In this document: piece by piece, positions 1-64,000 of the stretch
How positions within the stretch are numbered: position 1 is the first letter of the stretch
Layout of the letters: each line of letters begins with the position of its first letter
Source of the DNA: an uncultured Pseudomonadales bacterium
GTDB lineage: Bacteria; Patescibacteriota; Microgenomatia; UBA1400; CAYNMC01
Assembly (NCBI GenBank): GCA_964414895.1
Contig: CAYPXO010000001.1
Location: 26,999-90,998 of the forward strand
Length of the DNA stretch: 64,000 bases
Direction of reading: 5' to 3'
Notes under the pieces: model-generated
Told to the model about the DNA's origin: nothing
Seen by the model: only the letters and a program-made list of their open reading frames with translations
The model's database searches: none
Program-made: the position numbers and the translations under genes

Positions 1-118
1 GCAATCCTCTTTTTCAGCTTTGCCGTCGCCAGAGGCTTAGACCGCAGTTTTGAAAACAAAGATCGCATGTTGTGCAACTCAGCCAAAGTAAGCGGGAACG
101 AAGAATGGCTTAAAAAAT

Positions 119-1051
119 GTGAGTGTTTTTATAACGGCGCACCGATTAGGTGCATTCAAAACTATGACCGAGAATAAACAACCAGACAACCAAAGCCTAG
201 TGATCGCCCAGCCAGCCCAGCAGCTAGATCAATTCGGCGACAGAAAAAAGAGCATGCGCAAGCTGGTGAAGACCCAAATGAAAGAAGGGATTGACTACGG
301 CGTCATCCCAGGAACAAACAAAAAAACCCTCCTGCAGCCAGGAGCAGAAAAGCTGGCAAACCTATACACCTTAATTCCCACCTTTGAATTGACTAAGGAG
401 ATCGAAGACTGGAAAAAGGGCTTTTTTTACTACCGCTACCTTTGCAAGCTCTCCTACAATGTCCCGCTGACCAAAGAGGGCGGGAACGGCAACCTTGAAG
501 TCTACGATGCCAAAACAGTCCCCGCAGGGGAAGCAGAGCGCAGCTGCAATTCCAGGGAGAAAAAATACCTCTACATCAATGTGCCAGAACGCTTCGCCAC
601 CGCAGACCAGAAGGCAAATGCAATCTCGCAATTCACTAGGAAAGAAAAAGGCTACACCAACATATACCTGCGGATTAAAAAGACTCCAGAGGAAAGCGCC
701 GATGACGCCAACACCATTCAATCGATGGCACAGAAGCGGGCGCTAGTGGCTGCAGTGAGAACGGCAACAATGGCAAGCGACATCTTCCTAGAGGAAGTCT
801 CAGACGCCGATCCAGCTCCAACAACCAAAGAGGAAGACCTAGTCAGAGTCAACCAGATTAAAAAACTCCATGCGGTAGCCAGACCTAGAGGATTCGATAA
901 CGGCAAGCTCCACGAAACAATTGAGGCACTTTATCAGAAAGACTCAATCACCAAACTGACTGGGCAGCAAATCTACGAACTGACAGAAAAGCTCATGGAA
1001 TACGAGATTGTTGGCAACGGCGATCCGCCAGAGAGGAGGGTAACAGCATGA
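119..1051 (+). CDS. hypothetical phage early protein (possibly recombination- or replication-associated)
   Basis: 310-aa ORF that opens the co-directional phage gene string. Its stop overlaps the start of the next gene (ATGA). No motif I can assign with confidence. Confidence 0.5.
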   Translation: MSVFITAHRLGAFKTMTENKQPDNQSLVIAQPAQQLDQFGDRKKSMRKLVKTQMKEGIDYGVIPGTNKKTLLQPGAEKLANLYTLIPTFELTKEIEDWKKGFFYYRYLCKLSYNVPLTKEGGNGNLEVYDAKTVPAGEAERSCNSREKKYLYINVPERFATADQKANAISQFTRKEKGYTNIYLRIKKTPEESADDANTIQSMAQKRALVAAVRTATMASDIFLEEVSDADPAPTTKEEDLVRVNQIKKLHAVARPRGFDNGKLHETIEALYQKDSITKLTGQQIYELTEKLMEYEIVGNGDPPERRVTA

Positions 1052-1878
1052 CGCAAACCAGATTTAAAATCATCGACGAATCTCAAGACCGAAAGTATTT
1101 TGCAATCGTCCCAAACTACATTATCAACCACTCCACCCTGAAAGAGCGGGGATTTTACCTGACCTTGAAAAGAATCGCTGGCGAGGAAGGGCGGGTTTAT
1201 TACTCGATGAGAGAACTGGCAAAGCAATGCGGAGTCAGCAAAGACACAGTAAACAGGCTTCTAAAATCGCTTCTGAAAAGAGGGTGGATCAGAGAAGCAG
1301 GCACAATTCCAGCCAAGACCAAACCCAGGATGACCTACGCAATCGTTGATTTATGGGACAAAAACAACGAATTCTATAAAAACAAAAAGATTGTCTCAAA
1401 ACAAGGACAATCTCCGATGAAAAAAAAGATTGTCGCAAACCAGGGACAAAGATCGGCGCAAACCAGGGACACAAAAGAAGAACCAGGTAAAGAAGAACTT
1501 AATAATACAGTTGAGGCTAAAGCCTCCGTTAATAGAAAAAATGTGGATAACTCTGGGGATAAACGCACTCCCACCCCAATAGGAGAAATCCTTAAAAGGC
1601 TAGAACGCAAACCCGACGCATTCCAAAAAAGCAGGATTAAATACCAATGGCAAGACGAGGCAATAAGAATGTGGCATGAAATCGGGCTAAGCAAATCTCC
1701 GTCAAGTAGTTTTTTCAAGCTGTTTAAACTCGCCCACCGAAAGGGTGAACAAGGCAAACTCTCAATTTGTCTGAGCTACTGCAAGGATGCAGAAGGAATC
1801 AGAGACATGGAGAAGTTATTTTACTGGCGCTTTGCCAACGAGCCAGGGAAGGCTGGCGACAGAAAGCATGACCTATGA
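1048..1878 (+). CDS. HTH-domain replication initiator / replisome organizer-like protein
   Basis: N-terminal winged-HTH-like segment (RELAKQCGVSKDTVNRLLKSLLKRGWI) typical of phage replication-initiator N-domains. The gene contains internal iteron-like palindromic repeats, as lambda O does. Confidence 0.5.
   Translation: MTQTRFKIIDESQDRKYFAIVPNYIINHSTLKERGFYLTLKRIAGEEGRVYYSMRELAKQCGVSKDTVNRLLKSLLKRGWIREAGTIPAKTKPRMTYAIVDLWDKNNEFYKNKKIVSKQGQSPMKKKIVANQGQRSAQTRDTKEEPGKEELNNTVEAKASVNRKNVDNSGDKRTPTPIGEILKRLERKPDAFQKSRIKYQWQDEAIRMWHEIGLSKSPSSSFFKLFKLAHRKGEQGKLSICLSYCKDAEGIRDMEKLFYWRFANEPGKAGDRKHDL
1384..1474 (+). repeat. iteron-like direct repeats of the palindrome TTGTC-N10-GACAA (two full copies and one partial) inside the replication gene; putative origin or operator
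   Basis: AAAAAGATTGTCTCAAAACAAGGACAA at 1384-1410 and AAAAAGATTGTCGCAAACCAGGGACAA at 1423-1449, plus a partial GCGCAAACCAGGGACACA. These encode the repeated peptide KKIVSKQGQ / KKIVANQGQ. Confidence 0.5.
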
Positions 1879-2600
1879 GAAAAAGAACGATCCTAATTTT
1901 ATTAACAGCAGCCCTGGCGATAGCGGGAATCACCGCCAAAATAACCTATGAAAAAAACCGCACACCAGCAATACAGAAGGGTGATGAGGAGACTCAGCAG
2001 CAAGCTGAACCGACCCCTACCCCTGAACCCGATCCACGCATTGAGATCGTGGCTGAGCGACTGGCTGAAGAAGGCAGCCCGCTCACTGACAAAGCTGGCG
2101 TCTTTGTTAACTGTGGGAGCGATAACGGCATCGATCCGTATCTGCTGGTTGGCATCACAAGCATTGAAAGCAGCTTCGGAAAACAGTCGTGCGGAGGGAA
2201 TGCCTGGGGCTGGGCAAACTGCAGAATTCAACATTCCTCGCTTGAAGCTGCGTGCCAGTCCGTCGCCGAAGGAATTGCAGAAAAACCTTATTACAGTCGA
2301 TACCGCCAAACAGGTCGAGTCGAGGATTTGGGAAGTGTGTATTGCCCCTCAAATTCAGGCTGCGACACGGCAAACTGGGTGGCAAAAGTTAAAGAGGTGG
2401 TTGCCGATCTTCAGGATCGGGAATTTGAAAAAGCAATGTTAGACCTAACCAAATACCTCCCAGGCGATAAGAGCAAAGAGGAAATGCAAAAGAACCTAGA
2501 GGAGCTGAAAAAGCGCCTGGAGAAAGCATCAGGCACAAACAAAGAGGTGGTCGAAATTCTAATCAGAGCCAACAAAAGGGCTTTAGAAAAACAAAAATGA
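1875..2600 (+). CDS. membrane-anchored lytic transglycosylase-like (SLT/GH23-like) protein
   Basis: N-terminal hydrophobic anchor (ILILLTAALAIAGI). LLVGITSIESSFGKQ resembles the catalytic E-S-x-F motif of SLT domains. C-terminal coiled coil. Confidence 0.35.
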   Translation: MRKRTILILLTAALAIAGITAKITYEKNRTPAIQKGDEETQQQAEPTPTPEPDPRIEIVAERLAEEGSPLTDKAGVFVNCGSDNGIDPYLLVGITSIESSFGKQSCGGNAWGWANCRIQHSSLEAACQSVAEGIAEKPYYSRYRQTGRVEDLGSVYCPSNSGCDTANWVAKVKEVVADLQDREFEKAMLDLTKYLPGDKSKEEMQKNLEELKKRLEKASGTNKEVVEILIRANKRALEKQK

Positions 2601-3121
2601 AAACCATCGAAGAAGCAAAACAATATGTATTTGACGAGGAAAATTGGACAAGGGGCTGTCGATGCTCCGTGTGCGGTCACTATGTCAGAAAATACCGCAA
2701 GACAATTTACAATGTCAGTGCCTACGCTCTGATCCTGATTTATAAACTGACCCTGAAATTAAACCCTGACGGCGGGTGGCTACACATCACTAAAGAATTC
2801 GCAAAGCACTTCGGATTGCATGCCTCTGCTTACGATTACAGCCAGCTTGAAAGATGGGGGTTGACTGAAAGAAAGAAGCCTAATCTAGAGAAAAATAAAC
2901 CGAGCAATGGCTTTTATCGCATAACCCAACTAGGAATAGATTTTGTTGAGGGTCGAGCAAAAGTCAAAAAATACCTCTGGATGTATAACGGCAAAGTCCT
3001 AGAGTGGGAAGACGAAGAAACCACACTTAAAGAAGCCCTGGGGAAAAAATTCGACTATCAGGAATTGATGGCAGATTGTCCAGCGCCAAAGTTACCAGCG
3101 CAGCAAACTCTAATCTTATGA
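2597..3121 (+). CDS. hypothetical Zn-finger protein
   Basis: CRCSVCGHY CxxC-type motif. Start overlaps the previous gene; part of the early gene string. Confidence 0.45.
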   Translation: MKTIEEAKQYVFDEENWTRGCRCSVCGHYVRKYRKTIYNVSAYALILIYKLTLKLNPDGGWLHITKEFAKHFGLHASAYDYSQLERWGLTERKKPNLEKNKPSNGFYRITQLGIDFVEGRAKVKKYLWMYNGKVLEWEDEETTLKEALGKKFDYQELMADCPAPKLPAQQTLIL

Positions 3122-3456
3122 ACAAAACAGAAAAAATAGCATTCGACGAATTAAGAGTGGCAGGCTACGAGGTCGAGCAGCCAATCAACAAGACCCTCAG
3201 AACGAAGCGGGGGTATATTACGCTCCGCCACGACCTTTGGGGGATTTGGGATTTTTGTGCGGTCAATAAAAAAGAGATCAGATTTATACAGGTTTCGGAA
3301 AAATACATGAGCCAGAAAACGAAAGCCGACCAACTGCGAATGATTGAATTCCCTAGACCGCCACACGCCAAAAAAGAATACTGGCGTTGGGATAAAAAGA
3401 AGGGCGATTTTATCATCGAAAAAATAGGAGGGGAGGTGAAGAATCATGGCAGATAA
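3118..3456 (+). CDS. hypothetical protein
   Basis: ORF trimmed to the ATG at 3118, which overlaps the upstream stop (ATGA). Confidence 0.4.
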   Translation: MNKTEKIAFDELRVAGYEVEQPINKTLRTKRGYITLRHDLWGIWDFCAVNKKEIRFIQVSEKYMSQKTKADQLRMIEFPRPPHAKKEYWRWDKKKGDFIIEKIGGEVKNHGR

Positions 3457-3604
3457 AAAACCTAAATATCACTTTGAAGGCAAGCGCAAAAACGCCAGGG
3501 GCAAGGAAGTCTATGTGGTCATGGAATTAAAAACAAACAAGATGCTAGAGCTGGACGAAAAGGCATTTAACAAAAAAGACAAAGCAGGGGAGGTGGAAAA
3601 ATAA
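3446..3604 (+). CDS. small hypothetical protein (52 aa)
   Basis: Not in the ORF track because it is under 60 aa. Preceded by GGGAGGTGAAG SD. Basic, Lys-rich. Confidence 0.35.
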   Translation: MADKKPKYHFEGKRKNARGKEVYVVMELKTNKMLELDEKAFNKKDKAGEVEK

Positions 3605-3608
3605 GCCT

Positions 3609-3872
3609 ATGAAAACCAGAAAACAACACCTACAAGCGATGGTCGAAAGCCTGGAGCAGGACTTAATCATTGGTGAAATCAATCAGGCTTTTATTAAGGG
3701 TCTCGATCCGAGCCAGCCATATGGCATCGGGCAAAAGACTAAAGCGGAAGCCCTCGCCGTTGAAGAAATAAACGAGAGAAAGCAGCGCAAATGTCTAGAG
3801 ATTGCAAAAAAACTACTTGCCAAAGAAGAAGCAGCAAACATTGAGGAAGGAGGTGATAAACATGCTAACTGA
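3609..3872 (+). CDS. hypothetical protein
   Basis: 87-aa ORF in the early string. Confidence 0.4.
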   Translation: MKTRKQHLQAMVESLEQDLIIGEINQAFIKGLDPSQPYGIGQKTKAEALAVEEINERKQRKCLEIAKKLLAKEEAANIEEGGDKHAN

Positions 3873-4020
3873 CAAACAAACAAAAAGGCTCGAAGAACTG
3901 CGCACCAAAGCAGGGCTAGACGAGAAGGAATGGGAGGAGCTGAGGAAGCTCGACAGATTGGAGGAGGGCGCAGCCAAGAAGGAGGCAGGAGAAGACGAGG
4001 AGGACAAGAGTGCTGAGTAA
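3862..4020 (+). CDS. small charged coiled-coil protein
   Basis: ATG at 3862 is preceded by AGGAGGTGATAAAC. The longer track ORF 3802.. probably over-extends the start. Confidence 0.4.
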   Translation: MLTDKQTKRLEELRTKAGLDEKEWEELRKLDRLEEGAAKKEAGEDEEDKSAE

Positions 4021-4128
4021 TCCTCTGAATCCTGGGGGCGGGAGGGCAGCGCCCCTGGGATTGAAAGGATTAAAACACATGACCAAAAACCTATTAAAAA
4101 ATCAAAAACTGAAAGGAGGTGAGAATCC

Positions 4129-4326
4129 GTGAAGCAAGTAGTGCGATGCGTAGGATGCAGCAAAATCGTAGGGCTTTATAAGACCTACAGCGTCCAAGTG
4201 ACAGAGACTCCGATTGTAAACGGCACACGAATGCCAGAAATAAAATATAAAGGCAGGATTTGCAAAGAATGCGCCCAGGGTGCAGGTTACAAAATCGGAA
4301 TCAAACATGAACCAAAAAAAAGCTAG
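4129..4326 (+). CDS. Zn-ribbon protein (CxxC...CxxC)
   Basis: GTG start preceded by AAAGGAGGTGAGAATCC. Motifs CVGC and CKEC. Confidence 0.45.
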   Translation: MKQVVRCVGCSKIVGLYKTYSVQVTETPIVNGTRMPEIKYKGRICKECAQGAGYKIGIKHEPKKS

Positions 4327-4459
4327 GTTGCTAAAGAAGCTGGCGAGAAGTCTGGGACTACCCTACAAGGTAATTAAAAAGCGATACCAGAGCTTTAATT
4401 CCTTACAGCGTGACGAAATGGCAAAAGAGCTAAAGCGGATTCAAAAAGCAAACCTATGA
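4307..4459 (+). CDS. small basic protein (50 aa)
   Basis: Unlisted short ORF MNQKKARLLKKLARSLGL... whose stop overlaps the next start (ATGA). Confidence 0.3.
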   Translation: MNQKKARLLKKLARSLGLPYKVIKKRYQSFNSLQRDEMAKELKRIQKANL

Positions 4460-4641
4460 AAAACACAAAACTAATCGAGCCAATACTGAGAGAAGACTAT
4501 GTCTCCCCTCACTTGAAAGAAGAAGCCCGCAAGCGGGAGATCGAACCCCTCCCGCCAGAGACAGAGGGTTTAAGTTGGGGGGAACGACTGTGGCTTTTTA
4601 TAGTGCGGGTGATTACTAAATTCTTAAGGAAATATGGTTAA
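4456..4641 (+). CDS. hypothetical protein
   Basis: 61-aa ORF translationally coupled to the following methyltransferase gene. Confidence 0.4.
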   Translation: MKNTKLIEPILREDYVSPHLKEEARKREIEPLPPETEGLSWGERLWLFIVRVITKFLRKYG

Positions 4642-5890
4642 CAAAACAGACTACCCGAAAATCGCAATAAGCACCCTGAGATTTGCCGAATACAATCCTA
4701 GGCAGATCACTAGGAGCGTGATCGAATCGCTTAAAAAATCAATGAAGCGGTTCAAGTGCGTCGTGCCGATAGTAATTAACACCTACAAAGGCAGGGGAAA
4801 TGTAGTAGTTGGTGGCGAAAAAAGAGTGCGGGCAGCAACCGAGCTAGGCTGGAAGGAAATCGAATACACCACAGTCAACATTCCCCTAGAAGACGAGAAG
4901 GCGCTAAACCTGGCATTAAACAAGATCGAAGACAAGTGGGACGATGCAAAACTGGCAGCCGTGGTGACCGACCTAGCCAAAAAGGACTTTGATTTATCAG
5001 TGACAGGATTCAACGAGGTGGAAATTAGCAACCTGCTCGACACTACAATGATGCTTAACCTCGAAGAAGAACCCTGGGACACGGAAAAAGAGCTGGCAAA
5101 AATAACCGAGCCGACCTCAAAACTCGGTGAGGTTTATCAGATCGGCGATCATCGGCTTATGTGCGGGGACGCCACCAAACCAGAGGATGTGGCGAAACTG
5201 ATGGACGGTAAGAAAGCGGACATGGTCTTTACTGACCCGCCCTACAATGTCGCTCATACCAGCAAGGAAAAGAAGGGTAAATTCCATACAGAAGAAGGCA
5301 CGATCCTTGGGGATGACCAGAGCCAGGAGGACTTCCGAGCTTTTACTCAAGCGTTTTTCAAAAACTACAATGAAATCCTAAAGCCAGGCGGGATAATTTA
5401 TGTCTGCACAGGCTACAGCTCCTACCCCCTGTTTTATTACCAGATGCTCAATGCAGGGTTTGTTTTTAGCTCGACGATAGTCTGGGTCAAACCAAGCTAT
5501 GCCATCGGTTGGGGGGATTATAAAAAGCAATACGAGCAGGTGATGCGAGGCAGGAGAAGGACTGGCAAAGCCAAAGGCGAGCCGATCCTCTACGGCTGGA
5601 GACAAGGAGAGCGCCATCAATTCGAAGGTGACAGAACCGAAAGCGATGTCTGGGAATTCCCCAGGAAGGCAATTACCGACATGGTTCACCCGACGGAAAA
5701 GCCAGAGTGGTTAATTATGAAAGCGATCAAAGGCGGATGCAGAGTCGGACAGCTAGTCGTCGATTTATTCGGCGGATCGGGAAGCACGCTGATGGCAGCA
5801 CACAAACTAAGCAGAGTCAGTTATTTAATGGAGCTAGACCCCAAGTTCTGTGATTTGATCAGAAAGAGGGCGGAAAGGTTAAAAATCTAG
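4634..5890 (+). CDS. ParB-like nuclease N-terminal domain fused to a DNA methyltransferase (DPPY motif; N6-adenine or N4-cytosine)
   Basis: N-terminus matches the ParB-N fold (GGEKRVRAATELGW). MTase motif IV is VFTDPPYN and the FGGSGST motif is present. Confidence 0.8.
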   Translation: MVNKTDYPKIAISTLRFAEYNPRQITRSVIESLKKSMKRFKCVVPIVINTYKGRGNVVVGGEKRVRAATELGWKEIEYTTVNIPLEDEKALNLALNKIEDKWDDAKLAAVVTDLAKKDFDLSVTGFNEVEISNLLDTTMMLNLEEEPWDTEKELAKITEPTSKLGEVYQIGDHRLMCGDATKPEDVAKLMDGKKADMVFTDPPYNVAHTSKEKKGKFHTEEGTILGDDQSQEDFRAFTQAFFKNYNEILKPGGIIYVCTGYSSYPLFYYQMLNAGFVFSSTIVWVKPSYAIGWGDYKKQYEQVMRGRRRTGKAKGEPILYGWRQGERHQFEGDRTESDVWEFPRKAITDMVHPTEKPEWLIMKAIKGGCRVGQLVVDLFGGSGSTLMAAHKLSRVSYLMELDPKFCDLIRKRAERLKI

Positions 5891-5970
5891 CCTTGTCGAC
5901 GCCACCAGATCGATTCTGTGGGGCGTTTGACAGGCGGGTGGGACATAGAACCACCCAAAAACAATAAAGA

Positions 5971-6132
5971 ATGTCAAAAAGTAAAAAAAGGCGCAATTTA
6001 TCAAAGCGAAGACGCAAAAAACTAAGAAAACTTAAAAGAAAACAGCAAAAAGGTATCCAAGAAGACATTAAAAAGCTGGTGATCGCCAGAATTAAAACGA
6101 TGCCAGACAATCTGAGAATTAGTATTGGCTAA
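5971..6132 (+). CDS. small highly basic protein (53 aa)
   Basis: Unlisted ORF MSKSKKRRNLSKRRRKKLRKLKRKQQKG...; possibly DNA-binding. Confidence 0.3.
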   Translation: MSKSKKRRNLSKRRRKKLRKLKRKQQKGIQEDIKKLVIARIKTMPDNLRISIG

Positions 6133-6137
6133 AAACT

Positions 6138-6767
6138 ATGGCAAAAAAACAAATAAAACCAACCAAGAAAACTGTCGACAAAAGTCCACAAGTGCCTACG
6201 GAAGATAAACCTCCCAAACTGTCGACAGAGAAAATGAAGGGCGAAACCAATCGCCACTTTTTAGCATGGTTACTTTACTGCCAAGCTGGGAGTCTTAGAA
6301 AAACTTTAGCTGTGTGGGATAAAGCACTGGGCATAGAAGGAGAAGTCGATTACAGAAAGCTAGGGAAGAAACCTTCCTTAAAAACTCTTAACAGGTGGTC
6401 AATGAAATACCGCTGGGGCGAAAGGGATGAGCTGCGGTTCGAGGAGACTCTCGCAGGTTTGAAAAAAGAAACGATCCGTATTGACAAGGAGCGCAAAGAC
6501 AGAGTCGCTCAGCTTTTCAAAATTGCAATGAACAAGAAACTCAGACAACTCAATATCCCCCAGGGAGAGGCAGTGAGCGACACCCTGCTTAATTACCTGT
6601 GGAGGATGCACCGAGTCGAAATGGGGTTGCCAACAGACTACAGCAAGCATGATGTCTACACGCCGATCAGGGAAGAAGACCAACAGCCATTGACACCAGA
6701 AGAAACTGTGCTAAGCCAAAAAATTACTCAGTTAGAAAAAGAACACAATGACAAAATCAACCAGTAA
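6138..6767 (+). CDS. putative terminase small subunit
   Basis: Called from its position immediately upstream of, and overlapping, the terminase large subunit, and from its size (209 aa); no diagnostic motif. Confidence 0.4.
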   Translation: MAKKQIKPTKKTVDKSPQVPTEDKPPKLSTEKMKGETNRHFLAWLLYCQAGSLRKTLAVWDKALGIEGEVDYRKLGKKPSLKTLNRWSMKYRWGERDELRFEETLAGLKKETIRIDKERKDRVAQLFKIAMNKKLRQLNIPQGEAVSDTLLNYLWRMHRVEMGLPTDYSKHDVYTPIREEDQQPLTPEETVLSQKITQLEKEHNDKINQ

Positions 6768-8310
6768 TAAATACCAACGATTAAATATCCTAACCTGGAT
6801 TCGGGAAAACAATATTAAGAACGAGCGTGGCGAGCCGATAGAATTCGAGCAGCACCGCTTCATGCAGGATTTATATGCCGATGTCGCCCCGATTCAGGTC
6901 GTCAGAAAAGGGTCGCAGATCGGCGCAAGTTTAATGGAAATCCTCAAGGTGCTTCATGCAGCCCGCTTCTGGGGCATCAACCAGATTTATACCCTTCCGA
7001 CCAGCGATGATGTCTTCAAATTCGTGCCAGGCAAAGTTAATCGAATCATCAGATTAAATCCCTGCATCAAGGAAGGAATCCCTCCAAAAAGTGTAGACGC
7101 CATTGAACAAAAGCAGATAGGCAAAAGCTGGCTTTACTTCAAAGGGACATTCACCGAAAGAGAAGCTATTATCTTAACCTCAGATCGCAATATTCACGAC
7201 GAGCTGGACAAGTCAAACCCAGATGTGGTGCGAGACTACCTCTCCCGTATGAGCTACTCAAAAATTAGAAGCCAGCACTACTTCAGCACGCCCACGATCC
7301 CCGACTTCGGCATTGACAAGCTATTCCAAGACTCAGACCAGAAGCACTGGCGCTTTAACTGCCCCCACTGCACCTACCGCCAGCACATGGACTGGGAGAA
7401 GAATGTCGATGAGAAGCGGGGCATTTATGTCTGCCAGAAATGCAAAAAGGAAATCACGCCAAAAAACATCAACAAATACGGCAGCTGGGAGGCACGCTAC
7501 CCAGGCAAACCAGTATCTGGCTACTGGATCAGCCAGATGAACTGCCCCTGGCGCACCGCAGCCGACCTAATCAAAGAGCGTGAAGACGCTGAAGACGACA
7601 CCTATTTTTACAATTTCATCCTGGGGCTGCCTTACCTCTCAGCCGAGCAGCGCATCCCAGCCAGCCTATTCCTGCGCAATCTGACAGAGGCAGAAGCCGA
7701 AGCAGCCGAAGACTACAATGTGATGGGCATTGACACAGGCTCAGGCTCAGGCAAAGGCAACCATGTCATCATCGGTAACCAGAAGGGAATCTTCTGGATG
7801 GGCATTTTAACCGACAAGCCAGACAAAGACCGTTGGGAGCAGATCGCCGAGCTTATAAAATTCTATGACATCAGGGTAACGATCATCGACGGACAGCCTT
7901 ACACTGTGGAAGCCCTGAGTCTAGCCAGGCAATTCCCCTACCGAGTCTACCTCTGCTGGTTCAAAGACGACCCCAAAATGCTCGAAATCGTCCGTTTTTT
8001 TGACGAAGAAGAAGGCAAGGAAAAAGACCTAGAAGACGAAATCAAAGTGCTTGCCTCAAGAACCAGAATCATCGACGACACAATAACCGCTCTCCACAAG
8101 CACGAAATCAAGTTCGCCATGAAGCCAGACAGCCCCACCTTCAAAATGCTAATCAAGCATGCCCAGACAATGTATGCCAGATCGGTGACGGATAAGTTAG
8201 AACAGGTAAAAAGAGAGTGGGCAAGCACAGGAGCAAATGACTTCTTCCTGGCGCTGATTTACTGGCACATCGGACTTAAAAAAAGAAATAAATATGAACC
8301 AAACAAATAA
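6748..8310 (+). CDS. terminase large subunit
   Basis: 520 aa. N-terminal ATPase region with Walker-A-like VRKGSQIGAS. C-terminal nuclease-like region (GIDTGSGSGKGNHVIIG; IDGQPY). C4 Zn motif CPHC...CQKC. Lies upstream of the portal gene. Confidence 0.75.
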   Translation: MTKSTSNKYQRLNILTWIRENNIKNERGEPIEFEQHRFMQDLYADVAPIQVVRKGSQIGASLMEILKVLHAARFWGINQIYTLPTSDDVFKFVPGKVNRIIRLNPCIKEGIPPKSVDAIEQKQIGKSWLYFKGTFTEREAIILTSDRNIHDELDKSNPDVVRDYLSRMSYSKIRSQHYFSTPTIPDFGIDKLFQDSDQKHWRFNCPHCTYRQHMDWEKNVDEKRGIYVCQKCKKEITPKNINKYGSWEARYPGKPVSGYWISQMNCPWRTAADLIKEREDAEDDTYFYNFILGLPYLSAEQRIPASLFLRNLTEAEAEAAEDYNVMGIDTGSGSGKGNHVIIGNQKGIFWMGILTDKPDKDRWEQIAELIKFYDIRVTIIDGQPYTVEALSLARQFPYRVYLCWFKDDPKMLEIVRFFDEEEGKEKDLEDEIKVLASRTRIIDDTITALHKHEIKFAMKPDSPTFKMLIKHAQTMYARSVTDKLEQVKREWASTGANDFFLALIYWHIGLKKRNKYEPNK

Positions 8311-8518
8311 ACCAAAACCAATCACGCTCACGAAGGCAGAGCGGGAAATCATTGAAAATATCCGCCAGGTTAACTACGGCAGAGTGGTAATTTTCATTGA
8401 CAACGGCAAACCCTTCCGCAAAGAGATCGTCGCCCAAAAGAGAATCGGCAAAGAGGAGGGCGGAAGTGCTGGGCAGTATATCACCAAGCCAAAAGGAGGT
8501 GCAGGCGTAGAAATATGA
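8294..8518 (+). CDS. hypothetical protein
   Basis: 74-aa ORF overlapping the terminase large subunit stop. Confidence 0.4.
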   Translation: MNQTNKPKPITLTKAEREIIENIRQVNYGRVVIFIDNGKPFRKEIVAQKRIGKEEGGSAGQYITKPKGGAGVEI

Positions 8519-8688
8519 TGTTGAGAACCTACCCTACCAAAAAGAGCTGCGAGGAGGCATGCTTCCGCAGCCCAGTCCATAGGACGCCAGTCAAACTTAA
8601 GAATGGGCGCTGGGCAGCGATGACCTTCGACGAGCAACAAGAGTATGAGCGTAGATTCAAGAACCGCTTGACTTCTGTTAAAAAATAG
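8515..8688 (+). CDS. small hypothetical protein (57 aa)
   Basis: Unlisted ORF preceded by AAAAGGAGGTGCAGG SD. Confidence 0.3.
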   Translation: MMLRTYPTKKSCEEACFRSPVHRTPVKLKNGRWAAMTFDEQQEYERRFKNRLTSVKK

Positions 8689-8703
8689 AGATAATGTAAC
8701 CAA

Positions 8704-8901
8704 ATGGTAAGTAATAAGCAAGTCAAACCAGGCAAGCTACTCAAACTAACCGAGGTTAGCAAGATGCTCAATGTTCACCCCAACACACTTCGGAAATGGG
8801 ATGAAAAAGGAATCCTCAAAGCGATCCGCTTCGGGCAGAGGCAAGACAGGCGCTACCGCAAAAAAGACATAGAAAAGTTAATTGAGAGGAGGCAGAAATG
8901 A
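8704..8901 (+). CDS. excisionase/MerR-type HTH DNA-binding protein
   Basis: KLLKLTEVSKMLNVHPNTLRKWDEKGIL matches the excisionase-family HTH pattern. Confidence 0.6.
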   Translation: MVSNKQVKPGKLLKLTEVSKMLNVHPNTLRKWDEKGILKAIRFGQRQDRRYRKKDIEKLIERRQK

Positions 8902-9107
8902 AAGCAGCCCTAGAATTTATCGGCGAAACTGTAGGTTACTGGCTCTGGCTGGCAGGCTTTACCCTGGCACTAGGGGTTATAGGGCTGGGGATGGAGACAG
9001 ATGTAGGCTGGGCAATCATGATAATTTTTACAATAGCCTTGCTCATTAAAATCGCATACGGAATGATCGGCAAAGAGAAAAGCAACACCTATGACAAAAG
9101 CAAATAA
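8898..9107 (+). CDS. small membrane protein
   Basis: Two predicted TM helices. Confidence 0.4.
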   Translation: MKAALEFIGETVGYWLWLAGFTLALGVIGLGMETDVGWAIMIIFTIALLIKIAYGMIGKEKSNTYDKSK

Positions 9108-9291
9108 AGAATCACCAACCAGAAAAGAAGCCAAGCGGATACTCGGAGAATTAGCCTGCTTTATTTACCGCTCAGACGCCCACTACGACAGGCAAAACTA
9201 CGAGAGCGACCTAGACATTATCGAAGATTTAATAAATAAAGCACAGAAAGGAGGTGAGAAAGAAAAATGGCAAGACACACTAAAATCTTAA
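9091..9291 (+). CDS. hypothetical protein
   Basis: 66-aa ORF. Confidence 0.35.
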   Translation: MTKANKESPTRKEAKRILGELACFIYRSDAHYDRQNYESDLDIIEDLINKAQKGGEKEKWQDTLKS

Positions 9292-10082
9292 TGATAGGGT
9301 TTGTAGTTTTGATTGTAGGCATGGGAGTATTCGCCACTCTCAGAAAGGGAACGGCAAGTAACGAGGTTAGCCCAACGCTCCCCGATCCAAAAACGGAAAG
9401 AGTTCAAGAGCTGGAAGGCATCATGGCAGCCAATCCTAACAAGGATTCCCAAGAGTATCAGGCAGCCAGGCAGGAGTATTGTCTCCTAAAATCCAGACCA
9501 GCTACAGAAAGAGAGCAAGCAGTCGCCAATGTTAAGAAATTCCTGGGGATGCCAGATGTGCCTGTAGAATTTACCTGCGGAAGGGGCAATTCAGAGTATT
9601 ACACGGCAGCAGGGTTCAGCCTCAAGGTTGATCCTGAAACCAACTACATCATGGAAGTAGGCGAAGCAGAGCGCAGGTGGGGAACGAAAGAAGATGGCAC
9701 TCGCTGGTTTGACCCGATGCCAGAATACGATTACACAGTCCGCTACACCACGCCAGAGGCAATCAAACCAGTCGCTGAAGAATTCATGCGCAAGCACCAG
9801 GACATCCTGGGAGTGGACATCGACCAGATGACCTACGAATTTAGAGGCACGAAGCCTGGCAATTTCTTCCTTAAGTGGCATGACCAAGACTACCCGTCGG
9901 TGGAAGAACACGAAGAGTGCGGAGATGTTGACCCTGACGCAATGCCGATTGAAAACCGCTCGGGCGCTTACCAAAATGACCAAGGGGTTTGGTGCATTAA
10001 AAGCAAAGTAACCAGATACCCCTCGGTTTACATGACGATCACTCAGGGCGGGCAGGTAATCGTCTACAGTAAAGACAGCTGA
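9267..10082 (+). CDS. membrane-anchored hypothetical protein
   Basis: AAAGGAGGTGAG SD. N-terminal TM helix followed by a 240-aa predicted extracytoplasmic domain. Confidence 0.5.
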   Translation: MARHTKILMIGFVVLIVGMGVFATLRKGTASNEVSPTLPDPKTERVQELEGIMAANPNKDSQEYQAARQEYCLLKSRPATEREQAVANVKKFLGMPDVPVEFTCGRGNSEYYTAAGFSLKVDPETNYIMEVGEAERRWGTKEDGTRWFDPMPEYDYTVRYTTPEAIKPVAEEFMRKHQDILGVDIDQMTYEFRGTKPGNFFLKWHDQDYPSVEEHEECGDVDPDAMPIENRSGAYQNDQGVWCIKSKVTRYPSVYMTITQGGQVIVYSKDS

Positions 10083-10104
10083 GGATAAACCAGCCAGGCA
10101 AAGG

Positions 10105-10130
10105 TCTAGCCCCAGAAAAAGGGGGCTAGA
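10105..10130 (+). terminator. GC-rich stem-loop (TCTAGCCCC-AGAAAAAG-GGGGCTAGA) downstream of 9267..10082
   Basis: Perfect 9-bp inverted repeat. No strong U-tract. Confidence 0.35.
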
Positions 10131-10140
10131 TCAGTTCAAT

Positions 10141-10169
10141 TTGATAAATTTTTAATAAAAGCCTATAAT
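10141..10169 (+). promoter_or_regulatory. sigma70-like promoter TTGATA-17-TATAAT driving the moron cassette
   Basis: Near-consensus hexamers with 17-bp spacing, 23 nt upstream of the 10192 start. Confidence 0.55.
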
Positions 10170-10191
10170 TCAGGCAGAATCAGGAAAACGA

Positions 10192-11181
10192 ATGAAAAGA
10201 CTATTTGAAGGCAAAACGAAACTGATTACAATTCCCCTTATAGGGATTTTATCCCTTGCATTCCTCCCCATTGCCCTAGGGCTAGGACTGGGCTGGCTGG
10301 TTTATAAAAAGGTCGGCAGTCCGAAATTAAAATATTCCCTGCTGACAGTGATCGCCCTTTTTACCCTATTCACAGGCACTGCTTGGGTCTCAGCGATAAC
10401 CTCCCCCAGCAAGCCAGAATCAAAGCAAGAGCAAACTGCACAAGCCACCCCAACCCCTGAAGCCGAAACAGCAGCTGTAGAAATGACTCAAGAACCATCA
10501 CCCACTCAGGAATCGACATCAACCACAACGACCCCCGCAAATATGCAGACCGCTAAGGTGACCAGGGTCATCGACGGCGACACAATCGATGTCTCCTTTG
10601 ACGGAAAAACAGAAAGAATTAGGATTATAGGAATCGACACACCAGAGACAGTCGACCCCAGAAAACCAGTGGAATGCTTTGGGCAAGAAGCGTCAGCAGT
10701 TGCAAAAGAACAACTTACAGACGAAACAGTGCAGCTTGAATCCGATCCAACTCAAGGTGAAAGAGACAAATACAATCGGCTCTTGAGGTATGTGTGGATG
10801 GATGACGGCACTGTTGACTTCGGCAAACTGATGATCGCCACAGGTTACGCTCACGAATATACTTACAATCTCCCCTACAAATACCAAAAAGAATATAAAC
10901 AAGCCCAGAAGGACGCAGAAGAAGGCAAAAAAGGGCTGTGGGCTGATGATGCCTGTCCTCCACCCACTGAAAAACCCGCCACCGCACCAACCCAACCATC
11001 TTCAGGGGGAGGGTCGTGCAAATACTCCTGCACCAGTCCAGACAGGGACTGCGCCGATTTTTCAACCCATGCCGAAGCACAAGCGTTTTTTGAATGTTGC
11101 GGGTTTACCGCCACCAATGACCCGATGAGGCTAGACTCAGTCGGAATTGGAAACGGCATCGCCTGCGAATCATTACCATGA
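10192..11181 (+). CDS. membrane-anchored micrococcal (SNase-like) nuclease with C-terminal Excalibur Ca-binding domain
   Basis: Two N-terminal TM helices. SNase motifs (VIDGDTIDV; RIIGIDTPE; YNRLLRYVW). The C-terminal DRDCADF...GNGIACE fits the Excalibur pattern. Confidence 0.75.
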   Translation: MKRLFEGKTKLITIPLIGILSLAFLPIALGLGLGWLVYKKVGSPKLKYSLLTVIALFTLFTGTAWVSAITSPSKPESKQEQTAQATPTPEAETAAVEMTQEPSPTQESTSTTTTPANMQTAKVTRVIDGDTIDVSFDGKTERIRIIGIDTPETVDPRKPVECFGQEASAVAKEQLTDETVQLESDPTQGERDKYNRLLRYVWMDDGTVDFGKLMIATGYAHEYTYNLPYKYQKEYKQAQKDAEEGKKGLWADDACPPPTEKPATAPTQPSSGGGSCKYSCTSPDRDCADFSTHAEAQAFFECCGFTATNDPMRLDSVGIGNGIACESLP

Positions 11182-11522
11182 AGAAACTAGCCATAGCCAT
11201 TTTTATTGCCACAATCCTCTTGATACGGGGAGTCAGCCCAGCCCTTGCTAGACAAGGATGCTGTTCTCATCACAAAGGAGTTTGCGGTTGCCATTGTTGC
11301 GACGGCACGCCCCTCTCCGCAAAGTGCGCTCCTTACTACCCAAGCTGCAACAAGGCAAGCACCAGCACCTACAAAGCCCCTCAAAAAGAGGAAAAGAAGT
11401 GGTATCAAAGTGGGTGGACATATGTGATCGGCGGGCTTGGACTCTGGATGGGAGGCGCTTGGGTAAAAGAGAAAATTGACGAAAGAAGAAAAAGAAAAGA
11501 AGAAGAAAAAAACCATGAGTAA
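11178..11522 (+). CDS. Cys-rich type-I membrane protein (signal peptide, GCCSxHxGVCGC..CCDGT motif, TM helix, basic tail)
   Basis: Signal peptide ..ALA. Eight Cys within 35 aa. TM helix WTYVIGGLGLWMGGAWV followed by a KR-rich tail. Confidence 0.55.
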   Translation: MKKLAIAIFIATILLIRGVSPALARQGCCSHHKGVCGCHCCDGTPLSAKCAPYYPSCNKASTSTYKAPQKEEKKWYQSGWTYVIGGLGLWMGGAWVKEKIDERRKRKEEEKNHE

Positions 11523-11982
11523 AAACATTGTAAAACTAGCAACAATTCTGATATTTACCCCTCTGTTTTTATTTGCGTCAACTGCAAACATAGAAGCCAG
11601 AAGGGGATGTTGCTCTTGGCATGGTGGGGTTTGTGGCTGTGATACCGATGTTGGCAGGCAAGTTTGCTGCGACGGCACATACAGCCCCAGCTGCGGATGC
11701 GCTTATATTCCTAAGACCATGCCTACGCCAATGCCGACAAAAAAACCAACTCCCACCCCCACCAAGAAACCGACACCAGAGCCTACGAAAATAAGCACTC
11801 CAACCCCTCAACCAGCCGTTCAAACAACGACTAGCGACTCAGGCAGCTCAGACGACAGCACGATAGGCTGGCTAACACTGGCAGCGCTGGGCGGGGGCGG
11901 ATACTGGTTATACAAACGAGCTAAAAATAAAAAGAAGCCAGAGGAAACAAATAACTCTGAGCCAACAAACCAAAATGGATGA
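11515..11982 (+). CDS. paralogous Cys-rich type-I membrane protein with Pro/Thr-rich linker
   Basis: Same architecture and Cys spacing (RRGCCSWHGGVCGC...CCDGTYSPSCGC), then a PT-linker, a TM helix and a basic tail. Start trimmed to the ATG at 11515. Confidence 0.55.
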   Translation: MSKNIVKLATILIFTPLFLFASTANIEARRGCCSWHGGVCGCDTDVGRQVCCDGTYSPSCGCAYIPKTMPTPMPTKKPTPTPTKKPTPEPTKISTPTPQPAVQTTTSDSGSSDDSTIGWLTLAALGGGGYWLYKRAKNKKKPEETNNSEPTNQNG

Positions 11983-12223
11983 AGAAAACAACGGCTTCGG
12001 TGGCATCATCGGAGTAATAATTTTTATCGTTATAATTTACTTTGCCTTCAAGTGGATTGGTGGCTGGGGCAAATACGAAGGCATGAGTGCAGAGGAATGG
12101 GCAGACGAAGCATATTACTGGGAAGACAGATACAATGAGTTTAGGGGGTGCGTGGAAGATTTCGACAGCATGGACATACGAGATCAGATCGACTACGGCG
12201 GGGTTTTTTATTACTGCGAATAA
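11975..12223 (+). CDS. small membrane protein
   Basis: One TM helix; last gene of the cassette. Confidence 0.4.
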   Translation: MDEENNGFGGIIGVIIFIVIIYFAFKWIGGWGKYEGMSAEEWADEAYYWEDRYNEFRGCVEDFDSMDIRDQIDYGGVFYYCE

Positions 12224-12228
12224 AGCAC

Positions 12229-12258
12229 TTGCATTTTTATTTTCAACTTTGTTAGAAT
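12229..12258 (+). promoter_or_regulatory. sigma70-like promoter (TTGCAT-18-TAGAAT) upstream of the portal gene
   Basis: Hexamers with 18-bp spacing; followed by the conserved 22-mer box and a hairpin. Confidence 0.5.
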
Positions 12259-12277
12259 GAATACAGTAAAGTAAACC

Positions 12278-12346
12278 GCCTAACGAATTGATCGGGGCTT
12301 GGGTTTCTCTATTCACAAGAGTAGGAAAACCTAAGCCCCGTTTTTA
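12278..12346 (+). terminator. conserved 22-mer GCCTAACGAATTGATCGGGGCT followed by hairpin GGGGCTTGGGTTT...AAACCTAAGCCCC and a U-tract; terminator/attenuator directly downstream of the promoter
   Basis: 13-bp stem with one G-U pair, then GTTTTTATTT. A second copy of the same architecture lies at 14296-14372. Confidence 0.5.
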
Positions 12347-12361
12347 TTTGAGGAAAAACTT

Positions 12362-14233
12362 ATGCCAAAAGTCAAAGAAGAAAAAATCACTCAAACAGCC
12401 CGCTATGATCCGCCAGAAGCCGATGAGAAATTGATCGAGAAGTGGAAAAAAAGATTTAAGCGAGCAAAAGACTTCCGTGATCCATACCAGGCGAAGTGGC
12501 TGAGACTTTATCAGCTATACCGAGCCTATCAAAATAAGAAAAACTACGCTTACAATACCCGCCTGATGCCCCCGATTGCCTTTGAAATTGTCAAAACAGT
12601 CGTCTCAAGACTGGCAACAGCAAAGCGCCAGACCAGAATTATACCCAGAGAGAAAGCCGACCTTAAATCCCCAGCCCTTGATTCCTGGGACAACCTGGTG
12701 AATTATGACTTTGACATTATAGAACTGGCAAAGAAGCTCCCCAACTGGATCGAAGCCTCCACCCTCTACGGCAACGGCATCATCAAATTGGCGTGGAAGG
12801 TGCTGACCACCACCGACGATGATGGCAAAGCAACTACCATCTATGACGACCCCAACATGAGCCTGAGCGACCTGTGGGACATCCTCCCCGCCCCTGAAAC
12901 CACCGACTTACAAGAAGACTGCCCTTGGCTCATCCACCGCATCGTCAAACCCAAAGCCAGGATTGTAAAAGAGGAAAAAGCCAGAGGTGAAGGCAAGATT
13001 TATAAGAACCTGGAATTTGTAGAGGACAAGAAAGTCGAGGATTGGAAAAAAGAGCGCTACGAAATCAATGCCAAAAAGATGTCTCAGATGGGCGGAGGGG
13101 AAAAGGAAAATGAGAGCGGAGAGAGTAAAATCCTGCCCGAAAAAAGCGAAGGCGAAAAGCAGGTAGAGATTTGGGAATGCTGGGACTGGGAGGAAGACAA
13201 ACTGGTTGTAATTATGAACCAGGAAGTCCTCACCAGAGATGATGAGAACCCTTACCTGGCAATCAATGGCGGGCGGATTTATGTTGACTTGCCAGACATG
13301 CCACTCCTCTGGGAATTCTGGGCAACAGGACACATCGAGCCAGTCGAAACCACCATCCTGGAGATTGCCGACCTCAGAAACCAGAGAATGGACGACATCA
13401 TTTTAATGCTCGACCCTGTGGTTAAAATCAGAAAAGACTCAGGCATTACTAAAAACGACATTGTCTTTGCACCAGGCGCAGTCTGGGAGCTGAGAAAAAT
13501 GACCGATGCTGTGATTGAAAGACCACCTGAAATAAGCCTCATGGGAGTAAACGAAGACAAGCTAATGCGAGACGAAATCAGCCGAACCCTGGCGCTTGGC
13601 GAGTATATGCAGGGCATGCCCCAGTCCAGCCAAGAGCCTCTGGGTAAAGTAGCAATGCTTCTAGGACAGAGCAACCTGCGCCTAAGCATGAACGCCAGCA
13701 ACATTGCAGTAGCCCTGACCCAGGTGGCAAACATTCTAATCGAAATGAACCGAGAATTTATCGATAAAGACAAACTCTATCGAGTCGTCGGCGAGGAGGT
13801 CGAATTCAAGGAATTTAAGAAAGAAGATAAAAAGGTCAAAGTCGACGCCATCGTTAAAGTTGACCCAGTAATTCCCCCAGACCAGACAGCCAGAATCAAC
13901 CAGATTTTGATGCTTTACGACAAGCTGATCGCCCAGGACAAACCCGATCCCAAAGACCCAGAGGACATCAAACGCTGGCTCAAGAGAAAAAGAACCCTGC
14001 AGAAGATGCTCCTGGAAGAGCTAGACCTTGATCAGTATATCGAGCTTTTGTTAGGGAAAGATGAAGAAGAAGGCAAAGAGACGACAGAAACACCCGCCGT
14101 TGCCCCTGTGTCACCCGCTAAAGAGGCTTTGCCAGCGCAGTCGGCTGGGTATAATGCCCCCGCAAACCAAGCAGGCGCAGGAATCAGAAGGGTGCTGCAG
14201 CAAATTCCTTTGCTCGGTAGAATGGTGGGATAA
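12362..14233 (+). CDS. portal protein
   Basis: 623-aa protein in the canonical position after terminase and before the head module. Acidic C-terminal tail. The assignment rests on size and position rather than on a diagnostic motif. Confidence 0.6.
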   Translation: MPKVKEEKITQTARYDPPEADEKLIEKWKKRFKRAKDFRDPYQAKWLRLYQLYRAYQNKKNYAYNTRLMPPIAFEIVKTVVSRLATAKRQTRIIPREKADLKSPALDSWDNLVNYDFDIIELAKKLPNWIEASTLYGNGIIKLAWKVLTTTDDDGKATTIYDDPNMSLSDLWDILPAPETTDLQEDCPWLIHRIVKPKARIVKEEKARGEGKIYKNLEFVEDKKVEDWKKERYEINAKKMSQMGGGEKENESGESKILPEKSEGEKQVEIWECWDWEEDKLVVIMNQEVLTRDDENPYLAINGGRIYVDLPDMPLLWEFWATGHIEPVETTILEIADLRNQRMDDIILMLDPVVKIRKDSGITKNDIVFAPGAVWELRKMTDAVIERPPEISLMGVNEDKLMRDEISRTLALGEYMQGMPQSSQEPLGKVAMLLGQSNLRLSMNASNIAVALTQVANILIEMNREFIDKDKLYRVVGEEVEFKEFKKEDKKVKVDAIVKVDPVIPPDQTARINQILMLYDKLIAQDKPDPKDPEDIKRWLKRKRTLQKMLLEELDLDQYIELLLGKDEEEGKETTETPAVAPVSPAKEALPAQSAGYNAPANQAGAGIRRVLQQIPLLGRMVG

Positions 14234-14241
14234 AGGACGAC

Positions 14242-14271
14242 TTGACAAAGGTTAGAAGACTTTATTACAAT
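14242..14271 (+). promoter_or_regulatory. sigma70-like promoter (TTGACA-18-TACAAT) upstream of the head module
   Basis: Consensus -35 hexamer and a good -10 hexamer. Confidence 0.5.
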
Positions 14272-14295
14272 GAAAACAGTTAAATAGAAGACAAA

Positions 14296-14372
14296 GCCTA
14301 ACGAATTGATCGGGGCTAAGACTTCTAGACATACGCATTGAGCGTGTGCTTAGGAGTTTTAGCCCCTTTTTT
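14296..14372 (+). terminator. second copy of the conserved 22-mer GCCTAACGAATTGATCGGGGCT with hairpin (GGGGCTAAGAC...GTTTTAGCCCC) and T6 tract
   Basis: The 22-mer is identical to 12278-12299. GC stem followed by TTTTTT, then a CAGGAGGTGA SD. Confidence 0.5.
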
Positions 14373-14394
14373 GTTGGTCAGGAGGTGAAAAAAT

Positions 14395-14829
14395 ATGCCT
14401 AAACAACTAGAACAAAACTTCGCAAAAGCAAACACAATCCCCATTCAATTAGTCGCTGATCCAGGAGACATCAACGGAGCAGCAATCGACACTTACGACT
14501 CAGGTGGACATCCCCAATTTGATACCGCTCTAGCAATGATTGAGATCGGTTTAATCACAGGAACACCGACAAAGGTGGAAATTTCAGTTGAGGAAGACGA
14601 CGACGCAGCATTCGGCGGGGCAACCATAGCGGAAGGCGGGGCAATCGTGGAAGTGACAGCCCAGCACAGCTATTTAATGCAGATTAAAAGGAAAAAGAGA
14701 TACCTGAGAGTGGTTGTAGACACGACAGCAGGAACGACACCGACAGTTCAGGCTTTTGCAGCATTTATTTTGTTCAACGCCCAGAAGCCGTTCCCATGCT
14801 TGACGGCAGCTGATGTTGACAACAGCTAA
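14395..14829 (+). CDS. head-module hypothetical protein
   Basis: 144-aa acidic ORF with a strong SD. Confidence 0.5.
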   Translation: MPKQLEQNFAKANTIPIQLVADPGDINGAAIDTYDSGGHPQFDTALAMIEIGLITGTPTKVEISVEEDDDAAFGGATIAEGGAIVEVTAQHSYLMQIKRKKRYLRVVVDTTAGTTPTVQAFAAFILFNAQKPFPCLTAADVDNS

Positions 14830-15178
14830 AAAAACTATGCCAAACGAAGCGAATCAAACACCAGCAGGTGCTGCACCTCCAGCAGAGGGAGCAGCCCCAG
14901 CAGCGAGCTTAAAACAAGCTCCCGCCGAAAATAAGCAGGCAATTTGGGCGAAGGTTGAAGCTGTGTATAACGCAGCGAAAAAGGCATATTTATCAGGAGG
15001 ATCGACCTTAGCCGATGTCCTGGACAGCCTTACGGCAACACTAATGGACATTCACGCAGCCGAAACCCAAGCAATGGGGGGATTAGGAGCAGGACAGCCA
15101 GAGATGGAATTACCAGCGCCTCCGCCTCCAACACCCGCAGCACCAGCTGCAGGGGAGGAAAAAGCGCCAGTAGCTTAA
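14813..15178 (+). CDS. Ala/Pro-rich hypothetical protein
   Basis: 121-aa low-complexity ORF (PAPAA...). Confidence 0.4.
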   Translation: MLTTAKKTMPNEANQTPAGAAPPAEGAAPAASLKQAPAENKQAIWAKVEAVYNAAKKAYLSGGSTLADVLDSLTATLMDIHAAETQAMGGLGAGQPEMELPAPPPPTPAAPAAGEEKAPVA

Positions 15179-15182
15179 AACT

Positions 15183-15437
15183 ATGACAACCGACATCGAT
15201 GAGAAGCTAGACAAAGGCAATAAAGTTTGGGAGATGACCCAGACTGAAGGCTGGCAGATCATTAAAAGTCAAGTTGAAGACGAAGCACGGATCGAAACCG
15301 ATGAGCTTCTTGACTGTCCAGAGGACGAGGTCAAAGAACATCGTGGGGCAATCAAGGCTTATAGGAAAGTCCTAAGCATGGTTGAGACTGCCGAGAAAGA
15401 AAAACAAGAGGCAGCCAAAGCCGTCCGAAAGGAATAG
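15183..15437 (+). CDS. hypothetical protein
   Basis: 84-aa acidic ORF. Confidence 0.4.
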   Translation: MTTDIDEKLDKGNKVWEMTQTEGWQIIKSQVEDEARIETDELLDCPEDEVKEHRGAIKAYRKVLSMVETAEKEKQEAAKAVRKE

Positions 15438-15439
15438 AC

Positions 15440-15766
15440 ATGACAGACGAAAAAGAAAATAAAAAACCAGAAGAAGGCAAGGAAAACACAGAAGGCAATG
15501 TGGTGCTTGCCAAGTTTAAAAAAGATCAGAAAAAAGAAAATCGTCACAAGCGGTGGCGGGTAGTCGAAGATTCCGTCTCCGCAGCCAGAAAAGCCTATAC
15601 AGGAGGCTACGGAGAACCTGACAAAGACGCAAAACTTGTTAGTTTTGAAACCGCCGTCAAGGACTTAGTCGAAGTCCTAGAAAAAGTCCTTGCTGGTGAA
15701 GTCAAATTAGGAGGTCTAGGCGAAGACCAGGGAGGCATTGACCTTCCTGCCGAAGCCAGCGAATAA
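15440..15766 (+). CDS. hypothetical protein
   Basis: 108-aa ORF. Confidence 0.4.
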   Translation: MTDEKENKKPEEGKENTEGNVVLAKFKKDQKKENRHKRWRVVEDSVSAARKAYTGGYGEPDKDAKLVSFETAVKDLVEVLEKVLAGEVKLGGLGEDQGGIDLPAEASE

Positions 15767-15771
15767 AAACT

Positions 15772-15987
15772 ATGCCATTCGGAATCAAAGGTAAAACCAA
15801 AAAATGGGAGGAAAAGACCAAGACAGGGCAAAAAGTAGATGCCAGGATCGAAAAGTGTGTCAAAGGTCGCATGGCTGACCCAGACTTTAAGCCCCAAAAG
15901 GGCAGGACAAAAAAAGAATCAGCCATAGCAGTATGCAAATCAGCAATTACTAGGTCAAAAGAATTTAGCAAGCAATTATCAAAGTGA
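15772..15987 (+). CDS. hypothetical basic protein
   Basis: 71-aa Lys-rich ORF. Confidence 0.4.
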   Translation: MPFGIKGKTKKWEEKTKTGQKVDARIEKCVKGRMADPDFKPQKGRTKKESAIAVCKSAITRSKEFSKQLSK

Positions 15988-15988
15988 G

Positions 15989-16882
15989 GTGATGACTATG
16001 CCAGACGAACCAAACAAAGAACAAGCCGAACTCGAAAAGCTATTAAACGAACCGCCTGAAGACGAGGAGGAAGGTAAAGACGAGCCAGGGAAGGGCGAGG
16101 AAGGCAAGGATAAAGGTGGAGAAGGTGGCGAAGGCACGGAGGGCGAAGAAGGCGGAGAAGAAGGCTCAGAGCCAGGAGTGACTAAAATCAAGCCTGAAGG
16201 TTCTGAGGAGGGTGAAGAAGGGGAAGAAGGCAAGGATAAAGGTAAAAAAAGCGGGGGCGAGGAGGACGAATTTAAAGGCAAAAGTCGTGAAGAAGTCATC
16301 GAAATGCTAAAAGAGCAGCGAAAGAAAGCTGCCAAGCCCGACGAAAAAAGTAAAGGCAAAGAGGGCGAAGAAGGTGCTGAGGAAGGTGAGGAGGGCAAAG
16401 AACCGACAGTCCCGACAGCAGAAGAACTGCAAAAAATGACACCCTCAGATTTTGCAAAGTGGGTCTTAGCACGCATTGACGAAGGGGTAAAAAGGACTAT
16501 CGAAAGCCAGGATAAAGTCAGAGGCGCTGTCAAAAAAGAGATCGCAGATGCCAAAAAAGAGCATAACTTAGGCGATCCCGACTACAGAAAAATGGTCTTA
16601 GCAATTATCGAGGCATCCAGCGCTAAAGGCACTGTAATGCCACTTAAAGACGCTTGCAAGCAGGTAGACGCCTTCTTAGGCAAGCACAAAGGAAAAACTA
16701 AAGGTGAATCTGAAGAATTATCAGATGAGGAAAAGAGCCGACTCAAAAAAGCAAAGGCTCAAGTAGAGAGCGGAGCGGGCGCTCCGACTAAACCCGAAGG
16801 CTCGGATGCCGAGACAAAACGCATCCAGAAAGCTCTCGGAGGTAGCGGTCAAACAAGCCCTCTAGGAGGGTTAGGAATATAA
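15989..16882 (+). CDS. putative scaffolding protein (highly acidic, EEGEEGKDKG repeats)
   Basis: Extremely acidic, repetitive, helical protein immediately upstream of the major capsid gene. Confidence 0.5.
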   Translation: MMTMPDEPNKEQAELEKLLNEPPEDEEEGKDEPGKGEEGKDKGGEGGEGTEGEEGGEEGSEPGVTKIKPEGSEEGEEGEEGKDKGKKSGGEEDEFKGKSREEVIEMLKEQRKKAAKPDEKSKGKEGEEGAEEGEEGKEPTVPTAEELQKMTPSDFAKWVLARIDEGVKRTIESQDKVRGAVKKEIADAKKEHNLGDPDYRKMVLAIIEASSAKGTVMPLKDACKQVDAFLGKHKGKTKGESEELSDEEKSRLKKAKAQVESGAGAPTKPEGSDAETKRIQKALGGSGQTSPLGGLGI

Positions 16883-16930
16883 ATAACCCCCTCCTAAATC
16901 ATTAAACAGAAAGGGGGTGAATAAAAAAAT

Positions 16931-18115
16931 ATGCCATCAGCAACAGGAATCAGAGGAACAGCAACACCAGACGACGCATCAGTGGTCATGCCGACCAGGA
17001 AATATGATGTAGCCGATGTTATTTCGCTATTGGATGTCAACCGATATCCGCTTTTAGCGATCTTAACTAACGCAGGAAAAGACCCAGTGACTAAGCAAGG
17101 AAAAGCCATGAAAAAGGTCGAGACTCTCGACCCGCAATTTAAGTGGTTTGAGGACGAATTCGGAAAAAGACAATTGACAGGCTCAGGCACAGTCGACCCA
17201 GACGGAGGCAACTTAACCGTCACAGCGCAAACGCAATACTTGCAGGTAGGAGATGTGGTTTTGGTAGCACTACAGAAATGGGTATTCGAAGTGACCGCAA
17301 TTACCGACGCCAATGTGGTTGTCGTAGGGGCAGAGCTAGGAGGGGCAACGGGAGCAGCAGCATCAGCAGTAGGCGATGTTTGGTTGATCGGGAATGTGAA
17401 CGAGGAAGGTGCGGGCTTGCGAGCCATCAAATCGACCCTTGCAGCCGAGGTTTACAACTACTGTCAAATTTTCAGAACGCCAATCGGTATTACGGAGACA
17501 GCCAAAAATACCAAGATGTGGACTAAGGAAAATGACTTTGACTACCAGAGACGCAAGAAAGGGATCGAACACATGGTTGACATTGAAAGAGCATTCTTAT
17601 TCGGAAAGAGAGGAATTGTCACCACAGGAACGCATCCCAAGAGATTTTCAGCAGGAATTTTGAGCAGAATCAGCACTTACGCTACTGCCAGTGTGGACAC
17701 GGAATCAGAGTTTGAGACATGGCTAGAAAGCTTATTCGCACACGGAAATGTGGAGAAATACCTCTTTGCAGCAGCCTCGGTGATCTCGATGATCAACCAG
17801 TGGGCAAAAGGGAAACTCCAAGTAATGAGCAAAGACAAGACCTACGGACTCGCCATCGTCACTTACGAATCGCCACACGGAACGCTGCACATGATCAAGC
17901 ATCCGCTATTGACTGGAACGACCTATGGAAACTACGCAGTAGGATTAGACATGGAGACGCTGACATACCGCTACCTCAGCAACCGAGACACTAAACTCTT
18001 GACCAACCGACAAGCACGAGGGGAAGACAGCCAAGTAGACGAATACTTGAGCGAAGTTGGATTGCAAATGGAGCAGGAAAAAAGACACGCCATCATGAGC
18101 ATGGGTGCGCTCTAA
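16931..18115 (+). CDS. major capsid protein
   Basis: 394-aa protein following the scaffold, with a strong terminator-like structure downstream. Size and position are typical of an HK97-fold capsid protein; no motif check was possible. Confidence 0.6.
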   Translation: MPSATGIRGTATPDDASVVMPTRKYDVADVISLLDVNRYPLLAILTNAGKDPVTKQGKAMKKVETLDPQFKWFEDEFGKRQLTGSGTVDPDGGNLTVTAQTQYLQVGDVVLVALQKWVFEVTAITDANVVVVGAELGGATGAAASAVGDVWLIGNVNEEGAGLRAIKSTLAAEVYNYCQIFRTPIGITETAKNTKMWTKENDFDYQRRKKGIEHMVDIERAFLFGKRGIVTTGTHPKRFSAGILSRISTYATASVDTESEFETWLESLFAHGNVEKYLFAAASVISMINQWAKGKLQVMSKDKTYGLAIVTYESPHGTLHMIKHPLLTGTTYGNYAVGLDMETLTYRYLSNRDTKLLTNRQARGEDSQVDEYLSEVGLQMEQEKRHAIMSMGAL

Positions 18116-18285
18116 AGTTAACAACTGAAAGGATTGATATGCCTAAACGGATTGAAGCTAGGAAGTCACTACACACTTTCTTACTCAGTGTAGTCGCCTG
18201 AGCAGGGGTGAGCGTAATCATCCCTGCAAACTAAAAATCAAATGATTTTATTTAAAAAAACTAAAACGAAAAGAGGTGACAAACG

Positions 18286-18879
18286 ATGACCGACCAAGAA
18301 AGCAAACCATTAAAAGAAATGTCCATGCCCGAACTTTGGCAGGAAGCCAAAAGACTCGGCATCTCGAAGGGGGGCAAGAAAGCCAAACTGATCGAGAGGA
18401 TACAAGCAGCCCAAGAGGAAGGAGGTGAAAACATGCCTAAAAGTAAATCAAAAGCAGCCAAATCAGGAAAACAGCCAAAAGAGCAGGTTTACATTTCCAA
18501 GTATCACGAGCTGAGACTGGTGAATAAATCCTCCTACAACAAGGAAGTTGGAGGCAGAGTGGTCACAGTCCCAGGCACAGCGATCCAATTCCATGAAGGA
18601 GTCTATAGGACAAGCGAACCAGGCGAAATTGAATTCCTAGACAGCCATCCTAACTTCGGAAACACTTTTACCAAAGTCGAAAGAAAAGACCAGAAGAAAG
18701 CCGTCGATGAAGTGATTGCAGAGCGCTACAAGGACTTAGAGCAGCGTGAGAAAGAAGTAGCAGCCAAAGAGGAAGCCTTAAAGAAAAAAGAAATGGCAGC
18801 CAAAGGGCAAGAGGAAGGCGCAGAAAAGCCAAAAACAGTCTCAGGAGTGCGCAGCACGGCTGACAAGCCGAAGTTTTAA
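18286..18879 (+). CDS. structural-module protein with N-terminal Rho-N/SAP-like domain
   Basis: MSMPELWQEAKRLGISKGGKKAKLIERI resembles the Rho N-terminal/SAP helix-extension-helix. Lys/Glu-rich C-terminus. Confidence 0.45.
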   Translation: MTDQESKPLKEMSMPELWQEAKRLGISKGGKKAKLIERIQAAQEEGGENMPKSKSKAAKSGKQPKEQVYISKYHELRLVNKSSYNKEVGGRVVTVPGTAIQFHEGVYRTSEPGEIEFLDSHPNFGNTFTKVERKDQKKAVDEVIAERYKDLEQREKEVAAKEEALKKKEMAAKGQEEGAEKPKTVSGVRSTADKPKF

Positions 18880-18897
18880 TTGAAAGGCTAAAAAACT

Positions 18898-19221
18898 ATG
18901 TCAAACGCAAGTAGACCAGATTTCATGACCAATGAAAAAGTCTGCACGCTGGATGTGAACAACGGCGGGGCTTGGAGTAATTACTACCTTCTAGTCGACG
19001 CCAACACATACAAGGCAGGCGAAGGATGTCCTGTGGTCGTGAGATCAAGAAAAACCAATACAGGGCTTATTTATGTCGCCAAAAATGTCTATGCCTCAAA
19101 GGTAGCACCATGCAGATTGTCGCCAGGAGAAGCAATCGAATTAAGAGTAAAGGATTTAAGCGGAATCTTAGTCGGCTCGGAAATAGCAGGAGATGTCGTC
19201 GACTGGATCGTTGAAACTTAA
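18898..19221 (+). CDS. hypothetical structural protein
   Basis: 107-aa ORF. Confidence 0.4.
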   Translation: MSNASRPDFMTNEKVCTLDVNNGGAWSNYYLLVDANTYKAGEGCPVVVRSRKTNTGLIYVAKNVYASKVAPCRLSPGEAIELRVKDLSGILVGSEIAGDVVDWIVET

Positions 19222-19233
19222 AAGGAAAAAACA

Positions 19234-19830
19234 ATGGCTAAATTAAGACCAGATAATAAACTCGAAAAAAGCCTTCTTCAAAAGCTGCTGGTGCTTATAA
19301 ACAGCGATGACGGCGAAGAAGATGCAGATACCACTTGGTATCCGAATGGCTTTGGTAGCAATCAAATTACAATCGGACACGACGGCACTGGCAGTTGCGA
19401 TGCGGGCTTAAGATTCCTGCGCTCAATAATTCCTAACAACGCCAAGATAGTCAAAGCGGTCTTAAGAGTAAAGGCAGCCGTCAACTCAACCAATCGACCA
19501 GTCTTTGTGATCAAGGGTATTAAAGAAGTTAGCCCGAACACATTTGCAGCAGACGGAAGCGATAGACCATCAACCAGAGCCAAAACAACGGCAACAGTCG
19601 CCTGGAGTCCAGGAGCAGACTGGGCAATCAACACCTGGTATGACAGCCCAGATATTAAAACGATCATCCAGGAGCTTATAGATCAGGCAGAATTTACAGG
19701 CAAGGCACTAGGTTTAGTCATCGAGGACAATGCCAGCCCAGCCAGCAATTACAACAACATTTGGGACTTTAATAGCGGACAAGCCAATGCAGTAAGGCTC
19801 ATCCTAACGATAGCACCGAATGTGCCTTAA
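19234..19830 (+). CDS. stand-alone copy of an unrecognised ~185-aa domain (DDGEED..TWYPNG..GHDG..C signature)
   Basis: Clear paralogy to three tandem domains in 21122..23710 (for example DDGEEDADTTWYPNGFGSNQITIGHDGTGSCDAGL versus DDGEEDYDTTWYPNGYSANRTTIGHDGSGSCDAGL). Confidence 0.55.
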   Translation: MAKLRPDNKLEKSLLQKLLVLINSDDGEEDADTTWYPNGFGSNQITIGHDGTGSCDAGLRFLRSIIPNNAKIVKAVLRVKAAVNSTNRPVFVIKGIKEVSPNTFAADGSDRPSTRAKTTATVAWSPGADWAINTWYDSPDIKTIIQELIDQAEFTGKALGLVIEDNASPASNYNNIWDFNSGQANAVRLILTIAPNVP

Positions 19831-19866
19831 AGTTAAAAGTTACGCCTGAAGGAGGTGAAAAAAGGA

Positions 19867-20151
19867 ATGCAAGAAAGCGACGCAGCATTACTAGAACAGA
19901 TTATAAAAGCCTTTGTTGACGAGCCAGAGAAGGTAGAAGTTGAGCGCAAAGTCGACGAAATGGGAGTGCTTCTTTTAGTCAGACTTGACGAAAAAGATGC
20001 AGGCTTGGTGATCGGAAAGGCAGGCAGCACGATAGCAGCGATCAGAAAGATCATGGGAGTGATCGGAATGAAGACCAACGCCAGATACAACATCAAACTG
20101 GATGTCCCAGAGCGAAAAGGGAGCGCAAGACCTCCCAGAAATAAAGTTTAA
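19867..20151 (+). CDS. KH-domain RNA-binding protein (KhpA-like)
   Basis: VIGKAGSTIAAIRKIMG matches the type-II KH GxxG loop. Start trimmed to the ATG at 19867, downstream of the GGAGGTGA SD. Confidence 0.55.
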   Translation: MQESDAALLEQIIKAFVDEPEKVEVERKVDEMGVLLLVRLDEKDAGLVIGKAGSTIAAIRKIMGVIGMKTNARYNIKLDVPERKGSARPPRNKV

Positions 20152-20161
20152 TTAAAAAATT

Positions 20162-20665
20162 ATGGCAGCAACAGTAAGAATCAACGAATACAACGGAGCA
20201 GGCGAAGTCGAAACTGTCAACATCGGCGACACCGATATGGGGGCAGTCGACCAAGCTAATCTCGATCCAGTCGCCAACCCCATCGTGCCTGGGGAAAACT
20301 CCTTTGAGAAATGGCAAAAGCTGGAAGTCACGGCAATGGGCGGATCTTCAAAAATCCACAACCTGAAGATTTGGAGAACAGGAGCTTTGGGAGGATCGGC
20401 AGTCCACCTAACCAATGCTAGAGAAGCAAGCTATGGAGGAGCAGAAACCTACGCTCAGCCAGTCGCTACAGACTCCACAGTCGCCACCCAAACCATGCCA
20501 TCAAGCGAACCATCAGGAGCAAACTTGGGGATCGGAGGGGCGCTGGCAGGCGAACTAACAGCCGTCGGCTACTCAGACTACCTGGTGCATCAGATTCAAA
20601 GCGACGCAGGCGATGTGGCAGGCTCAACCAGCACACTAAACTACCAATACGATGAGGTAGCTTAA
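20162..20665 (+). CDS. hypothetical structural protein
   Basis: 167-aa ORF. Confidence 0.4.
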   Translation: MAATVRINEYNGAGEVETVNIGDTDMGAVDQANLDPVANPIVPGENSFEKWQKLEVTAMGGSSKIHNLKIWRTGALGGSAVHLTNAREASYGGAETYAQPVATDSTVATQTMPSSEPSGANLGIGGALAGELTAVGYSDYLVHQIQSDAGDVAGSTSTLNYQYDEVA

Positions 20666-20705
20666 GTTAAAAAAAGCGCAATACAATGCGCCTTCGAGCA
20701 ATACA

Positions 20706-21125
20706 ATGCAAAAAAAAGATTTCATTTTCAAAAGACCAGAAACAGGCAAGACCGAGATCGTCAAGCGGGAACGCTGGCGATGGGTAGTGCATTATAAAGA
20801 CGGCACAAAACTTCACCAATTCGATGGCGAGGCGGGCATTTTTCACCAATTCAGAGAGATCGATCAAAGCAGAGTCGAGTCCTTCCAAATGGTCTCGGAC
20901 AAAAACCCAGAGGGCATCAACCTTTTAATTCCCCCAAACGGCGCAGACTTGATCCATTTTTACCGCAATGTAAGGCTGGCAGGCAGAAAAGATTGGATCA
21001 AACTATACTTCTTCGGCTGGAAAATCAAAGACCAAAGAGGCAGAAGCCTCCAAAAGCTAATTTGTATTTACCCCAACGACAAAATCGCATTGGTAGAAGA
21101 AGCAGAAGGAGGTGAGGCTGCGTGA
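20706..21125 (+). CDS. hypothetical protein
   Basis: 139-aa ORF overlapping the next start. Confidence 0.4.
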   Translation: MQKKDFIFKRPETGKTEIVKRERWRWVVHYKDGTKLHQFDGEAGIFHQFREIDQSRVESFQMVSDKNPEGINLLIPPNGADLIHFYRNVRLAGRKDWIKLYFFGWKIKDQRGRSLQKLICIYPNDKIALVEEAEGGEAA

Positions 21126-23710
21126 TTCTGGAGATTTTAATTAACACTGACGATGGCGAAGAAGACTACGATACAACTTGGTATCCCAACGGCTACTCCG
21201 CTAACCGAACCACAATCGGTCATGACGGCTCAGGAAGCTGCGATGCAGGCTTGTTATTTGATAATTCAGGTATTGCCGAGGCAGCCAGTGTCCTCAGTGC
21301 CAAAATAAGAGTAAAGTGCTCTGGCAACTCAACCAAAAGACCGACCCTGAAAATAAGAGGAATTCTGCAAGCCGACCCCGCAACCTGGGCGCAGGCAACC
21401 AGACCATCAACCAGACCCAAGACTACCGCATTTGTAGACTGGGATATAGCTGCAGACTGGGTGTTGAACACCTGGTATGAGTCCCCAGACATTACCGCCA
21501 TCATCCAAGAGATCGTCAACCAATCAGGCTTTGCAGGAGCAATCGCCCTAGTGATCGAGGACGACGGCAGTCCAAGCGGAGATTACGAGCTAATCTGGGA
21601 CTACAACAACGCTGCTGCCGATGCGCCAGAGTTGGTGGTAACTCTAGGATCAACAACAAAAATCCAGAAATCCCTCACCTATATTCTCGAACCGCAATTA
21701 GCCACGATCAATCTCCCAAAACAGCTTCAGTATGCGATTAACTCCACGCCTGCAGCGATTGAGAAAGAGCTGAGATATGTTATTTATCTGGGGGACACGA
21801 CGATCCAAAAAGCCCTTAAATACTGCATCAAAACCGAACCAGCAGCGATCACAAAATCCCTCAAGTATGCGATTAAAACTACCCCAGCAGCGAGCACAAA
21901 AGGATTACGATATTCAGTCATTCCCAACCTGCTGATCCAAAAAAGCCTGCAATATGCAATCAAGACAGAGCAGGTAATCCAGAAAATATTGCGATACTTT
22001 ATTAAGCCCGAAGAACCGCCAACAGAAAAGAGCAGAAATCAGGTCTTGAAAGTCGCCAGGATCGTCGCCGAGAATATCGATGATGGCAGAGAGGACAGCG
22101 ACAACAACTGGTATAAAGACGGCAACGCCAGCCACCTCATCACAATGGGCAACCTGGACGGCAAGACCCACACAGGAGCATTCCGCTTCCGCCATGTCGA
22201 CATCCCTCGCAATGCCAAGATATTCTTCGCCAGACTAAAACTGCGCTGCGCTTACACCGACGCCACTGACTTCACCACCAAACTAAGGATCAAGGGCATT
22301 AAAGAAGCCGATGTTAAACCATTTAGCAGCACCAACAAACCAAGCAGCAAAACAAAGACGGCAGACAGCGTCTCCTGGGAGATTTATAAAAAGTGGAACA
22401 TCAACGAGTGGGTGCAAACCCCTAACCTGCTTTTGATCGTGGAGGAGTTGGTGCGCCAGAGCCAGTGGAAGGCAGGCAATGCAATGGCGTTTGTGATTGA
22501 GGATGACGGCAGTGTAGCTGGCAACTCCAAAACCTGTTGGGACAGCTCAAGCGGGGTCGAGGATAAAGCCGAGCTGGAGATTTATTACTTTGATAAAGAA
22601 ATCAATGTCTCCTTCCTCCAGCTTAATGACCGAGACGGCGAAGAAGACTACAGAGATTTAGACCCACCAGACAACGCCTGGTATCCCGACGGCTGGGGCA
22701 ACAATCGAATCACCCTGGGAGACGACGGTGTGCATGAGCCAGAGTCGCCCAACGACGCAGGTTTTATCTTCTCCCCTGTTCAAATTCCTAAAGGAGCAAA
22801 AATCATCTCGGCTCGCATACTACTCACCGAAGATTCCCAAAACAATAACATGTGCAACTGGATTATAAAAGGATTCGCCGAAGACAATGCAGCTCCATTC
22901 AGTGGCGACGGCTCAAACCGCCCTTCAACCAGGACTAAAACCACTGCTAAAAAACAATGGTTTATAGGGCATGTGGAGGCAGGCATTTTACTCGGTGACC
23001 ACTGGACAGCCCAGAGCGTCTACGAATCACCAGAAATCAAGGAAATCATTCAGGAAATAGTGGATCGGGCAGGCTGGGTTGGAGACTCAAGCCAGAAGCT
23101 GGGCTTGGTGATTGAAAGCCACCACAGCCAGAGCGTCAAATACATCGTCGACTACAGCAAAGGAGGGGCAGGAAAATGGGCAGCGCAACTGATAATCGCC
23201 TGGCAATACATCAGGAGAACGACCACTGTTAAAAAGGATTTGGCAGCCTATGACAAAGCCAATTACCCAGAGTTTATTATCGTCCACCACTCAGCCACAG
23301 CCAGGGATACTACCCTATTTATTACCATCAAAAACGCCCATATAGGATATGGCTGGGAAGACATCGGCTACCACAAGTGGGTTTGTGGGGCAGCAGACGG
23401 AGATGGTATACTGAAACAAGGTAGACCAGACAACGAAATCGGAGCGCATTGCGACGACAACAAGATGAACTATCGCTCCATCGGAGCGTGTGTATGCGGA
23501 GACTTCCACTCGACAGGACTGAATGAAACCCCGACAGCAGCACAGTTAGCCACACTACAGCAACTCCTCGACGACACTCGAAAGCAGCGAGGTATTCCCA
23601 AAGAAAGAGTATTAGGACACGGCGAAGTTCCTGGTGCAGCCACCGACTGCCCAGGAGATAACCTGTTGCCTTATATCGTTAATTACCGAAACACAGGTAG
23701 TTTGACCTGA
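21122..23710 (+). CDS. virion-associated lysin or receptor-binding protein: three copies of the unrecognised ~185-aa domain, short tandem peptide repeats and a C-terminal amidase_2 (PGRP-type) N-acetylmuramoyl-L-alanine amidase
   Basis: The three domain copies lie at about 21122-21660, 22060-22600 and 22610-23200. The repeats xKxLxYxIKTxPAAx lie at 21660-22020. The amidase_2 region (23260-23700) carries VHHSAT, GYHKW, GAHC and TDCPGDN zinc-ligand motifs. Confidence 0.65.
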   Translation: MILEILINTDDGEEDYDTTWYPNGYSANRTTIGHDGSGSCDAGLLFDNSGIAEAASVLSAKIRVKCSGNSTKRPTLKIRGILQADPATWAQATRPSTRPKTTAFVDWDIAADWVLNTWYESPDITAIIQEIVNQSGFAGAIALVIEDDGSPSGDYELIWDYNNAAADAPELVVTLGSTTKIQKSLTYILEPQLATINLPKQLQYAINSTPAAIEKELRYVIYLGDTTIQKALKYCIKTEPAAITKSLKYAIKTTPAASTKGLRYSVIPNLLIQKSLQYAIKTEQVIQKILRYFIKPEEPPTEKSRNQVLKVARIVAENIDDGREDSDNNWYKDGNASHLITMGNLDGKTHTGAFRFRHVDIPRNAKIFFARLKLRCAYTDATDFTTKLRIKGIKEADVKPFSSTNKPSSKTKTADSVSWEIYKKWNINEWVQTPNLLLIVEELVRQSQWKAGNAMAFVIEDDGSVAGNSKTCWDSSSGVEDKAELEIYYFDKEINVSFLQLNDRDGEEDYRDLDPPDNAWYPDGWGNNRITLGDDGVHEPESPNDAGFIFSPVQIPKGAKIISARILLTEDSQNNNMCNWIIKGFAEDNAAPFSGDGSNRPSTRTKTTAKKQWFIGHVEAGILLGDHWTAQSVYESPEIKEIIQEIVDRAGWVGDSSQKLGLVIESHHSQSVKYIVDYSKGGAGKWAAQLIIAWQYIRRTTTVKKDLAAYDKANYPEFIIVHHSATARDTTLFITIKNAHIGYGWEDIGYHKWVCGAADGDGILKQGRPDNEIGAHCDDNKMNYRSIGACVCGDFHSTGLNETPTAAQLATLQQLLDDTRKQRGIPKERVLGHGEVPGAATDCPGDNLLPYIVNYRNTGSLT

Positions 23711-23724
23711 GAGGAGGTGAAAAT

Positions 23725-24408
23725 ATGCAATTTCAAGAATTTTTACAAGACCTAGACGCCAGAATCGCAGCCAGCAAAGTCACAGGCTTCTGGAAACCTG
23801 AAAACAAAGAGCGCTGGATTAACAAATCGGTGGTAAGAGCCTGCAATTATGCACGCTGGAAATTCCTCAGTAAGCACGCCACTCAAGCAATCGAGCTGGA
23901 GAGCGGAGAGATAAAAGAAAATTACTACCTTCCCTTTGACTACAAACCAGGCGGGATGATTTTAATCAAGGTCTATGACCCCGTCACCGAAAAGAGCCTA
24001 AAACACTTCAAGATCGACAACGACAGTTATCACTCAAAAGCCTACGAATACACCAGGGTTTATACCATCGTGGGAGACGAATACTTCCTCAACCTGCAAG
24101 AACTAGCCGAAGACTCAGGGCTGGCAGCCTCCGAAATGGAAGGCAAGATAATCGACCTTTATTACAAAAGACGCCCAGTGAAGCTGGTCGAGCCAACTGA
24201 TGAGCCAATCACCCCAGAAGAAATGGACGAGCCGATTATCAAGTTTGCTTTTTCAATCTGCCTTTCAAAGACGCCAGGAAGGGCAAAAGAAGCGGTCAAG
24301 GAAATCCAGGAAGCCAACTCGATGCTGCAGCAGATCAAGGACAGAGAGGAGGAAGAACCGCAGGCGGTGTTTAAGGGGCAGGCAACGAGCATGCGTTGGC
24401 AAAGGTAA
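23725..24408 (+). CDS. hypothetical structural protein
   Basis: 227-aa ORF preceded by GAGAGGAGGTGAAAA SD. Confidence 0.45.
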   Translation: MQFQEFLQDLDARIAASKVTGFWKPENKERWINKSVVRACNYARWKFLSKHATQAIELESGEIKENYYLPFDYKPGGMILIKVYDPVTEKSLKHFKIDNDSYHSKAYEYTRVYTIVGDEYFLNLQELAEDSGLAASEMEGKIIDLYYKRRPVKLVEPTDEPITPEEMDEPIIKFAFSICLSKTPGRAKEAVKEIQEANSMLQQIKDREEEEPQAVFKGQATSMRWQR

Positions 24409-24461
24409 GCCCGTCAGATCGATTCTGTGGGGTTTGAGAAGGCAAGGTGGGCTGGTAAACC

Positions 24462-25937
24462 TTGAAATTGCATAAAAATATGACATTAAACGCCTATCGA
24501 ATACAAGGATTCCGAGGAGGGATCGCCGACGATCCCTACAAAGGAGTGCGGGAAGCATTCAGATTCGGCTATGGGCTAAACATCAGAGGAGAAGAAAACA
24601 CCTTAAAATGCAACCAGGCACTTAAAAAAGACTCGCTAACCACAGTCACTGACCTGATTTTATTCTTCGTCCCCGCCTCAAACGGACAGCTTTATGGCTT
24701 CGGTGATACAGGAAAGATTTATAGAAAAGCCACTCCAACCTCAGCATGGGAATTGGTGTATACAGACGCCAATGGCAAGATCACAGGCGCAGCCGAATAC
24801 ACCAACAACAACGGCGCAGACAGCTATGTCCCCTACCTTTACTGGATAACCGAAACCAAAGCCTCAAGAATTTTACTGAGTAAAGCCGATGAGAATAACT
24901 GGGCAACTGATGTCGAACACAACTGGCAATCCTTAAATGGCGATCCCTCCTGGCACACGGCAGTCGAAGCTCTGGGCGTGCTTTTAATCTGCGACGCCCA
25001 GAACCTGGCAATGGTTGACTATGAGGGAGGCTTCAACCTCGAAGCCTTGGATGTTCCCAAAGGACACCGCCACAAAGCCCTGCTGGGGCAAGATCAGCTC
25101 GTTTTAATCGGCTCGCACAAAGGAGACAAAGTAGAGCAAGGCTGGCTGTGGACATGGGATAAAATCCAGCCCTCCTGGATTCAAAGACGAATGGTAGCAG
25201 AGCGTGGTGTCAACGCCATGCTTCAAGGGGAATTCCTAACGATCCAAGCAGGCATCAAAGGGGCGCTTTATTACTGGGACACGGCAACCCTAATGAGAAT
25301 TAAGAAATTCCCAGGAGAATACGGCTGGGTTAACCCAGGAGCGGTCTGCAACTTCGGCGGGCTTCCGCTCTACGGACTAAACGGCTCAGACAAATGCGGG
25401 ATTTATTCTTACGGCAGGCTGACCAAAAACGATCCCTACGCCCTAAATCTCGAATATATCCCTTCACACGGCAAGATGGACAATGTCCTAATCGGAGCGA
25501 TAACAGTTTATGGCGACCAGCCTTACATCTCCACGAAGGACGGCACAACCTTTGGTGTCGAGACTATCGATGAAGCCAACAAAGCCGAGGCTAGATTTGA
25601 AGGTTTAGTGTTTGATGGCGGGGAGAGCTTCACTCAAAAAGGATTCCGACACATCAAACTGGTAACCAAACCCCTTCCAGCCGACTGCAGTATCGAAGTT
25701 TTTTACAAGGTTAATCAGGAAGCAGATTGGCAAACCGCCACCATGCAAGACGGCGCAGAGCAATTCGATAAGGTCGGGCAAACAAAAGCGATTTTCACCA
25801 TTGAAACAGGCGGAGACGAAGACAACCCAGGTGAAGGCGAAGAATACGAACTTGCCATGAGCCTGCATCCAAACGGCAACAACACACCAGAAATTATCTC
25901 GGCAACAACTTATTTTGAGCCATTAGGAATTTTATAA
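24462..25937 (+). CDS. hypothetical tail/baseplate-like protein
   Basis: 491-aa ORF. The true start may be the ATG at 24480. Confidence 0.45.
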   Translation: MKLHKNMTLNAYRIQGFRGGIADDPYKGVREAFRFGYGLNIRGEENTLKCNQALKKDSLTTVTDLILFFVPASNGQLYGFGDTGKIYRKATPTSAWELVYTDANGKITGAAEYTNNNGADSYVPYLYWITETKASRILLSKADENNWATDVEHNWQSLNGDPSWHTAVEALGVLLICDAQNLAMVDYEGGFNLEALDVPKGHRHKALLGQDQLVLIGSHKGDKVEQGWLWTWDKIQPSWIQRRMVAERGVNAMLQGEFLTIQAGIKGALYYWDTATLMRIKKFPGEYGWVNPGAVCNFGGLPLYGLNGSDKCGIYSYGRLTKNDPYALNLEYIPSHGKMDNVLIGAITVYGDQPYISTKDGTTFGVETIDEANKAEARFEGLVFDGGESFTQKGFRHIKLVTKPLPADCSIEVFYKVNQEADWQTATMQDGAEQFDKVGQTKAIFTIETGGDEDNPGEGEEYELAMSLHPNGNNTPEIISATTYFEPLGIL

Positions 25938-25941
25938 AACT

Positions 25942-27273
25942 ATGTCACTAACAGATCAAATCAAAAAGATATTCACTAACAGGGAGGTCGTAGACCAGCC
26001 CTTCCCTGAAGTGCAGGCGCACACTCACAACGGCATGGACTCCCTCCCCCTTGCACCGCAGTCGGTAGGCAGCAGCCAGCTCAAAGAAAATGCTGTCGGT
26101 GATGGTAATTTAATGGACTTGTCAGTGACTGAGGAGAAGCTGGCAGCAGCAGCCGTAGCCACCAGCAAAATAAAAGATGATGCGGTGACGGCAGCCAAAG
26201 TGTGGAAGGGCGGGGCTGTAATTACCCTCTCCGCCCAGATTGAAGAAGCGGTAATTATAACCGCCCACATTCAAGACCTGGCGGTGAAATGGGCAAAAAT
26301 CGGCAACCTTGAAGTCGGCAATAGCAAGATCATGGAGGCTGCAATCAGCAGAGCGAAAATCCAAGACCTAGCAGTCGACAACAGCAAAATAGAAAACGCC
26401 ACCATCACCAACGGAAAAATCGGTGAATTGCAGGTCGGCAATTCCAGGATTATGAACGCAGCCATCAGCACCGCTAAAATTCAAGACCTGGCGGTAGGCT
26501 GGGCAGAGATAGCAAATGCAGCCGTAGGAAACAGTAAGATCATGAACGCAGCCATCTCGACAGCCAAGATTCAAGACCTGGCAGTGACCAACGCCGAGAT
26601 CTCCTGGCTCAACGCAGGCAAAGTAACTGCAGGATCAATGTCAGCCGAGAGAATCTACGGCGGGATAATTTACTTAAATTCGGTTCAGGTTAATGTTTGC
26701 GGATCAGAAGCAGTTAATGTAGCAGGCAACATCTGGAAGACAGGCTGGTGCAGTTTTGTCATCAATCACCCACTTAAACCAGGACGCAAGCTGATTTATA
26801 CAGGTATAGAGTCACCAGAAGTGCTGCTCGCCCATAGAGGCTCAAACAAGCTAAGCAATGGAGAAAAAAGAATCGACCTACCAGATCACTTCCAAGCAGT
26901 CAGCGATGCCAGAAAAATAACCGCCTATGTGACCCCCAGGAGCGATTGTAAGGGCTTGTTTGTCAGTGAAGCGACCAAGAGCCATATCACAGTCAAAGAA
27001 AACGGCGGAGGCAACTCAAACAGCGACTTTGATTACATCATTTTCACCATCAGAAAAGGAGCGTTTGATTATGATTTTGAACCCGAAGGTGAGCTACTTA
27101 TCAAAGAAAAAGACGAAACCGAGGAGTCATTCAAAAAGAGATATTTTGATCATCGAGTCAAGCAGATCAGAGAAGCAGGCGGGGCGGATGTCAAAAAAAG
27201 AGTGACTGAATTTACCAGAGCCTGGCAGACCACGCCTGGCGTAGTAAAGGAGCAACATGTTCAAAAAAACTAA
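25942..27273 (+). CDS. tail fiber-like protein with internal tandem repeats
   Basis: Repeated 11-aa units (NSKIM(E/N)AAIS(R/T)AKIQDLAV...) typical of beta-helix fiber shafts; the DNA repeats lie at about 26280-26600. Confidence 0.5.
   Translation: MSLTDQIKKIFTNREVVDQPFPEVQAHTHNGMDSLPLAPQSVGSSQLKENAVGDGNLMDLSVTEEKLAAAAVATSKIKDDAVTAAKVWKGGAVITLSAQIEEAVIITAHIQDLAVKWAKIGNLEVGNSKIMEAAISRAKIQDLAVDNSKIENATITNGKIGELQVGNSRIMNAAISTAKIQDLAVGWAEIANAAVGNSKIMNAAISTAKIQDLAVTNAEISWLNAGKVTAGSMSAERIYGGIIYLNSVQVNVCGSEAVNVAGNIWKTGWCSFVINHPLKPGRKLIYTGIESPEVLLAHRGSNKLSNGEKRIDLPDHFQAVSDARKITAYVTPRSDCKGLFVSEATKSHITVKENGGGNSNSDFDYIIFTIRKGAFDYDFEPEGELLIKEKDETEESFKKRYFDHRVKQIREAGGADVKKRVTEFTRAWQTTPGVVKEQHVQKN
26280..26600 (+). 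repeat. imperfect in-frame tandem repeats inside the fiber gene
   Basis: Recurring ATTCAAGACCTGGCGGT / ATCATGAACGCAGCCATC blocks at about 96-nt periodicity. Confidence 0.5.
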
Positions 27274-27490
27274 AAAACTAACCAAAGAAGACCTGGCAGA
27301 GTTAAAAGAAAAAGACAAGTTGGTGAGGCAACACATCGCCATCAGCCAGGCTTTAGAAGCCCAGAAAAATGTCTGGCTGGTGAGCCTATTTTCAAAATAT
27401 GGCTTAGACGGCAATAAAGAGTGGAGCTTTAACTTAATCACAGGCGAAATTACTGAAAAAAAACAACCACAGAAAGGAGGTGAGAAATAA
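27257..27490 (+). CDS. hypothetical protein
   Basis: 77-aa ORF overlapping the fiber stop. Confidence 0.4.
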   Translation: MFKKTKKLTKEDLAELKEKDKLVRQHIAISQALEAQKNVWLVSLFSKYGLDGNKEWSFNLITGEITEKKQPQKGGEK

Positions 27491-27492
27491 AC

Positions 27493-28557
27493 ATGGCAAA
27501 GCAATACGGAGGTTGGTATGACAACCCCGCAACAGGCAGAAACCAGAGATGGTGGGGGGAGGGTATTTGGACAGAAGGAGAAGAACCCGCAGGAGGCGGA
27601 CAGCAATCAGTAGGAAGCCTAGCCACAGGACTGGGTAGCTTGGGCAGCATGAGCAATTTATTCGGTTATGACCTGGGAACGCTGCAAACAAACTTTCAAG
27701 ACACCTACAGCAAACTGCAGGGAGCAGAATCAGAGCTGCAGGGATACCAAACGAGGCGCTACGAGGAGGAATACAGCAAAGCAGGACTGGAGGGAATCAA
27801 AGGAGAAATCGACAAGCTAGACACCAGCATCTCAACGGAAAAGAACCTAAGAGACGAATCGGTAGCCAAAGTTAGGAAAAACCCAGGTTACTCGGCAGCG
27901 ACGATAACAGGAGAAGTCGGCGAAATTCAAAGACTGGCAAACGCCAAAATCAACAATTTAATCGACGAGAGAAACACGAAAGCAGGCACATACAACGCCA
28001 AACTCGGAGAAATCACCAACAAAGTCGGCATGGAAACAAGAGACAAAGAAGCATCAGTCAACAGCATGAGATACAACCTACAATTCCTGGGAGGCTTATT
28101 AGACACCTACCAAAAGACAAGAACGGCAGAACTGGCAGCAAAAACAGAATCAGAGCGATGGGAGAAGGAATTCGAACTCAAACTCTACAGCGCACAGACA
28201 TCCAGAATCAGCGCCACGAAAGCAGGCGGAGCAACGAGAGCCATGCAGCAGGTTAAAGACGCCTGGGGCAATGTGGTCGGATACTTTGACCCAGTAAGCG
28301 GAAAGACAGTCTACTACGAGCAAGCAGGAGGCGGAGAGGCAGCAGCAGCACAAACAGTGGCATCAAGCGGATTGAGAATGAAAATCAGGAACGCCTGGAA
28401 GCAAGGATACACAGCCGATCAACTTAAAAGCGCCTACGGAGGAGCGATCACGGATAAAGGAGAAAATGTCTCAAACATCATCGACGACGAATGGAGAATA
28501 AAAACAGCAACAGGAGTCGGTGGCTTCTTAGGCAGGCTGTTCAGGCTAGGAGTCTAA
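27493..28557 (+). CDS. hypothetical structural protein
   Basis: 354-aa ORF preceded by AAAGGAGGTGAGAAATAAAC SD. Confidence 0.45.
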   Translation: MAKQYGGWYDNPATGRNQRWWGEGIWTEGEEPAGGGQQSVGSLATGLGSLGSMSNLFGYDLGTLQTNFQDTYSKLQGAESELQGYQTRRYEEEYSKAGLEGIKGEIDKLDTSISTEKNLRDESVAKVRKNPGYSAATITGEVGEIQRLANAKINNLIDERNTKAGTYNAKLGEITNKVGMETRDKEASVNSMRYNLQFLGGLLDTYQKTRTAELAAKTESERWEKEFELKLYSAQTSRISATKAGGATRAMQQVKDAWGNVVGYFDPVSGKTVYYEQAGGGEAAAAQTVASSGLRMKIRNAWKQGYTADQLKSAYGGAITDKGENVSNIIDDEWRIKTATGVGGFLGRLFRLGV

Positions 28558-28615
28558 CCACTCCCCAACCGCAAGCTAATGCCATGAAGCCCATCGAAAG
28601 AAGGGTAAAAAGACT

Positions 28616-31600
28616 ATGCCGACATTTTGGGATCAACTAAAAACAAACATACTAAGCCCTTTAGAAAAGGGAGTGTCCTCTATTGGTCAAACTTTGGGGG
28701 ATATTTTCAAGCCAGTAGGAGGGGCAGTCAGCGATCTATTCAAGCCAATCGGAACACTTAAACCAGAGCAGTCTGAATTTGCCATTAAAACAGAACAAGG
28801 CGAATACAGACCTTACACCAGCATCTATGCGGAATCAGCAGCACAAATGATAGGTCTTGGTGCAAGGGAAACTGATTTTTGGGAAAGACTCCCCCACGCA
28901 ACACTGGGGGCGGTCAAAGGATTTGGGGTGGGAGTAGCCAAAGCCCTCACCCTCGGCTGGTGGCAGCCAGAGGTTAAATATACCCACGACGCAGAAAAGA
29001 TGGCAGGCGAGCTGACCGAAATCGAGGGAGAGATTATGGGAACTATCGGGACATTCCTGATCGGCGGGGAGATCGTTCAGGCAGTGGGCAGAGGCATTCC
29101 CGCCGTCGCAAAATTCGCTCAGATCGCCCCCAAAACCTACCAGCTATTAACTAGCGGAGTCACCTTCGCAGGATTAGGGCAAGCGCACCACGACGCTACC
29201 CTGCTTGATGCACAAGGCAGAGCAAAAACATTCGTGGCAGACTTCGCCCTGGGCGGAGCATACTCGCTGGCGGGCATGAACCCAAACTACTTCAAAGGGA
29301 CAGGCATTATCGCCCCAGCAGCCTATGTCACTTCACTAATTAAGGGTGACACACCAGAAGACGCATTGAAAACAACGGCAGCCGTGATCGGACTGCATTC
29401 AATCAACTTCGCTCTAGCAAAAGCCTTCCCATCAAAAGCCGAGCAGCTGAGAAGAAACATGGACAAAGCAGCAACTGAGCAACTAGGAGTGACCAGAGCG
29501 CAAGCCAGAGAATACCTGGGAGTGACTGAAAAAATGTCGCCAGCAGAAATCAAGAAAGCCTGGCACAAAAAAGTGATCGAAATAACAAAGAGCTTCCCAG
29601 CCTATGTGGAGATGACACCCCAGCAAAATGCTAAATACACGGCAGACTACAACACCGCCAACCGAGCTTATGAGTTTTTAGCAAAGGTGCAAAACCCGAC
29701 AGGCTATACAGGCAAAACCTTCCGAAAAGAATTTGAGGACTTATTCTACGAACTCTGGGTAAAAGTCCCAGACAAGCGGGCATTGGTGGTCAGCGCCGTC
29801 AGAAACATGCCTGCAGGATTATCGATCCGATCCACCCTAACCCCAGAGCAAAGAGCGCAGATTATAGAAAAATTGGGAGGAGAAGAAGTCAAGACCAAAT
29901 TCGGATTGACGGCAGGCAAACTGACAAACCAGGACTTAATTACATTGGCAAAAGAAAAGAAAATCGAGGTGACACCGAGCAAAATAACACCAGAAAAAGC
30001 GATCACGAAAGCACCAGAGCCAAAAGTAGAACGCAAAGAAATCTGGTCACTCCCTGGCGACTTAATGCCAGCCAGAGGCAAGCCCACCTGGAAGCATAGC
30101 AAAATGCTCTGGAACACCATGCGCAATCAATACGGCATGACCAACACCTGGAGCAAAGACATCACTGTAAACAAAGGGGCGGTTTCCTGGATTATCGACA
30201 CCCTCGAAAACGGACTGGCAAGCAAAAAGGATTTAATGACCGAAGCCAGAAAAACCAAAGGTATCCGCATGGACAGCAGGCAATACAAAAAGCTCTACGC
30301 CATGTTTAAGTCCAGAGATTATGACATCGAAGGCTACAAGAAAGTGATGTCGGTTTTGAAAGGAATTAAACCAGCGATAATTGAAAAAACCATTGAGCCT
30401 GCAAAATCAGCACCAAAAGCCCCGCCAATCAAACTAAAAACAGCTGAGGAGTTGATAAAAGAGGATAGATTAAGACCCCAAACTTCAGGATTCGGGCAAG
30501 GAAAATTCTGGCAATACAGAGCTGAGGACGGCATTTATACAGTAGCCCCAAATAAAGAGGAAGCGATAAAAAGAGCCAACGAAGCCCTGGCAGCAAAACC
30601 AAGCAAACCAGCAACCAAGCCCATATCGAAACCAGAGCCAGAGGTGCAGCCAACCGAAGGCTTCCAATTTGATGCTGACTCAACCGCCAAAGCAGGAAAA
30701 GTCACAGTCAAAGACCCTGGTATTTTTGAGAAAGGCACGCTATTCAGACAGAAAGGGAAAGATGCGGGAGTATCCTACTTGATGGGCAAGAACACCCAAA
30801 CAGGCAATACAGAAGTCCAGACAATTTACTTCGACAAAAAGCTATTCACTGAGGGGGAGGCAGCCAAGTGGTGGACGAAAAACGGCGATAAATTCACCAA
30901 ACCTTGGAGCATTAAAGAGGAAAAACTGCCAGCAAAGCCAGAACCGAAACCAGCAGCCAAGCCAAAAGAAACACTGGCAGGGCGCTTTTATCACGGCACA
31001 TCAAGAGAAGCAGCCCAAGCGATCCAAAAAGAAGGCTTTGTCATTGAGAGCTTCGAAGAAGGCAGAGGATTAGGCAATGCAATCTACCTCAGCCCGAAAC
31101 CAGAATACGCCAGAAACTACGCCATCAAAGGCGGGATCAGCAAAGAAGGCGAGATCATGGGAGTGGTGTTGGAGACAAAAGTAAAAGTCGACAATGTCCT
31201 CCGCTTAAAAGACGCAGCAGCCAGGAGAAAACTCGCTGACCTTGCCATGAAAGAAACAGGCTTGCCAGAAGACGAGGCATTGACAAAATATGTTCAAGAC
31301 CAGGGCTACGATGCCATTCTCACCCAGGAGGATATTATCGGCACGGCGACTCCATCGCTGGCAATTTTTGATCCCAGTAAAATCAAAGTGGTAGGGATCG
31401 CCGAACCAGTAATGGCAGGCGAAAAACCGACTCCATTGCCAAAAAGAGATGGCAAATTCACGGCGCAGGAAAAGAAGGCAGCCAAAGCCGAGGAGATCAG
31501 ACTTAAATACCGACCAGAAGAAAAAGAGTTGTTAGAAGCAGAGCGAGTCCCCAGCGTCGGCGAGATTATGAAAAGCAAGAAATTCCAGGATCGTATAAAA

Positions 31601-34339
31601 GGCAAGGTCAAGGCGTCGAGCCAGATGAGATTGGATGAGGCAAAGCCTGCACCTCCAGGAAGCCCGCCAAGACCGCCAAAAGAAGTGCCTATCGCTCAAG
31701 CCCCTCCTCCACCAGAAGGAAGCGGACTGGAGGCAATCGACAAAATGGTCGGCAAAGTCGGCGCACCGCAAAAAATAGGAGAATTCCTCAAAGGACTAAC
31801 GCCTAAATTCAGACGCAATTTTACCGACAGATTTGCCTTAATGAAAGACTTCGAGGAAAAAGTGAGCAAGCTACAAGGGCAGCCAATCGACATCAACTCC
31901 AGTCCCTATGTGGCAGCCAGACTGTATGCGGGCAGATTCGGGACGATAGAGGCAGCCTTCCGAGATTTGCAAAAGATCGTCACACCAGTGAGGAAACATC
32001 GACCAGACTTCACCCGCTATGTGTTGGCACAGCGTGCCATCGAAAGAGCGGATCGGGGCTTTGATAACCCTGCAGGAGTGACCAAAGAGCAGGCAGAGCT
32101 GGCACTCACCGAGCTGAAAGCCAAAGTTGGTGACAAGGTTTATAAGCAATTCGAGCAAGGAGGGCAAGCGATCCAAAACTGGTCGATCAGACAAATCCTA
32201 GAACCAATGCGAGACACAGGGTTGATCAGCAAAAAGGCATTCAACGCCATAGTTGAAAAGAATAAAAACTGGATGCCGTTCCATGTCCTCGACTACCTCC
32301 CCGATACCAAACAAGCAGACCAGATGCAATCGGGCAGCGAAACCTTCTCGGTCAGCAAACAGGGCGTGATTAAAGGATTAAAAGGCACGGAGAAAATCAT
32401 CCGTGACCCCTTCGAATCAATAGTCGATAACCTAAGCAAAGCTATCAGCCTAACCAAGAGAAATGAGGTGGCACGCAAGCTCATTGACCTAAGAAAAACC
32501 CACCCAGAAGCAAAAGAGTCTATAAAATACCTGCACAAAAACGCCAAAGCCCCCAAAGATTGGGACACCATCAGCGCATTTATTAACGGCAAGGTAACCC
32601 GCTGGGCTGTGCCAAAAGGGTTGAGTGACGCCATGCACTCCATGAGTCCAGTCGAAGCGGGACTCTTGGGTAAACTGGCGAAGACATCAACCAAAGCATT
32701 CAAAGCAGGAGTGACGACTTTTTACATTCCCTTCACCCTAACCAATGCCATCAGGGACTACCAGACAGCAACAGTCGTCAACAAATGGGGATTCAACCCA
32801 GTGACCTGGCTATCGGGATTCAAAGACAGCATTAAAGGAGCATTCAGGTGGGATTCAAAAGCCTACGACGAATTCCTGCGCAACGAGGGAGGCTACGGAG
32901 GCTACATCGGCAGCACCAGACAGCTCTCGATAGCAGCCAAAGAGTTATTTACACCGAGCTGGTGGACAAAAACAAAAGCGGTCATCAACCCTCTTAATTT
33001 GATCAGCAACTTCGCCGAGGCAATCGAACTGTCGCCAAGACTGGGAATTTATAAAAAGGGAATTAAAAAGCCAGGAGTGACCGAGTTGGAGGCAGCCTTC
33101 GAAGCCAGAAACTCGACTGTCGACTTTGCAAAATCAGGTAAAGAGATGCGGATTATCAACCAGTGGATTCCCTTTGTAAACGCCAGGTGGCAAGGAGTCC
33201 TCAGAGTCAAAGACGCCTTCAAAGAGCATCCGTTCAAATCGGCAATAAAAGCAATGGCAATGATTGTCATGCCAGGAGTGGCAACCTATTTTTACAACAT
33301 CCTCAATTACGAAGAACTGTGGGATGACATCCCCCAGTGGGCAAAAGATAACTACTTCATCGTTATTCTAGGATCGGAGCTGGATGAAGAAGGCAAAACA
33401 GTCCCAAAGGTGCTGCAGATTCCCAAAGGCGACATGGGGCAGATTTTTTTCAATCCCCTGCAATACACCTTTGAGTATGTCAGAAAGCAAGAACCGCAAA
33501 ACCTATTTAAACTAGCCTTAGAGTGGACAAGCCAAATCTCCCCGATCCCATTCACCAGGGACGGCGAATTATCGGGCAGCTCATTCCTGGCTGGGGCGCT
33601 ACCGCCAGCATTGAAAACCCTGGTCGAGGAAGTCACTAACATGAACCTATTTACAGGCTTCCCGCTCATTCCAAGAAAACTGGAGAAGGTCGCCCCAACC
33701 GAGCAATACAACGAAAGGACTCCAGGTGTGGCAGTAGGAATTGGGCGAGCCGTCGGCATCAGCCCAATGAGACTGGCTCATGTCGCAAGCGGATTGTTCG
33801 GCTCAAGCAGCAGGTATGTTTATAACCCAGCTGACCTGCTCGGTTTATCAGTAAAAAGATTTGTCAGAACTCAGGGCGGGGCAAAAGAAAGAGAAGCCTG
33901 GAAGGTGCGGGATGAAGCCGAAATCGGCTATAACACCACCCGACTATTCGTCCAGCAAGCGCTGCAAGCAGGTGATCTGCAGAAAGCCCAGAGCCTGGCA
34001 ACCGAGTGGAATAACAAAGTTCAGCAATACATTCCCCAGATTGTGCCTTACCTGATGGCAGACGATCCGAAAGAGGCGGTGAGCTTCCAGAAAAGCATCA
34101 TGTTTGACGCTGCAGACCTAAGACGACTTATGAAGCTTAATGCTCCTCCAGGAGCAGCGCTAAAGCCACCCAGTCGAGCCGTAGGCACACCTTCAAGGCA
34201 AGCTGACCCATTAGGGATATTCGGAGGGCAAAGTCCAGCAGGAGCGCCTCCAACACCGACAGGGACACAACCGACGATGGGGCAAATGTTCCCGACAGAG
34301 GGAGGAGGACAAAACGATCCACTAGGATTGTTTAAGTAA
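28616..34339 (+). CDS. giant (1907 aa) virion or ejection protein with a degenerate J-like domain and a KptA/Tpt1 (PARP-fold)-like domain; possible tape-measure or internal-core analogue
   Basis: Single uninterrupted ORF. J-like segment at about 29480-29690 (EYLGVTEKMSPAEIKKAWHKK...ANRAYEFLAK, with HPD replaced by FPA). KptA-like segment at about 30975-31215 (RFYHGTSREAAQAIQKEGF...AIYLSPKPE, compare E. coli KptA FLYHGTASRFLDEIKKQGL...YVHLSADE). Multiple Pro/Lys linkers and a Gly/Pro-rich C-terminus. Confidence 0.6.
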   Translation: MPTFWDQLKTNILSPLEKGVSSIGQTLGDIFKPVGGAVSDLFKPIGTLKPEQSEFAIKTEQGEYRPYTSIYAESAAQMIGLGARETDFWERLPHATLGAVKGFGVGVAKALTLGWWQPEVKYTHDAEKMAGELTEIEGEIMGTIGTFLIGGEIVQAVGRGIPAVAKFAQIAPKTYQLLTSGVTFAGLGQAHHDATLLDAQGRAKTFVADFALGGAYSLAGMNPNYFKGTGIIAPAAYVTSLIKGDTPEDALKTTAAVIGLHSINFALAKAFPSKAEQLRRNMDKAATEQLGVTRAQAREYLGVTEKMSPAEIKKAWHKKVIEITKSFPAYVEMTPQQNAKYTADYNTANRAYEFLAKVQNPTGYTGKTFRKEFEDLFYELWVKVPDKRALVVSAVRNMPAGLSIRSTLTPEQRAQIIEKLGGEEVKTKFGLTAGKLTNQDLITLAKEKKIEVTPSKITPEKAITKAPEPKVERKEIWSLPGDLMPARGKPTWKHSKMLWNTMRNQYGMTNTWSKDITVNKGAVSWIIDTLENGLASKKDLMTEARKTKGIRMDSRQYKKLYAMFKSRDYDIEGYKKVMSVLKGIKPAIIEKTIEPAKSAPKAPPIKLKTAEELIKEDRLRPQTSGFGQGKFWQYRAEDGIYTVAPNKEEAIKRANEALAAKPSKPATKPISKPEPEVQPTEGFQFDADSTAKAGKVTVKDPGIFEKGTLFRQKGKDAGVSYLMGKNTQTGNTEVQTIYFDKKLFTEGEAAKWWTKNGDKFTKPWSIKEEKLPAKPEPKPAAKPKETLAGRFYHGTSREAAQAIQKEGFVIESFEEGRGLGNAIYLSPKPEYARNYAIKGGISKEGEIMGVVLETKVKVDNVLRLKDAAARRKLADLAMKETGLPEDEALTKYVQDQGYDAILTQEDIIGTATPSLAIFDPSKIKVVGIAEPVMAGEKPTPLPKRDGKFTAQEKKAAKAEEIRLKYRPEEKELLEAERVPSVGEIMKSKKFQDRIKGKVKASSQMRLDEAKPAPPGSPPRPPKEVPIAQAPPPPEGSGLEAIDKMVGKVGAPQKIGEFLKGLTPKFRRNFTDRFALMKDFEEKVSKLQGQPIDINSSPYVAARLYAGRFGTIEAAFRDLQKIVTPVRKHRPDFTRYVLAQRAIERADRGFDNPAGVTKEQAELALTELKAKVGDKVYKQFEQGGQAIQNWSIRQILEPMRDTGLISKKAFNAIVEKNKNWMPFHVLDYLPDTKQADQMQSGSETFSVSKQGVIKGLKGTEKIIRDPFESIVDNLSKAISLTKRNEVARKLIDLRKTHPEAKESIKYLHKNAKAPKDWDTISAFINGKVTRWAVPKGLSDAMHSMSPVEAGLLGKLAKTSTKAFKAGVTTFYIPFTLTNAIRDYQTATVVNKWGFNPVTWLSGFKDSIKGAFRWDSKAYDEFLRNEGGYGGYIGSTRQLSIAAKELFTPSWWTKTKAVINPLNLISNFAEAIELSPRLGIYKKGIKKPGVTELEAAFEARNSTVDFAKSGKEMRIINQWIPFVNARWQGVLRVKDAFKEHPFKSAIKAMAMIVMPGVATYFYNILNYEELWDDIPQWAKDNYFIVILGSELDEEGKTVPKVLQIPKGDMGQIFFNPLQYTFEYVRKQEPQNLFKLALEWTSQISPIPFTRDGELSGSSFLAGALPPALKTLVEEVTNMNLFTGFPLIPRKLEKVAPTEQYNERTPGVAVGIGRAVGISPMRLAHVASGLFGSSSRYVYNPADLLGLSVKRFVRTQGGAKEREAWKVRDEAEIGYNTTRLFVQQALQAGDLQKAQSLATEWNNKVQQYIPQIVPYLMADDPKEAVSFQKSIMFDAADLRRLMKLNAPPGAALKPPSRAVGTPSRQADPLGIFGGQSPAGAPPTPTGTQPTMGQMFPTEGGGQNDPLGLFK

Positions 34340-34343
34340 ACCT

Positions 34344-35465
34344 ATGAAAAAGAAACTAAAACTACCAATCACATTCAGCCAAAACGATCCCAGGTGGAAG
34401 AACAGCCCACTAGGGACTAAAGGGACGATAGGAAATTACGGCTGCCTCATGGTTGACGGCACGATGGTGGTTAACTACTACGGCTTCCGAGAAACACCGC
34501 TGACCATGAACCAGAAACTGACAGAGAACGGCGGATACATGAGTGGCAACCTGTTCGTGTGGGGGGCAATCCCCAAGCTATTCCCAGGGCTGAAATACAA
34601 AGGAAAATGGTCAAATAAAAACCCACTGACTCAAGCCCAAATGAACCAGATTAGAGAGGCAATTAACAAAGGCTACCCAGTATTCCTGCAAATTGACACC
34701 ATTCCTTCAACCTCAGCTTTAGACGAACACTGGGTGCTGGCAATCGGTTACGACGGCGATGACTTTATAATTCAAGACCCCTGGGACGGAGCAGAAAAAA
34801 GAATCACCAGCTGGGGTGTGACACCGCAAAAGCTAATTTATTCTTGGTGTTGGTATGAAGGCAAACCAGCTGAAACCGATCCAGCAGAAGGCTGCTTAGT
34901 GCCAAACACCCCAGAGTGGCGAGAAAAATACGAGGACATCGTCAGCTCAGCCACGAAATGGGCAGACTCCCTCAAGATTATGGAGATCGAAGGCGACCCA
35001 TCAACGACCCCAACCGACAAAGTTAAGAGTGTCATTGCAGGGTATAAATCAAGGGAAACTGATCTTAAAAACCAGCTCAGCGATAGACAAAAAGACCTGG
35101 ATGTTGCCAACCAGGAAATTAAAAACCGCATAGAACAAGTTAGCAGACTGGAAGGCGATCTGCGAGAAAAGGATAAATACTATAAAGACCTTATCAATGC
35201 GCTAAAATCGGACATCAAAAATCTGCCAAAAATACTGGAGCAAGCGCAGGGTAGGATCGGGGTGCTGGAGGGGGAAGTCGACGAAGCCAACAAAGCCAAA
35301 GGCAGGGCGCTAAACCAGGCAGCAGAGTATAAAAGTCGCCTTGAAACCTGCGAAAAAGGACAACTGCCAGTGCCAACAAAGAACCTAATAAATACAGCAA
35401 TAGAAATTTTGATTAACCTAATCAAGGATTTTTTCAAAAAGAAGGAGGTGAAAAAAGATGGGTAG
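34344..35465 (+). CDS. endolysin: peptidase C39-like (Peptidase_C39_2) cell-wall hydrolase with C-terminal coiled coil
   Basis: FSQNDPRW...GNYGCLMV...HWVLAIGYDGDDFIIQDPWDG gives the Cys/His arrangement of C39-like phage lysins. Sits immediately upstream of the holin. Confidence 0.6.
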   Translation: MKKKLKLPITFSQNDPRWKNSPLGTKGTIGNYGCLMVDGTMVVNYYGFRETPLTMNQKLTENGGYMSGNLFVWGAIPKLFPGLKYKGKWSNKNPLTQAQMNQIREAINKGYPVFLQIDTIPSTSALDEHWVLAIGYDGDDFIIQDPWDGAEKRITSWGVTPQKLIYSWCWYEGKPAETDPAEGCLVPNTPEWREKYEDIVSSATKWADSLKIMEIEGDPSTTPTDKVKSVIAGYKSRETDLKNQLSDRQKDLDVANQEIKNRIEQVSRLEGDLREKDKYYKDLINALKSDIKNLPKILEQAQGRIGVLEGEVDEANKAKGRALNQAAEYKSRLETCEKGQLPVPTKNLINTAIEILINLIKDFFKKKEVKKDG

Positions 35466-35739
35466 TTTTAGTGATATCGGCAAAGCATATCCAGAGTGGA
35501 AGAAGGATGCCTGGCAGCTCTTGCGAACCTTTATCTCGGCATTTTTAGTCGGCGGATCGATAGTTTTAATCAATGCGGGAACGGATGCATTCATGAGCTG
35601 GGCAAACTTCCTGCACCTTTTAGTCTACCCCTTCCTGCTTGCAGGAGCGGTGGCAGGAGTGAACGCCGTTGGGAAGCTGCTGCGAAGTTTATTCGGAGCA
35701 GAAACAAAAGACAGCTTAATTGATAAGCTGCCGTTCTAA
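35458..35739 (+). CDS. holin-like protein (two TM helices)
   Basis: 93 aa with two hydrophobic helices and a charged C-terminus; overlaps the endolysin stop. Confidence 0.5.
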   Translation: MGSFSDIGKAYPEWKKDAWQLLRTFISAFLVGGSIVLINAGTDAFMSWANFLHLLVYPFLLAGAVAGVNAVGKLLRSLFGAETKDSLIDKLPF

Positions 35740-35761
35740 CAAAGGCGGTGAGCAGAAAAAT

Positions 35762-36013
35762 ATGGCAAAATCAAAAGAAGCAACTATGATGGACATTATC
35801 GAAAGAGTCGCCAAACTTGAGGAGCGGGTGGATGGTGGCTTTGGCTACATAAAAGAGGAGCTAAAGGATATAAAAGAGAACCACCTCTACACCCTTCAAA
35901 CAGATGTGAACGACCTTAAAATTAAGGTTAACACCCTCGCAGTAAAAATGGGGGTAATTGTGGCAGTTGTAACGATTGTAATCGACATCGCAATTCGCTT
36001 CCTTTTCAAATAA
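35762..36013 (+). CDS. XhlA-like lysis-associated protein (coiled coil plus C-terminal TM)
   Basis: Coiled-coil N-terminus and a C-terminal TM helix (GVIVAVVTIVIDIAI), reminiscent of the XhlA hemolysin family. Start trimmed to the ATG at 35762. Confidence 0.4.
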   Translation: MAKSKEATMMDIIERVAKLEERVDGGFGYIKEELKDIKENHLYTLQTDVNDLKIKVNTLAVKMGVIVAVVTIVIDIAIRFLFK

Positions 36014-36064
36014 AAATGATACAGTAAATCATAGTTAGGTCTGCGACCCAAAAAAGCAGAAATT

Positions 36065-36092
36065 GCCAGCAATTTTCAGGCTGGCTTTTTTG
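36065..36092 (+). terminator. intrinsic terminator GCCAGC-N9-GCTGGC followed by T6
   Basis: Perfect 6-bp stem followed by TTTTTT after the lysis cassette. Confidence 0.6.
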
Positions 36093-36279
36093 ATGCGTAG
36101 CCAGAAGACCGAAAAAGTGGACTTGACAAGTTTTTTTTACCACTCCACCAGAAGGGACTCCCCCAAATCTTCAGCGTAGACATCGCCAAAAAAAACTCAT
36201 GAGATAATTATATTAGAGCGAAACATCGGGTAAAACCATCGCTCAAGCACATTAAAAAAAGAAAGGAGGTGAAAAAAGA

Positions 36280-36459
36280 ATGAAGAATTACTATGTGAAT
36301 GTCTACGCCTTCATGCCCTACAAAAGGGAATACGACCTGAGAGTAAAAGGATCGAGGGAGGCGATTGCAATTAAAAGGGCGGTTGATCTTTTTAGGCAAT
36401 TCCCCCAGGTGAAAGGCAGACAGATCAAAGAGCTTTTTGTTAAATGCACCAGGCTCTAA
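36280..36459 (+). CDS. small moron-like hypothetical protein (59 aa)
   Basis: Unlisted ORF with AAAGGAGGTGAAAAAAGA SD, lying between the lysis genes and the integrase. Confidence 0.35.
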   Translation: MKNYYVNVYAFMPYKREYDLRVKGSREAIAIKRAVDLFRQFPQVKGRQIKELFVKCTRL

Positions 36460-36486
36460 AGGGAATGGGCGGGCAAAACACCCCGC

Positions 36487-36777
36487 CTATTCTCGTGCCA
36501 ATTCTCCATCCTTAGCGTGTTTTTTGACAAAATCCATCAGAAGTTCGAACCCCTCGGCGTGGTTAGTTTGAATCTTTTTCAAAATCTCCCTGCACTGGCG
36601 GACGGCTTTATCAGAACACTTATACCGCTCAGAATTCTCGCCGAACTTCTTACGATGTTTTTCTTTGATTTCGTCCAGAAAATTAAAAAAATCCTCCACC
36701 GACTCCTCAAAGGCATCAGAGAGGTTATAAGCACGAATGAGAATCTCCTGCGCTTTTTTAGTGTGATCTTTAGCCAT
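36487..36777 (-). CDS. hypothetical lysogeny-region protein
   Basis: 96-aa ORF co-oriented with the integrase. Confidence 0.45.
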   Translation of the reverse strand: MAKDHTKKAQEILIRAYNLSDAFEESVEDFFNFLDEIKEKHRKKFGENSERYKCSDKAVRQCREILKKIQTNHAEGFELLMDFVKKHAKDGELARE

Positions 36778-36836
36778 AACAAAAAGGGCGGGCAGAAGCT
36801 ATTATACTACAAAAAAGGGGGCGGGTTACGCATTCA

Positions 36837-37925
36837 CTACGCCTTTTTTAGTGTCAGCTCAAAAGCCAACCCACCTGACTTCTCCACCAGTTTATACTCA
36901 AAACGAGCATCGTCCTGCAGCTGAAAGGATTTGATCTCCTCCTTAACATTTTTCATTATCATTTTAGGGTCTTGAGACTTGCGAATTAAGGGGTGCTTGA
37001 GCATGGCGTCCCGAAGATCGTCCGTGACCATGTGGGTGTAGATCATGGTAGTATCAACCTTGCGGTGACCGACGATCCGCTGGACTTTGGAAATCGCCAC
37101 ATCCACCCGCAGAAGCTCGGTTATAAACGAGTGACGGAAGGCATGGGCATGGAAACGGCGGTCAACATGAAGACCAGCCCGCCTAGCACGCTCCCGCAGC
37201 GCTTTATTAACCATCGTCCCGCCGACCCGACGATTGGGACTGGTGCGCCGAAAGTGCATAGAAACGAATAAGGGCGCTGTTGGTGGAGCGCCCTTGCGGT
37301 GAGCATTGACCCAAGATTTAAGTTTAATAACCATGTCGGGAGGGATCGGCACGATCCGCTGCTCGTCGGTTTTAGTCTCCCGAATAATAAACTCCTCCGA
37401 TCCAAAATTCAGGTCGCCAAGATTGAGATTAAGCACCTCCCCGACACGGCAGCCAGTCTTAGCCAGAAACTCAAAGAAGATAGACCACATCTCATCGACC
37501 TCGACATACTTAGGATACAAGTGAGGTACATCAGGGCAGTTGTTGGTGGGCTTGCGGGCAGGAGGATTGATGACCTTTTCAATCTCCTCCAGCGAAAGAG
37601 TCTGGTATAAAACGATTTTTTTCTTAGGACGCAAGGCGTTCAGGCGGGAGGTAATATCCTTAAGAGGCAAATGCTGCTCGGCAATCAGGAAGCGAATAAA
37701 GGAATTAAGGGTAGTGATGAGGACATTGATGTAGTTGGGGGAAAGGTTGGATTTTTTATAGGAGCGGATCTGGTCACGGATATTTTCAAAAGAAAAATCA
37801 CCCTCACCCAAGTCCGAGAAGAACTTCGAAAGCCACTGGCGTCTAACTTTAACAGTCTGCTCGGACAGGTCTCGATCATATTTAATGAACTCGATGTAAT
37901 CCTGCTGGAGATTCGAGTATTTCAT
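36837..37925 (-). CDS. int: tyrosine-type site-specific integrase
   Basis: Catalytic region HAHAFRHSFITEL...VGHRKVDTTMIYTHM (R..H-x-x-R..Y). Last phage gene, lying next to the disrupted host comM. Confidence 0.85.
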   Translation of the reverse strand: MKYSNLQQDYIEFIKYDRDLSEQTVKVRRQWLSKFFSDLGEGDFSFENIRDQIRSYKKSNLSPNYINVLITTLNSFIRFLIAEQHLPLKDITSRLNALRPKKKIVLYQTLSLEEIEKVINPPARKPTNNCPDVPHLYPKYVEVDEMWSIFFEFLAKTGCRVGEVLNLNLGDLNFGSEEFIIRETKTDEQRIVPIPPDMVIKLKSWVNAHRKGAPPTAPLFVSMHFRRTSPNRRVGGTMVNKALRERARRAGLHVDRRFHAHAFRHSFITELLRVDVAISKVQRIVGHRKVDTTMIYTHMVTDDLRDAMLKHPLIRKSQDPKMIMKNVKEEIKSFQLQDDARFEYKLVEKSGGLAFELTLKKA

Positions 37926-38029
37926 AGCCCTTTACGGGCAGGATTTAGATTGATTATATCAGAAAAACAACTACCACTTGACATCGTTGACTTTTTGTGA
38001 TTGACTGAAAATAGCAACATTTACATTCA

Positions 38030-38085
38030 GGAGTTAGCTGCCCCTTGAAGGGGAAGATTAGAAGCAAGAAACCTTCGAGAACTCC
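38030..38085. other. putative prophage-host attachment junction inside comM
   Basis: Both the GC-content shift and the divergence of the comM reading frame from the conserved ...LFLDELSEF continuation occur here. Confidence 0.35.
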
Positions 38086-39011
38086 GACAACTCGTCCAAA
38101 AACAAAACTCCCCGGTGAGCCAAGGAAATTTCTCCAGGAGCCGGTTTAGAGCCACCGCCAATAAGACCAATCCGAGAAATAGTGTGGTGAGGACTTCTAA
38201 AAGGGCGGTGTTTAACAATGGAAAATTGAGCGGGTAAGTTGCCAGTTATAGAATAAGTCTTGGTTACTTCTAATGCCTCTTCTTCTGTCAACTTAGGTAA
38301 AATTGAAGGAAAACTGCGCGCCAGCATTGTTTTACCGGCACCCGGGGGGCCAATCATCAAAACATTGTGTCCGCCAGCCGCCGCTATTTCCAAAGCTCTT
38401 TTGGCATTCTCCTGACCGCTAATCTCTGCCATATCAAATTCAAAATCAAATTTCTTGTTTAGTTGACTAAATCTGACATGCTTTTGGAAAATTATCTCTT
38501 TTAATCCCGAAAAATGATGAAAAAGCTGCAATAGAGAAACAACCGGAAATACCTTTATTCTTTTTATAATCGCTGCTTCTTTGGCATTGACTGCTGGCAA
38601 AAACAGATTTCTTAACTTTAACTGTCTAGCTAAGATCGCCATTGGCAGCACCCCATTAGTATGGCGAAGAGAGCCATCTAGCGACAATTCCCCTAAAACT
38701 AGAGAGTCAGAAAGAGAACTATCAAGCTGGCCTGAAGCTATCAAAATCCCCAAAGCCATCGGTAAATCATAAGCCGGTCCTTCTTTGGGTAAATCGGCGG
38801 GAGTTAAATTAATAGTAATTCTGTGAATAGGAAAATCGCAGCCAGTATTTTTTAAAGCTGCCCTTATTCTTTCTTTGGCTTCTTCAACTGCTTTGCCAGG
38901 CAAACCAACAATGTTAAAACGGGGAAGGCTCTTTGAAGAAATATCTACCTCTACCTCAACAGGGACAGATTCCAAACCAACAGTTGCTCCGGAAATAACT
39001 TTAGCCAACAT
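38058..39011 (-). pseudogene. comM: comM/yifB Mg-chelatase-like ATPase, N-terminal ~315 aa only; truncated by prophage insertion
   Basis: Canonical ComM N-domain and Walker A (MIGPPGAGKT). The ORF ends right after VLFLDELSEF, where full-length ComM continues for about 180 more residues. Confidence 0.7.
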
Positions 39012-39147
39012 AACAGTTACTTGTCATCCTGAAGCGTAGTGAATCCAGTTCCGATTAAATCAAACTGCATAAATACGCTCTTACTAGATCCTATCACTCG
39101 GCTTTCAGCCGGGTTCCAGAATGACAAATGACAAGGTGCCAGGAAAC

Positions 39148-40104
39148 TCATGGAAACTCATTTCTTTCACAGCTCCCTTGAGAAAAAATTTGGTAAACTT
39201 GAGAGGAAAAATCGGCAATTTTTGTTTCCGCTTGAGGGACACTGTTAGTCAAAACCACTAAGATATAAGGAGTCTTGGCAAAAACAAAACCAGCATCATG
39301 AACATTTCCCTGCCAAGTGCCGTATTTGTGGGCAACAATAACCTCTTTTGGCACACCGGCCGGAATTCGATTTTCATTAATAGTATTTTGCATCACTCTA
39401 AATAAAAATTCCTGGTCCTTTTTATCTGCCAGTTTTCTTTCATAAATCTTTCCCAAAAGCAAAAAGACATCTTCTGCTGTCATTGTGTTGGTATAAATAT
39501 TAGAATTTCTCAAGCCATTCTCTTCCAAAATCTTCTGGGTTCTAGCCAAGCTGGCTAAAGCCCCCAAGTCTGCCCATTGATTATTATCACTTCTGTTGAC
39601 CATCAAAGTAAGCTTTTCTTTTAGACTCATACCCCCAAAAGAAAACTCAAGCTCTTTTTTATTTTCCTTCATCCAATCAAAAACAGAAACAGCGGTTGCC
39701 AGTTTCATTACCGAAGCGACGTGAAATTTATCTTCACTTCTAAAAGAAAATTTCTCATTCCGGATCAAATCATAAACAACCACACCCCACCGGCCTTCTT
39801 GATTAGACAACCAGAAAGAAAGCTTCTCTTGACAAGCCTCTGAGTCTAAAAGTGGCGCCTGATCAACAACCAGTCGATAGGGTATTGGGTAAGGAATTGG
39901 CAAATTCTTTGTCCCTAAAACCATCTCTTCTGGCAAAAATTGATCAACTTCTTGCAATCCTCCTTTAGAAAAAACTCCTGCGCGGCGCAAAGAAATGGGG
40001 ACTTGAGGAAAAATTGGATAAGAAACGCTAGGGAAAGAAAAAAATAAAACTAAAAAAAGCGCTATAATAGAAAGAATAATCAAAGGAGGATTTCTTTTTT
40101 TCAC
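39148..40104 (-). CDS. class A beta-lactamase-like serine hydrolase (secreted)
   Basis: N-terminal TM/signal peptide. SxxK (ASVMKL), SDN (RSDNN) and KYG (KTG-like) motifs. Confidence 0.55.
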   Translation of the reverse strand: MKKRNPPLIILSIIALFLVLFFSFPSVSYPIFPQVPISLRRAGVFSKGGLQEVDQFLPEEMVLGTKNLPIPYPIPYRLVVDQAPLLDSEACQEKLSFWLSNQEGRWGVVVYDLIRNEKFSFRSEDKFHVASVMKLATAVSVFDWMKENKKELEFSFGGMSLKEKLTLMVNRSDNNQWADLGALASLARTQKILEENGLRNSNIYTNTMTAEDVFLLLGKIYERKLADKKDQEFLFRVMQNTINENRIPAGVPKEVIVAHKYGTWQGNVHDAGFVFAKTPYILVVLTNSVPQAETKIADFSSQVYQIFSQGSCERNEFP

Positions 40105-40202
40105 TAGAAGATATTATTGACAAGAAAATAAAAAAAAGCAAATTGACAAAAAAAGGCTCTTTGCTATATTCAAAAAATCTTACGATGAAAGAGTAAAAAC
40201 AA

Positions 40203-41018
40203 ATGACTAGCGAAACCAAAACCAACCCTCAATATTTTTATAAACTATTACAAGAAGTTCTTAAAGAAGAAGAGTTTAGTCTTTTCTCTCTCAAAGAAAT
40301 AGAACAAAGATATGCCCAATATTATATTAAAGTAGATCCAACTCAAGGTGACAGATGTGTTGATGATCGCTTTATTTTAGAAAACCTCGGTGAAGAATAT
40401 TCATATGACAAAGGTAAATACACCGGCCGCCAGTTCCCCGGCGGCACTTTTGGCATAATTGGCGTCTTAAGGGTACTGACAGGGTTAAATGAAGAGCAGG
40501 TAAGAAAACTTGTGCTGCAAGTTTATGAAGAAAATGGCTGGCAGATTGGCGACCATATTGATGACGACCACAACCAAATCACCGATGTTGAGATTCTGGA
40601 CTTGCGAAATAGGGGTTGTGGCCATGAGGACAAAATAAGAGAAGGAGCTCTTCCTTTATATCAAAAGATTGTTACTTCACAAGAAGTAGATAAAAGATTT
40701 GAGTGGATAAGGAAACAAGGCGGCTATTTACCAGTTTTAACAGGAAACCATTTGGCAGAAGCGGCTGGCGTCAACCTGATTGCCAATGAAACTTTTGGTA
40801 ATAAAGAGGCGGTTTCCAACAAAGATCATTTTTTTAACTGTGATTTGGCTACGGTTGCCGAAGTTGCCCAAAAACTATATCAGCCAATTAGCAACGAAAG
40901 TTGGTTCTCGGGAGACAAACAAATTTTTGTTGATAAATTTATCAAAACAGTGACTAGAGACTATCTGCAAACCTTAGCCGCTCTAAGTGAGATAAGAGAA
41001 ATACAAGTCTTCCAATAA
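40203..41018 (+). CDS. hypothetical protein
   Basis: 271-aa ORF with His/Asp-rich motifs (GDHIDDDH, CGHEDK). Confidence 0.45.
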   Translation: MTSETKTNPQYFYKLLQEVLKEEEFSLFSLKEIEQRYAQYYIKVDPTQGDRCVDDRFILENLGEEYSYDKGKYTGRQFPGGTFGIIGVLRVLTGLNEEQVRKLVLQVYEENGWQIGDHIDDDHNQITDVEILDLRNRGCGHEDKIREGALPLYQKIVTSQEVDKRFEWIRKQGGYLPVLTGNHLAEAAGVNLIANETFGNKEAVSNKDHFFNCDLATVAEVAQKLYQPISNESWFSGDKQIFVDKFIKTVTRDYLQTLAALSEIREIQVFQ

Positions 41019-41029
41019 AATATAAACCT

Positions 41030-41731
41030 CTATTTTTTCTTTTTCATCTCTTTTCTAAAACCTTCATACCACTCCGTTAAAATCTGAGAAACAACATCTT
41101 TGGCTCCCAGACCAATAGCCAAACCCAGGCCCAAAGCAAACATTGCCACCACACCAATAAAAAGAATGTTTATCAACGATTGGGCAATTCCCAGTTCATT
41201 GACGGTCGCCAAAACAGCAAAAATAACTACTAAGTAGCTGGCAAATTTACCGGCCAACCGAGCAACTTTTATATCTACCTGACCAACCGCTCCTTTAACC
41301 AAACTTTCCACCAAGCCAGCCAACAAAACTCCGGCAGTTAAAATAAAAGCAGCCGATAAAACCTTAGGCACATAACCCAAAACTCTATCCAAAAGGGTAG
41401 AAACGCTAGAAAGACCTAGAATATTAACAGTGGCAATAAAAAAAACAAAAATGACAATCCATTTAACTACATTGCCCAAAATTTCCTCCATTTTTATTTT
41501 AACCTCTGCCTTCTCAAGAAATTTTTCTAAACCGGTCTTTTTAAGAATGTGGCTTAATCTTAGTCTTGAAAGCAAATCTGTTGTTAGGCTTTTTAACCAT
41601 CTGGCTAAAAGTAAACCAATAAGAAAAACACAAACAGCCGCTAAAAGACTGGGCAAAAAAGAAAAAACACTTTGCAAAACTGAAGTTGAAGCATTCAGTA
41701 AGGCATCTTGCCAATTAGACATTTTATTCAC
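41030..41731 (-). CDS. membrane protein with repeated conserved TM-helix motifs (MscS-like N-terminal type)
   Basis: Multiple hydrophobic helices; KK-rich C-terminus. Confidence 0.45.
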   Translation of the reverse strand: MNKMSNWQDALLNASTSVLQSVFSFLPSLLAAVCVFLIGLLLARWLKSLTTDLLSRLRLSHILKKTGLEKFLEKAEVKIKMEEILGNVVKWIVIFVFFIATVNILGLSSVSTLLDRVLGYVPKVLSAAFILTAGVLLAGLVESLVKGAVGQVDIKVARLAGKFASYLVVIFAVLATVNELGIAQSLINILFIGVVAMFALGLGLAIGLGAKDVVSQILTEWYEGFRKEMKKKK

Positions 41732-41734
41732 CCC

Positions 41735-41779
41735 CTTCCTTGCCCGCCTAAATTTCTGGCAGTCCGCCTCTGGCGGATG
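41735..41779 (-). promoter_or_regulatory. conserved 45-nt leader element containing the palindrome ATCCGCC-AGA-GGCGGAC and the SD
   Basis: Near-identical copy at 57065-57109 upstream of HU; partial copy at 45546-45561 upstream of miaB. Confidence 0.45.
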
Positions 41780-41870
41780 AGCGCGCCATAAAAATTTGGC
41801 GGGTCTGTGTCTCTACTTACTTCCATTCTAACTAATCTTTAAAACAGATGTCAAATCTGGTATAATCAGG

Positions 41871-42292
41871 TTGGGGAAATTGAAGTGACACCCGTCTAAC
41901 TTTCTAGGCGATATTTACCCGTCAAGATTTCAGGCGATATAGCCTGAAATATCGCCGGGCAAGCCTGAAAGTTTGTTGGGAGGAAAGTCCAGACTGCTGG
42001 AAGCAAGGTGGTCCGCCGCAAGGCGGACAGTCCGATGTAATCTCGGACCTCGATAGGACCACAGAAACTAAGTCGGCCCTGTACCGTCTGGTATGGGGTA
42101 CGAGTGAAAAGTCCCCAAAAGGGGAATCCCGACGTTACGTCGGGAGGGTAACCCGCCCTGCAGCAACTTCCGACCGGCTCCCTTGAGGATGCTTCCCCAA
42201 ACCCTGACGTCACGTCGGGGGAGAGCCAAAGTTTGAAGGCAAAGAGAGATGTCACTATAAAACAGAATCTGGCTTACAAATTTTTCCCAAGA
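41871..42292 (+). ncRNA. rnpB: RNase P RNA (bacterial type)
   Basis: P4 strands GGAGGAAAGTCCAGAC (41990-) and ACAGAATCTGGCTTA (42263-) with compensatory changes. GGTAACCCGCCCTGCAGCAA matches the GGTAAAC..CCCGGAGCAA region. ACCACAGAAAC motif present. P1 pairing TTGGGGAAATT / AATTTTTCCCAA. Upstream TATAAT at 41861. Confidence 0.7.
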
Positions 42293-42296
42293 AAAA

Positions 42297-43271
42297 TCAA
42301 GAACCTCTTTTAAGAAGATAAAATTCTGCTACTACTGTCTTTAAAACTAAAAAAGTAGGCAAAGACAAAATCGCCCCTCCTGCTCCTCCCAGTTTAAAAC
42401 CAATAAGTAAACAAATCAAACTTATAATTGGGTTAATGCCAGCCGCATGCTGCATCACTTGAGGAACAACAATATGGTTCTCTAACTGCTGGACAGCAAT
42501 GGAAAGAAACAAAGCCCCTAACGCCAAAGCCGGAGACATAGATAAACCAACCAAAATTGCCGGAATCGCAGCTAGGGTCGGGCCAATATTGGGCACCAGT
42601 TCCAAAAGACCAGCTAAAACTGCCAAAGGAACAGCAAACTCCAAACCTAAAATCTTAAAACCAATATAAGAAATAAAACCAACTATCAACATCAATAAAA
42701 ATTGGCCTCTAACCCAACCGCCAATATGTTTCTCTACTTTATTAACAACTTCCAAAACTATCTTCTCTTTCCTTTTATTGGCAAAAAGAACCTTCAAATA
42801 TTTGGGTAGTCTTTTTCTCTCCAGTAAAAAATAAAAAGTGAGAACCAAAACCGTAAATGTTCCCAGTAAATTAGAAAAAGCGCTCAGTAGGAATTTAAAA
42901 ACACTTCCGGGAACAGCAGCCAATTCAGGAACAATCATGTCCGGCTTAACACTATCGATCACTCCTGTTTCTTTTAAAATATCAGGAAGACTATTTAAGA
43001 AAACAACACTTTGTTCAACAATTGGAGGAATTATAGAATAAAAAGTAGCTACTAAGATAGCAATTATAAAGAGATAAATAAAAAAAATCGCCAGGGATCG
43101 GGGGAGTCTTACTTTTTCTAAAAAATTAACTAAAGACCCAAAAGCAGCGGTTAAGATAAGGGAAATAAAAATAAGAAGCAAAATTACTCTAATTTGGTAT
43201 AAAAACCAAAGAGAAATTAAAAAAGAAACAGTAAAAATGACAGTTCGGTGAGAGATCTCAATTTTCTCCAA
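42297..43271 (-). CDS. AI-2E family transporter (PerM/YhhT-like)
   Basis: Eight TM helices; conserved GLELVPNIGP-type segment. Confidence 0.65.
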   Translation of the reverse strand: MEKIEISHRTVIFTVSFLISLWFLYQIRVILLLIFISLILTAAFGSLVNFLEKVRLPRSLAIFFIYLFIIAILVATFYSIIPPIVEQSVVFLNSLPDILKETGVIDSVKPDMIVPELAAVPGSVFKFLLSAFSNLLGTFTVLVLTFYFLLERKRLPKYLKVLFANKRKEKIVLEVVNKVEKHIGGWVRGQFLLMLIVGFISYIGFKILGLEFAVPLAVLAGLLELVPNIGPTLAAIPAILVGLSMSPALALGALFLSIAVQQLENHIVVPQVMQHAAGINPIISLICLLIGFKLGGAGGAILSLPTFLVLKTVVAEFYLLKRGS

Positions 43272-43327
43272 GAAGATTCATTAATCGTTACCCATCGAGC
43301 AACAATCAATATTTTGATATTTGATAT

Positions 43328-44332
43328 TTAATTTTTGATATTTTTAATATACCATTGCTTAACCACCTTTTCAATCCGCACCTGATAGTTAGAGCTTTCT
43401 ATATCAAACCATTTAACTCCTTTTAGTTTCTTAAAAAAAGTCAGCTGCCGACGGGCTAGACCATGCTCGTTATATTTCCATCGCTGGCTAATTTCTGGTA
43501 AAGTTTTTTTACCTTCAAAGCAGTCCTGCCAAACTCGATAGCCAGTAGCAGAAAAAGAAGGCAGATCAAAACTATGACCTTTTTGCAAAAGCGATTTTAC
43601 TTCTTTCTCTGCTCCTTGTTTGATCCTTTTATCGACTCGTTTATCAATTCTTTGATACAAAATCTTGCAATCTTTTGTCCTCAAGCCCATAATCAACAAT
43701 TTATTAATTTTTAATTTTGAATTGCAGTTTTGAATTTTGAATTTTGAATTTTGAATTTTCTTTGCTATTTCTATTGCTCGAATTAGCCTCCTGGGGTTAT
43801 TTCTATCCGACTCGTTCATCCTCTTTAATCTCTCCGGGTCTACTCTCTTTAATTTTCCCCTCAATTGCTCAATTGCCTCATTGCTCAATTGCTTGCGTAA
43901 TTCCCAATCCGGTTTTAGTCCTAGCGACTCCGCTCCTTCAAGCAGAGCCTTTATCCAAAAACCGCTTCCACCAACTACAATCGGCAACTTTTTTCTTTTC
44001 CAAATATCTTCAATAACAATTTTGGCAAACCTAACAAAATGGGCAACACTAAACTTTTGGTCCGGCTGACAAATATCAATCAACCAAATAGGAACATTGT
44101 CAAGCAACCTATAACCAATCTCGTAATTTTTAATTTTAAGTTTCAATTTGGAATTTGGAATTTGGAATTTGGAATTTTGAGGTATATCCTTTCCTGTCCC
44201 AATACTCATCTCTTTATAGACCTGCCTGGAATCGGCCGAAACAATCTCGCCAGAGAACTTTTTCGCCAGCTTCACTCCCAAAGCGGTTTTTCCCGTTGCC
44301 GTTGGTCCGCCAATAACAAGAAGTTTATTCAT
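43328..44332 (-). CDS. miaA: tRNA dimethylallyltransferase
   Basis: N-terminal P-loop LLVIGGPTATGKTALGVKLAKKF..IVSADSRQVYKEMSIGT. Two internal insertions encoded by heptanucleotide tandem repeats. Confidence 0.8.
   Translation of the reverse strand: MNKLLVIGGPTATGKTALGVKLAKKFSGEIVSADSRQVYKEMSIGTGKDIPQNSKFQIPNSKLKLKIKNYEIGYRLLDNVPIWLIDICQPDQKFSVAHFVRFAKIVIEDIWKRKKLPIVVGGSGFWIKALLEGAESLGLKPDWELRKQLSNEAIEQLRGKLKRVDPERLKRMNESDRNNPRRLIRAIEIAKKIQNSKFKIQNCNSKLKINKLLIMGLRTKDCKILYQRIDKRVDKRIKQGAEKEVKSLLQKGHSFDLPSFSATGYRVWQDCFEGKKTLPEISQRWKYNEHGLARRQLTFFKKLKGVKWFDIESSNYQVRIEKVVKQWYIKNIKN
43707..43750. repeat. heptanucleotide tandem repeat (TTTTGAA)x5 within the miaA coding sequence
   Basis: Direct reading of gttttgaattttgaattttgaattttgaatttt. 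Confidence 0.7.
44144..44178. repeat. heptanucleotide tandem repeat (AATTTGG)x4 within the miaA coding sequence
   Basis: caatttggaatttggaatttggaatttggaatttt. Confidence 0.7.
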
Positions 44333-45516
44333 CTTCTATTTATCATCTTTTCTAGAATTTGCCATCTTCGTTTTTTCTCTTTGTAAGAAACAGGGTCACC
44401 CAGCCTGTAAGCAGCCGTACCTGGGCGAGGGGAATATTTGGCAATATAGGCTTTTTCAAAACCGACTTGCCTGCAGAGTTTAACCGTATTTTCAAATTGT
44501 TTTTTAGTTTCTCCAGGAAAACCAACAATAATATCAGTGCCGATTTTAATATCCGGAATCCTCTCTCTAATTCGTTTAATTAAACCAAGATACTTTTTGG
44601 CCGTGTATTGACGGTTCATTTTTTTTAAAATCTCATCATCGCCAGATTGAGCTGGTAAATGTAAATAGCGGTCAATTTTTGGTAACCTTATCGCCTCAAT
44701 AATATCGTCAGTTAAGTCTTGAGGGTTGGAAGTAATAAAAGAAATCTTCTCCAAGCCCTTAATTTTATGCAATTCTCTCAGAAGTTTCGCAAATGGAGTA
44801 ATCTCAGTATTCTCAGCAAAATTCTGTGATCTCAGTGTTGCAGTTTTTCCATTCGAGCGGTCTCCCAACCTCTTCCCATATGAATTAACATTCTGTCCCA
44901 GCAAGGTTACATGCTTATAGTCGCGCTTAACCAATTCTTTTACCTCACAAACAATCTCCTCGAATGGACGGGAGACTTCCCGACCCCGGCCATAGGGAAC
45001 AACACAATAGGTGCAAAAATTATCACAACCTCTCATAATCGGCACCCACTTGCCCGCCGAAGCATCCCGAACGGAACGCGGCTGAATAAGCCGATGTGGA
45101 GTTTCGAGAGCGGAGGCGGGAGCATCAGACAAAGATTTAACATCCTTAATCAAATCTTGAAGTTTAACAAACTCGTCCACCCCTGGTAACATCTTTTTTA
45201 ATCTCGAAAGACTATACCGCAACATGCAACCAGTAAGAATAATTTTGGGCTTATTAACTTTTAAGTTTTTCGCTATAGCTTTTAGCTTGTAGCTTTTAGC
45301 TTGTAGCTTGGTCAAGTTTCTAACCTGACCGATCACCCGATCTTCCGCACTTTGTCTCACTGAACAAGTATTAATAACCACCACATCAGCTTCTTCAACT
45401 AACTTTGCTGGTTTGTAACCCTTCTGTTCATAACCTGCAGCAATTTTCTCCGAATCCGCCTTATTCATCTGACACCCATAAGTCTTAATATAATAGGTTC
45501 TTGATCTACTTGACAT
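44329..45516 (-). CDS. miaB: radical-SAM methylthiotransferase (MiaB-like)
   Basis: N-terminal MTTase domain YIKTYGCQMNKADSEKIA. Radical SAM CxxxCxxC (CDNFCTYC). Adjacent to miaA. Confidence 0.65.
   Translation of the reverse strand: MSSRSRTYYIKTYGCQMNKADSEKIAAGYEQKGYKPAKLVEEADVVVINTCSVRQSAEDRVIGQVRNLTKLQAKSYKLKAIAKNLKVNKPKIILTGCMLRYSLSRLKKMLPGVDEFVKLQDLIKDVKSLSDAPASALETPHRLIQPRSVRDASAGKWVPIMRGCDNFCTYCVVPYGRGREVSRPFEEIVCEVKELVKRDYKHVTLLGQNVNSYGKRLGDRSNGKTATLRSQNFAENTEITPFAKLLRELHKIKGLEKISFITSNPQDLTDDIIEAIRLPKIDRYLHLPAQSGDDEILKKMNRQYTAKKYLGLIKRIRERIPDIKIGTDIIVGFPGETKKQFENTVKLCRQVGFEKAYIAKYSPRPGTAAYRLGDPVSYKEKKRRWQILEKMINRR
45284..45320. repeat. tandem repeat (TAGCTTT/TAGCTTG heptamers, 14-mer x2.5) within the miaB coding sequence
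   Basis: tagcttttagcttgtagcttttagcttgtagcttg. Confidence 0.65.
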
Positions 45517-45892
45517 ATAAAGTTATAAGAGTTATTAAATCTGCCTGCCCGCCTAAATTTCCTGAATGAAACACGGCGGAATACGCCGAGTGAAATATCA
45601 AGAATATTTGGTGGGGCAGCCAAAGGTCTTAATAAAGTAAGTCTTATTCATAGCCTATTTTACCATCTCTTCTCTAAAAACCTGAGAGAAATGGAGAGAC
45701 TAAAAGAGAAGTAATAATAATTGCGGAAAGATATCCAGGTCAGTTTAACCTAAACAAAACAAATTATTTGCCAAAAAACATTTCTTGCTTATTACCAGCT
45801 GAAATTATTAAAACCTCTCAAATCAAAAAGAGTTAATACTTGTTATTAAATTTCTCTTATGGAATACTAAAATGAGGGCAAATTGAATATTA

Positions 45893-47062
45893 TTGAATAT
45901 TATGGAAGCAAAAAATCCAGCAACTCAAAACCAAAATCTTCCTCCAACAGGCCAACAAACACCACCTCTTACTACCTTGCAACCACAACCTGATGTACAA
46001 AAAAAAGATAACAAATTTTTTAAAATTTTTATCTATGTTTTAATTAGCGTATTTCTTGTGGGTTCTTTGGTTTTTGGTTTTTGGTTTTATCAAAAAGAGA
46101 AAGTAACTAAAGAGCCTGAACTTTCACCAGCTCCATTTACTAAACCTACTCCGAGCTCATTAACAAACTCCACAACTAAGCCAGATAGTCTGATGTCCGA
46201 ATGTAAATCTAATGAAAAAAAACATGTCAATAACTATATAGGGCTTTCTTTCTGCTACCCATCAAATCTGGAATATTATAGAACAACTAAAGAAGGAGCT
46301 TTTTCAGGTTCCATAAATGAATACTTCAAAGAGTCTGGCTCAAATAAAAAAGACCTATTCAATTTTTATTTTATAAGAAAAAAATTTGATAAAGATAAGC
46401 ATTATGAACAGGGCTGGGACATCAAACAAATTTCATCAAACCTAATTATTAATCCAATATACGCCATGACAGCTCCCAAAGATTACCTTATAAAAAATAT
46501 AAAGGAAAAGAAATTTAATGATAATACTTACTACACTTACAGATACAGCTCAGGTAAAAACAATTACTCTGTATATATTTACCCTAGAAATGATTGCTAT
46601 TATAAATTTACCTTCAATGAGGATAATGAAGCATTAATAAAAAGGGGCCTCAGTTCAGCAATATACCATGACAGTGTATATTTAAATATTTTTAAATTGG
46701 GAAAGACTACTAGCAACTCCAGGATAAATCTGGAAGAGTCATATGTTCCGCTTGGATGGGAATATGAAAATACCAACAATGAAACAAAACTATTCTATAA
46801 AGGAAAAGTAGGAGAGGCTACTGTAAAAATTATAGCAGATGGTAAAAGCGAGCTTTATAAATACTTAAAAGAAAGGTGTGATTATCGCACTGGCCGTTTC
46901 AGCTATGATACTCCTGATAATGAAATTGAAGAAATAAAAAATAAGTTTGGTTGCGAAAAAGTCAATTATTTCCGAACAGTAGTTATTAGACCTAAAACAG
47001 CTAGGCTGTTCTTTCTAAATTCACTTTTCATAACTTTTCAAGTTCATCTTCAAAGCATATGA
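45893..47062 (+). CDS. secreted or membrane-anchored hypothetical protein
   Basis: N-terminal TM helix after a Q/P/T-rich segment. The 3' end overlaps repeat copy A, so the real stop may lie earlier. Confidence 0.45.
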   Translation: MNIMEAKNPATQNQNLPPTGQQTPPLTTLQPQPDVQKKDNKFFKIFIYVLISVFLVGSLVFGFWFYQKEKVTKEPELSPAPFTKPTPSSLTNSTTKPDSLMSECKSNEKKHVNNYIGLSFCYPSNLEYYRTTKEGAFSGSINEYFKESGSNKKDLFNFYFIRKKFDKDKHYEQGWDIKQISSNLIINPIYAMTAPKDYLIKNIKEKKFNDNTYYTYRYSSGKNNYSVYIYPRNDCYYKFTFNEDNEALIKRGLSSAIYHDSVYLNIFKLGKTTSNSRINLEESYVPLGWEYENTNNETKLFYKGKVGEATVKIIADGKSELYKYLKERCDYRTGRFSYDTPDNEIEEIKNKFGCEKVNYFRTVVIRPKTARLFFLNSLFITFQVHLQSI

Positions 47063-47082
47063 TCGTGAGTCAATCTGGTGAA
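47021..47082. repeat. ~62-bp repeat copy A (..TTCAAGTTCATCTTCAAAGCATATGATCGTGAGTCAATCTGGTGA)
   Basis: 58 of 62 positions identical to copy B at 49299-49360. Confidence 0.7.
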
Positions 47083-47103
47083 GTAAAAACTGCTAAATTA
47101 GGA

Positions 47104-47526
47104 TTACTTTTCTAAAATTTTTAAAAACTCTCTTGGAGTAACAATTTTAATATTTTTAAAACTTTTTAACTTCAAAAGATGCTTATCACCAGAAATAATC
47201 CATTTTGCTTTACCTTGCAAAGCACAAGCTAAAAACTTATCATCAGCTGGATCCTCAACAATAATTTCTAATTTCTGTTTTGGCTCAATTATTGCGCAAT
47301 CCTTTTCTAAAGACTTTTTTACTCTTTTTATCTTTTCTTCTGATAACTGATATCTTCTTTTGATTTTTGGCCGCTTTAAAACATCCAAGATCTCATCAAT
47401 AACCTTCTGCGAAACTACCAAGTTGATCTTTTTTGTTTGCCAGAGTTTGAGAATTTTTCTTGGGGCTCCTTTGGGAGAAATTAGTCCGCTAACAACTACA
47501 TTTGTATCCAAAACCACCTTGCTCAT
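47104..47526 (-). CDS. PIN-domain toxin (VapC-like)
   Basis: VLDTNVVV PIN N-terminal motif with a conserved acidic residue pattern; overlaps the upstream antitoxin gene. Confidence 0.7.
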   Translation of the reverse strand: MSKVVLDTNVVVSGLISPKGAPRKILKLWQTKKINLVVSQKVIDEILDVLKRPKIKRRYQLSEEKIKRVKKSLEKDCAIIEPKQKLEIIVEDPADDKFLACALQGKAKWIISGDKHLLKLKSFKNIKIVTPREFLKILEK

Positions 47527-47804
47527 TTACCTCTCACTTTATCAACTGCTTCAGCCACATCGTTCTTAACTTGAGAAAAAGGAACATTTTTGTTTTCCTC
47601 GGCAATCGCAAAAAGTTCTCGAAAACGTTCTTCTCTTGCCCTCTCTGCCTGTCTACTTAATTCCAGCAAATCCTCTAGGTTAATCAAAACTGCCATTGGC
47701 CGACCCATTTTTTGTAGTAAAAACTGCTGACCTTGATAATATACCTGGCTTAAAAGCTCAGAAAAATTATTTCTTGCCTGACTGACGCTTATTGTTCTGG
47801 TCAT
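47523..47804 (-). CDS. Phd/YefM-family antitoxin
   Basis: TISVSQARNNFSELL is the typical Phd/YefM N-terminus; 4-nt overlap with the PIN gene. Confidence 0.65.
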   Translation of the reverse strand: MTRTISVSQARNNFSELLSQVYYQGQQFLLQKMGRPMAVLINLEDLLELSRQAERAREERFRELFAIAEENKNVPFSQVKNDVAEAVDKVRGK

Positions 47805-47868
47805 ATTTTATCTCCTTTCTGTCTTTAGAATAGCAATAATTGTACAATTTGTCAATTTTGTATTTTTT

Positions 47869-48303
47869 TCAGCCTGTAGGCTTTTCATTAACTAAAAAAG
47901 GATTAAAATTGATCTTTAATAAATTTCTAATCGGTACAAAGAGTAGTCTGGGTAAATTTCTCCACTCAAACCAATCCCATCCGATACATTTATCAGGCTC
48001 TTTAATTTTTACTTTACCAGATTTATAGTCTGCTATCACAAAACAAGTAATATAATGCTTACCTTCTTTTTTGAAAATATCATTAGTATAAGGACCTTGT
48101 TTAAGGTTTTTTATCTTTATTCCTGCTTCTTCTAAAACCTCTCTTTTGGCACAACTAAAAACATCTCCATTAAAATCTAGGTGCCCGCCCGGAAAATTCC
48201 AATCACCCTCTCCATGAGAACCCTTTCTCTTGCCCATCAAGACTTTATTATCTTTTATAACAATTACGCCAATGCCTATTCTTGGGTATTTGTTGTTTTT
48301 CAT
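47869..48303 (-). CDS. NUDIX hydrolase
   Basis: Nudix box GGHLDFNGDVFSCAKREVLEEAGI. Confidence 0.7.
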   Translation of the reverse strand: MKNNKYPRIGIGVIVIKDNKVLMGKRKGSHGEGDWNFPGGHLDFNGDVFSCAKREVLEEAGIKIKNLKQGPYTNDIFKKEGKHYITCFVIADYKSGKVKIKEPDKCIGWDWFEWRNLPRLLFVPIRNLLKINFNPFLVNEKPTG

Positions 48304-48324
48304 TGTTTTATCTCTTGCCAGAAA

Positions 48325-49212
48325 TCATTTTTTGATATTGATTACCATCGTCGCTCCAATAAAAGCCAAAATAGAACCAGCGATAAAACCCAAAGTCAAT
48401 CTTTCTCCCAGCATTAAAGCAGACCAGATAAAAGCAGAAACAGGCTGAAGATAAAAAACCATAGAAACAATAATTGGGTTGGCTTTTTTAATTGCCAGCT
48501 GGTAGACAATATAATAGCCGGCTGTGCCAAGTATCCCCACATAAACTAAGCTTGCCCAGCTGGCGAAAGAAACATTTTTAAGCAAACCCAAATTGCCTTC
48601 AGTTTCTGACAAAGCTAAGAAACTTTGAACAATGAGAGTTGTGGCAATAAAAATAGTTGTCAAGGCCAGCGGAGAAAAGTATTTTTGTAGTTTTTTGGAA
48701 AAAACTGAATACAAAGAATAAGAAAAAACAGCAATAAATACTAAAAGGTTGCCTAAAAGATCGCCGCTAAAAACAAAGCTTTTCCCCAACACAGGCAGAA
48801 GAACAATTAACAAAACTCCAATAAAACCAATAATAACTCCTAAAATTTTTTTTAAACTCATTTTTGTTTTGAGAATAAAATATGAAGTGATAGCAACAAT
48901 AATTGGCACTGCAGCATATAACATTTGGGAAATTGTAGCGGTAGTCTTTCTAACACCTAGGGCAAAAAAAGTAACATTTGAAGTAGCCAATAAAGAAATC
49001 AGAACAGCCAGTTTTATTTTTTTTAAGTTTAACTTTTTTTCTTTGGATAGAAATAAAGGGCCTAAAACTAAGCCGGCCAAAATAAACCTTAAAAATATAA
49101 AGGTAAAAGGAGTTATCTGTTTTAGGGCAATTTTAGAAAATGGAGGAACCCCACCACCGATAAAAGCTGCTAATAAAACTAAAACTATTGATGTAAAAAT
49201 ATCATTTCTCAT
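48325..49212 (-). CDS. EamA/DMT-family transporter
   Basis: Ten TM helices in two EamA-like halves. Confidence 0.6.
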   Translation of the reverse strand: MRNDIFTSIVLVLLAAFIGGGVPPFSKIALKQITPFTFIFLRFILAGLVLGPLFLSKEKKLNLKKIKLAVLISLLATSNVTFFALGVRKTTATISQMLYAAVPIIVAITSYFILKTKMSLKKILGVIIGFIGVLLIVLLPVLGKSFVFSGDLLGNLLVFIAVFSYSLYSVFSKKLQKYFSPLALTTIFIATTLIVQSFLALSETEGNLGLLKNVSFASWASLVYVGILGTAGYYIVYQLAIKKANPIIVSMVFYLQPVSAFIWSALMLGERLTLGFIAGSILAFIGATMVINIKK

Positions 49213-49298
49213 CTTCTCTTATATTTCATCAGTCATAACATTACGCCTGATTTTATTTTATCCGAGAAATTTAATAAAGACTAGCTATTTTTTCGAAT

Positions 49299-49360
49299 TG
49301 ACTTTTCACAATTCTTCAAGTTCATCTTCAAAGCATATGATCGTGAGTCAATCTGGTGAG
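49299..49360. repeat. ~62-bp repeat copy B
   Basis: See copy A. A degenerate third copy (GATCGTGGGTCAATC) lies at 50153-50172. Confidence 0.7.
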
Positions 49361-49384
49361 CTAAAGAGAGCAAATTTGTAAAAT

Positions 49385-50032
49385 TTATTGAAGTTTTAAG
49401 ATTCTAAGCTTTATTTTTTTCTTCTCAAGTTTAAACTGAAAAATCACTGGAAAGTCAAAATTATTTTTAATATAAAGATTTTTTTCTTTGCTTTCCTTAC
49501 TTCCTTCTTCATAAGAAATTAAAGTCCCGTATTCTCTTGGCACACCGGGAATAGGGGAGAAGTCGTGATTTCTTTTGGCAATTACTTCCAATCCTGCCTC
49601 ACTAGCCGTCCAGTTCATCAAAGAAGCCAAGTGGCAAACTCCATTACCATGAATTCCATAGGCTTTTTTAAAACCCTGTTCGGCGGAAAATTGGCTGCCA
49701 ACAGTCATAACCAGCCCTTTTTCATACTCTGGCAAAATATTTTTATGAAAAGCAAAAACCGCCCCGGAAGGCAAGACAAAAGAAAAATCATCACTAATCT
49801 TGCCAGCAAAATAGTAAAGGTTCAAAAGAATGTTGTCAGTAAAAATCTCGTTTATTTCTTTATTTTCATCTCTGTTTGTCAAATCAAGGCTGTTTTGAGC
49901 CAAAAATCCTTTCTCTCTATCGGCAACTTGGTTTATAAGCTCGCTTTGAGGAATTGGTGTTAATAAAACCTTCTTCTGAAAAGGGAGACCTGGTAGTAGA
50001 AAAGAAAGCAAAGAAACAACAACTGTTTTCAT
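49385..50032 (-). CDS. VanW-like protein
   Basis: Signal peptide; GIHGNGVCHLASLM resembles the VanW G-G-G-V-C core. Confidence 0.4.
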   Translation of the reverse strand: MKTVVVSLLSFLLPGLPFQKKVLLTPIPQSELINQVADREKGFLAQNSLDLTNRDENKEINEIFTDNILLNLYYFAGKISDDFSFVLPSGAVFAFHKNILPEYEKGLVMTVGSQFSAEQGFKKAYGIHGNGVCHLASLMNWTASEAGLEVIAKRNHDFSPIPGVPREYGTLISYEEGSKESKEKNLYIKNNFDFPVIFQFKLEKKKIKLRILKLQ

Positions 50033-50183
50033 TTTAAAAATTAAAAACCTCTGTTTTTAACCAGAGGCAGGCTTTTTATTCTTCTCCTATTTTCTCAAAT
50101 CATTCCCTAATTTTCAATCCCTGCTTGCTTTTATATCTACTCTAATAAGCCTACGATCGTGGGTCAATCAGAGTAACTTAAAT

Positions 50184-51662
50184 TCACTCGGGAGTAAAAC
50201 GGTAAACACCAAAATAACTTTCTTTCTCTGGTTTGTAGAATCGTGCCTTTTCTATAAGACAATCTTCTAGGCCTCCTTTATGCTCACTGCGGCTGACAAA
50301 ATAAACCGGCTTTTTAAAAGAAAATTCTTCTATCTTTCCTTTTAATAGCTGTTTATCCAAATAAACTACTTTGATTCTTGGATTTTCAAAATAATAAGCA
50401 AAAAGAGCATTCTCTGGATTGCCAGCATCCAAACGAACGCCCAGGACGATAGGTTGTTTCTCTGCTTTTTCTTCCAAAAATTGTCTCACTTTGTCCAAGC
50501 CATAACCGGCAGTGTTCCCGGTAACATACTCCTTTTTTTGAGAAAAGGCAGGGATAAAGTTGTTCAACAAGCTAAAGTAGGCAAGAGGCTTGAAAATCAA
50601 TAAAAAAGTCACATATAAAGGAAAAAATAGTGCAAACAGTCCAAAAAAGCCAAGAAATTTTTGCTTTATAAAAAGAAAGGCGACTGCCAAAGCAGCTAAA
50701 ATTGAAGTCAGTGGTAAAAGAGGCATTATATAACGAGGATTAAGATTCCTAGCAGTTAATATTGTTATTGCCAAACTCCCAAAAAACCAAAATAAAAACA
50801 GATAATATCTTTCCTTAATTGCCTTAATTAAGCCAAGAATTATCAATAAAAAAACTGCTGGTGTTAGCTGCCAAAAACTTATTTTTAAAAAAGCTGAAAT
50901 ATTGCCCCACCATTTATCAAAAGGAAAAAAAAGCAATTCTTTAATGGTCAAATTAAAACGATTGCTCATTTTAATAATATTAAGAAAGTCAGGCTGGATA
51001 ATAAGAGGCAAAATAAAAAAGAAAGTAAAAAATAAAATCAAAGCCAGTGCCCAAAAATAATTTTGTTTTTCTTTAATTTTTCTCTCTTTCAGAAGAAAAA
51101 AACCCAAACTAACAACTGTTAATAAAAAAAAGATAAATGTGTTTGATTTAATAAAAAGACCAATTCCTAAAATACTACCAATAAAAAAAGAGATAACTAA
51201 ACTTCTTCTTTTAAAATAAAGGCTTAAAAGATAAAAACTCCAAATATTAACAGAACAAACAGCACTCTCCATTAAGGCCTGTCGATCAAAAAAGACAAAA
51301 ATTGGCACGATAATATAAATAAGCGGTGCAATTAGTAAAAAAGGCCAAGGTAAAAAAAGAGCACTTAATAAATATATCCCTAATACCCCTAATCCTCCTA
51401 AGGCCACTGACACCAATCTCCCGGCAAGCAAAGGATCAGGAATTATTTTATTTGTAATTCCAAAAACCCACATCAAAAAAGGCTGCTTACCGTCATAAAG
51501 GGAATAAAAAGCAAAACCAGGAATATTAATCATCCGCTGCCCCCAATCAAGGTAAATCGCTTCGTCATTAAAAATCGGCAGTAAGGTAAGGTTAACAACT
51601 CGTACAAATAAAAAAAGAAAAAAGACTAAAAGAAGCAAAAGAAACTTTTTATTGCTTATCAT
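50184..51662 (-). CDS. PMT/ArnT-family (GT39/GT83-like) membrane glycosyltransferase
   Basis: More than ten TM helices; N-terminal LPIFNDEAIYLDWG matches the D-E loop of PMT/ArnT enzymes. Confidence 0.55.
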   Translation of the reverse strand: MISNKKFLLLLLVFFLFLFVRVVNLTLLPIFNDEAIYLDWGQRMINIPGFAFYSLYDGKQPFLMWVFGITNKIIPDPLLAGRLVSVALGGLGVLGIYLLSALFLPWPFLLIAPLIYIIVPIFVFFDRQALMESAVCSVNIWSFYLLSLYFKRRSLVISFFIGSILGIGLFIKSNTFIFFLLTVVSLGFFLLKERKIKEKQNYFWALALILFFTFFFILPLIIQPDFLNIIKMSNRFNLTIKELLFFPFDKWWGNISAFLKISFWQLTPAVFLLIILGLIKAIKERYYLFLFWFFGSLAITILTARNLNPRYIMPLLPLTSILAALAVAFLFIKQKFLGFFGLFALFFPLYVTFLLIFKPLAYFSLLNNFIPAFSQKKEYVTGNTAGYGLDKVRQFLEEKAEKQPIVLGVRLDAGNPENALFAYYFENPRIKVVYLDKQLLKGKIEEFSFKKPVYFVSRSEHKGGLEDCLIEKARFYKPEKESYFGVYRFTPE

Positions 51663-51809
51663 CAGTTTCTACGAGGAAAAAGCATCTTTATACCACTTGT
51701 TAAAAAAGCAATCACAAAGCGGAAAAGATCTCCTGCTTTTCTGCCTAAAAACTGCAAAAAATCTTCCCCAAAATAGCGCAAATGACGCTGTTCTTCTTCT
51801 CCCAGCATT

Positions 51810-52028
51810 TTATTTTATCTTAGCAGAATCTGTTGATTCTAACCTTTCTTTTTCTAATTCTTGAATCTCATTTTTCAATCTTTCTATTTCTTCTTTCATC
51901 TCCTTAGTTTTTCTAAGATGCCAACCATAGCCCCACAAACTATAAATAGCCAAAAAAAGGGCGCACAAAAAAATAATCAGCCAAGCAATCGAGCTATTAT
52001 TCCTCCTTTTCATATCCAACTTTATCAT
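51810..52028 (-). CDS. FtsB/DivIC-like septum formation initiator
   Basis: Single TM helix followed by a Leu-zipper coiled coil (EIERLKNEIQELEKERL). Confidence 0.45.
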   Translation of the reverse strand: MIKLDMKRRNNSSIAWLIIFLCALFLAIYSLWGYGWHLRKTKEMKEEIERLKNEIQELEKERLESTDSAKIK

Positions 52029-52046
52029 ATCATAAAAAAGGAGAAA

Positions 52047-52865
52047 TCAGCTGGAGGCAGAGGAATATTTGGTCAAAGAAAAGCGCCATAGTTTTAAAGA
52101 GAGAAAAAATAGTGTTATTGAAATAAAAAAAGCGTAAATCAACCATTGCCAAGACAAAAGTCCCATCAAGGCCTTAGCAGGAAAAGTAAAAACAACCCCA
52201 ATAGGAACAACAAAAGTCAAAAAAGCCCTTACCGAGTCAATATAAATATCAACCGGCACCCGAGCCATCAAAGATAAATCTCTGTAGATCAAAATCGCAT
52301 GATCAACTTCTGTAGTAATCACCCCAATTGAAGCAACTAGAATATGAACAGCCGTAACAATCAAAAAACCACAAAATGTTATCAAGAGAAATAAAAGAAA
52401 GTTTATAAGTGAAATAGCCATATTTTGTTTAATTAACGCCCAAATAATAACCATCAACAGGGGTAAATCTAAGATATCAGTTCTATTAGTCAAAATTTGA
52501 AAAAGAGGACTGAGTGGTTTAACCAAAGCCAGGTCAAATTTACCGGAAACAACATCTCCTCTAAACCAATAAATTCCCCGGAAAAAAAGCTGACCCAAAA
52601 TATCCAAAAGATTAAAAACCAAAAAGAAAACTATCATCTGTTCCAAATTATAGCCAGCTAGGCTCTTTGTTTTTCCCAAAACAACCAAAAGTAAAACCAG
52701 AAAAAAGGCAAAGCGAATAAATTTGCCAAGAAGGTACATTAATGAGGCTCCTTGAGTAAATAAAGGCGTCTGGATTGACAGAATGGTAGTCTTTAGCCAA
52801 ACTTTTAAGTATTTCTTAATATTCATATCCCAGCCGCAGTATAGGATTTTAGTCCTCTCCGCCAA
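52047..52865 (-). CDS. ABC-2 family transporter permease
   Basis: Six TM helices; paralog of 55040..55828 (shared ...WRFSLTKYSSASS / ...WQFNLKHYSSASS C-termini). Confidence 0.55.
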   Translation of the reverse strand: MAERTKILYCGWDMNIKKYLKVWLKTTILSIQTPLFTQGASLMYLLGKFIRFAFFLVLLLVVLGKTKSLAGYNLEQMIVFFLVFNLLDILGQLFFRGIYWFRGDVVSGKFDLALVKPLSPLFQILTNRTDILDLPLLMVIIWALIKQNMAISLINFLLFLLITFCGFLIVTAVHILVASIGVITTEVDHAILIYRDLSLMARVPVDIYIDSVRAFLTFVVPIGVVFTFPAKALMGLLSWQWLIYAFFISITLFFLSLKLWRFSLTKYSSASS

Positions 52866-53665
52866 AGTAAATTAACCAAAAACTTAAGAATAAAAATCCA
52901 AAGAGCCATCACAGTAAAACCGGTAATAATCCCCGTTCTATCTACTCTTCCTAAATAAACTTGCAAGGGAAAGAAAATAAAATAAGAAGAGGGTAAAAAT
53001 CTCAAAAAATTAAAAACTAGTCTTGGCAGGATATCCAAAGGCAATAGGCCTCCAGAGAAAAACCTGAGAAGGACTGTAAATAAAAACCTGGCCGGCCAGC
53101 CGTTATGTTCCGGATACCAAAAAGTAGTTAAACTTATAATTAGGCTTAAATAAAAATAGACAAAGATGCTCAAAATAGAAAAACCAATAAAACCAAAAAG
53201 ATAAAAAAGGTTTGTTTGGAGAAAAAAAGGTGGCTTCAACAGCCAAAAAATCAAAGCTAACTCAAAAATAAGAAAGACCAAATTAAGTAACTTGTCCGAA
53301 AAGTCTCGACTAAGCCAATAAAAAAAATAATTAATCGGTTTTAATAAACAATTGCTTAACTTGCCGGTGCTAATCTCGCCGGCAACATCAATGCTACGGG
53401 AGCCTAAAACCAAAGAATGAAGGAGTGAACTAGCTAAAATATAGGTCAACATCATTTCCTCATCATAGCCACCAATATTTTGATTAAAACGATAGACGGC
53501 ATACCAAAAAAAGTAAGCACTTAATCTTAAAATTACTGTTCTTATTCGCCAAACAACAAAGTTAAAACGATAAACAAGGCTCTCTTGCCAAGAAATTTTG
53601 AAAATTTGGAAGTATTTTTTAAGCATAATCTTTGCCGGTAAAGAGCTCGCGGATGATATTTTCAA
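52823..53665 (-). CDS. ABC-2 family transporter permease
   Basis: Paralog of 55975..56775 (..LWRRGLKSYTAAGI / ..LWRRGLKVYSTYGG). Confidence 0.55.
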   Translation of the reverse strand: MKISSASSLPAKIMLKKYFQIFKISWQESLVYRFNFVVWRIRTVILRLSAYFFWYAVYRFNQNIGGYDEEMMLTYILASSLLHSLVLGSRSIDVAGEISTGKLSNCLLKPINYFFYWLSRDFSDKLLNLVFLIFELALIFWLLKPPFFLQTNLFYLFGFIGFSILSIFVYFYLSLIISLTTFWYPEHNGWPARFLFTVLLRFFSGGLLPLDILPRLVFNFLRFLPSSYFIFFPLQVYLGRVDRTGIITGFTVMALWIFILKFLVNLLWRRGLKSYTAAGI

Positions 53666-54602
53666 TCGAAGCCTCAGAAATGTTTAAATCTTTAACTGAA
53701 TAAGAGTGCAAAAGCTTGGCAGCTATCTTATTGGACTCTTCCTTTTTTACCTTTAAAACTACCCGAGGAAAATCAAACTCAACCACCTCGCCCATCTCTG
53801 CCAATCTTCGCAAGTTGATTTCCTTTCCTAAGGTTATTTCCAAGAGCTTGTGGTCAGCATATCTTTCTATCACTTCAGTAAGCTGGCCATCAAAAACAAT
53901 TTTCCCCTTGTCAATAATAATCACTCTCTTGCAAAGCTCTTGAACATCTCCCATATAGTGAGAAGTCAAAATTATTGTTGACTTAAATTCTTTATTATAA
54001 TTTTTGATAAAATCCCTGATTTTTTTTTGCATGACCACATCTAATCCAATCGTCGGTTCATCCAAAAACAAAACTTTAGGGGAGTGAAGTAGGGCAGCAA
54101 TCAGTTCACATTTCATCCTCTGGCCAAGCGACAGTTTTCTTACCTGAACATTGATAATTTTTTCTATTTCCAAAAGAGCAACCAACTTATCCAAAGTTTC
54201 CCTAAACTTTTCATCCGGAATTTCATAGATCTCCTTGTTAAGAAGAAAAGTTTCCATTGCCGGTAAATCCCACCAAAGCTGGTTTTTTTGCCCCATTACA
54301 AGAGAAATCTGCTTAAGAAAGTCATGTTTTCTCTTCCAAGGATCAAAACCCAAAACAGATAGCTTTCCCCCATCAGAGTAGAGAAGTCCGGAAAGGCATT
54401 TTAAAGTAGTTGTCTTACCCGCCCCATTAGGTCCGATAAAACCAACAAGTTCCCCTTTCTTTATGGAAAAAGAGACTCTGTCAACCGCTTTAACTTCCTC
54501 ATATTCTCTTTTAAACAAAGACTTAAGAGAACCCACCAAGCCTGGTTCTTTTTTATGAACTTTGTAGTATTTCTTTAAATTTTTAACGTTAATGACGCTC
54601 AT
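53619..54602 (-). CDS. ABC transporter ATP-binding protein
   Basis: Walker A GPNGAGKTT, signature LSLGQRMK, Walker B LFLDEPT. Confidence 0.8.
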   Translation of the reverse strand: MSVINVKNLKKYYKVHKKEPGLVGSLKSLFKREYEEVKAVDRVSFSIKKGELVGFIGPNGAGKTTTLKCLSGLLYSDGGKLSVLGFDPWKRKHDFLKQISLVMGQKNQLWWDLPAMETFLLNKEIYEIPDEKFRETLDKLVALLEIEKIINVQVRKLSLGQRMKCELIAALLHSPKVLFLDEPTIGLDVVMQKKIRDFIKNYNKEFKSTIILTSHYMGDVQELCKRVIIIDKGKIVFDGQLTEVIERYADHKLLEITLGKEINLRRLAEMGEVVEFDFPRVVLKVKKEESNKIAAKLLHSYSVKDLNISEASIENIIRELFTGKDYA

Positions 54603-54955
54603 TAATGAATAATATTATAAATCTTCCATCCTTCAACACTATTTACTAAATGATAAATCAATAAAGCAGAGTGGGATTTTTTCCCTTTAAAGAAGTAGGT
54701 TTCTTTAGAAACCACAACAGTAGCTAATTTATCTTCACTACGAAAATCGATTGCCAAAATTTTCGTTTCCAGCTTATCAATCGAAAGATAACCATGCGAG
54801 GAAGAACCAGCAATTTCATCAATCTGAGTGGAAAGAAAAAGTTTTCTATCCTTTTGCTTTACTGCTCTTTCTCTCAATAAAAATATCTCCTTTATCTCCC
54901 TATTTACCCTCATTCTCTCAAGTATACTATAATCAAAGTTATAATTCACTCCCAT
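54602..54955 (-). CDS. hypothetical protein
   Basis: 117-aa ORF. Confidence 0.35.
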   Translation of the reverse strand: MGVNYNFDYSILERMRVNREIKEIFLLRERAVKQKDRKLFLSTQIDEIAGSSSHGYLSIDKLETKILAIDFRSEDKLATVVVSKETYFFKGKKSHSALLIYHLVNSVEGWKIYNIIH

Positions 54956-55039
54956 AACACTCCTTATAACAACAATTTTCGAAGAAACGTAAAAAAAAAT
55001 TATTACTCAATGTGGCGATCGCAGCACGAAATAATAATT

Positions 55040-55828
55040 TTATGAGGAGGCGCTGGAGTAATGCTTGAGATTAAACTGCCAGACCTTATGGGAAAGAAAA
55101 AGCAAGAAAAGGGATATAAAAATTCCGTAAAAAACCGTTGGCCAAGAAATCAAACCCAATAAAGTCTTAACCGGAATAGTAATAACAAAAGCTAAAGGAA
55201 ACACAAAAAAGAAAAAGTGTTTTAAAATTGGCGGCAGGATATCTAAAGGAATTACTGTCAAACGCAGAATTGGATGGAAAAATTCATAGATATTTGATAT
55301 ATTGCCGAGCCAAAAAACCAAATTAAGGCTCATAAACCACAAAGAATAAACAATGACAATAGAAAAAACAAGCATTGCTAAAAAAAGAGCAAAATTTAAA
55401 AAACTAATTTCTATCTTTGAGCTAGTTGCTACTACGAGCAAGACCGAACAACCCATCAAGAAACGTAAAAGAGTATGCCAAGAAAATTCCCTTAAAGAAA
55501 CATAAAATTGAGAAGAAAGTGGCTTGACTAAGACTAAATCTAGCTCTCCGTAATAAACCAAGCTAGCGAGCTTTTTGAAATTGTGACTGAAAAAAACTTT
55601 GGTTAAAGAGTTAATTACCAAAAAGGTAGCAGCCAAAACAAGAAGCTCCTCATAGTGCCAATTACCCACTCTTTGGATGTGACCAAAAATGAATTTGTAT
55701 AATAAAAGATACACTAATCCCCATAAAAAATTAATAAAAGATATAAGGAAAAAGTTGAAGCGATATTGACCTTCTCTTATCAAAGAGTTTTTTATAAAAG
55801 AAAGGTAAAGTTTAAAATATCTTTTCAT
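55040..55828 (-). CDS. ABC-2 family transporter permease (paralog)
   Basis: See 52047..52865. Confidence 0.5.
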   Translation of the reverse strand: MKRYFKLYLSFIKNSLIREGQYRFNFFLISFINFLWGLVYLLLYKFIFGHIQRVGNWHYEELLVLAATFLVINSLTKVFFSHNFKKLASLVYYGELDLVLVKPLSSQFYVSLREFSWHTLLRFLMGCSVLLVVATSSKIEISFLNFALFLAMLVFSIVIVYSLWFMSLNLVFWLGNISNIYEFFHPILRLTVIPLDILPPILKHFFFFVFPLAFVITIPVKTLLGLISWPTVFYGIFISLFLLFLSHKVWQFNLKHYSSASS

Positions 55829-55974
55829 CGTCTCTTATACTTCGAGCGGGTCTCGAGTTGTGTCGAGAGAGAAGTCGAGAAGCTTGCCTCAGATTTATCG
55901 AAGAGTTCTCGACTCACTGCGTTCGCTCGAACAATAAAAAACTTACCTCACTCACTCGTCAATTTGTTCCTATT

Positions 55975-56775
55975 TTATCCTCCATAAGTTGAATAAACTT
56001 TCAAACCTCTTCGCCACAAACTCCTGGTTAAGAACAAAAAAATTACAATCCAAAAAAACTGTATTGAAAAAGTCAGTAAAATCTCTCTAACTCCAAGATT
56101 TCCCAAAAAAATCTGTGTAGGAACAAAAACTTCAAAACGAAAAGGCAGAAACAAAGAAATCTTATAAAGACTTTCTGGTAAAAACTGCAGAGGAAAAAGC
56201 GTCCCTCCAAAAAGTAAAAGCAAAAAATCTGTCAGATTATTCAACCAACCAATCTCATTAAACCAGAAAGCAGACAGGCCAATGATAAGCTTAAACAAAA
56301 AAAATAAAATAAAGCTAAAGCTTATAAAAATAAAAAATAAGGATATATCTCTCCAAGAAAAATTTAAACTACCCAAAGAAACAGGGTAAAAAAGCAAAAA
56401 AAGGCCAATTACAGGAAATAGGAAAATTAAACGTAAAATTTTATAGGCTAGCTCATATATAAATCTTAAAAACAAAACTCTGGCTGGTCTCATTAAGTAA
56501 AAAGAGCTCAATTTACCAGTAGAAATATCAACTTGCAAAGCATGATCAGGATGGGTAAAAACAACGGCACGAATAAACATCACCAAAAGATAATAAACAA
56601 ACATCGAAGAGATGCTATAACCAGCAATCTTCTCTTGCCTAGCAAAAGCCGCCTGCCAGAAAAGAAGCATAATAGTCGGCGGAACAACATCCCAAAAAAA
56701 CCAAATAACACTTCTTGCCCTATAGGCAAAAACTAGCTGGAGTATGGTTTTAAAAAAGGCCCAATACTTTCTCAC
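55975..56775 (-). CDS. ABC-2 family transporter permease (paralog)
   Basis: See 52823..53665. Confidence 0.5.
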   Translation of the reverse strand: MRKYWAFFKTILQLVFAYRARSVIWFFWDVVPPTIMLLFWQAAFARQEKIAGYSISSMFVYYLLVMFIRAVVFTHPDHALQVDISTGKLSSFYLMRPARVLFLRFIYELAYKILRLIFLFPVIGLFLLFYPVSLGSLNFSWRDISLFFIFISFSFILFFLFKLIIGLSAFWFNEIGWLNNLTDFLLLLFGGTLFPLQFLPESLYKISLFLPFRFEVFVPTQIFLGNLGVREILLTFSIQFFWIVIFLFLTRSLWRRGLKVYSTYGG

Positions 56776-57051
56776 TTAGCGAACTTTCTTTTTTAAATTC
56801 TTAGAAACTATAAAACGGACCGCCCGGTGGGCTTTGTGGACTACTGGTGTTGGGTCATCAACGCTTTTCCTTCCTTTTTTGTCGGCCACCTTTTTAACAA
56901 CAAAAGTTCCGAAACCGGAAAGAACGACTTTCTCTCCTTTCCTTAAAGCTTTTCTAATTTCCTCAAGCATCACCTCAACTGCTTCTTTAGAAGCCTTTTT
57001 GGTTAAGTGAGCCTTCTTGGCTACAATCTCAATCAAATCTGATTTTTTCAC
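56776..57051 (-). CDS. hup: HU/IHF-family DNA-binding protein
   Basis: GFGTF beta-arm motif and typical length; MKKSDLIEIVA N-terminus. Confidence 0.8.
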   Translation of the reverse strand: MKKSDLIEIVAKKAHLTKKASKEAVEVMLEEIRKALRKGEKVVLSGFGTFVVKKVADKKGRKSVDDPTPVVHKAHRAVRFIVSKNLKKKVR

Positions 57052-57064
57052 TCTAGTTTCACCT

Positions 57065-57109
57065 CCTTCCTTGCCCGCCTGAATTTCTGGCAGTCCGCCT
57101 CTGGCGGAT
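57065..57109 (-). promoter_or_regulatory. second copy of the conserved 45-nt palindromic leader element
   Basis: CCTTCCTTGCCCGCCTGAATTTCTGGCAGTCCGCCTCTGGCGGAT differs from the 41735 copy at one position. Confidence 0.45.
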
Positions 57110-57205
57110 CAAATTTCTCAGCGTTACTCACCTCTCATTCGTTTCCAAATACCACTTCTGTAACCCTGAAGCACAAAACTTCACTGAGATACTGAAAAAT
57201 TAATT

Positions 57206-58726
57206 TCAGGCTACCTGCGTTTCTCTTAACTCTCTTATTACCGTTACTTTAACCTGGCCAGGAACAGAAACTTGATCTTTAACTTTATCTCTTATGTCAA
57301 TCGCCAGCTTAGCTACTGCCGGATCATTTTTTTCTTCGGGATCAACAATCACCCTCAATTCCCTGCCCGCCTGGACAGCATAAGCTTGTCTCACTCCGGA
57401 AAAACTCTTGGCGATTTCTTCCAGTTTTCTTAATCGAGCCGCATACTCTTCATAGTCTTCATAACGAGCTCCCGGCCGACTGCCAGAAATAGCATCGGCA
57501 ATATAAACTAAAACTGCCTCAACACAACTAAAATCCTCATCTCCATGATGTTGAGCAACACAGTCAATAACTTTCCGAGGCATATTGTATTTTTTCAAAA
57601 AGTTAACTCCTATTTGAACATGGCTACCTTCTTCATTAGTAATAACTTTACCAATATCGTGAAGCAGACAACCCAGCCGAACGACATTAATATCGGCCTT
57701 TACTTCATAAGCTAAAGCAACACCTATCTTCGTCTCCTCCAAGGTATGAGAAATCATATTCTGTCCATAAGAAGACCGATAGTGAAAACGTCCTAAAGTA
57801 TCCATTATTTCCCTGGGTAAATTATAAACTTTAACCCTGTGGCAAAGCTCTTCTCCGGATTGATGAATAATTCTATTTATATCTTTCTTTGTTTTTTTGA
57901 CAATTTCTTCGATTCTTACCGGCTGGATTCGACCATCACCAATAAGCTTTTCCAAGGCAACTCTGGCAATTTCTCTCCGCACCGAGTCAAAACTAGAAAG
58001 ACGAATTACTCCTTCCTCGTCCAGATCAACATCAACTCCAGTGGCTTTTTCAAAAGCACGGATATTGCGCCCCTCCCGACCAATAATCCTTCCCTTCATC
58101 TCCTCATCTCTAAGTTTAACTGTCGAAACCGTATATTCAGGAACATAATCAGTTGCTCCTCTTTGCATCGCATCAACCAAAATTTCCTGGGCTTTTTGTT
58201 CAGCAATCTGTTTTGCTTTTTCTTCCTCTTCTCTGACTTGAAGAGCAATTTCCTTTTCCAGCTTCTTCTCCCAGGCCTGAAGGAGAAGTTTTTTTGCTTT
58301 TTCCTTGCTTAAAGAAGCAATTCTCTCCAGCTTGCTTAGTTCTTTTTCTTTTATTTCTTCCAACTCTCGCCTTTTGTGAAAAAGCCGCTTTTTATCTTTT
58401 TCTAAATCTTCTTCTCTTTGTTTAATTCTTGCTATCTTCTGTTGAATTTCTGCCTGCTTTGACTGAATTTTCTGGTCAAGGTTACGCAATTCTCTTTGAC
58501 TCCGATCTAACTGCTCACTGGCCGTTTTCTTAATTTGGAAAGCTTCCTCTTTAGCCTCTAGAATTATTTCTTTAGCTCTCGTTTTCGCTTCTACTAAAAA
58601 CCTGCCATCTCTAGTGCCAACTTTAGTTTTCTTAACAGAGTCTTTGTCTAACTTTTTAGCTTTTTTGAGGGGAGACTTTTTCCCCTTTGCGGCAAAAAGA
58701 GTCCCTAAACGATTAAAAAATGACAT
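57206..58726 (-). CDS. rny: ribonuclease Y
   Basis: Coiled-coil N-terminus, KH domain (IIGREGRNIRAFEKATGVDV) and HD domain (LLHDIGK...HHGDE). Confidence 0.85.
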   Translation of the reverse strand: MSFFNRLGTLFAAKGKKSPLKKAKKLDKDSVKKTKVGTRDGRFLVEAKTRAKEIILEAKEEAFQIKKTASEQLDRSQRELRNLDQKIQSKQAEIQQKIARIKQREEDLEKDKKRLFHKRRELEEIKEKELSKLERIASLSKEKAKKLLLQAWEKKLEKEIALQVREEEEKAKQIAEQKAQEILVDAMQRGATDYVPEYTVSTVKLRDEEMKGRIIGREGRNIRAFEKATGVDVDLDEEGVIRLSSFDSVRREIARVALEKLIGDGRIQPVRIEEIVKKTKKDINRIIHQSGEELCHRVKVYNLPREIMDTLGRFHYRSSYGQNMISHTLEETKIGVALAYEVKADINVVRLGCLLHDIGKVITNEEGSHVQIGVNFLKKYNMPRKVIDCVAQHHGDEDFSCVEAVLVYIADAISGSRPGARYEDYEEYAARLRKLEEIAKSFSGVRQAYAVQAGRELRVIVDPEEKNDPAVAKLAIDIRDKVKDQVSVPGQVKVTVIRELRETQVA

Positions 58727-58854
58727 ATTAACCTCCTAAAAACAATAAACAACAAAAAACTAATAAGGGAGTCGAGGCAATGAGTAGAAATAATCGCTAA
58801 AAAATAAATTCATTGCAAATCCTTTTTTTGCTGATTATCGCTTTGACTGATATT

Positions 58855-59358
58855 CTATCTTTTTTTGAGAAAATCGTCAACCATTCTTAAAGCAAGACTG
58901 GAAGAAAAGCCCCTCCTTAAAAGGTGTTTAAATAATCGATCTTTCAGGGCAACCCCATCAAGCTCTTTGTATAAAACGATTTTTTTTTCTAATACTCTTT
59001 TTACTGCTTGAGCCAACTGGCAACTCTTGATTTTAGCTAATTTTTCTTCTATCAAATGCTTATCAACTCCTTTTTGACAGAGTTCCTTTTTTAAAGCTAT
59101 TTTCCCCTTGGGATTAAACTCCATCCGCTGATCAATCCACCAATCAACAAATTCTTCATCATTAACTAGGTTCTCTTTTTCAAGTTTTCCAACGACATCA
59201 TTAACTAAATTCTGAGTTTTATTGCAAAACTTGTTTATTTTTTTAACAAGATAGCTTTGAATTTCTTTTCTGCTTCGAGGTCTAAAACCAAGAAAGCGAA
59301 GTGAATAACTGTAAAGCTTTTCTAAAATTTCCTTTTGTGAAAAATCATCTTCTGTCAC
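58855..59358 (-). CDS. recX: RecX regulatory protein
   Basis: 167-aa helical-repeat protein immediately downstream of recA. Confidence 0.6.
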   Translation of the reverse strand: MTEDDFSQKEILEKLYSYSLRFLGFRPRSRKEIQSYLVKKINKFCNKTQNLVNDVVGKLEKENLVNDEEFVDWWIDQRMEFNPKGKIALKKELCQKGVDKHLIEEKLAKIKSCQLAQAVKRVLEKKIVLYKELDGVALKDRLFKHLLRRGFSSSLALRMVDDFLKKR

Positions 59359-59364
59359 TGTTCT

Positions 59365-60420
59365 TTATTTTTCTCTTTTCCCTTTTAAATCTTCCTCTTT
59401 AACCATTTTCCAAATTTTTTCCTCTATTCTAGCGGCTAGTTTTTTATCTTCATCTATAGCTACCTTAGCCGCCTCCCGGCCTTGACCTAAAAGTTTTCCT
59501 TCAAATTTATAAAAACTGCCGGATTTCTCAATGACATTCAGTTCTACCCCAACATCCAAAAGCCCGCCAGACCGAGAAACGCCTCCAATATTCATAATGT
59601 CAAACTCAGCTACTCTAAAAGGCGGGGCTACTTTATTTTTTACTACTCTTACTCGGTGACGACTGCCAATAATTTTATCTCCATCATTAATCTTGCCTAT
59701 TTTGCGAGTATCCAGTCGCACCGATGAATAAAATTTCAGAGCCATTCCCCCGGCAGTTGTTTCCGGATTGCCAAACATTACTCCAATCTTCATTCTAATC
59801 TGATTGGTAAAAATCATTGCTGTTTTCGATCGGCTGATTGCTCCGGACAACTTTCTCATCGCCTGGCTCATTAACCGAGCTTGAACACCGACTGAAGCAT
59901 CACCCATCTGGCCTTCAATTTCTGCCTTGGGCACCAAGGCAGCTACTGAATCAACACACAAAACATCAATTGCTCCCGAGCGGATCAGAGTCTCCGCTAT
60001 TTCTAAAGCCTGCTCACCGGTATCCGGCTGAGAAATAATCAAATCGTCCAAGTTAATTCCTATTGATTCGCCACGAGCGGGATCTAAAGCATGTTCGGCA
60101 TCGATAAAAGCTACCTTACCGCCTTTCTTTTGAGCCTCGGCCATTACATGAAGACAGAGCGTTGTTTTTCCAGAAGCCTCCGGCCCATAAATCTCAGTAA
60201 TTCTACCCCGAGGTAAACCACCAACTCCTAAGGCCAAGTCTAAAGCAATTGCTCCTGTTGGAATGACATCAACCTGTAAGTTTTTACTACCATCACCAAA
60301 GCGCATAATCGAACCCTTGCCATAATGCTTTTCAATCTGGGCCATTGCTACTTCAATTGCCTCTAGCTTTTGGTCTTTTACTTTAGAGTTAGAAGAAGAA
60401 TTTTTCTTCGGTCTTCCCAT
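59365..60420 (-). CDS. recA: recombinase RecA
   Basis: [16 protein letters not shown] Walker A and canonical RecA core motifs. Confidence 0.95.
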
Positions 60421-60479
60421 AAAAATTCCTTTCTCATTTCATTCCTATCATAAATAATGTTAAAATACAAGAGCAATTG

Positions 60480-60554
60480 CGGGGTATGGTCTAGTGGCTA
60501 TGATAGGCGCATGGGGTGCGTCTGACCCCAGTTCGATTCTGGGTACCCCGACCA
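60480..60554 (+). tRNA. tRNA-Pro (anticodon GGG)
   Basis: Acceptor stem CGGGGTA/TACCCCG with C1-G72 (characteristic of bacterial tRNA-Pro). Anticodon stem-loop GGCGC-AUGGGGU-GCGUC. T-arm CCCAG-TTCGATT-CTGGG. Discriminator A; CCA encoded. Confidence 0.75.
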
Positions 60555-60622
60555 TCCGACTCTCCCGACGTAGCGTCGGGATCGCTCAGGGCAAGCAAAA
60601 GGGAATAAAAAGGAGGATAAAG

Positions 60623-61162
60623 ATGGCAAATAAAAAGGCTAGTTCTCTAGCAACTCTTCTCATAATCATCATTATTTTAAACCTTTTGATTCTTAGTACT
60701 TTTCTTTTCTGGTTTTATCAAGAAAAGATAAAAAAACCTCAAACCTCTCCAAGCCCATCCCCAAGTCCCGTAATCACACCATCAATAAAGCCAACCCCTC
60801 AACCAACTTCTGCCCCTTCTATAATGCCTTCGCCAACACCTTTTCCCACTCCTCCACTTCAAACAAAAAGTGATTTAGAACTAATAAAAGAAGCTTTTGC
60901 GGAAAAATATGACAAACCCCTTGCTGATGTTGAAGTAAATATTGATAAACAAACTGGTCCTTATGCCAGTGGTGGGGTGAGATTTGCGGGAGAAATGGGT
61001 GGCGGTATGTGGTTGGCGTACAAAGATTGTGAAGAATGGGTCATTGTCCACGATGGCCATGGGACGATTTCTTGCGAAGCAATTGAGCCCTATGACTTTC
61101 CCGTTGACATCGTCCCCGAATGCTTTAGGGAAAGCGATGGAACAGTAGTCGAAAGAAGCTAA
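60623..61162 (+). CDS. membrane-anchored hypothetical protein with Pro/Ser/Thr-rich linker
   Basis: Trimmed to the ATG at 60623 (SD GGAGGATAAAG). TM helix, then a PSPSPSP linker, then a Cys-containing globular domain. Confidence 0.45.
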   Translation: MANKKASSLATLLIIIIILNLLILSTFLFWFYQEKIKKPQTSPSPSPSPVITPSIKPTPQPTSAPSIMPSPTPFPTPPLQTKSDLELIKEAFAEKYDKPLADVEVNIDKQTGPYASGGVRFAGEMGGGMWLAYKDCEEWVIVHDGHGTISCEAIEPYDFPVDIVPECFRESDGTVVERS

Positions 61163-61524
61163 ATTTCCTAGGTGTTCAGAGATTAACACCTTCCAGGTGA
61201 TGTTTTCATAACGGCTGTTAAGGCCAAGTGAGGGGCATTTTTGACATCTTTTGATATATTTTTATATATTAAACCAGTTTTTTCATTTTTCGATTTCAAA
61301 ATAATCTTTAAATTTCTAACAAAAAAAGTCTACCTCTCTGGCTAAAGTCCGTATAATATATTAGCTACTAGACTTTTTCTTTTCTTATGTTAGAATAAAT
61401 AAGTTTTAAATCTTAAATAGGTCTGTGGTCCTTTGGCTCCTTTTTTCAGGTCTCCAAAGAAGTTTCCACGAAAAAGATATTCCAGTTTTTAAAGATATCC
61501 CATTTAAAGGAGGTGAGTAAATAA

Positions 61525-61818
61525 ATGAATACCAAACTTTATGTTGGCAATTTAGACTATGCTGTAACTGACGATCAACTAAACGACCTTTTTTCTCAAA
61601 TCGGTAAAGTAGTCAGCGCTACAGTCATTACCGACAAATATTCTGGCCGCTCAAAAGGTTTCGGCTTCGTAGAAATATCTGATGAGAAAGAAGCTGAAAA
61701 AGCAATCAAAGAGCTTAACGAAAAAGAATTCCAAGGCAGAAAAATAATAGTTAATGAAGCCAGGCCAAGAAGACCACGTTCTGGTGGCTTCCGCCCAACA
61801 GGCAATAAAGGTTTCTAA
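61525..61818 (+). CDS. RRM-type RNA-binding protein (Gly/Arg-rich C-terminus)
   Basis: RNP-2 LYVGNL and RNP-1 KGFGFVEI. SD AAAGGAGGTGAG. Confidence 0.8.
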   Translation: MNTKLYVGNLDYAVTDDQLNDLFSQIGKVVSATVITDKYSGRSKGFGFVEISDEKEAEKAIKELNEKEFQGRKIIVNEARPRRPRSGGFRPTGNKGF

Positions 61819-61896
61819 AATTAACTTTAGTCTCCTGGTTAAATTTCGTCTAGTACATAATACACATAAAGTGTAAACTAATGAAAGAGGGTTTTT

Positions 61897-62088
61897 ATGG
61901 ACTGTAAAATAGACGAAAATCTAAAAAATTGCACCTGTACTTATTCGGGTTGTCCCCGAAAAGGAAAGTGTTGTCTTTGTATTGCCTATCACCGCAAAAG
62001 GAATGAGTTGCCCGGTTGTCTCTTTCCTTCAAAAGCAGAAAAAACCTATGATCGTTCAATAACTGCTTTTATAAAAGCATATTCATAA
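61897..62088 (+). CDS. small Cys-rich protein (63 aa, 7 Cys)
   Basis: CTCTYSGCP..CCLC..PGC; lies immediately upstream of the B12-binding radical SAM gene. Confidence 0.4.
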   Translation: MDCKIDENLKNCTCTYSGCPRKGKCCLCIAYHRKRNELPGCLFPSKAEKTYDRSITAFIKAYS

Positions 62089-62094
62089 AGAACA

Positions 62095-63594
62095 ATGAAA
62101 GTCGTTATTGGCTATCCCCCTTTAGACTCAAAAAAAGGTATTCCCCTTTTAAGCCAAAATCGGCAGTTTCAATGGTTTAAAGTCCCTACTTTCATTTACC
62201 CGATTATCCCTGCTTATGCGGCTACCCTAATTAACCAAGCCAACCACCAGGTAGTCTGGCTTGACGGCATAGCGGGAAAGTGGACTTTTGAAAAATGGCT
62301 TATCGAACTTAAAAAATTAAAGCCAGACTTATTGATGATGGAAGCCAAAACTCCGGTAATTAAACACCACTGGAAGATTATCAACAAATTAAAACGACTA
62401 TTCACTAATCACTTATCACTAATCACTGTATTAGTTGGCGATCATGTCACCGCTCTTCCCGAAGAGTCTTTCAAAAACTCTCAAGTTGATTATATCTTAA
62501 CTGGCGGCGATTATGATTTTTTGCTTCTCAACTTAGTTAACCACTTAACTAAAGGAGAAAAGCTCAAACCAGGAATATTGTACAAAAAGAAAATTCGAAA
62601 TTCGAAATTCGAAATTCGAAACACAGGTAAATTCAAACTAAACCATGACTTAGATAAACTCCCAGTCATAGATAGAGAGCTGACAAAGTGGCAACTTTAT
62701 GCATATAAGAATGGTAATTATAAGAAAACTCCAGGTACTTATATTATGGCTGCCCGCGATTGTTGGTGGCATCGTTGCTCTTTTTGTTCTTGGACAAGCT
62801 TGTATCCTAACTATAGAGTAAGAAAAGTAGAAAATGTCTTAAAGGAAATCGGCCAGTTAATCAAAAAGTATAAAATAAGAGAAATTATGGATGATTCCGG
62901 TACCTTTCCTGCCGGAAACTGGCTCAGAAATTTTTGTCAAGGCATGATTAACAGAGGTTATCATAAAAAAATTTATTTTGACTGCAATTTGCGCTTTGGG
63001 GCACTAACAAAAAAAGATTATAAACTGATGGCTCAGGCCGGCTTCCGTCTGCTTCTTTATGGATTGGAGTCAGCCAACCAAAAAACAATTGATAAGCTAA
63101 ACAAAGGCATAAAAATAAACGAAGTTGAGAAAGAATTAAGAATTGCTAAAGAAGCTAATAAAGAAGTTGTCGGCCATCTTGAGCCCCATCTTACTTGTAT
63201 GGTTGGTTATCCCTGGGAGAAAGAAAAAGATGCCAAAAAAACGGTTCAATTAACTAAAGAGCTCTTTAAAAAGGGTTTGATCGCCTCGCTCCAGGCAAGT
63301 CTCATTATTCCTTATCCAGGAACAAAACTGTTCACTGATTGTCAAAAAAAAAGCCTTTTAAAAACTAAAAACTGGAGACGTTTCGATATGAAGGAACCGG
63401 TTATAAAAAGCCCTATCAGCAACAAAAAACTGCTAAGTCTCACTCGCAACCTTTACCAATCGGCACTCAGTCCCCAATTTGTCCTACAAAAAGTCACCTC
63501 TATTCGCTCTTGGGAAGATATTAGATTCTTATCCAAAATTGGTATAAAATTCTTAGGCCATTTATGGAATTTTAAATACCCTCGTCATTCCTGA
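62095..63594 (+). CDS. B12-binding-domain radical SAM protein
   Basis: N-terminal Rossmann-like B12-binding region; radical SAM cluster motif CWWHRCSFC (Cx4Cx2C variant). Contains the (AATTCGA)x4 heptamer repeat. Confidence 0.55.
   Translation: MKVVIGYPPLDSKKGIPLLSQNRQFQWFKVPTFIYPIIPAYAATLINQANHQVVWLDGIAGKWTFEKWLIELKKLKPDLLMMEAKTPVIKHHWKIINKLKRLFTNHLSLITVLVGDHVTALPEESFKNSQVDYILTGGDYDFLLLNLVNHLTKGEKLKPGILYKKKIRNSKFEIRNTGKFKLNHDLDKLPVIDRELTKWQLYAYKNGNYKKTPGTYIMAARDCWWHRCSFCSWTSLYPNYRVRKVENVLKEIGQLIKKYKIREIMDDSGTFPAGNWLRNFCQGMINRGYHKKIYFDCNLRFGALTKKDYKLMAQAGFRLLLYGLESANQKTIDKLNKGIKINEVEKELRIAKEANKEVVGHLEPHLTCMVGYPWEKEKDAKKTVQLTKELFKKGLIASLQASLIIPYPGTKLFTDCQKKSLLKTKNWRRFDMKEPVIKSPISNKKLLSLTRNLYQSALSPQFVLQKVTSIRSWEDIRFLSKIGIKFLGHLWNFKYPRHS
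62591..62620. repeat. heptanucleotide tandem repeat (AATTCGA)x4 within the rSAM coding sequence
   Basis: aaattcgaaattcgaaattcgaaattcgaaa. Confidence 0.7.
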
Positions 63595-63715
63595 CTCCGA
63601 TCAGGAATCTATAAAAATAACGCAGTCATCCCGAATTTATTTCGGGATCTATACAAAATAATTACTTCTATAGATTCCGAATCATGTGCGGAATGACAAT
63701 GAATATTGATAAAAT

Positions 63716-64000
63716 ATGAAAAGAAGGTTCCCTCTTATCTCCATCATCATTACTACCAAAAATGAAGAAAAAAATATTGAAAATTGTCTAAAAAGCATCA
63801 AGCTACAAAGCTATCCGCAAGAGAAAATCGAAATCATTGTTGTCGACAACAATTCAATTGATAAAACCGTTAAGCTTGCTAAAAACTATACCAATAAAGT
63901 TTTTAACAAAGGGCCGGAAAGATCAGCACAGCGAAATTTTGGCATACTTAAAAAGTCCAAAGGGAAATACACAATGTTTCTAGACGCTGACATGACCTTG
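63716..64000 (+). CDS. family 2 glycosyltransferase (N-terminal part; runs off the window)
   Basis: ISIIITTKNEEKNIENCL...VVDNNSIDKT...FLDADM matches the GT2 DxD pattern. Confidence 0.7.
   Translation, partial: MKRRFPLISIIITTKNEEKNIENCLKSIKLQSYPQEKIEIIVVDNNSIDKTVKLAKNYTNKVFNKGPERSAQRNFGILKKSKGKYTMFLDADMTL

Follow-up and report, generated by a model that had tools for sequence, protein, structure and literature searches.

Coding heptanucleotide arrays at loop sites of tRNA-modification and radical-SAM genes in the Microgenomates-group lineage

Tandem arrays of 7-nt units that are translated within genes characterise the Microgenomates-group (CPR/Patescibacteria) lineage as a whole and are not a local oddity of the window, i.e. 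the complete 64,000-nt stretch of DNA analysed here. They are probably coding microsatellites generated by slippage, which are tolerated in loops and incidentally yield reversible null alleles, and not an evolved switch of tRNA modification. Adaptive phase variation of miaA and miaB is not supported.

The first-pass annotation had reported four 7-nt arrays in host genes, two in miaA and one each in a miaB-type and a radical-SAM gene. Tandem Repeats Finder and the raw sequence place all four at these sites inside uninterrupted ORFs, and the host genes are confirmed, the prophage occupying the window from position 1 to about 36.8 kb. Site 1 of miaA (44145-44177, reverse strand) consists of 4.7 perfect copies of coding-strand AAATTCC (forward AATTTGG) with the readout NSKFQIPNSK, followed by degenerate units. 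Site 2 of the same gene (43706-43759, reverse strand) is a degenerate array of 7.9 copies of coding-strand AAAATTC (forward AATTTTG/TTTTGAA), in which a perfect run of 4.6 copies (43728-43759) encodes QNSKFKIQN and degenerate units lie on the 3' side. The miaB array (45249-45310, reverse strand) alternates between coding-strand CAAGCTA and AAAGCTA (forward TAGCTTT/TAGCTTG), reads out as KLQAKSYKLKA and includes a 34-nt run (45276-45309) that is perfect at period 14. At site B of the radical-SAM gene (62591-62621, forward strand) 4.4 perfect copies of AAATTCG encode IRNSKFEIRN and lengthen by five residues a turn that reads GKKIK in most orthologues. All these arrays are gene-internal, corresponding to residues about 52-62 and 192-202 of MiaA and about 70-81 of MiaB; the two arrays of the radical-SAM protein fall at residues about 102-111 and 167-176.

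Because seven is not divisible by three, translation of an array runs through all three frames, and translations together with a unit-to-peptide table confirm that they encode 7-residue repeat peptides. The proposal that they supply extra Lys/Asn/Ser/Phe-rich loops holds: MiaA site 1 is an insertion of ~22 residues relative to the solved MiaA structures. It is equally correct that the gain or loss of one unit, its length not being a multiple of three, shifts the reading frame of the gene.

The tRNA dimethylallyltransferase gene miaA (43328-44332, reverse strand, 334 aa) is intact; three arrays lie within it and a fourth straddles its stop codon. Its product matches the Pfam family IPPT (PF01715, E 2e-55, residues 37-302), contains the P-loop motif GPTATGKT and aligns with solved MiaA structures (E 3e-45) except for a gap at residues 50-75. 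While the structure model has an overall pLDDT of 87, values drop to 62-78 at site 1 (residues 51-70) and to 64-67 at site 2 (residues 191-210), with values below 50 at residues 198-203; both arrays are thus predicted as low-confidence coil. The neighbouring methylthiotransferase gene (44329-45516, reverse strand, 395 aa) is likewise intact, with Pfam matches to UPF0004 and Radical_SAM, a CDNFCTYC motif of the CxxxCxxC type and similarity to solved MiaB over residues 6-388 (E 2e-68). No Pfam match to a TRAM domain was obtained for this protein, whose terminal residue 395 aligns with residue 380 of a 457-residue MiaB, and we therefore prefer the label MiaB-like. The radical-SAM enzyme (62095-63594, forward strand, 499 aa) is intact and 100% identical to P0165. 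In Pfam only Radical_SAM passes for the window protein, while the B12-binding family PF02310 is recorded for most homologues, which are 58-68% identical.

Beyond the four arrays reported before, the window holds a further three arrays of 7-nt units and one of 8-nt units. A TTTGATA array (coding strand TATCAAA, 4.4 copies; 43313-43343, reverse strand) runs over the end of miaA, covering its last codons and its stop codon. A GGTTTTT/TTTGGTT array of 3.3-3.9 copies (46061-46088, forward strand) reads out as LVFGFWFY in a predicted membrane helix of an ORF of 389 aa (45893-47062, forward strand), which has an N-terminal hydrophobic helix and no match to a Pfam family. Site A of the radical-SAM gene, the second array of that gene (62397-62427, forward strand), is built of 4.4 copies of ACTAATC/ACTTATC and encodes FTNHLSLIT. 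The 8-nt array lies at miaA site 3 (43860-43893, reverse strand; CTCAATTG, 4.2 copies), where 8-nt arrays are also found in L166 (AATTGTTC, 4.9 copies), L167 and L168.

The restriction to period 7 is pronounced. In the host part of the window (37001-64000) four perfect arrays of at least three copies occur at period 7 and none at any other period from 5 to 12, compared with 0.00 period-7 arrays in 50 shuffles of the same sequence; the prophage adjoining this 27-kb part has no such arrays. Over 229 kb comprising the window and relatives, 24 perfect runs have period 7 versus 3, 4 and 3 at periods 5, 6 and 8, and none has a period of 9-12. Only two perfect period-7 runs were found in L089-L156, 755 kb of metagenome loci that are for the most part more distant. 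Slippage does not explain a register of 7 nt, or of 8 nt at one MiaA site, in place of 3, 6 or 9, which would do genes no harm.

Array size is similarly narrow. Perfect DNA runs in the window and its relatives cluster at 31-34 nt (4.4-4.9 units) with none exceeding 34 nt, and the readout peptides of MiaA and radical-SAM homologues comprise 9-12 aa. Simple stepwise slippage does not predict this size range. The idea that each array consists of a seed plus three units was rejected, as site B of the window radical-SAM gene adds five residues and not seven. The arrays are built from at least 25 different units, interrelated by one or two substitutions. Of 71 arrays, 50 (about 70%) lie within ORFs of 100 aa or more that read through them, and 20 lie outside long ORFs, which fits a mutational process, since such a process predicts arrays there as well.

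The same type of array recurs across relatives. Among MiaA homologues 57 of 164, and among radical-SAM homologues 29 of 158, contain a peptide that corresponds exactly to a perfect heptamer array read in three frames; twenty-fold shuffling gave a single match. Protein alignments and the DNA of orthologues show that the arrays of MiaA homologues occupy the same loops with differing units, and those of the radical-SAM homologues and of the MiaB loop follow this pattern. At miaA site 1 the AAATTCC array (4.4-4.7 copies) is found in L166 and L169, in species that are only 57-61% identical, and 12 of 13 codons are the same in the window and L166 across this array as against 45% identical codons elsewhere. 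Codon bias weakens this contrast, and the identity exceeds what fast turnover predicts. In the MiaB loop, L169 has AAAATCA (4.7 copies), L167 an 8-nt array and L168 no insert; some MiaA orthologues, P0015, P0041 and P0104 among them, are wholly devoid of the inserts. Site B of the radical-SAM gene is fully remodelled among proteins that are 87-95% identical, which indicates fast turnover of arrays. The units AAATTCC, AAAATTC, AATTTTC and AAAACTC are seen repeatedly, at sites that are not homologous and in more than one species, a recurrence that hints at sequence preference or exchange between arrays.

Single-unit slippage occurs in this clade. In another relative, two independent 7-nt deletions frameshift the otherwise identical orthologous radical-SAM gene, both null alleles belonging to one gene of one species. 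When one unit is added to the (AAATACG)x3 array of L177, an ORF is restored that is 100% identical to the 497-aa protein P0274, and deletion of one AAACTGG unit at the other array of the gene exactly reproduces the 403-aa protein P0318. Two contigs, 45 kb and 118 kb long, hold the OFF alleles, and 11 contigs the ON alleles. In contrast, no change in copy number is seen at four miaA/miaB arrays in five contigs of one relative that derive from different samples and are 99.3-99.9% identical. Among arrays inside long ORFs, at loci not chosen for truncation, 0 of 50 carry a frameshift signature. Together with the constant miaA/miaB arrays, this gives no sign of switch-like rates, and tracts of at most 4.9 units lack the many units associated with high switching rates.

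These data bear on the earlier suggestion that the arrays are candidates for slipped-strand phase variation. One-unit slippage and the two frameshifted alleles of the relative's radical-SAM gene speak for it; the constant miaA/miaB copy number in five strains and the retention of the AAATTCC array in species 57-61% identical speak against it. Uniform copy number and the same repeats in distant relatives, the pattern named in the first-pass annotation as incompatible with phase variation, were found in part for miaA and miaB. If the arrays were adaptive contingency loci, one-unit slippage would switch miaA, miaB and the radical-SAM gene off and on and diversify tRNA modification and envelope chemistry in clonal populations. 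A unit length not divisible by three, the perfect homogeneity of many uninterrupted arrays, the two independent OFF alleles and the location of the relatives' radical-SAM gene among glycosyltransferase and polysaccharide genes are all in line with this, and a precedent is the coding heptanucleotide repeat that switches NeuO (PMC3046976). We nevertheless regard it as unlikely, because the arrays sit mid-gene at conserved loops of housekeeping enzymes and not at 5' ends, four miaA/miaB arrays do not vary in five strains of a relative, and the miaA site 1 array is shared by such divergent species. Moreover, 20 of 71 arrays are outside long ORFs, and the density of ~7 arrays per 27 kb extrapolates to roughly 100 or more in a genome, a density that resembles a mutational signature and not a chosen set of genes.

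NeuO of the E. coli K1 prophage CUS-3 is among the closest known systems. It contains a poly-psi heptanucleotide VNTR in its coding region, with the unit AAGACTC and the disordered three-frame readout RLKTQDS; when slipped-strand events add or remove one unit the reading frame shifts, and full-length protein arises only from frame-preserving copy numbers (PMC3046976). Two nucleotides separate this array from the start codon; its copy number varies between 2 and 93, and its frequent switching affects an enzyme that modifies a capsule (PMC3046976). The arrays described here share with NeuO the coding 7-nt unit and the 7-residue peptide repeat read in three frames. They differ in being internal, in never exceeding about 5 units, in residing mostly in housekeeping enzymes and, for miaA and miaB, in being constant in five strains.

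An active insertional or repeat-spreading process, by which a lineage-specific enzyme or mini mobile element would seed or homogenise heptamer blocks of ~21-33 nt at A-rich sites, would account for the stereotyped array size and for preferred units at unrelated sites. It could also explain why the two MiaA arrays with their flanks are 77% alike over 79 nt (family D3), and why arrays of relatives are interrupted by GC-rich palindromic mini-inserts, such as the 21-nt insert TCTGCCTGCCGGGCAGGCAGG, which L174 has and its near relative L175 lacks; in L169-L173 a Y1 transposase gene adjoins miaA. However, at least 25 units that are one or two substitutions apart, the lack of conserved ends or target duplications at the arrays and of a candidate enzyme near the arrays within the window, and the gradation of arrays into degenerate units of like kind, as expected from growth and decay in situ, make such a process quite improbable. 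The observed allele changes, furthermore, are plain one-unit deletions. The related suggestion of relics of repeat spreading is correct as to a clade-wide 7-nt expansion but not as to relics, since many arrays are perfect and therefore current, and no mobile-element carrier was found.

A selected function of the sequence itself, either as a Lys-rich RNA-binding loop or as a protein-binding site in the DNA or RNA repeat with the 7-nt periodicity as a means, is very improbable. In its favour, MiaA binds tRNA, so that additional basic loops could be of consequence; about 100 species have inserts at conserved positions; the site 1 inserts of many species fall into a few similar length classes, 33 residues between the flanking anchor motifs being the most frequent; and 12 of 13 codons match between the window and L166. 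Against it, the inserts are missing in some orthologues such as P0015, P0041 and P0104, units and peptides vary freely between species, including the hydrophobic KFSIFNFQFSI, the loops are predicted to be disordered, and like arrays occur in unrelated proteins, a membrane helix and intergenic DNA.

We thus return to slippage as the probable generator of the arrays. Replication slippage in a 7-nt register would grow short codon runs, A-rich in surface loops and T-rich in a membrane helix, into arrays of ~31-34 nt (4.4-4.9 units), whose reading in all three frames would place a peptide of 7-residue period such as NSKFKIQ or NSKFQIP in a flexible loop. The composition of the arrays suits their protein context, with hydrophilic A-rich units in low-pLDDT loops and the T-rich unit in a membrane helix. 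Selection would then retain only total lengths that preserve the frame and in which the in-frame copies are free of stop codons. The miaB unit AAAGCTA would give TAA in one frame and is never placed in that frame, and site A of the radical-SAM gene has an A-to-T variant exactly where TAA would be in frame. Stop-bearing units thus persist only with a variant base at the in-frame stop copy, which points to an origin at the DNA level that has been patched by selection. Since the arrays would remain prone to slippage, one unit gained or lost would give a reversible frameshift null allele, which is presumably purged in miaA and miaB and may reach consensus frequency in a dispensable gene. Arrays would decay by point mutation and give way to fresh ones at these same tolerant sites. 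On this reading they are hot spots of mutation that supply novel loop sequence; we infer that they serve no adaptive use.

Heptanucleotides have been described as the commonest class of long SSR in bacteria, with polymerase slippage put forward as the cause (Mrazek and co-workers 2007, as relayed in PMC4692102 and PMC4679880). Repeats of this kind, among them those of the cyanobacterium Calothrix, Xanthomonas (GGGAATC) and Beggiatoaceae (TAACTGA), are mainly intergenic, with one or few units per genome, often G-rich and at times long. The present arrays resemble them in the dominance of period 7, in array length and sequence that differ between related genomes and in the proposed cause, polymerase slippage in a 7-nt register. 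In contrast, about 70% are in long ORFs, the at least 25 units are A/T-rich, size is capped near 34 nt, and the arrays lie at conserved loops of conserved proteins. Our literature search found no paper describing coding heptanucleotide arrays in Patescibacteria. In Borg elements, perfect and fast-evolving tandem repeats arise independently in ORFs and add disordered segments (PMC9879509). The arrays are alike in being perfect in-ORF repeats that add such segments, whereas Borgs are archaeal extrachromosomal elements. Their in-ORF units are reportedly multiples of three, posing no threat to the frame and not being read in three frames.

Rickettsia palindromic elements and the cyanobacterial small dispersed repeats of 21-27 nt, the latter reportedly described by Elhai et al. 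in 2008, are palindromic insertions of very small size that occur in coding regions. No palindromic mini-insert interrupts an array in the window, and both types of element are relevant only to the GC-rich palindromic mini-inserts of relatives, such as the 21-nt insert of L174.

Four heptamer arrays had been placed inside host genes by the first-pass annotation, and both Tandem Repeats Finder and the sequence itself confirm them at these positions. Two lie in miaA (43328-44332, minus strand), namely a perfect AATTTGG array of 4.7 copies at site 1 (44145-44177) and, at site 2, a TTTTGAA array whose perfect run of 4.6 copies (43728-43759) is embedded in a longer degenerate array beginning at 43706. 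The third, built of TAGCTTT/TAGCTTG units, occupies 45249-45310 in the MiaB-like gene (44329-45516, minus strand), 34 nt of it repeating perfectly every 14 nt, and the fourth, a perfect AAATTCG array of 4.4 copies, occupies 62591-62621 (site B) in a radical-SAM gene (62095-63594). All four reside in uninterrupted ORFs, as had been claimed; Pfam and solved structures identify the products as MiaA, a MiaB-like methylthiotransferase without a TRAM domain and a radical-SAM enzyme, in whose homologues a B12-binding domain is present. Additional 7-nt arrays absent from the first-pass annotation are found at 43313-43343, 46061-46088 and 62397-62427 (radical-SAM site A), together with an 8-nt array in miaA at 43860-43893. 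Host sequence in the window holds four perfect period-7 arrays of at least three copies, compared with zero in 50 shuffles, and no other period from 5 to 12 yields such an array there. Sigma-70-type promoter-like sites show no excess over shuffles in the array region.

Comparison with orthologues places inserts at the same sites in relatives, mostly with different units, while some orthologues have no insert. At the two MiaA positions the aligned peptides NSKFQIP, NSKLKTQ, NPKSKIQ, NSKFEIR and KFSIFNF each correspond to a different heptamer read in all three frames. The DNA of related loci carries perfect arrays at the MiaA sites, with AATTCGC (4.6 copies) and AAAAGTC (4.9 copies) in L001, AAAACTC in L161, AAAATGC (4.9 copies) in L167 and AAATTCC, on the coding strand identical to the window unit, in L166 and L169. 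The MiaB loop holds AAAATCA (4.7 copies) in L169, an 8-nt array plus a GC-rich insert in L167, a degenerate array in L163 and no insert in L168. A third hot spot in miaA, which maps to a helical part of the protein, carries 8-nt rather than 7-nt arrays in four species (window 43860-43893; L166 10446-10484; L167 5260-5297; L168 10439-10472), with differing units (CAATTGAG, AATTGTTC, AGAAATTA).

The census covers a few hundred kb and two protein families. Peptides identical to what a perfect heptamer array of 27 nt or more would encode occur in 57 of 164 MiaA and 29 of 158 radical-SAM homologues, compared with one in twenty-fold shuffled proteins. In 229 kb of window and relatives, 24 perfect runs have period 7, periods 5, 6 and 8 account for 3, 4 and 3, and periods 9-12 for none. 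Metagenome loci that are mostly more distant (L089-L156, 755 kb) contain few period-7 runs. The window MiaA itself was not found in the public protein collection, its best matches being from Patescibacteria/Microgenomates genomes at no more than 66% identity; the radical-SAM protein is 100% identical to P0165, a homologue from a 123.7-kb NCBI contig.

The arrays are narrow in size. Within the 229 kb, 14 of the 24 perfect runs measure 31-34 nt and none is longer, and the array-encoded peptides in the homologue scan comprise 9-12 residues. One model of this size, in which a short seed is extended by exactly three units (21 nt), failed at radical-SAM site B, where the window protein has five additional residues, not seven, relative to most orthologues. 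In both window MiaA arrays degenerate units lie 3' of the perfect units on the coding strand. The two arrays with these units and some flank (43681-43759 and 44100-44178) share 77% identity over 79 nt, which could mean that similar arrays decayed in parallel or that the two exchanged sequence.

A unit that would encode a stop in one frame is retained only if the copy that would bring this stop into frame has a variant base, as seen in the miaB array and at radical-SAM site A. The repeat is therefore a DNA-level event, patched by selection. Among 71 period-7 arrays in Patescibacteria loci, long ORFs read through 50, and 20 lie outside long ORFs. That the arrays encode extra loops, as first proposed, is borne out for MiaA, where site 1 forms an insertion of about 22 residues relative to solved structures and both arrays are low-confidence coil in an otherwise confident model (pLDDT 87). 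The sole T-rich array codes for part of a membrane helix. Avoidance of stop codons does not explain the A-rich bias of the coding strand, since AT-rich stop-free units are more often T-rich; a better fit is that loops tolerate hydrophilic peptides. At MiaA site 1, 12 of 13 codons are identical between the window and L166, compared with 45% elsewhere; this is suggestive of synonymous conservation, although the signal is weak given codon bias.

We then compared close relatives. Four miaA/miaB arrays show zero change among five contigs of one relative that are 99.3-99.9% identical and derive from different samples (L169-L173), and the indels among these contigs are confined to homopolymers. These indels are single bases in A or T runs; one of them (8 versus 7 A), at L169 17389 relative to L170 and L172, changes the called length of a hypothetical protein from 470 to 464 aa and may represent either a sequencing error or homopolymer slippage. 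No array length changes occur within clusters of MiaA proteins that share at least 90% identity; steps of seven residues in the P0081 MiaA cluster were considered as three-unit copy changes and instead reflect differing start calls and C-termini. Radical-SAM site B, on the other hand, is wholly remodelled at 87-95% protein identity, both units and lengths being different.

Slippage by a single unit can be observed directly in the radical-SAM gene of one related species, where two independent deletions produce null alleles. In the 45-kb contig L177 the gene is broken into two ORFs, and inserting one more AAATACG unit rejoins them into an ORF whose product is 100% identical to the full-length 497-residue protein, a form present on 11 contigs. 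Removal of one AAACTGG unit at the other array gives exactly the 403-residue protein called on a 118-kb contig. A further split radical-SAM gene (P0304/P0307) was rejected as a slippage allele because its break is not at an array. Array remodelling and one-unit slips together indicate that the arrays mutate far faster than single bases; rates of the contingency-locus type leave no sign in miaA or miaB.

The best-supported account, which we consider probable, is that the arrays are slippage-generated coding microsatellites. A bias towards 7-nt slippage would enlarge short codon runs, and selection would retain those arrays that maintain the frame, contain no in-frame stop and specify peptides fitting the local context. 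Such arrays would stay liable to one-unit slips and hence to reversible null alleles, eliminated where the gene is important and tolerated where it is dispensable; the arrays would later decay, and new ones would take their place. A 7-nt bias in bacteria generally has been described, with the polymerase proposed as its cause (PMC4692102, PMC4679880). The slippage account leaves unexplained the 7-nt register, the narrow size and the recurrence of a few units at unrelated sites that is apparent in the homologue scan.

Adaptive phase variation, for which the arrays had been put forward as candidates, has mixed support and appears rather unlikely. It accommodates the two one-unit null alleles and has a precedent in NeuO, the E. 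coli K1 enzyme with a phase-variable coding heptanucleotide repeat (PMC3046976). However, the miaA and miaB arrays are invariant in the five contigs, copy numbers are low, the positions are internal loops, the targets are housekeeping genes, array density is high and intergenic arrays exist.

Heptamer arrays of relatives are also broken by short GC-rich palindromic inserts (L174 around 6500-6520, L061 7000-7040, L161 520-620, L088 10560-10610). The clearest is a 21-nt in-frame palindrome, TCTGCCTGCCGGGCAGGCAGG, at radical-SAM site B, present in L174 and not in its near relative L175. Peptides matching such inserts (PPAGGQ, LPAGQAG, SAGKQ) occur in many homologues, and the insert motif CTGCCTGCC is also found upstream of miaB at window position 45541. 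The insert may be a very small mobile element that targets arrays. A gene for a Y1 (IS200/IS605-type) transposase of 222 aa lies directly upstream of miaA in L169 (9258-9926) and likewise in L170-L173; none is present among the scanned window ORFs.

It is conceivable, if improbable, that a lineage-specific process involving palindromic mini-inserts, Y1 transposases or an unusual replication enzyme seeds and homogenises the arrays into a stochastic switch network. If so, about 100 or more frameshift-prone arrays genome-wide, including those in miaA and miaB, would act as stochastic switches and diversify translation fidelity and envelope chemistry in clonal populations of host-dependent bacteria. 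That an active insertional process by itself seeds the arrays is very doubtful: the stereotyped size, the preferred units, the mini-inserts and the transposase adjoining miaA in one relative are compatible with it, but array ends are not conserved and the changes seen are simple losses of a unit. Selection for the peptide or nucleic acid itself is highly improbable and is weakened by freely varying units, by orthologues that have no inserts and by the disorder predicted.

A tandem repeat with a unit length not divisible by three would be expected to be absent from essential-type genes. Such repeats are nevertheless tolerated throughout a bacterial lineage, in conserved loops of conserved enzymes, with about one third of MiaA and one fifth of radical-SAM orthologues carrying a perfect array at any one time. 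Reported heptanucleotide repeats are mainly intergenic (cyanobacteria, Xanthomonas, Beggiatoaceae; PMC4692102, PMC4679880), the coding case being NeuO, used for phase variation (PMC3046976), and no description of such repeats in Patescibacteria or Microgenomates was found in the literature searched. What is new is the pervasive, CPR lineage-wide presence of size-capped, three-frame-read 7-nt arrays in conserved loops of housekeeping enzymes. They offer a natural system for asking why 7 nt is the favoured bacterial slippage register, and a visible route to new loop sequence in proteins. For very small genomes they are a built-in source of reversible null alleles, twice realised in one gene, and genes that look split or absent in annotations of such genomes may reflect slippage by one unit and not errors.

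The host part of the window (33-38% G+C) encodes recA, recX, RNase Y, HU, ABC transporter genes, miaB, miaA and an AI-2E transporter in a gene order that agrees with Microgenomates-group relatives. Bases 1 to about 36.8 kb differ in composition (47% G+C versus a host value near 35%, and a strong A-over-T skew of about +0.3) and carry all genes on one strand. The region 1-37925 is a prophage, as identified by genes for the large terminase (6748-8310), a portal-like protein (12362-14233), the major head protein (16931-18115), an 862-aa protein with an amidase/endolysin domain (21122-23710), a tail fibre (25942-27273) and the integrase (36837-37925, minus strand); it also encodes a 1907-aa protein (28616-34339). 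Tandem Repeats Finder detects no 7-nt arrays in it. To our knowledge, prophages of CPR bacteria have rarely been described. Adjoining the integrase, a Mg-chelatase/ComM-like gene (38058-39011, minus strand) encodes 317 aa and ends within the Mg_chelatase domain, while its syntenic counterpart in L163 encodes 508 aa. This gene appears to be the site of prophage integration, and its remaining half should lie beyond the window start.

Several smaller features were noted in the host part. A class A RNase P RNA at 41936-42290 (plus strand) is a full-length match (E 1e-28) whose score of 92.3 bits is just below the Rfam gathering score of 100 and is therefore missed by a default search. A 52-nt repeat (41727-41778 and 57058-57109, minus strand, 96% identical) lies directly upstream of the start codons of a mechanosensitive-channel gene and the HU gene, with a partial copy upstream of miaB (about 45541-45565). 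The repeat includes a GC hairpin (TCCGCC-AGA-GGCGGA) and, ahead of the ribosome-binding site, the motif AAATTTAGGCGGGCAAGG, and it may serve these genes as a common leader or regulatory element. Two copies of an 82-nt direct repeat (47018-47099 and 49296-49377, 87% identical) lie about 2.3 kb apart, the first covering the 3' end of the ORF 45893-47062 and running past its stop codon. On the minus strand, a PIN-domain toxin (47104-47526) is paired with a Phd/YefM antitoxin (47523-47804), flanked by the array-bearing ORF 45893-47062 and a NUDIX hydrolase gene.

Follow-up and report, generated by a model that had tools for sequence, protein, structure and literature searches.

To our knowledge, the gain and loss of accessory genes in uncultivated small-genome bacteria of the type analysed here are very poorly understood. 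The locus described below, which lies in a 64,000-nucleotide stretch of genomic DNA from one such bacterium (the window), is a concrete case: a conserved gene is cut by a 4.7-kb lineage-specific array in which blocks of genes are separated by one short sequence, R. The question raised by this arrangement is what R is. If R is a true recombination joint, the locus would illustrate a simple, recombinase-poor route for swapping small blocks, including a toxin-antitoxin (TA) pair, among related genomes. If R is merely a shared regulatory module, the finding is an ordinary one.

Three direct copies of R

R is a non-coding sequence of ~105 nt that is present in three copies, all in the same orientation and all at the boundaries of gene blocks:

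46993..47103, plus strand: R1, the left-most copy; exact core at 47037-47081; abuts the PIN stop codon (47104-47106)
49272..49384, plus strand: R2, the second copy; exact core at 49315-49359; flanked by the stop codon of VanW (49385-49387) and the start of EamA (49212)
50086..50182, plus strand: R3, a degenerate full-length copy with indels; best-conserved block at 50152-50172; flanked by the stop codon of PMT_2 (50184-50186) and the start of VanW (50032)

A sequence-only reading of this DNA had proposed that two direct repeats bracket a gene cassette, and the alignments confirm it. Positions 47018-47099 of R1 and 49296-49377 of R2 align over 82 nt without gaps at 87% identity (11 differences), and the two copies share an identical core of 45 nt. 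The ~94% identity first given for copies of 62 nt needs a small correction, as the interval 47021-47082 holds five differences (92%); BLAST reports 93.75% over 64 nt. In a gapped alignment the R1/R2 similarity reaches left to 46993 and 49272, which extends the R unit to ~105-110 nt. Shuffles of the window give a chance expectation of 0.00 for a 43-nt core pattern, and the degenerate 21-mer TAYGATCGTGRGTCAATCWGR occurs exactly three times in the window against an expectation of 0.00. The third copy had been read as a partial repeat, a 15-mer beginning at 50153; it does exist, but the 15-mer lies at 50155-50169 and belongs to a degenerate copy that spans the full length of R (50086-50182), with a gapped-alignment score of 42 as compared to 23.8 +/- 3.8 (maximum 37) for shuffles. 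All three copies fall within 3.2 kb, solely at block boundaries, in a 64-kb window of which ~28 kb is host-like.

Divergence between R1 and R2 is not uniform. The differences sit on both flanks of the core, and the probability of a change-free run of 45 nt, given 11 differences in 82 nt, is 0.0008. R3 does not conserve the left third of the core, so that the identity of this part in R1 and R2 looks recent rather than the product of long-term constraint. The best-conserved part across all three copies is a block of ~30 nt, and the block common to R1, R2, and R3 is AAGCNTAYGATCGTGRGTCAATCWG.

One explanation of this pattern, which we regard as improbable, is that R is, or derives from, plus-strand coding sequence, either a small ORF (R1, MIVSQSGEVKTAKLGLLF; R2, MIVSQSGELKRANL) or the relic of a gene's 3' end that was duplicated upon integration of an element. 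Of the six frames, only one stays open across R1 and R2, with five of the ten changed codons synonymous and eight of the 11 substitutions in one codon phase (P = 0.027). Furthermore, the length difference between R1 and R2 on the 3' side of the core is an in-frame indel of 12 nt, and the ATG of R1 overlaps the TGA of the upstream gene (ATGA). The statistics are weak, however, and the tiny ORFs lack the Shine-Dalgarno sequences that are present in neighbouring genes. R3 has ACG in place of ATG as well as an early stop, and 1-nt indels distinguish the copies in the left part of R. The complete lack of synonymous change over 15 core codons points to recency or to a cause at the level of DNA, not to selection on a protein.

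Genes of the array

The genes that R separates are all transcribed from the minus strand:

47104..47526, minus strand: PIN-domain toxin (PIN_3, E = 4e-28; TIGR00305)
47523..47804, minus strand: Phd/YefM antitoxin (PhdYeFM_antitox, E = 8e-12), overlapping PIN by 4 nt
47869..48303, minus strand: NUDIX hydrolase
48325..49212, minus strand: EamA/DMT-family transporter
49385..50032, minus strand: VanW-domain protein, the sole gene between R2 and R3
50184..51662, minus strand: PMT_2 glycosyltransferase, the right-most gene in the lineage-specific segment; its start overlaps the stop of a 48-aa ORF

The PIN/Phd, NUDIX, EamA, and VanW assignments made from sequence alone, and their strand, were right. 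Read along the minus strand, the layout is PMT_2-R3, then VanW-R2, then EamA-NUDIX-Phd-PIN-R1, with R1 and R2 bracketing the last four genes. Each block closes with a copy of R, 14-31 nt past the last stop codon. The phd and PIN genes are an adjacent, overlapping pair with matching domains, as in a type II TA module of the Phd/YefM-PIN kind, and their activity as such is predicted; phd also has a promoter-like site of its own (TTGACA-17-TATTCT, 47855-47827). As for defence systems, PADLOC gave weak candidate-family matches only, for NUDIX and PIN. On the 5' side of PMT_2 are small ORFs, an ABC-2 transporter operon, and HU. Elsewhere in the repeat content of the same genome, a 52-nt sequence (96% identity) is found both upstream of HU and upstream of an MscS-like gene.

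Among 5.8 billion proteins searched, PIN and VanW reach ~50% identity with their best non-self homologues and in no case more than 51%, as compared to 81% for the orthologue of the neighbouring conserved gene; PIN and VanW are accessory genes of the lineage. The best VanW relative is not syntenic and is not accompanied by R. No near-identical cassette was found elsewhere in the PIN and VanW homologue searches, nor any DNA similarity of the cassette to plasmids or phages. At 31-39%, the cassette does not stand out in GC content from nearby non-housekeeping genes, and compositional foreignness is therefore uninformative.

A derived junction beside R1

The history of the locus was assessed against one close relative, a 9-kb sister contig (L008) with 81% amino acid identity in the neighbouring gene. 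L008 is collinear with the window up to 46978, and then again from 51662, placing the following features at and between the two limits:

45902..47062, plus strand: P0121, a membrane-anchored conserved protein (389-aa gene; 386 aa from the ATG) with no Pfam match
46979..51661: lineage-specific segment of 4683 nt, in place of 456 nt of L008 (5748-6203)
51662..51808, minus strand: conserved 48-aa ORF, orthologous to L008 6204-6350

The segment consists of 14 nt, R1, PIN-Phd-NUDIX-EamA, R2, VanW, R3, and PMT_2. Its right boundary is marked by the 48-aa ORF, since homology to L008 resumes there. No R-like match was found in L008 with up to five mismatches in 21 allowed. Synteny with a relative that lacks the cassette, a comparison that the sequence-only reading had proposed, is thus preserved on both sides of 46979-51661.

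At the left boundary, P0121 is truncated at its 3' end. Homology to the 426-aa sister orthologue stops at codon ~359 (nucleotide 46978), and past the break the reading frame continues for 27 unrelated codons, running into R1 and ending at a TGA at 47060-47062. The break in synteny (46978/46979) lies 14 nt from the left end of R1, that is, from the left limit of R1/R2 similarity. Because the C-terminal tail of the 426-aa sister protein is also present in the distant homologues P0243-P0245, the gene in the window must have lost ~67 conserved codons, and this loss of conserved sequence in turn identifies the junction as a derived rearrangement in this lineage. The lost tail was not found in the segment when the tails of four family members were compared with 46900-51700. 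R as the displaced 3' end of P0121 was rejected, as it has no similarity to the tails of the four family members; this lack of likeness to the conserved tail of the truncated gene or of its homologues also speaks against R as a coding relic. The open frame in R is out of phase with the 389-aa gene (checked by hand).

Beyond the three copies, no R was found in the 64-kb window, in L008, or in the GTDB representatives, JGI metagenomes, and IMG/VR; these three collections do not hold the source genome, whose own copies were searched for within the window. Contigs of the Logan assembly, followed outward from the locus, are short and have their ends within the window. A census of the 21-mer returned two matches in the GTDB representatives, two in the JGI metagenomes, and none in IMG/VR. 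The GTDB and JGI matches were dismissed as chance, falling in an Acinetobacter coding region and at a Spirochaetota gene start (apparently of ribosomal protein S8). Neither a second genome with R, nor a single-R empty site, nor the cassette in another context was found in the collections searched, and the literature searches yielded no relevant work on cassette repeats or integrons in Patescibacteria. Dozens of scattered copies, the pattern that was named at the outset as speaking against an island, are therefore not seen in the window, the sister contig, or the three public collections.

R as a possible regulatory element

Conservation of a single ~30-nt block as the best-preserved part of all three copies is also what a cis-acting element might show. 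R could be an intergenic module common to adjacent transcription units, either a 5' leader or operator of the minus-strand genes downstream or a 3'-end element of those upstream, that was copied along with the genes and is not a recombination site, with the minus-strand block GATTGACYCACGATC serving as a protein-binding site or a -35-like element. The block shared by all three copies could equally reflect such a function, which counts against R as a joint, yet on balance we consider a regulatory module rather unlikely. The distance from block to start codon is comparable in R2/EamA (127 nt) and in R3/VanW (123 nt), R3 includes a promoter-like match on the minus strand (TTGACC-17-TAGAGT), and the 52-nt repeat upstream of HU and the MscS-like gene, which are unrelated, is another copied module in the same genome. 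R1, however, has no downstream minus-strand gene and instead faces the truncated convergent gene, and neither R1 nor R2 has a correctly spaced -10 element (TTGACT-17-AAGATG). Promoter-like matches are not enriched in the region (26, as compared to 21.5 +/- 4.2 in shuffles). With a passable -35/-10 pair in R3 only, and matches not above those of shuffles, R as a promoter was rejected. Neither the sister contig nor any other intergenic region of the window contains the motif. Moreover, a regulatory module leaves unexplained both the 45-nt identity amid diverged flanks and the location of R at the break in synteny.

A 3'-end function finds no structural counterpart either, as R has no terminator hairpin or T-run. 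Folding of both strands of R1, R2, and R3, with RNA as well as DNA parameters, showed no conserved hairpin (z-scores of -1.6 to +1.4 against shuffles), and R has no Rfam match at gathering thresholds. The only sub-threshold Rfam match in 45.5-52.5 kb is a chance miRNA at 49997-50083, outside R. The suggestion that R belongs to a family of REP-like terminators is thus not supported, given the lack of a hairpin, a T-run, or dispersed copies.

R as a proposed recombination joint

We tentatively favour, with a confidence just short of even, the reading of R as a portable homology or att-like joint where a lineage-specific accessory array gained its gene blocks. A single reciprocal crossover, as in Campbell-type integration, is the most likely route of entry for the four genes between R1 and R2: circular or donor DNA with a diverged R of its own would have crossed over with an R already present on the downstream side of VanW. 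Such an event would leave two hybrid copies of R, with the 45-nt core as the crossover or conversion tract and with diverged flanks; differences on both sides of the core are what two diverged alleles would be expected to leave after crossing over. R3 would date from an earlier event, its joint having since decayed. The enzyme may have been RecA or a site-specific recombinase acting in trans, and Phd/PIN, via post-segregational killing, would counter deletion of the block through recombination of R1 with R2. Against this reading, the sister locus lacks R, and the first R must therefore have come to the locus by illegitimate joining instead of recombination between two copies of R. Also speaking against it are the lack of a recombinase in or beside the array, of an inverted-repeat core in R, and of a second genome with R in the collections searched, the GC content of the cassette, which is like that of its neighbours, and the comparison with a single relative on a 9-kb contig.

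In the source sample, the break in the Logan assembly graph coincides exactly with the 45-nt core, which shows that the sampled population has a true exact repeat of 45 nt or more. At k=31, the graph (contigs that end at 47066, span 47052-49344, and start at 49330) fits equally well with an assembly artefact, in which a chromosome with one R (389-aa gene - R - VanW) was misjoined at the 45-mer with a 2278-bp circle or with another strain's segment. An artefact is nevertheless highly improbable. With flanks that differ, a core of just 45 nt is spanned unambiguously by normal reads and by k of at least 55, and the deposited 123.7-kb contig has the linear arrangement. R3, diverged and in a unique context, cannot be an artefact.

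A cognate recombinase was looked for in and beside the array, and no recombinase, transposase, or relaxase was found there (Pfam and NCBIfam, all genes in 46979-51661). The only recombinase of the window is an Xer-like tyrosine recombinase (36837-37925) that borders an unrelated block of high GC, 9 kb from the array, and scores 81 bits against an integron-integrase model with a cut-off of 265. The proposal of a small mobile or recombination-prone island therefore holds in part. Its content is variable, being absent from the sister and bordered by a gene cut 14 nt from R1, but autonomous mobility is not supported, with no recombinase in or beside the array and no near-identical cassette elsewhere.

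Comparison with known systems

R shares with REP/BIME and MITE-like repeats a short, non-coding, intergenic sequence at gene ends. Unlike these elements, it is non-palindromic, has no terminal inverted repeats, and is undispersed, with three copies in 3.2 kb.

The array is also similar to tandem att islands of tyrosine integrases, in that direct repeats with an identical core flank accessory DNA that is missing from the syntenic locus of a close relative, and the decayed third repeat suggests successive insertions at one site. In contrast to att islands, the R blocks are tiny (0.8 and 2.3 kb) and no integrase is found at the island end. Whereas such islands use tRNA genes or gene 3' ends, R lies outside any tRNA or target 3' end, the sister locus has no R that could be the 3' end of a tRNA, tmRNA, or target gene at an empty site, and the neighbouring gene is truncated, not restored. 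A tRNA-derived att site was rejected, as there is no tRNA or tmRNA within 10 kb and the sole tRNA is a tRNA-Pro at 60480.

Xer modules (IMEX, and the pdif modules of Acinetobacter plasmids) are, like the R blocks, small units of one to four genes, often TA-bearing, with short repeated sites at their ends and no recombinase of their own, and the window does encode an Xer-like recombinase, although nothing ties R to that gene 9 kb away. A dif-type site is 28 nt long, with two inverted arms of ~11 nt and a 6-nt spacer. By inspection R lacks this 11-6-11 architecture: the arms AAGCATATGAT and TCAATCTGGTG are symmetric at 5/11 positions, and there is no CATAA-N6-TTATG. More generally, the inverted-repeat core typical of tyrosine-recombinase sites is absent from R, where arms match at 4/5 to 5/11 positions by eye. 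Furthermore, pdif sites alternate in orientation, whereas the R copies are all direct.

Integrons differ from the array in their sites and share with it a layout. An attC site folds into an imperfect hairpin on one strand, by R''-L''/L'-R' pairing. R has neither the hairpin nor the R''/L''-L'/R' inverted repeats and GTTRRRY core, and no pair of core sites (RYYYAAC ... GTTRRRY) is conserved between R1 and R2, as the CATAAC of R1 is CACAAT in R2. No IntI with attI adjoins the first cassette, and one R-bounded block has four genes in at least two transcription units. Like integron cassette arrays, however, the array is made of co-oriented blocks of one to four genes with a ~100-nt repeat straight after the stop codon, and like chromosomal integron arrays, which often include TA cassettes, it contains a TA pair and abuts conserved genes. 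It is conceivable, if decidedly improbable, that R is the site of a previously undescribed cassette-capture system of a small-genome CPR/Patescibacteria-like lineage, with an integron-like layout in which each gene block ends in R, a non-hairpin site, a recombinase in trans (for example RecA or the Xer-like enzyme encoded 9 kb away), and stabilization of the array by TA cassettes.

Anatomy of the repeat and its neighbouring genes

The direct repeats that a sequence-only reading had placed around a toxin-antitoxin cassette, at 62 bp and 94% identity, are real. BLAST aligns the two copies at 93.75% identity over 64 nt, and a repeat search of the window pairs 47018-47099 with 49296-49377 as an 82-nt direct repeat of 87% identity, at the centre of which 43-45 nt are identical (0.00 expected in shuffled sequence). 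Gapped alignment extends the similarity left to 46993 and 49272, through two compensating 1-nt indels and another 1-nt indel, and a weaker similarity with a 12-nt indel extends to the right, giving a repeat unit, R, of ~105-110 nt. A degenerate 21-mer, TAYGATCGTGRGTCAATCWGR, is common to copies R1, R2 and R3 and has no other occurrence in the 64-kb window (three found, 0.00 expected). The proposed third copy is present at 50155-50169, but is more than a partial 15-mer, being a decayed full-length unit at 50086-50182 with a local alignment score of 42 (shuffles 23.8 +/- 3.8, maximum 37). No further copies, weak ones included, were found in the 64-kb window. Pfam and NCBIfam confirmed the earlier gene calls, and the region reads as follows.

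45893-47062, plus strand, 389-aa ORF (386 aa from its ATG, protein P0121), entering R1 and stopping inside it
46993-47103, R1
47104-47526, minus strand, PIN
47523-47804, minus strand, Phd
47869-48303, minus strand, NUDIX
48325-49212, minus strand, EamA
49272-49384, R2
49385-50032, minus strand, VanW
50086-50182, R3
50184-51662, minus strand, PMT_2 glycosyltransferase

Read on the minus strand, the R copies start 14-31 nt past the stop codons of PIN, VanW and PMT_2, and the next start codon lies ~60 nt from the end of R2 and ~54 nt from the end of R3. A bidirectional terminator-like hairpin (CCTCTG-N8-CAGAGG, T-runs on both strands) is found at 50047-50068 between R3 and VanW, oddly placed in that just 15 nt separate its end from the VanW start codon downstream.

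Database entries for the region's proteins derive from a 123,668-bp NCBI contig and from the SRR14802572 Logan assembly. One Logan contig ends at 47066, one covers 47052-49344, and one begins at 49330, the exact break points expected of a k=31 graph at a 45-nt exact repeat; the exact repeat is thus confirmed in raw data. Because of this break, the graph alone fits a linear form and 'one R plus a 2278-bp circle' alike, and the deposited contig carries the linear arrangement. It is very improbable that the repeat-flanked arrangement is an assembly artefact. Logan contigs also break at two (44148 and ~62617) of the perfect or near-perfect tandem heptamer arrays found inside conserved coding genes, which consist of 4-8 copies of AATTTTG, AATTTGG, TAGCTTG or AAATTCG at 43706-43759, 44145-44177 (MiaA), 45249-45310 (MiaB) and 62591-62621 (a radical-SAM gene). 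These arrays encode low-complexity inserts, e.g. NSKFQIPNSKLKLK, and may be expansion-prone or phase-variable insertions.

A syntenic locus lacking the R-bearing segment

Among 5.8 billion proteins, the 389-aa protein has a single close relative, the 426-aa P0122 (81% identical), encoded on the 9087-bp ENA contig L008. The two loci are collinear over MiaA, MiaB, the orthologue, a 48-aa ORF, a 78-aa ORF, HU and RNase Y. Homology at the DNA level (86%) spans 45617 to 46978, ends there, and restarts at the 48-aa ORF (window 51662-51808, L008 6204-6350), so that 4683 nt in the window (46979-51661) correspond to 456 nt in L008. These 4683 nt comprise 14 nt, R1, the four-gene cassette, R2, VanW, R3 and PMT_2, and L008 contains no R-like sequence, even allowing 5 mismatches in 21. 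Absence of the whole R-bearing segment from the syntenic locus, in a comparison with one relative, supports the proposal of a variable, recombination-prone island. Neither PIN nor VanW has a homologue above 51% identity, and the best VanW relative sits in a different context. The low identity of the best matches (~50%) supports an accessory status for the segment's genes, since orthologues in the sister, if present, would be expected to lie well above it.

P0121 and P0122 can be aligned to residue 359 and then diverge. Exhaustive HMMER searching with P0122 identified distant family members P0243 (38%), P0244 (34%) and P0245 (29%), whose alignments extend across the C-terminal tail of P0122, and in a multiple alignment the Cys, Pro, Tyr and G-x-L-K positions of this tail are common to the family and absent from the window's protein. 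Because the tail is conserved in the sister and in distant homologues, the window's gene has lost its last ~67 conserved codons. It continues for 27 unrelated codons into R1, and no trace of the lost tail was found in 46900-51700. This loss shows that the 46978/46979 join is an illegitimate junction, derived in the window's lineage. It lies 14 nt from the start of the R1/R2 similarity; we estimate at ~2% the chance that a random junction in the 4.7-kb segment would fall within 14 nt of any of the six R boundaries.

Other differences between the two contigs were observed. A second presence/absence difference adjoins the R array: between a 72-aa ORF and HU, the window has an ABC-2-type transporter operon (~52029-56788) made up of four ABC2_membrane genes, an ATPase gene and a 115-aa ORF, and in L008 the operon is missing and the 78-aa ORF and HU overlap by 4 nt. 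The contigs also differ on the left side of the conserved AI-2E transporter gene, where L008 (1-1280) has a Gp49(HigB)/HTH(HigA)-type toxin-antitoxin pair and a bAvd-like gene, and the window has MscS-like and beta-lactamase-like genes. Toxin-antitoxin-bearing variable segments between conserved blocks seem to be common in this clade. A second intergenic repeat (52 nt, 96% identity, GC-rich) lies at 41727-41778 and, 15 kb away, at 57058-57109, immediately upstream of the start codons of an MscS-like gene and HU. It carries a CCGCC...GGCGG hairpin plus a ribosome-binding site of the GGAGG type; in front of HU, L008 has the ribosome-binding site without the rest of the element, which was thus gained in the window's lineage.

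What R might be

No Rfam match to R was obtained at gathering or relaxed thresholds, and no tRNA or tmRNA was found near it. With RNA and DNA parameters and on both strands, R1, R2 and R3 fold no better than shuffled sequence and have no stem in common, so that R can be neither an intrinsic terminator nor a REP-like palindrome, nor an integron attC hairpin. The suggestion of a REP-like terminator family is therefore not borne out, there being neither a fold beyond shuffles nor dispersed copies in the window.

The 82 ungapped positions of R1 and R2 include 11 differences, which all fall outside a 45-nt block and lie on both sides of it (P = 0.0008 for such a change-free run if differences were placed at random). 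R3 does not retain the left third of the block, so identity between R1 and R2 there looks recent rather than long held. This pattern would fit a reciprocal crossover, or a conversion tract, between two diverged R alleles. The right two-thirds, AAGCNTAYGATCGTGRGTCAATCWG, is the best-conserved part of R3, and its conservation may reflect some sequence-specific function, e.g. a protein-binding site. A conserved block and similar spacing to two downstream start codons are what a shared cis-regulatory module might display, yet the position of R1, absence of the motif from all other intergenic regions, and the R1/R2 divergence pattern speak against this reading, which we regard as possible but doubtful. 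Promoter-like matches in the region are no commoner than in shuffles, and R3 is the only copy with a passable -35/-10 pair.

A single frame, a plus-strand one, stays open across R1 and R2. Half of its changed codons are synonymous, 8 of the 11 substitutions fall in one codon phase (P = 0.027), and the indel past the core is 12 nt, all of which would suit a small ORF or coding relic. However, the start codon is missing from R3, 1-nt indels occur towards the left of R, no ribosome-binding site is present, and the encoded peptide is unlike anything in the flanking gene family, making a coding origin unlikely.

We tentatively take R to be a recombination joint. The mechanism that we infer behind the array is that R would act as portable homology or an att-like site at which gene blocks were added to a lineage-specific array. 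The R1/R2 pair would have arisen when a single crossover placed the EamA-NUDIX-Phd-PIN block within a resident R lying downstream of VanW, R3 would represent an older joint, and the toxin-antitoxin pair would select against loss of the block through R1 x R2 recombination. R is absent from the empty locus of the sister, so its initial entry here must have been an illegitimate event. The remaining probability falls to some explanation outside the joint, regulatory, ORF and artefact readings.

Mobility and the surrounding genome

The notion of a mobile island holds as far as accessory genes in a variable segment are concerned, but not for autonomous mobility. Pfam and NCBIfam scans found no recombinase encoded in or adjoining the array, there is no DNA match to plasmid or phage records, and the R 21-mer is absent from IMG/VR and has only chance matches among GTDB representatives and JGI metagenomes. 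Together with the lack of close homologues, these results give no evidence that the element is actively spreading.

The sole recombinase in the window is an Xer-like tyrosine recombinase (36837-37925) that scores under all curated cut-offs, with XerA, XerD and XerC as best matches, and no tie between it and R was found. The gene lies at the edge of a 36-kb block whose GC content is far higher, beside an apparently truncated comM, a ComM/YifB-like ATPase (38058-39011) of only 317 aa that covers the first 120 of 207 Mg_chelatase positions. From 1 to ~36800 the window is 46-49% GC, with strong AT skew and every long ORF on the plus strand; this block encodes a Peptidase_C39_2 protein and, at 28616-34339, a 1907-aa LPD38 'large polyvalent protein', adjoins a 32-38% GC host region, and has the look of a phage or ICE-like element that inserted into comM. 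Cumulative GC skew peaks at ~36-38 kb (near 37 kb), where plus- and minus-strand gene blocks converge, and a further switch in gene orientation lies at ~60.4 kb (RecA minus, tRNA-Pro plus); these could reflect replication landmarks, a reading confounded by the foreign high-GC block.

Comparison with known systems

R is not a dispersed repeat of the REP/MITE type. In layout, the closest systems are integron cassette arrays and tandem att-bounded islets. Unlike integrons, the array has no IntI or attI, and R has neither attC hairpin nor core sites. Att cores resemble the R1/R2 pair in having an identical block with differences on both sides, but the array lacks the integrase and the tRNA or gene 3'-end target of att-bounded islands. 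Like Xer-dependent pdif/IMEX modules it has no recombinase of its own, although R contains no dif-like 11-6-11 site. Since the array fails the defining tests of integron, att-island and Xer-module, we assign it to no named family, and describe it as repeat-bounded accessory gene blocks in a variable region.
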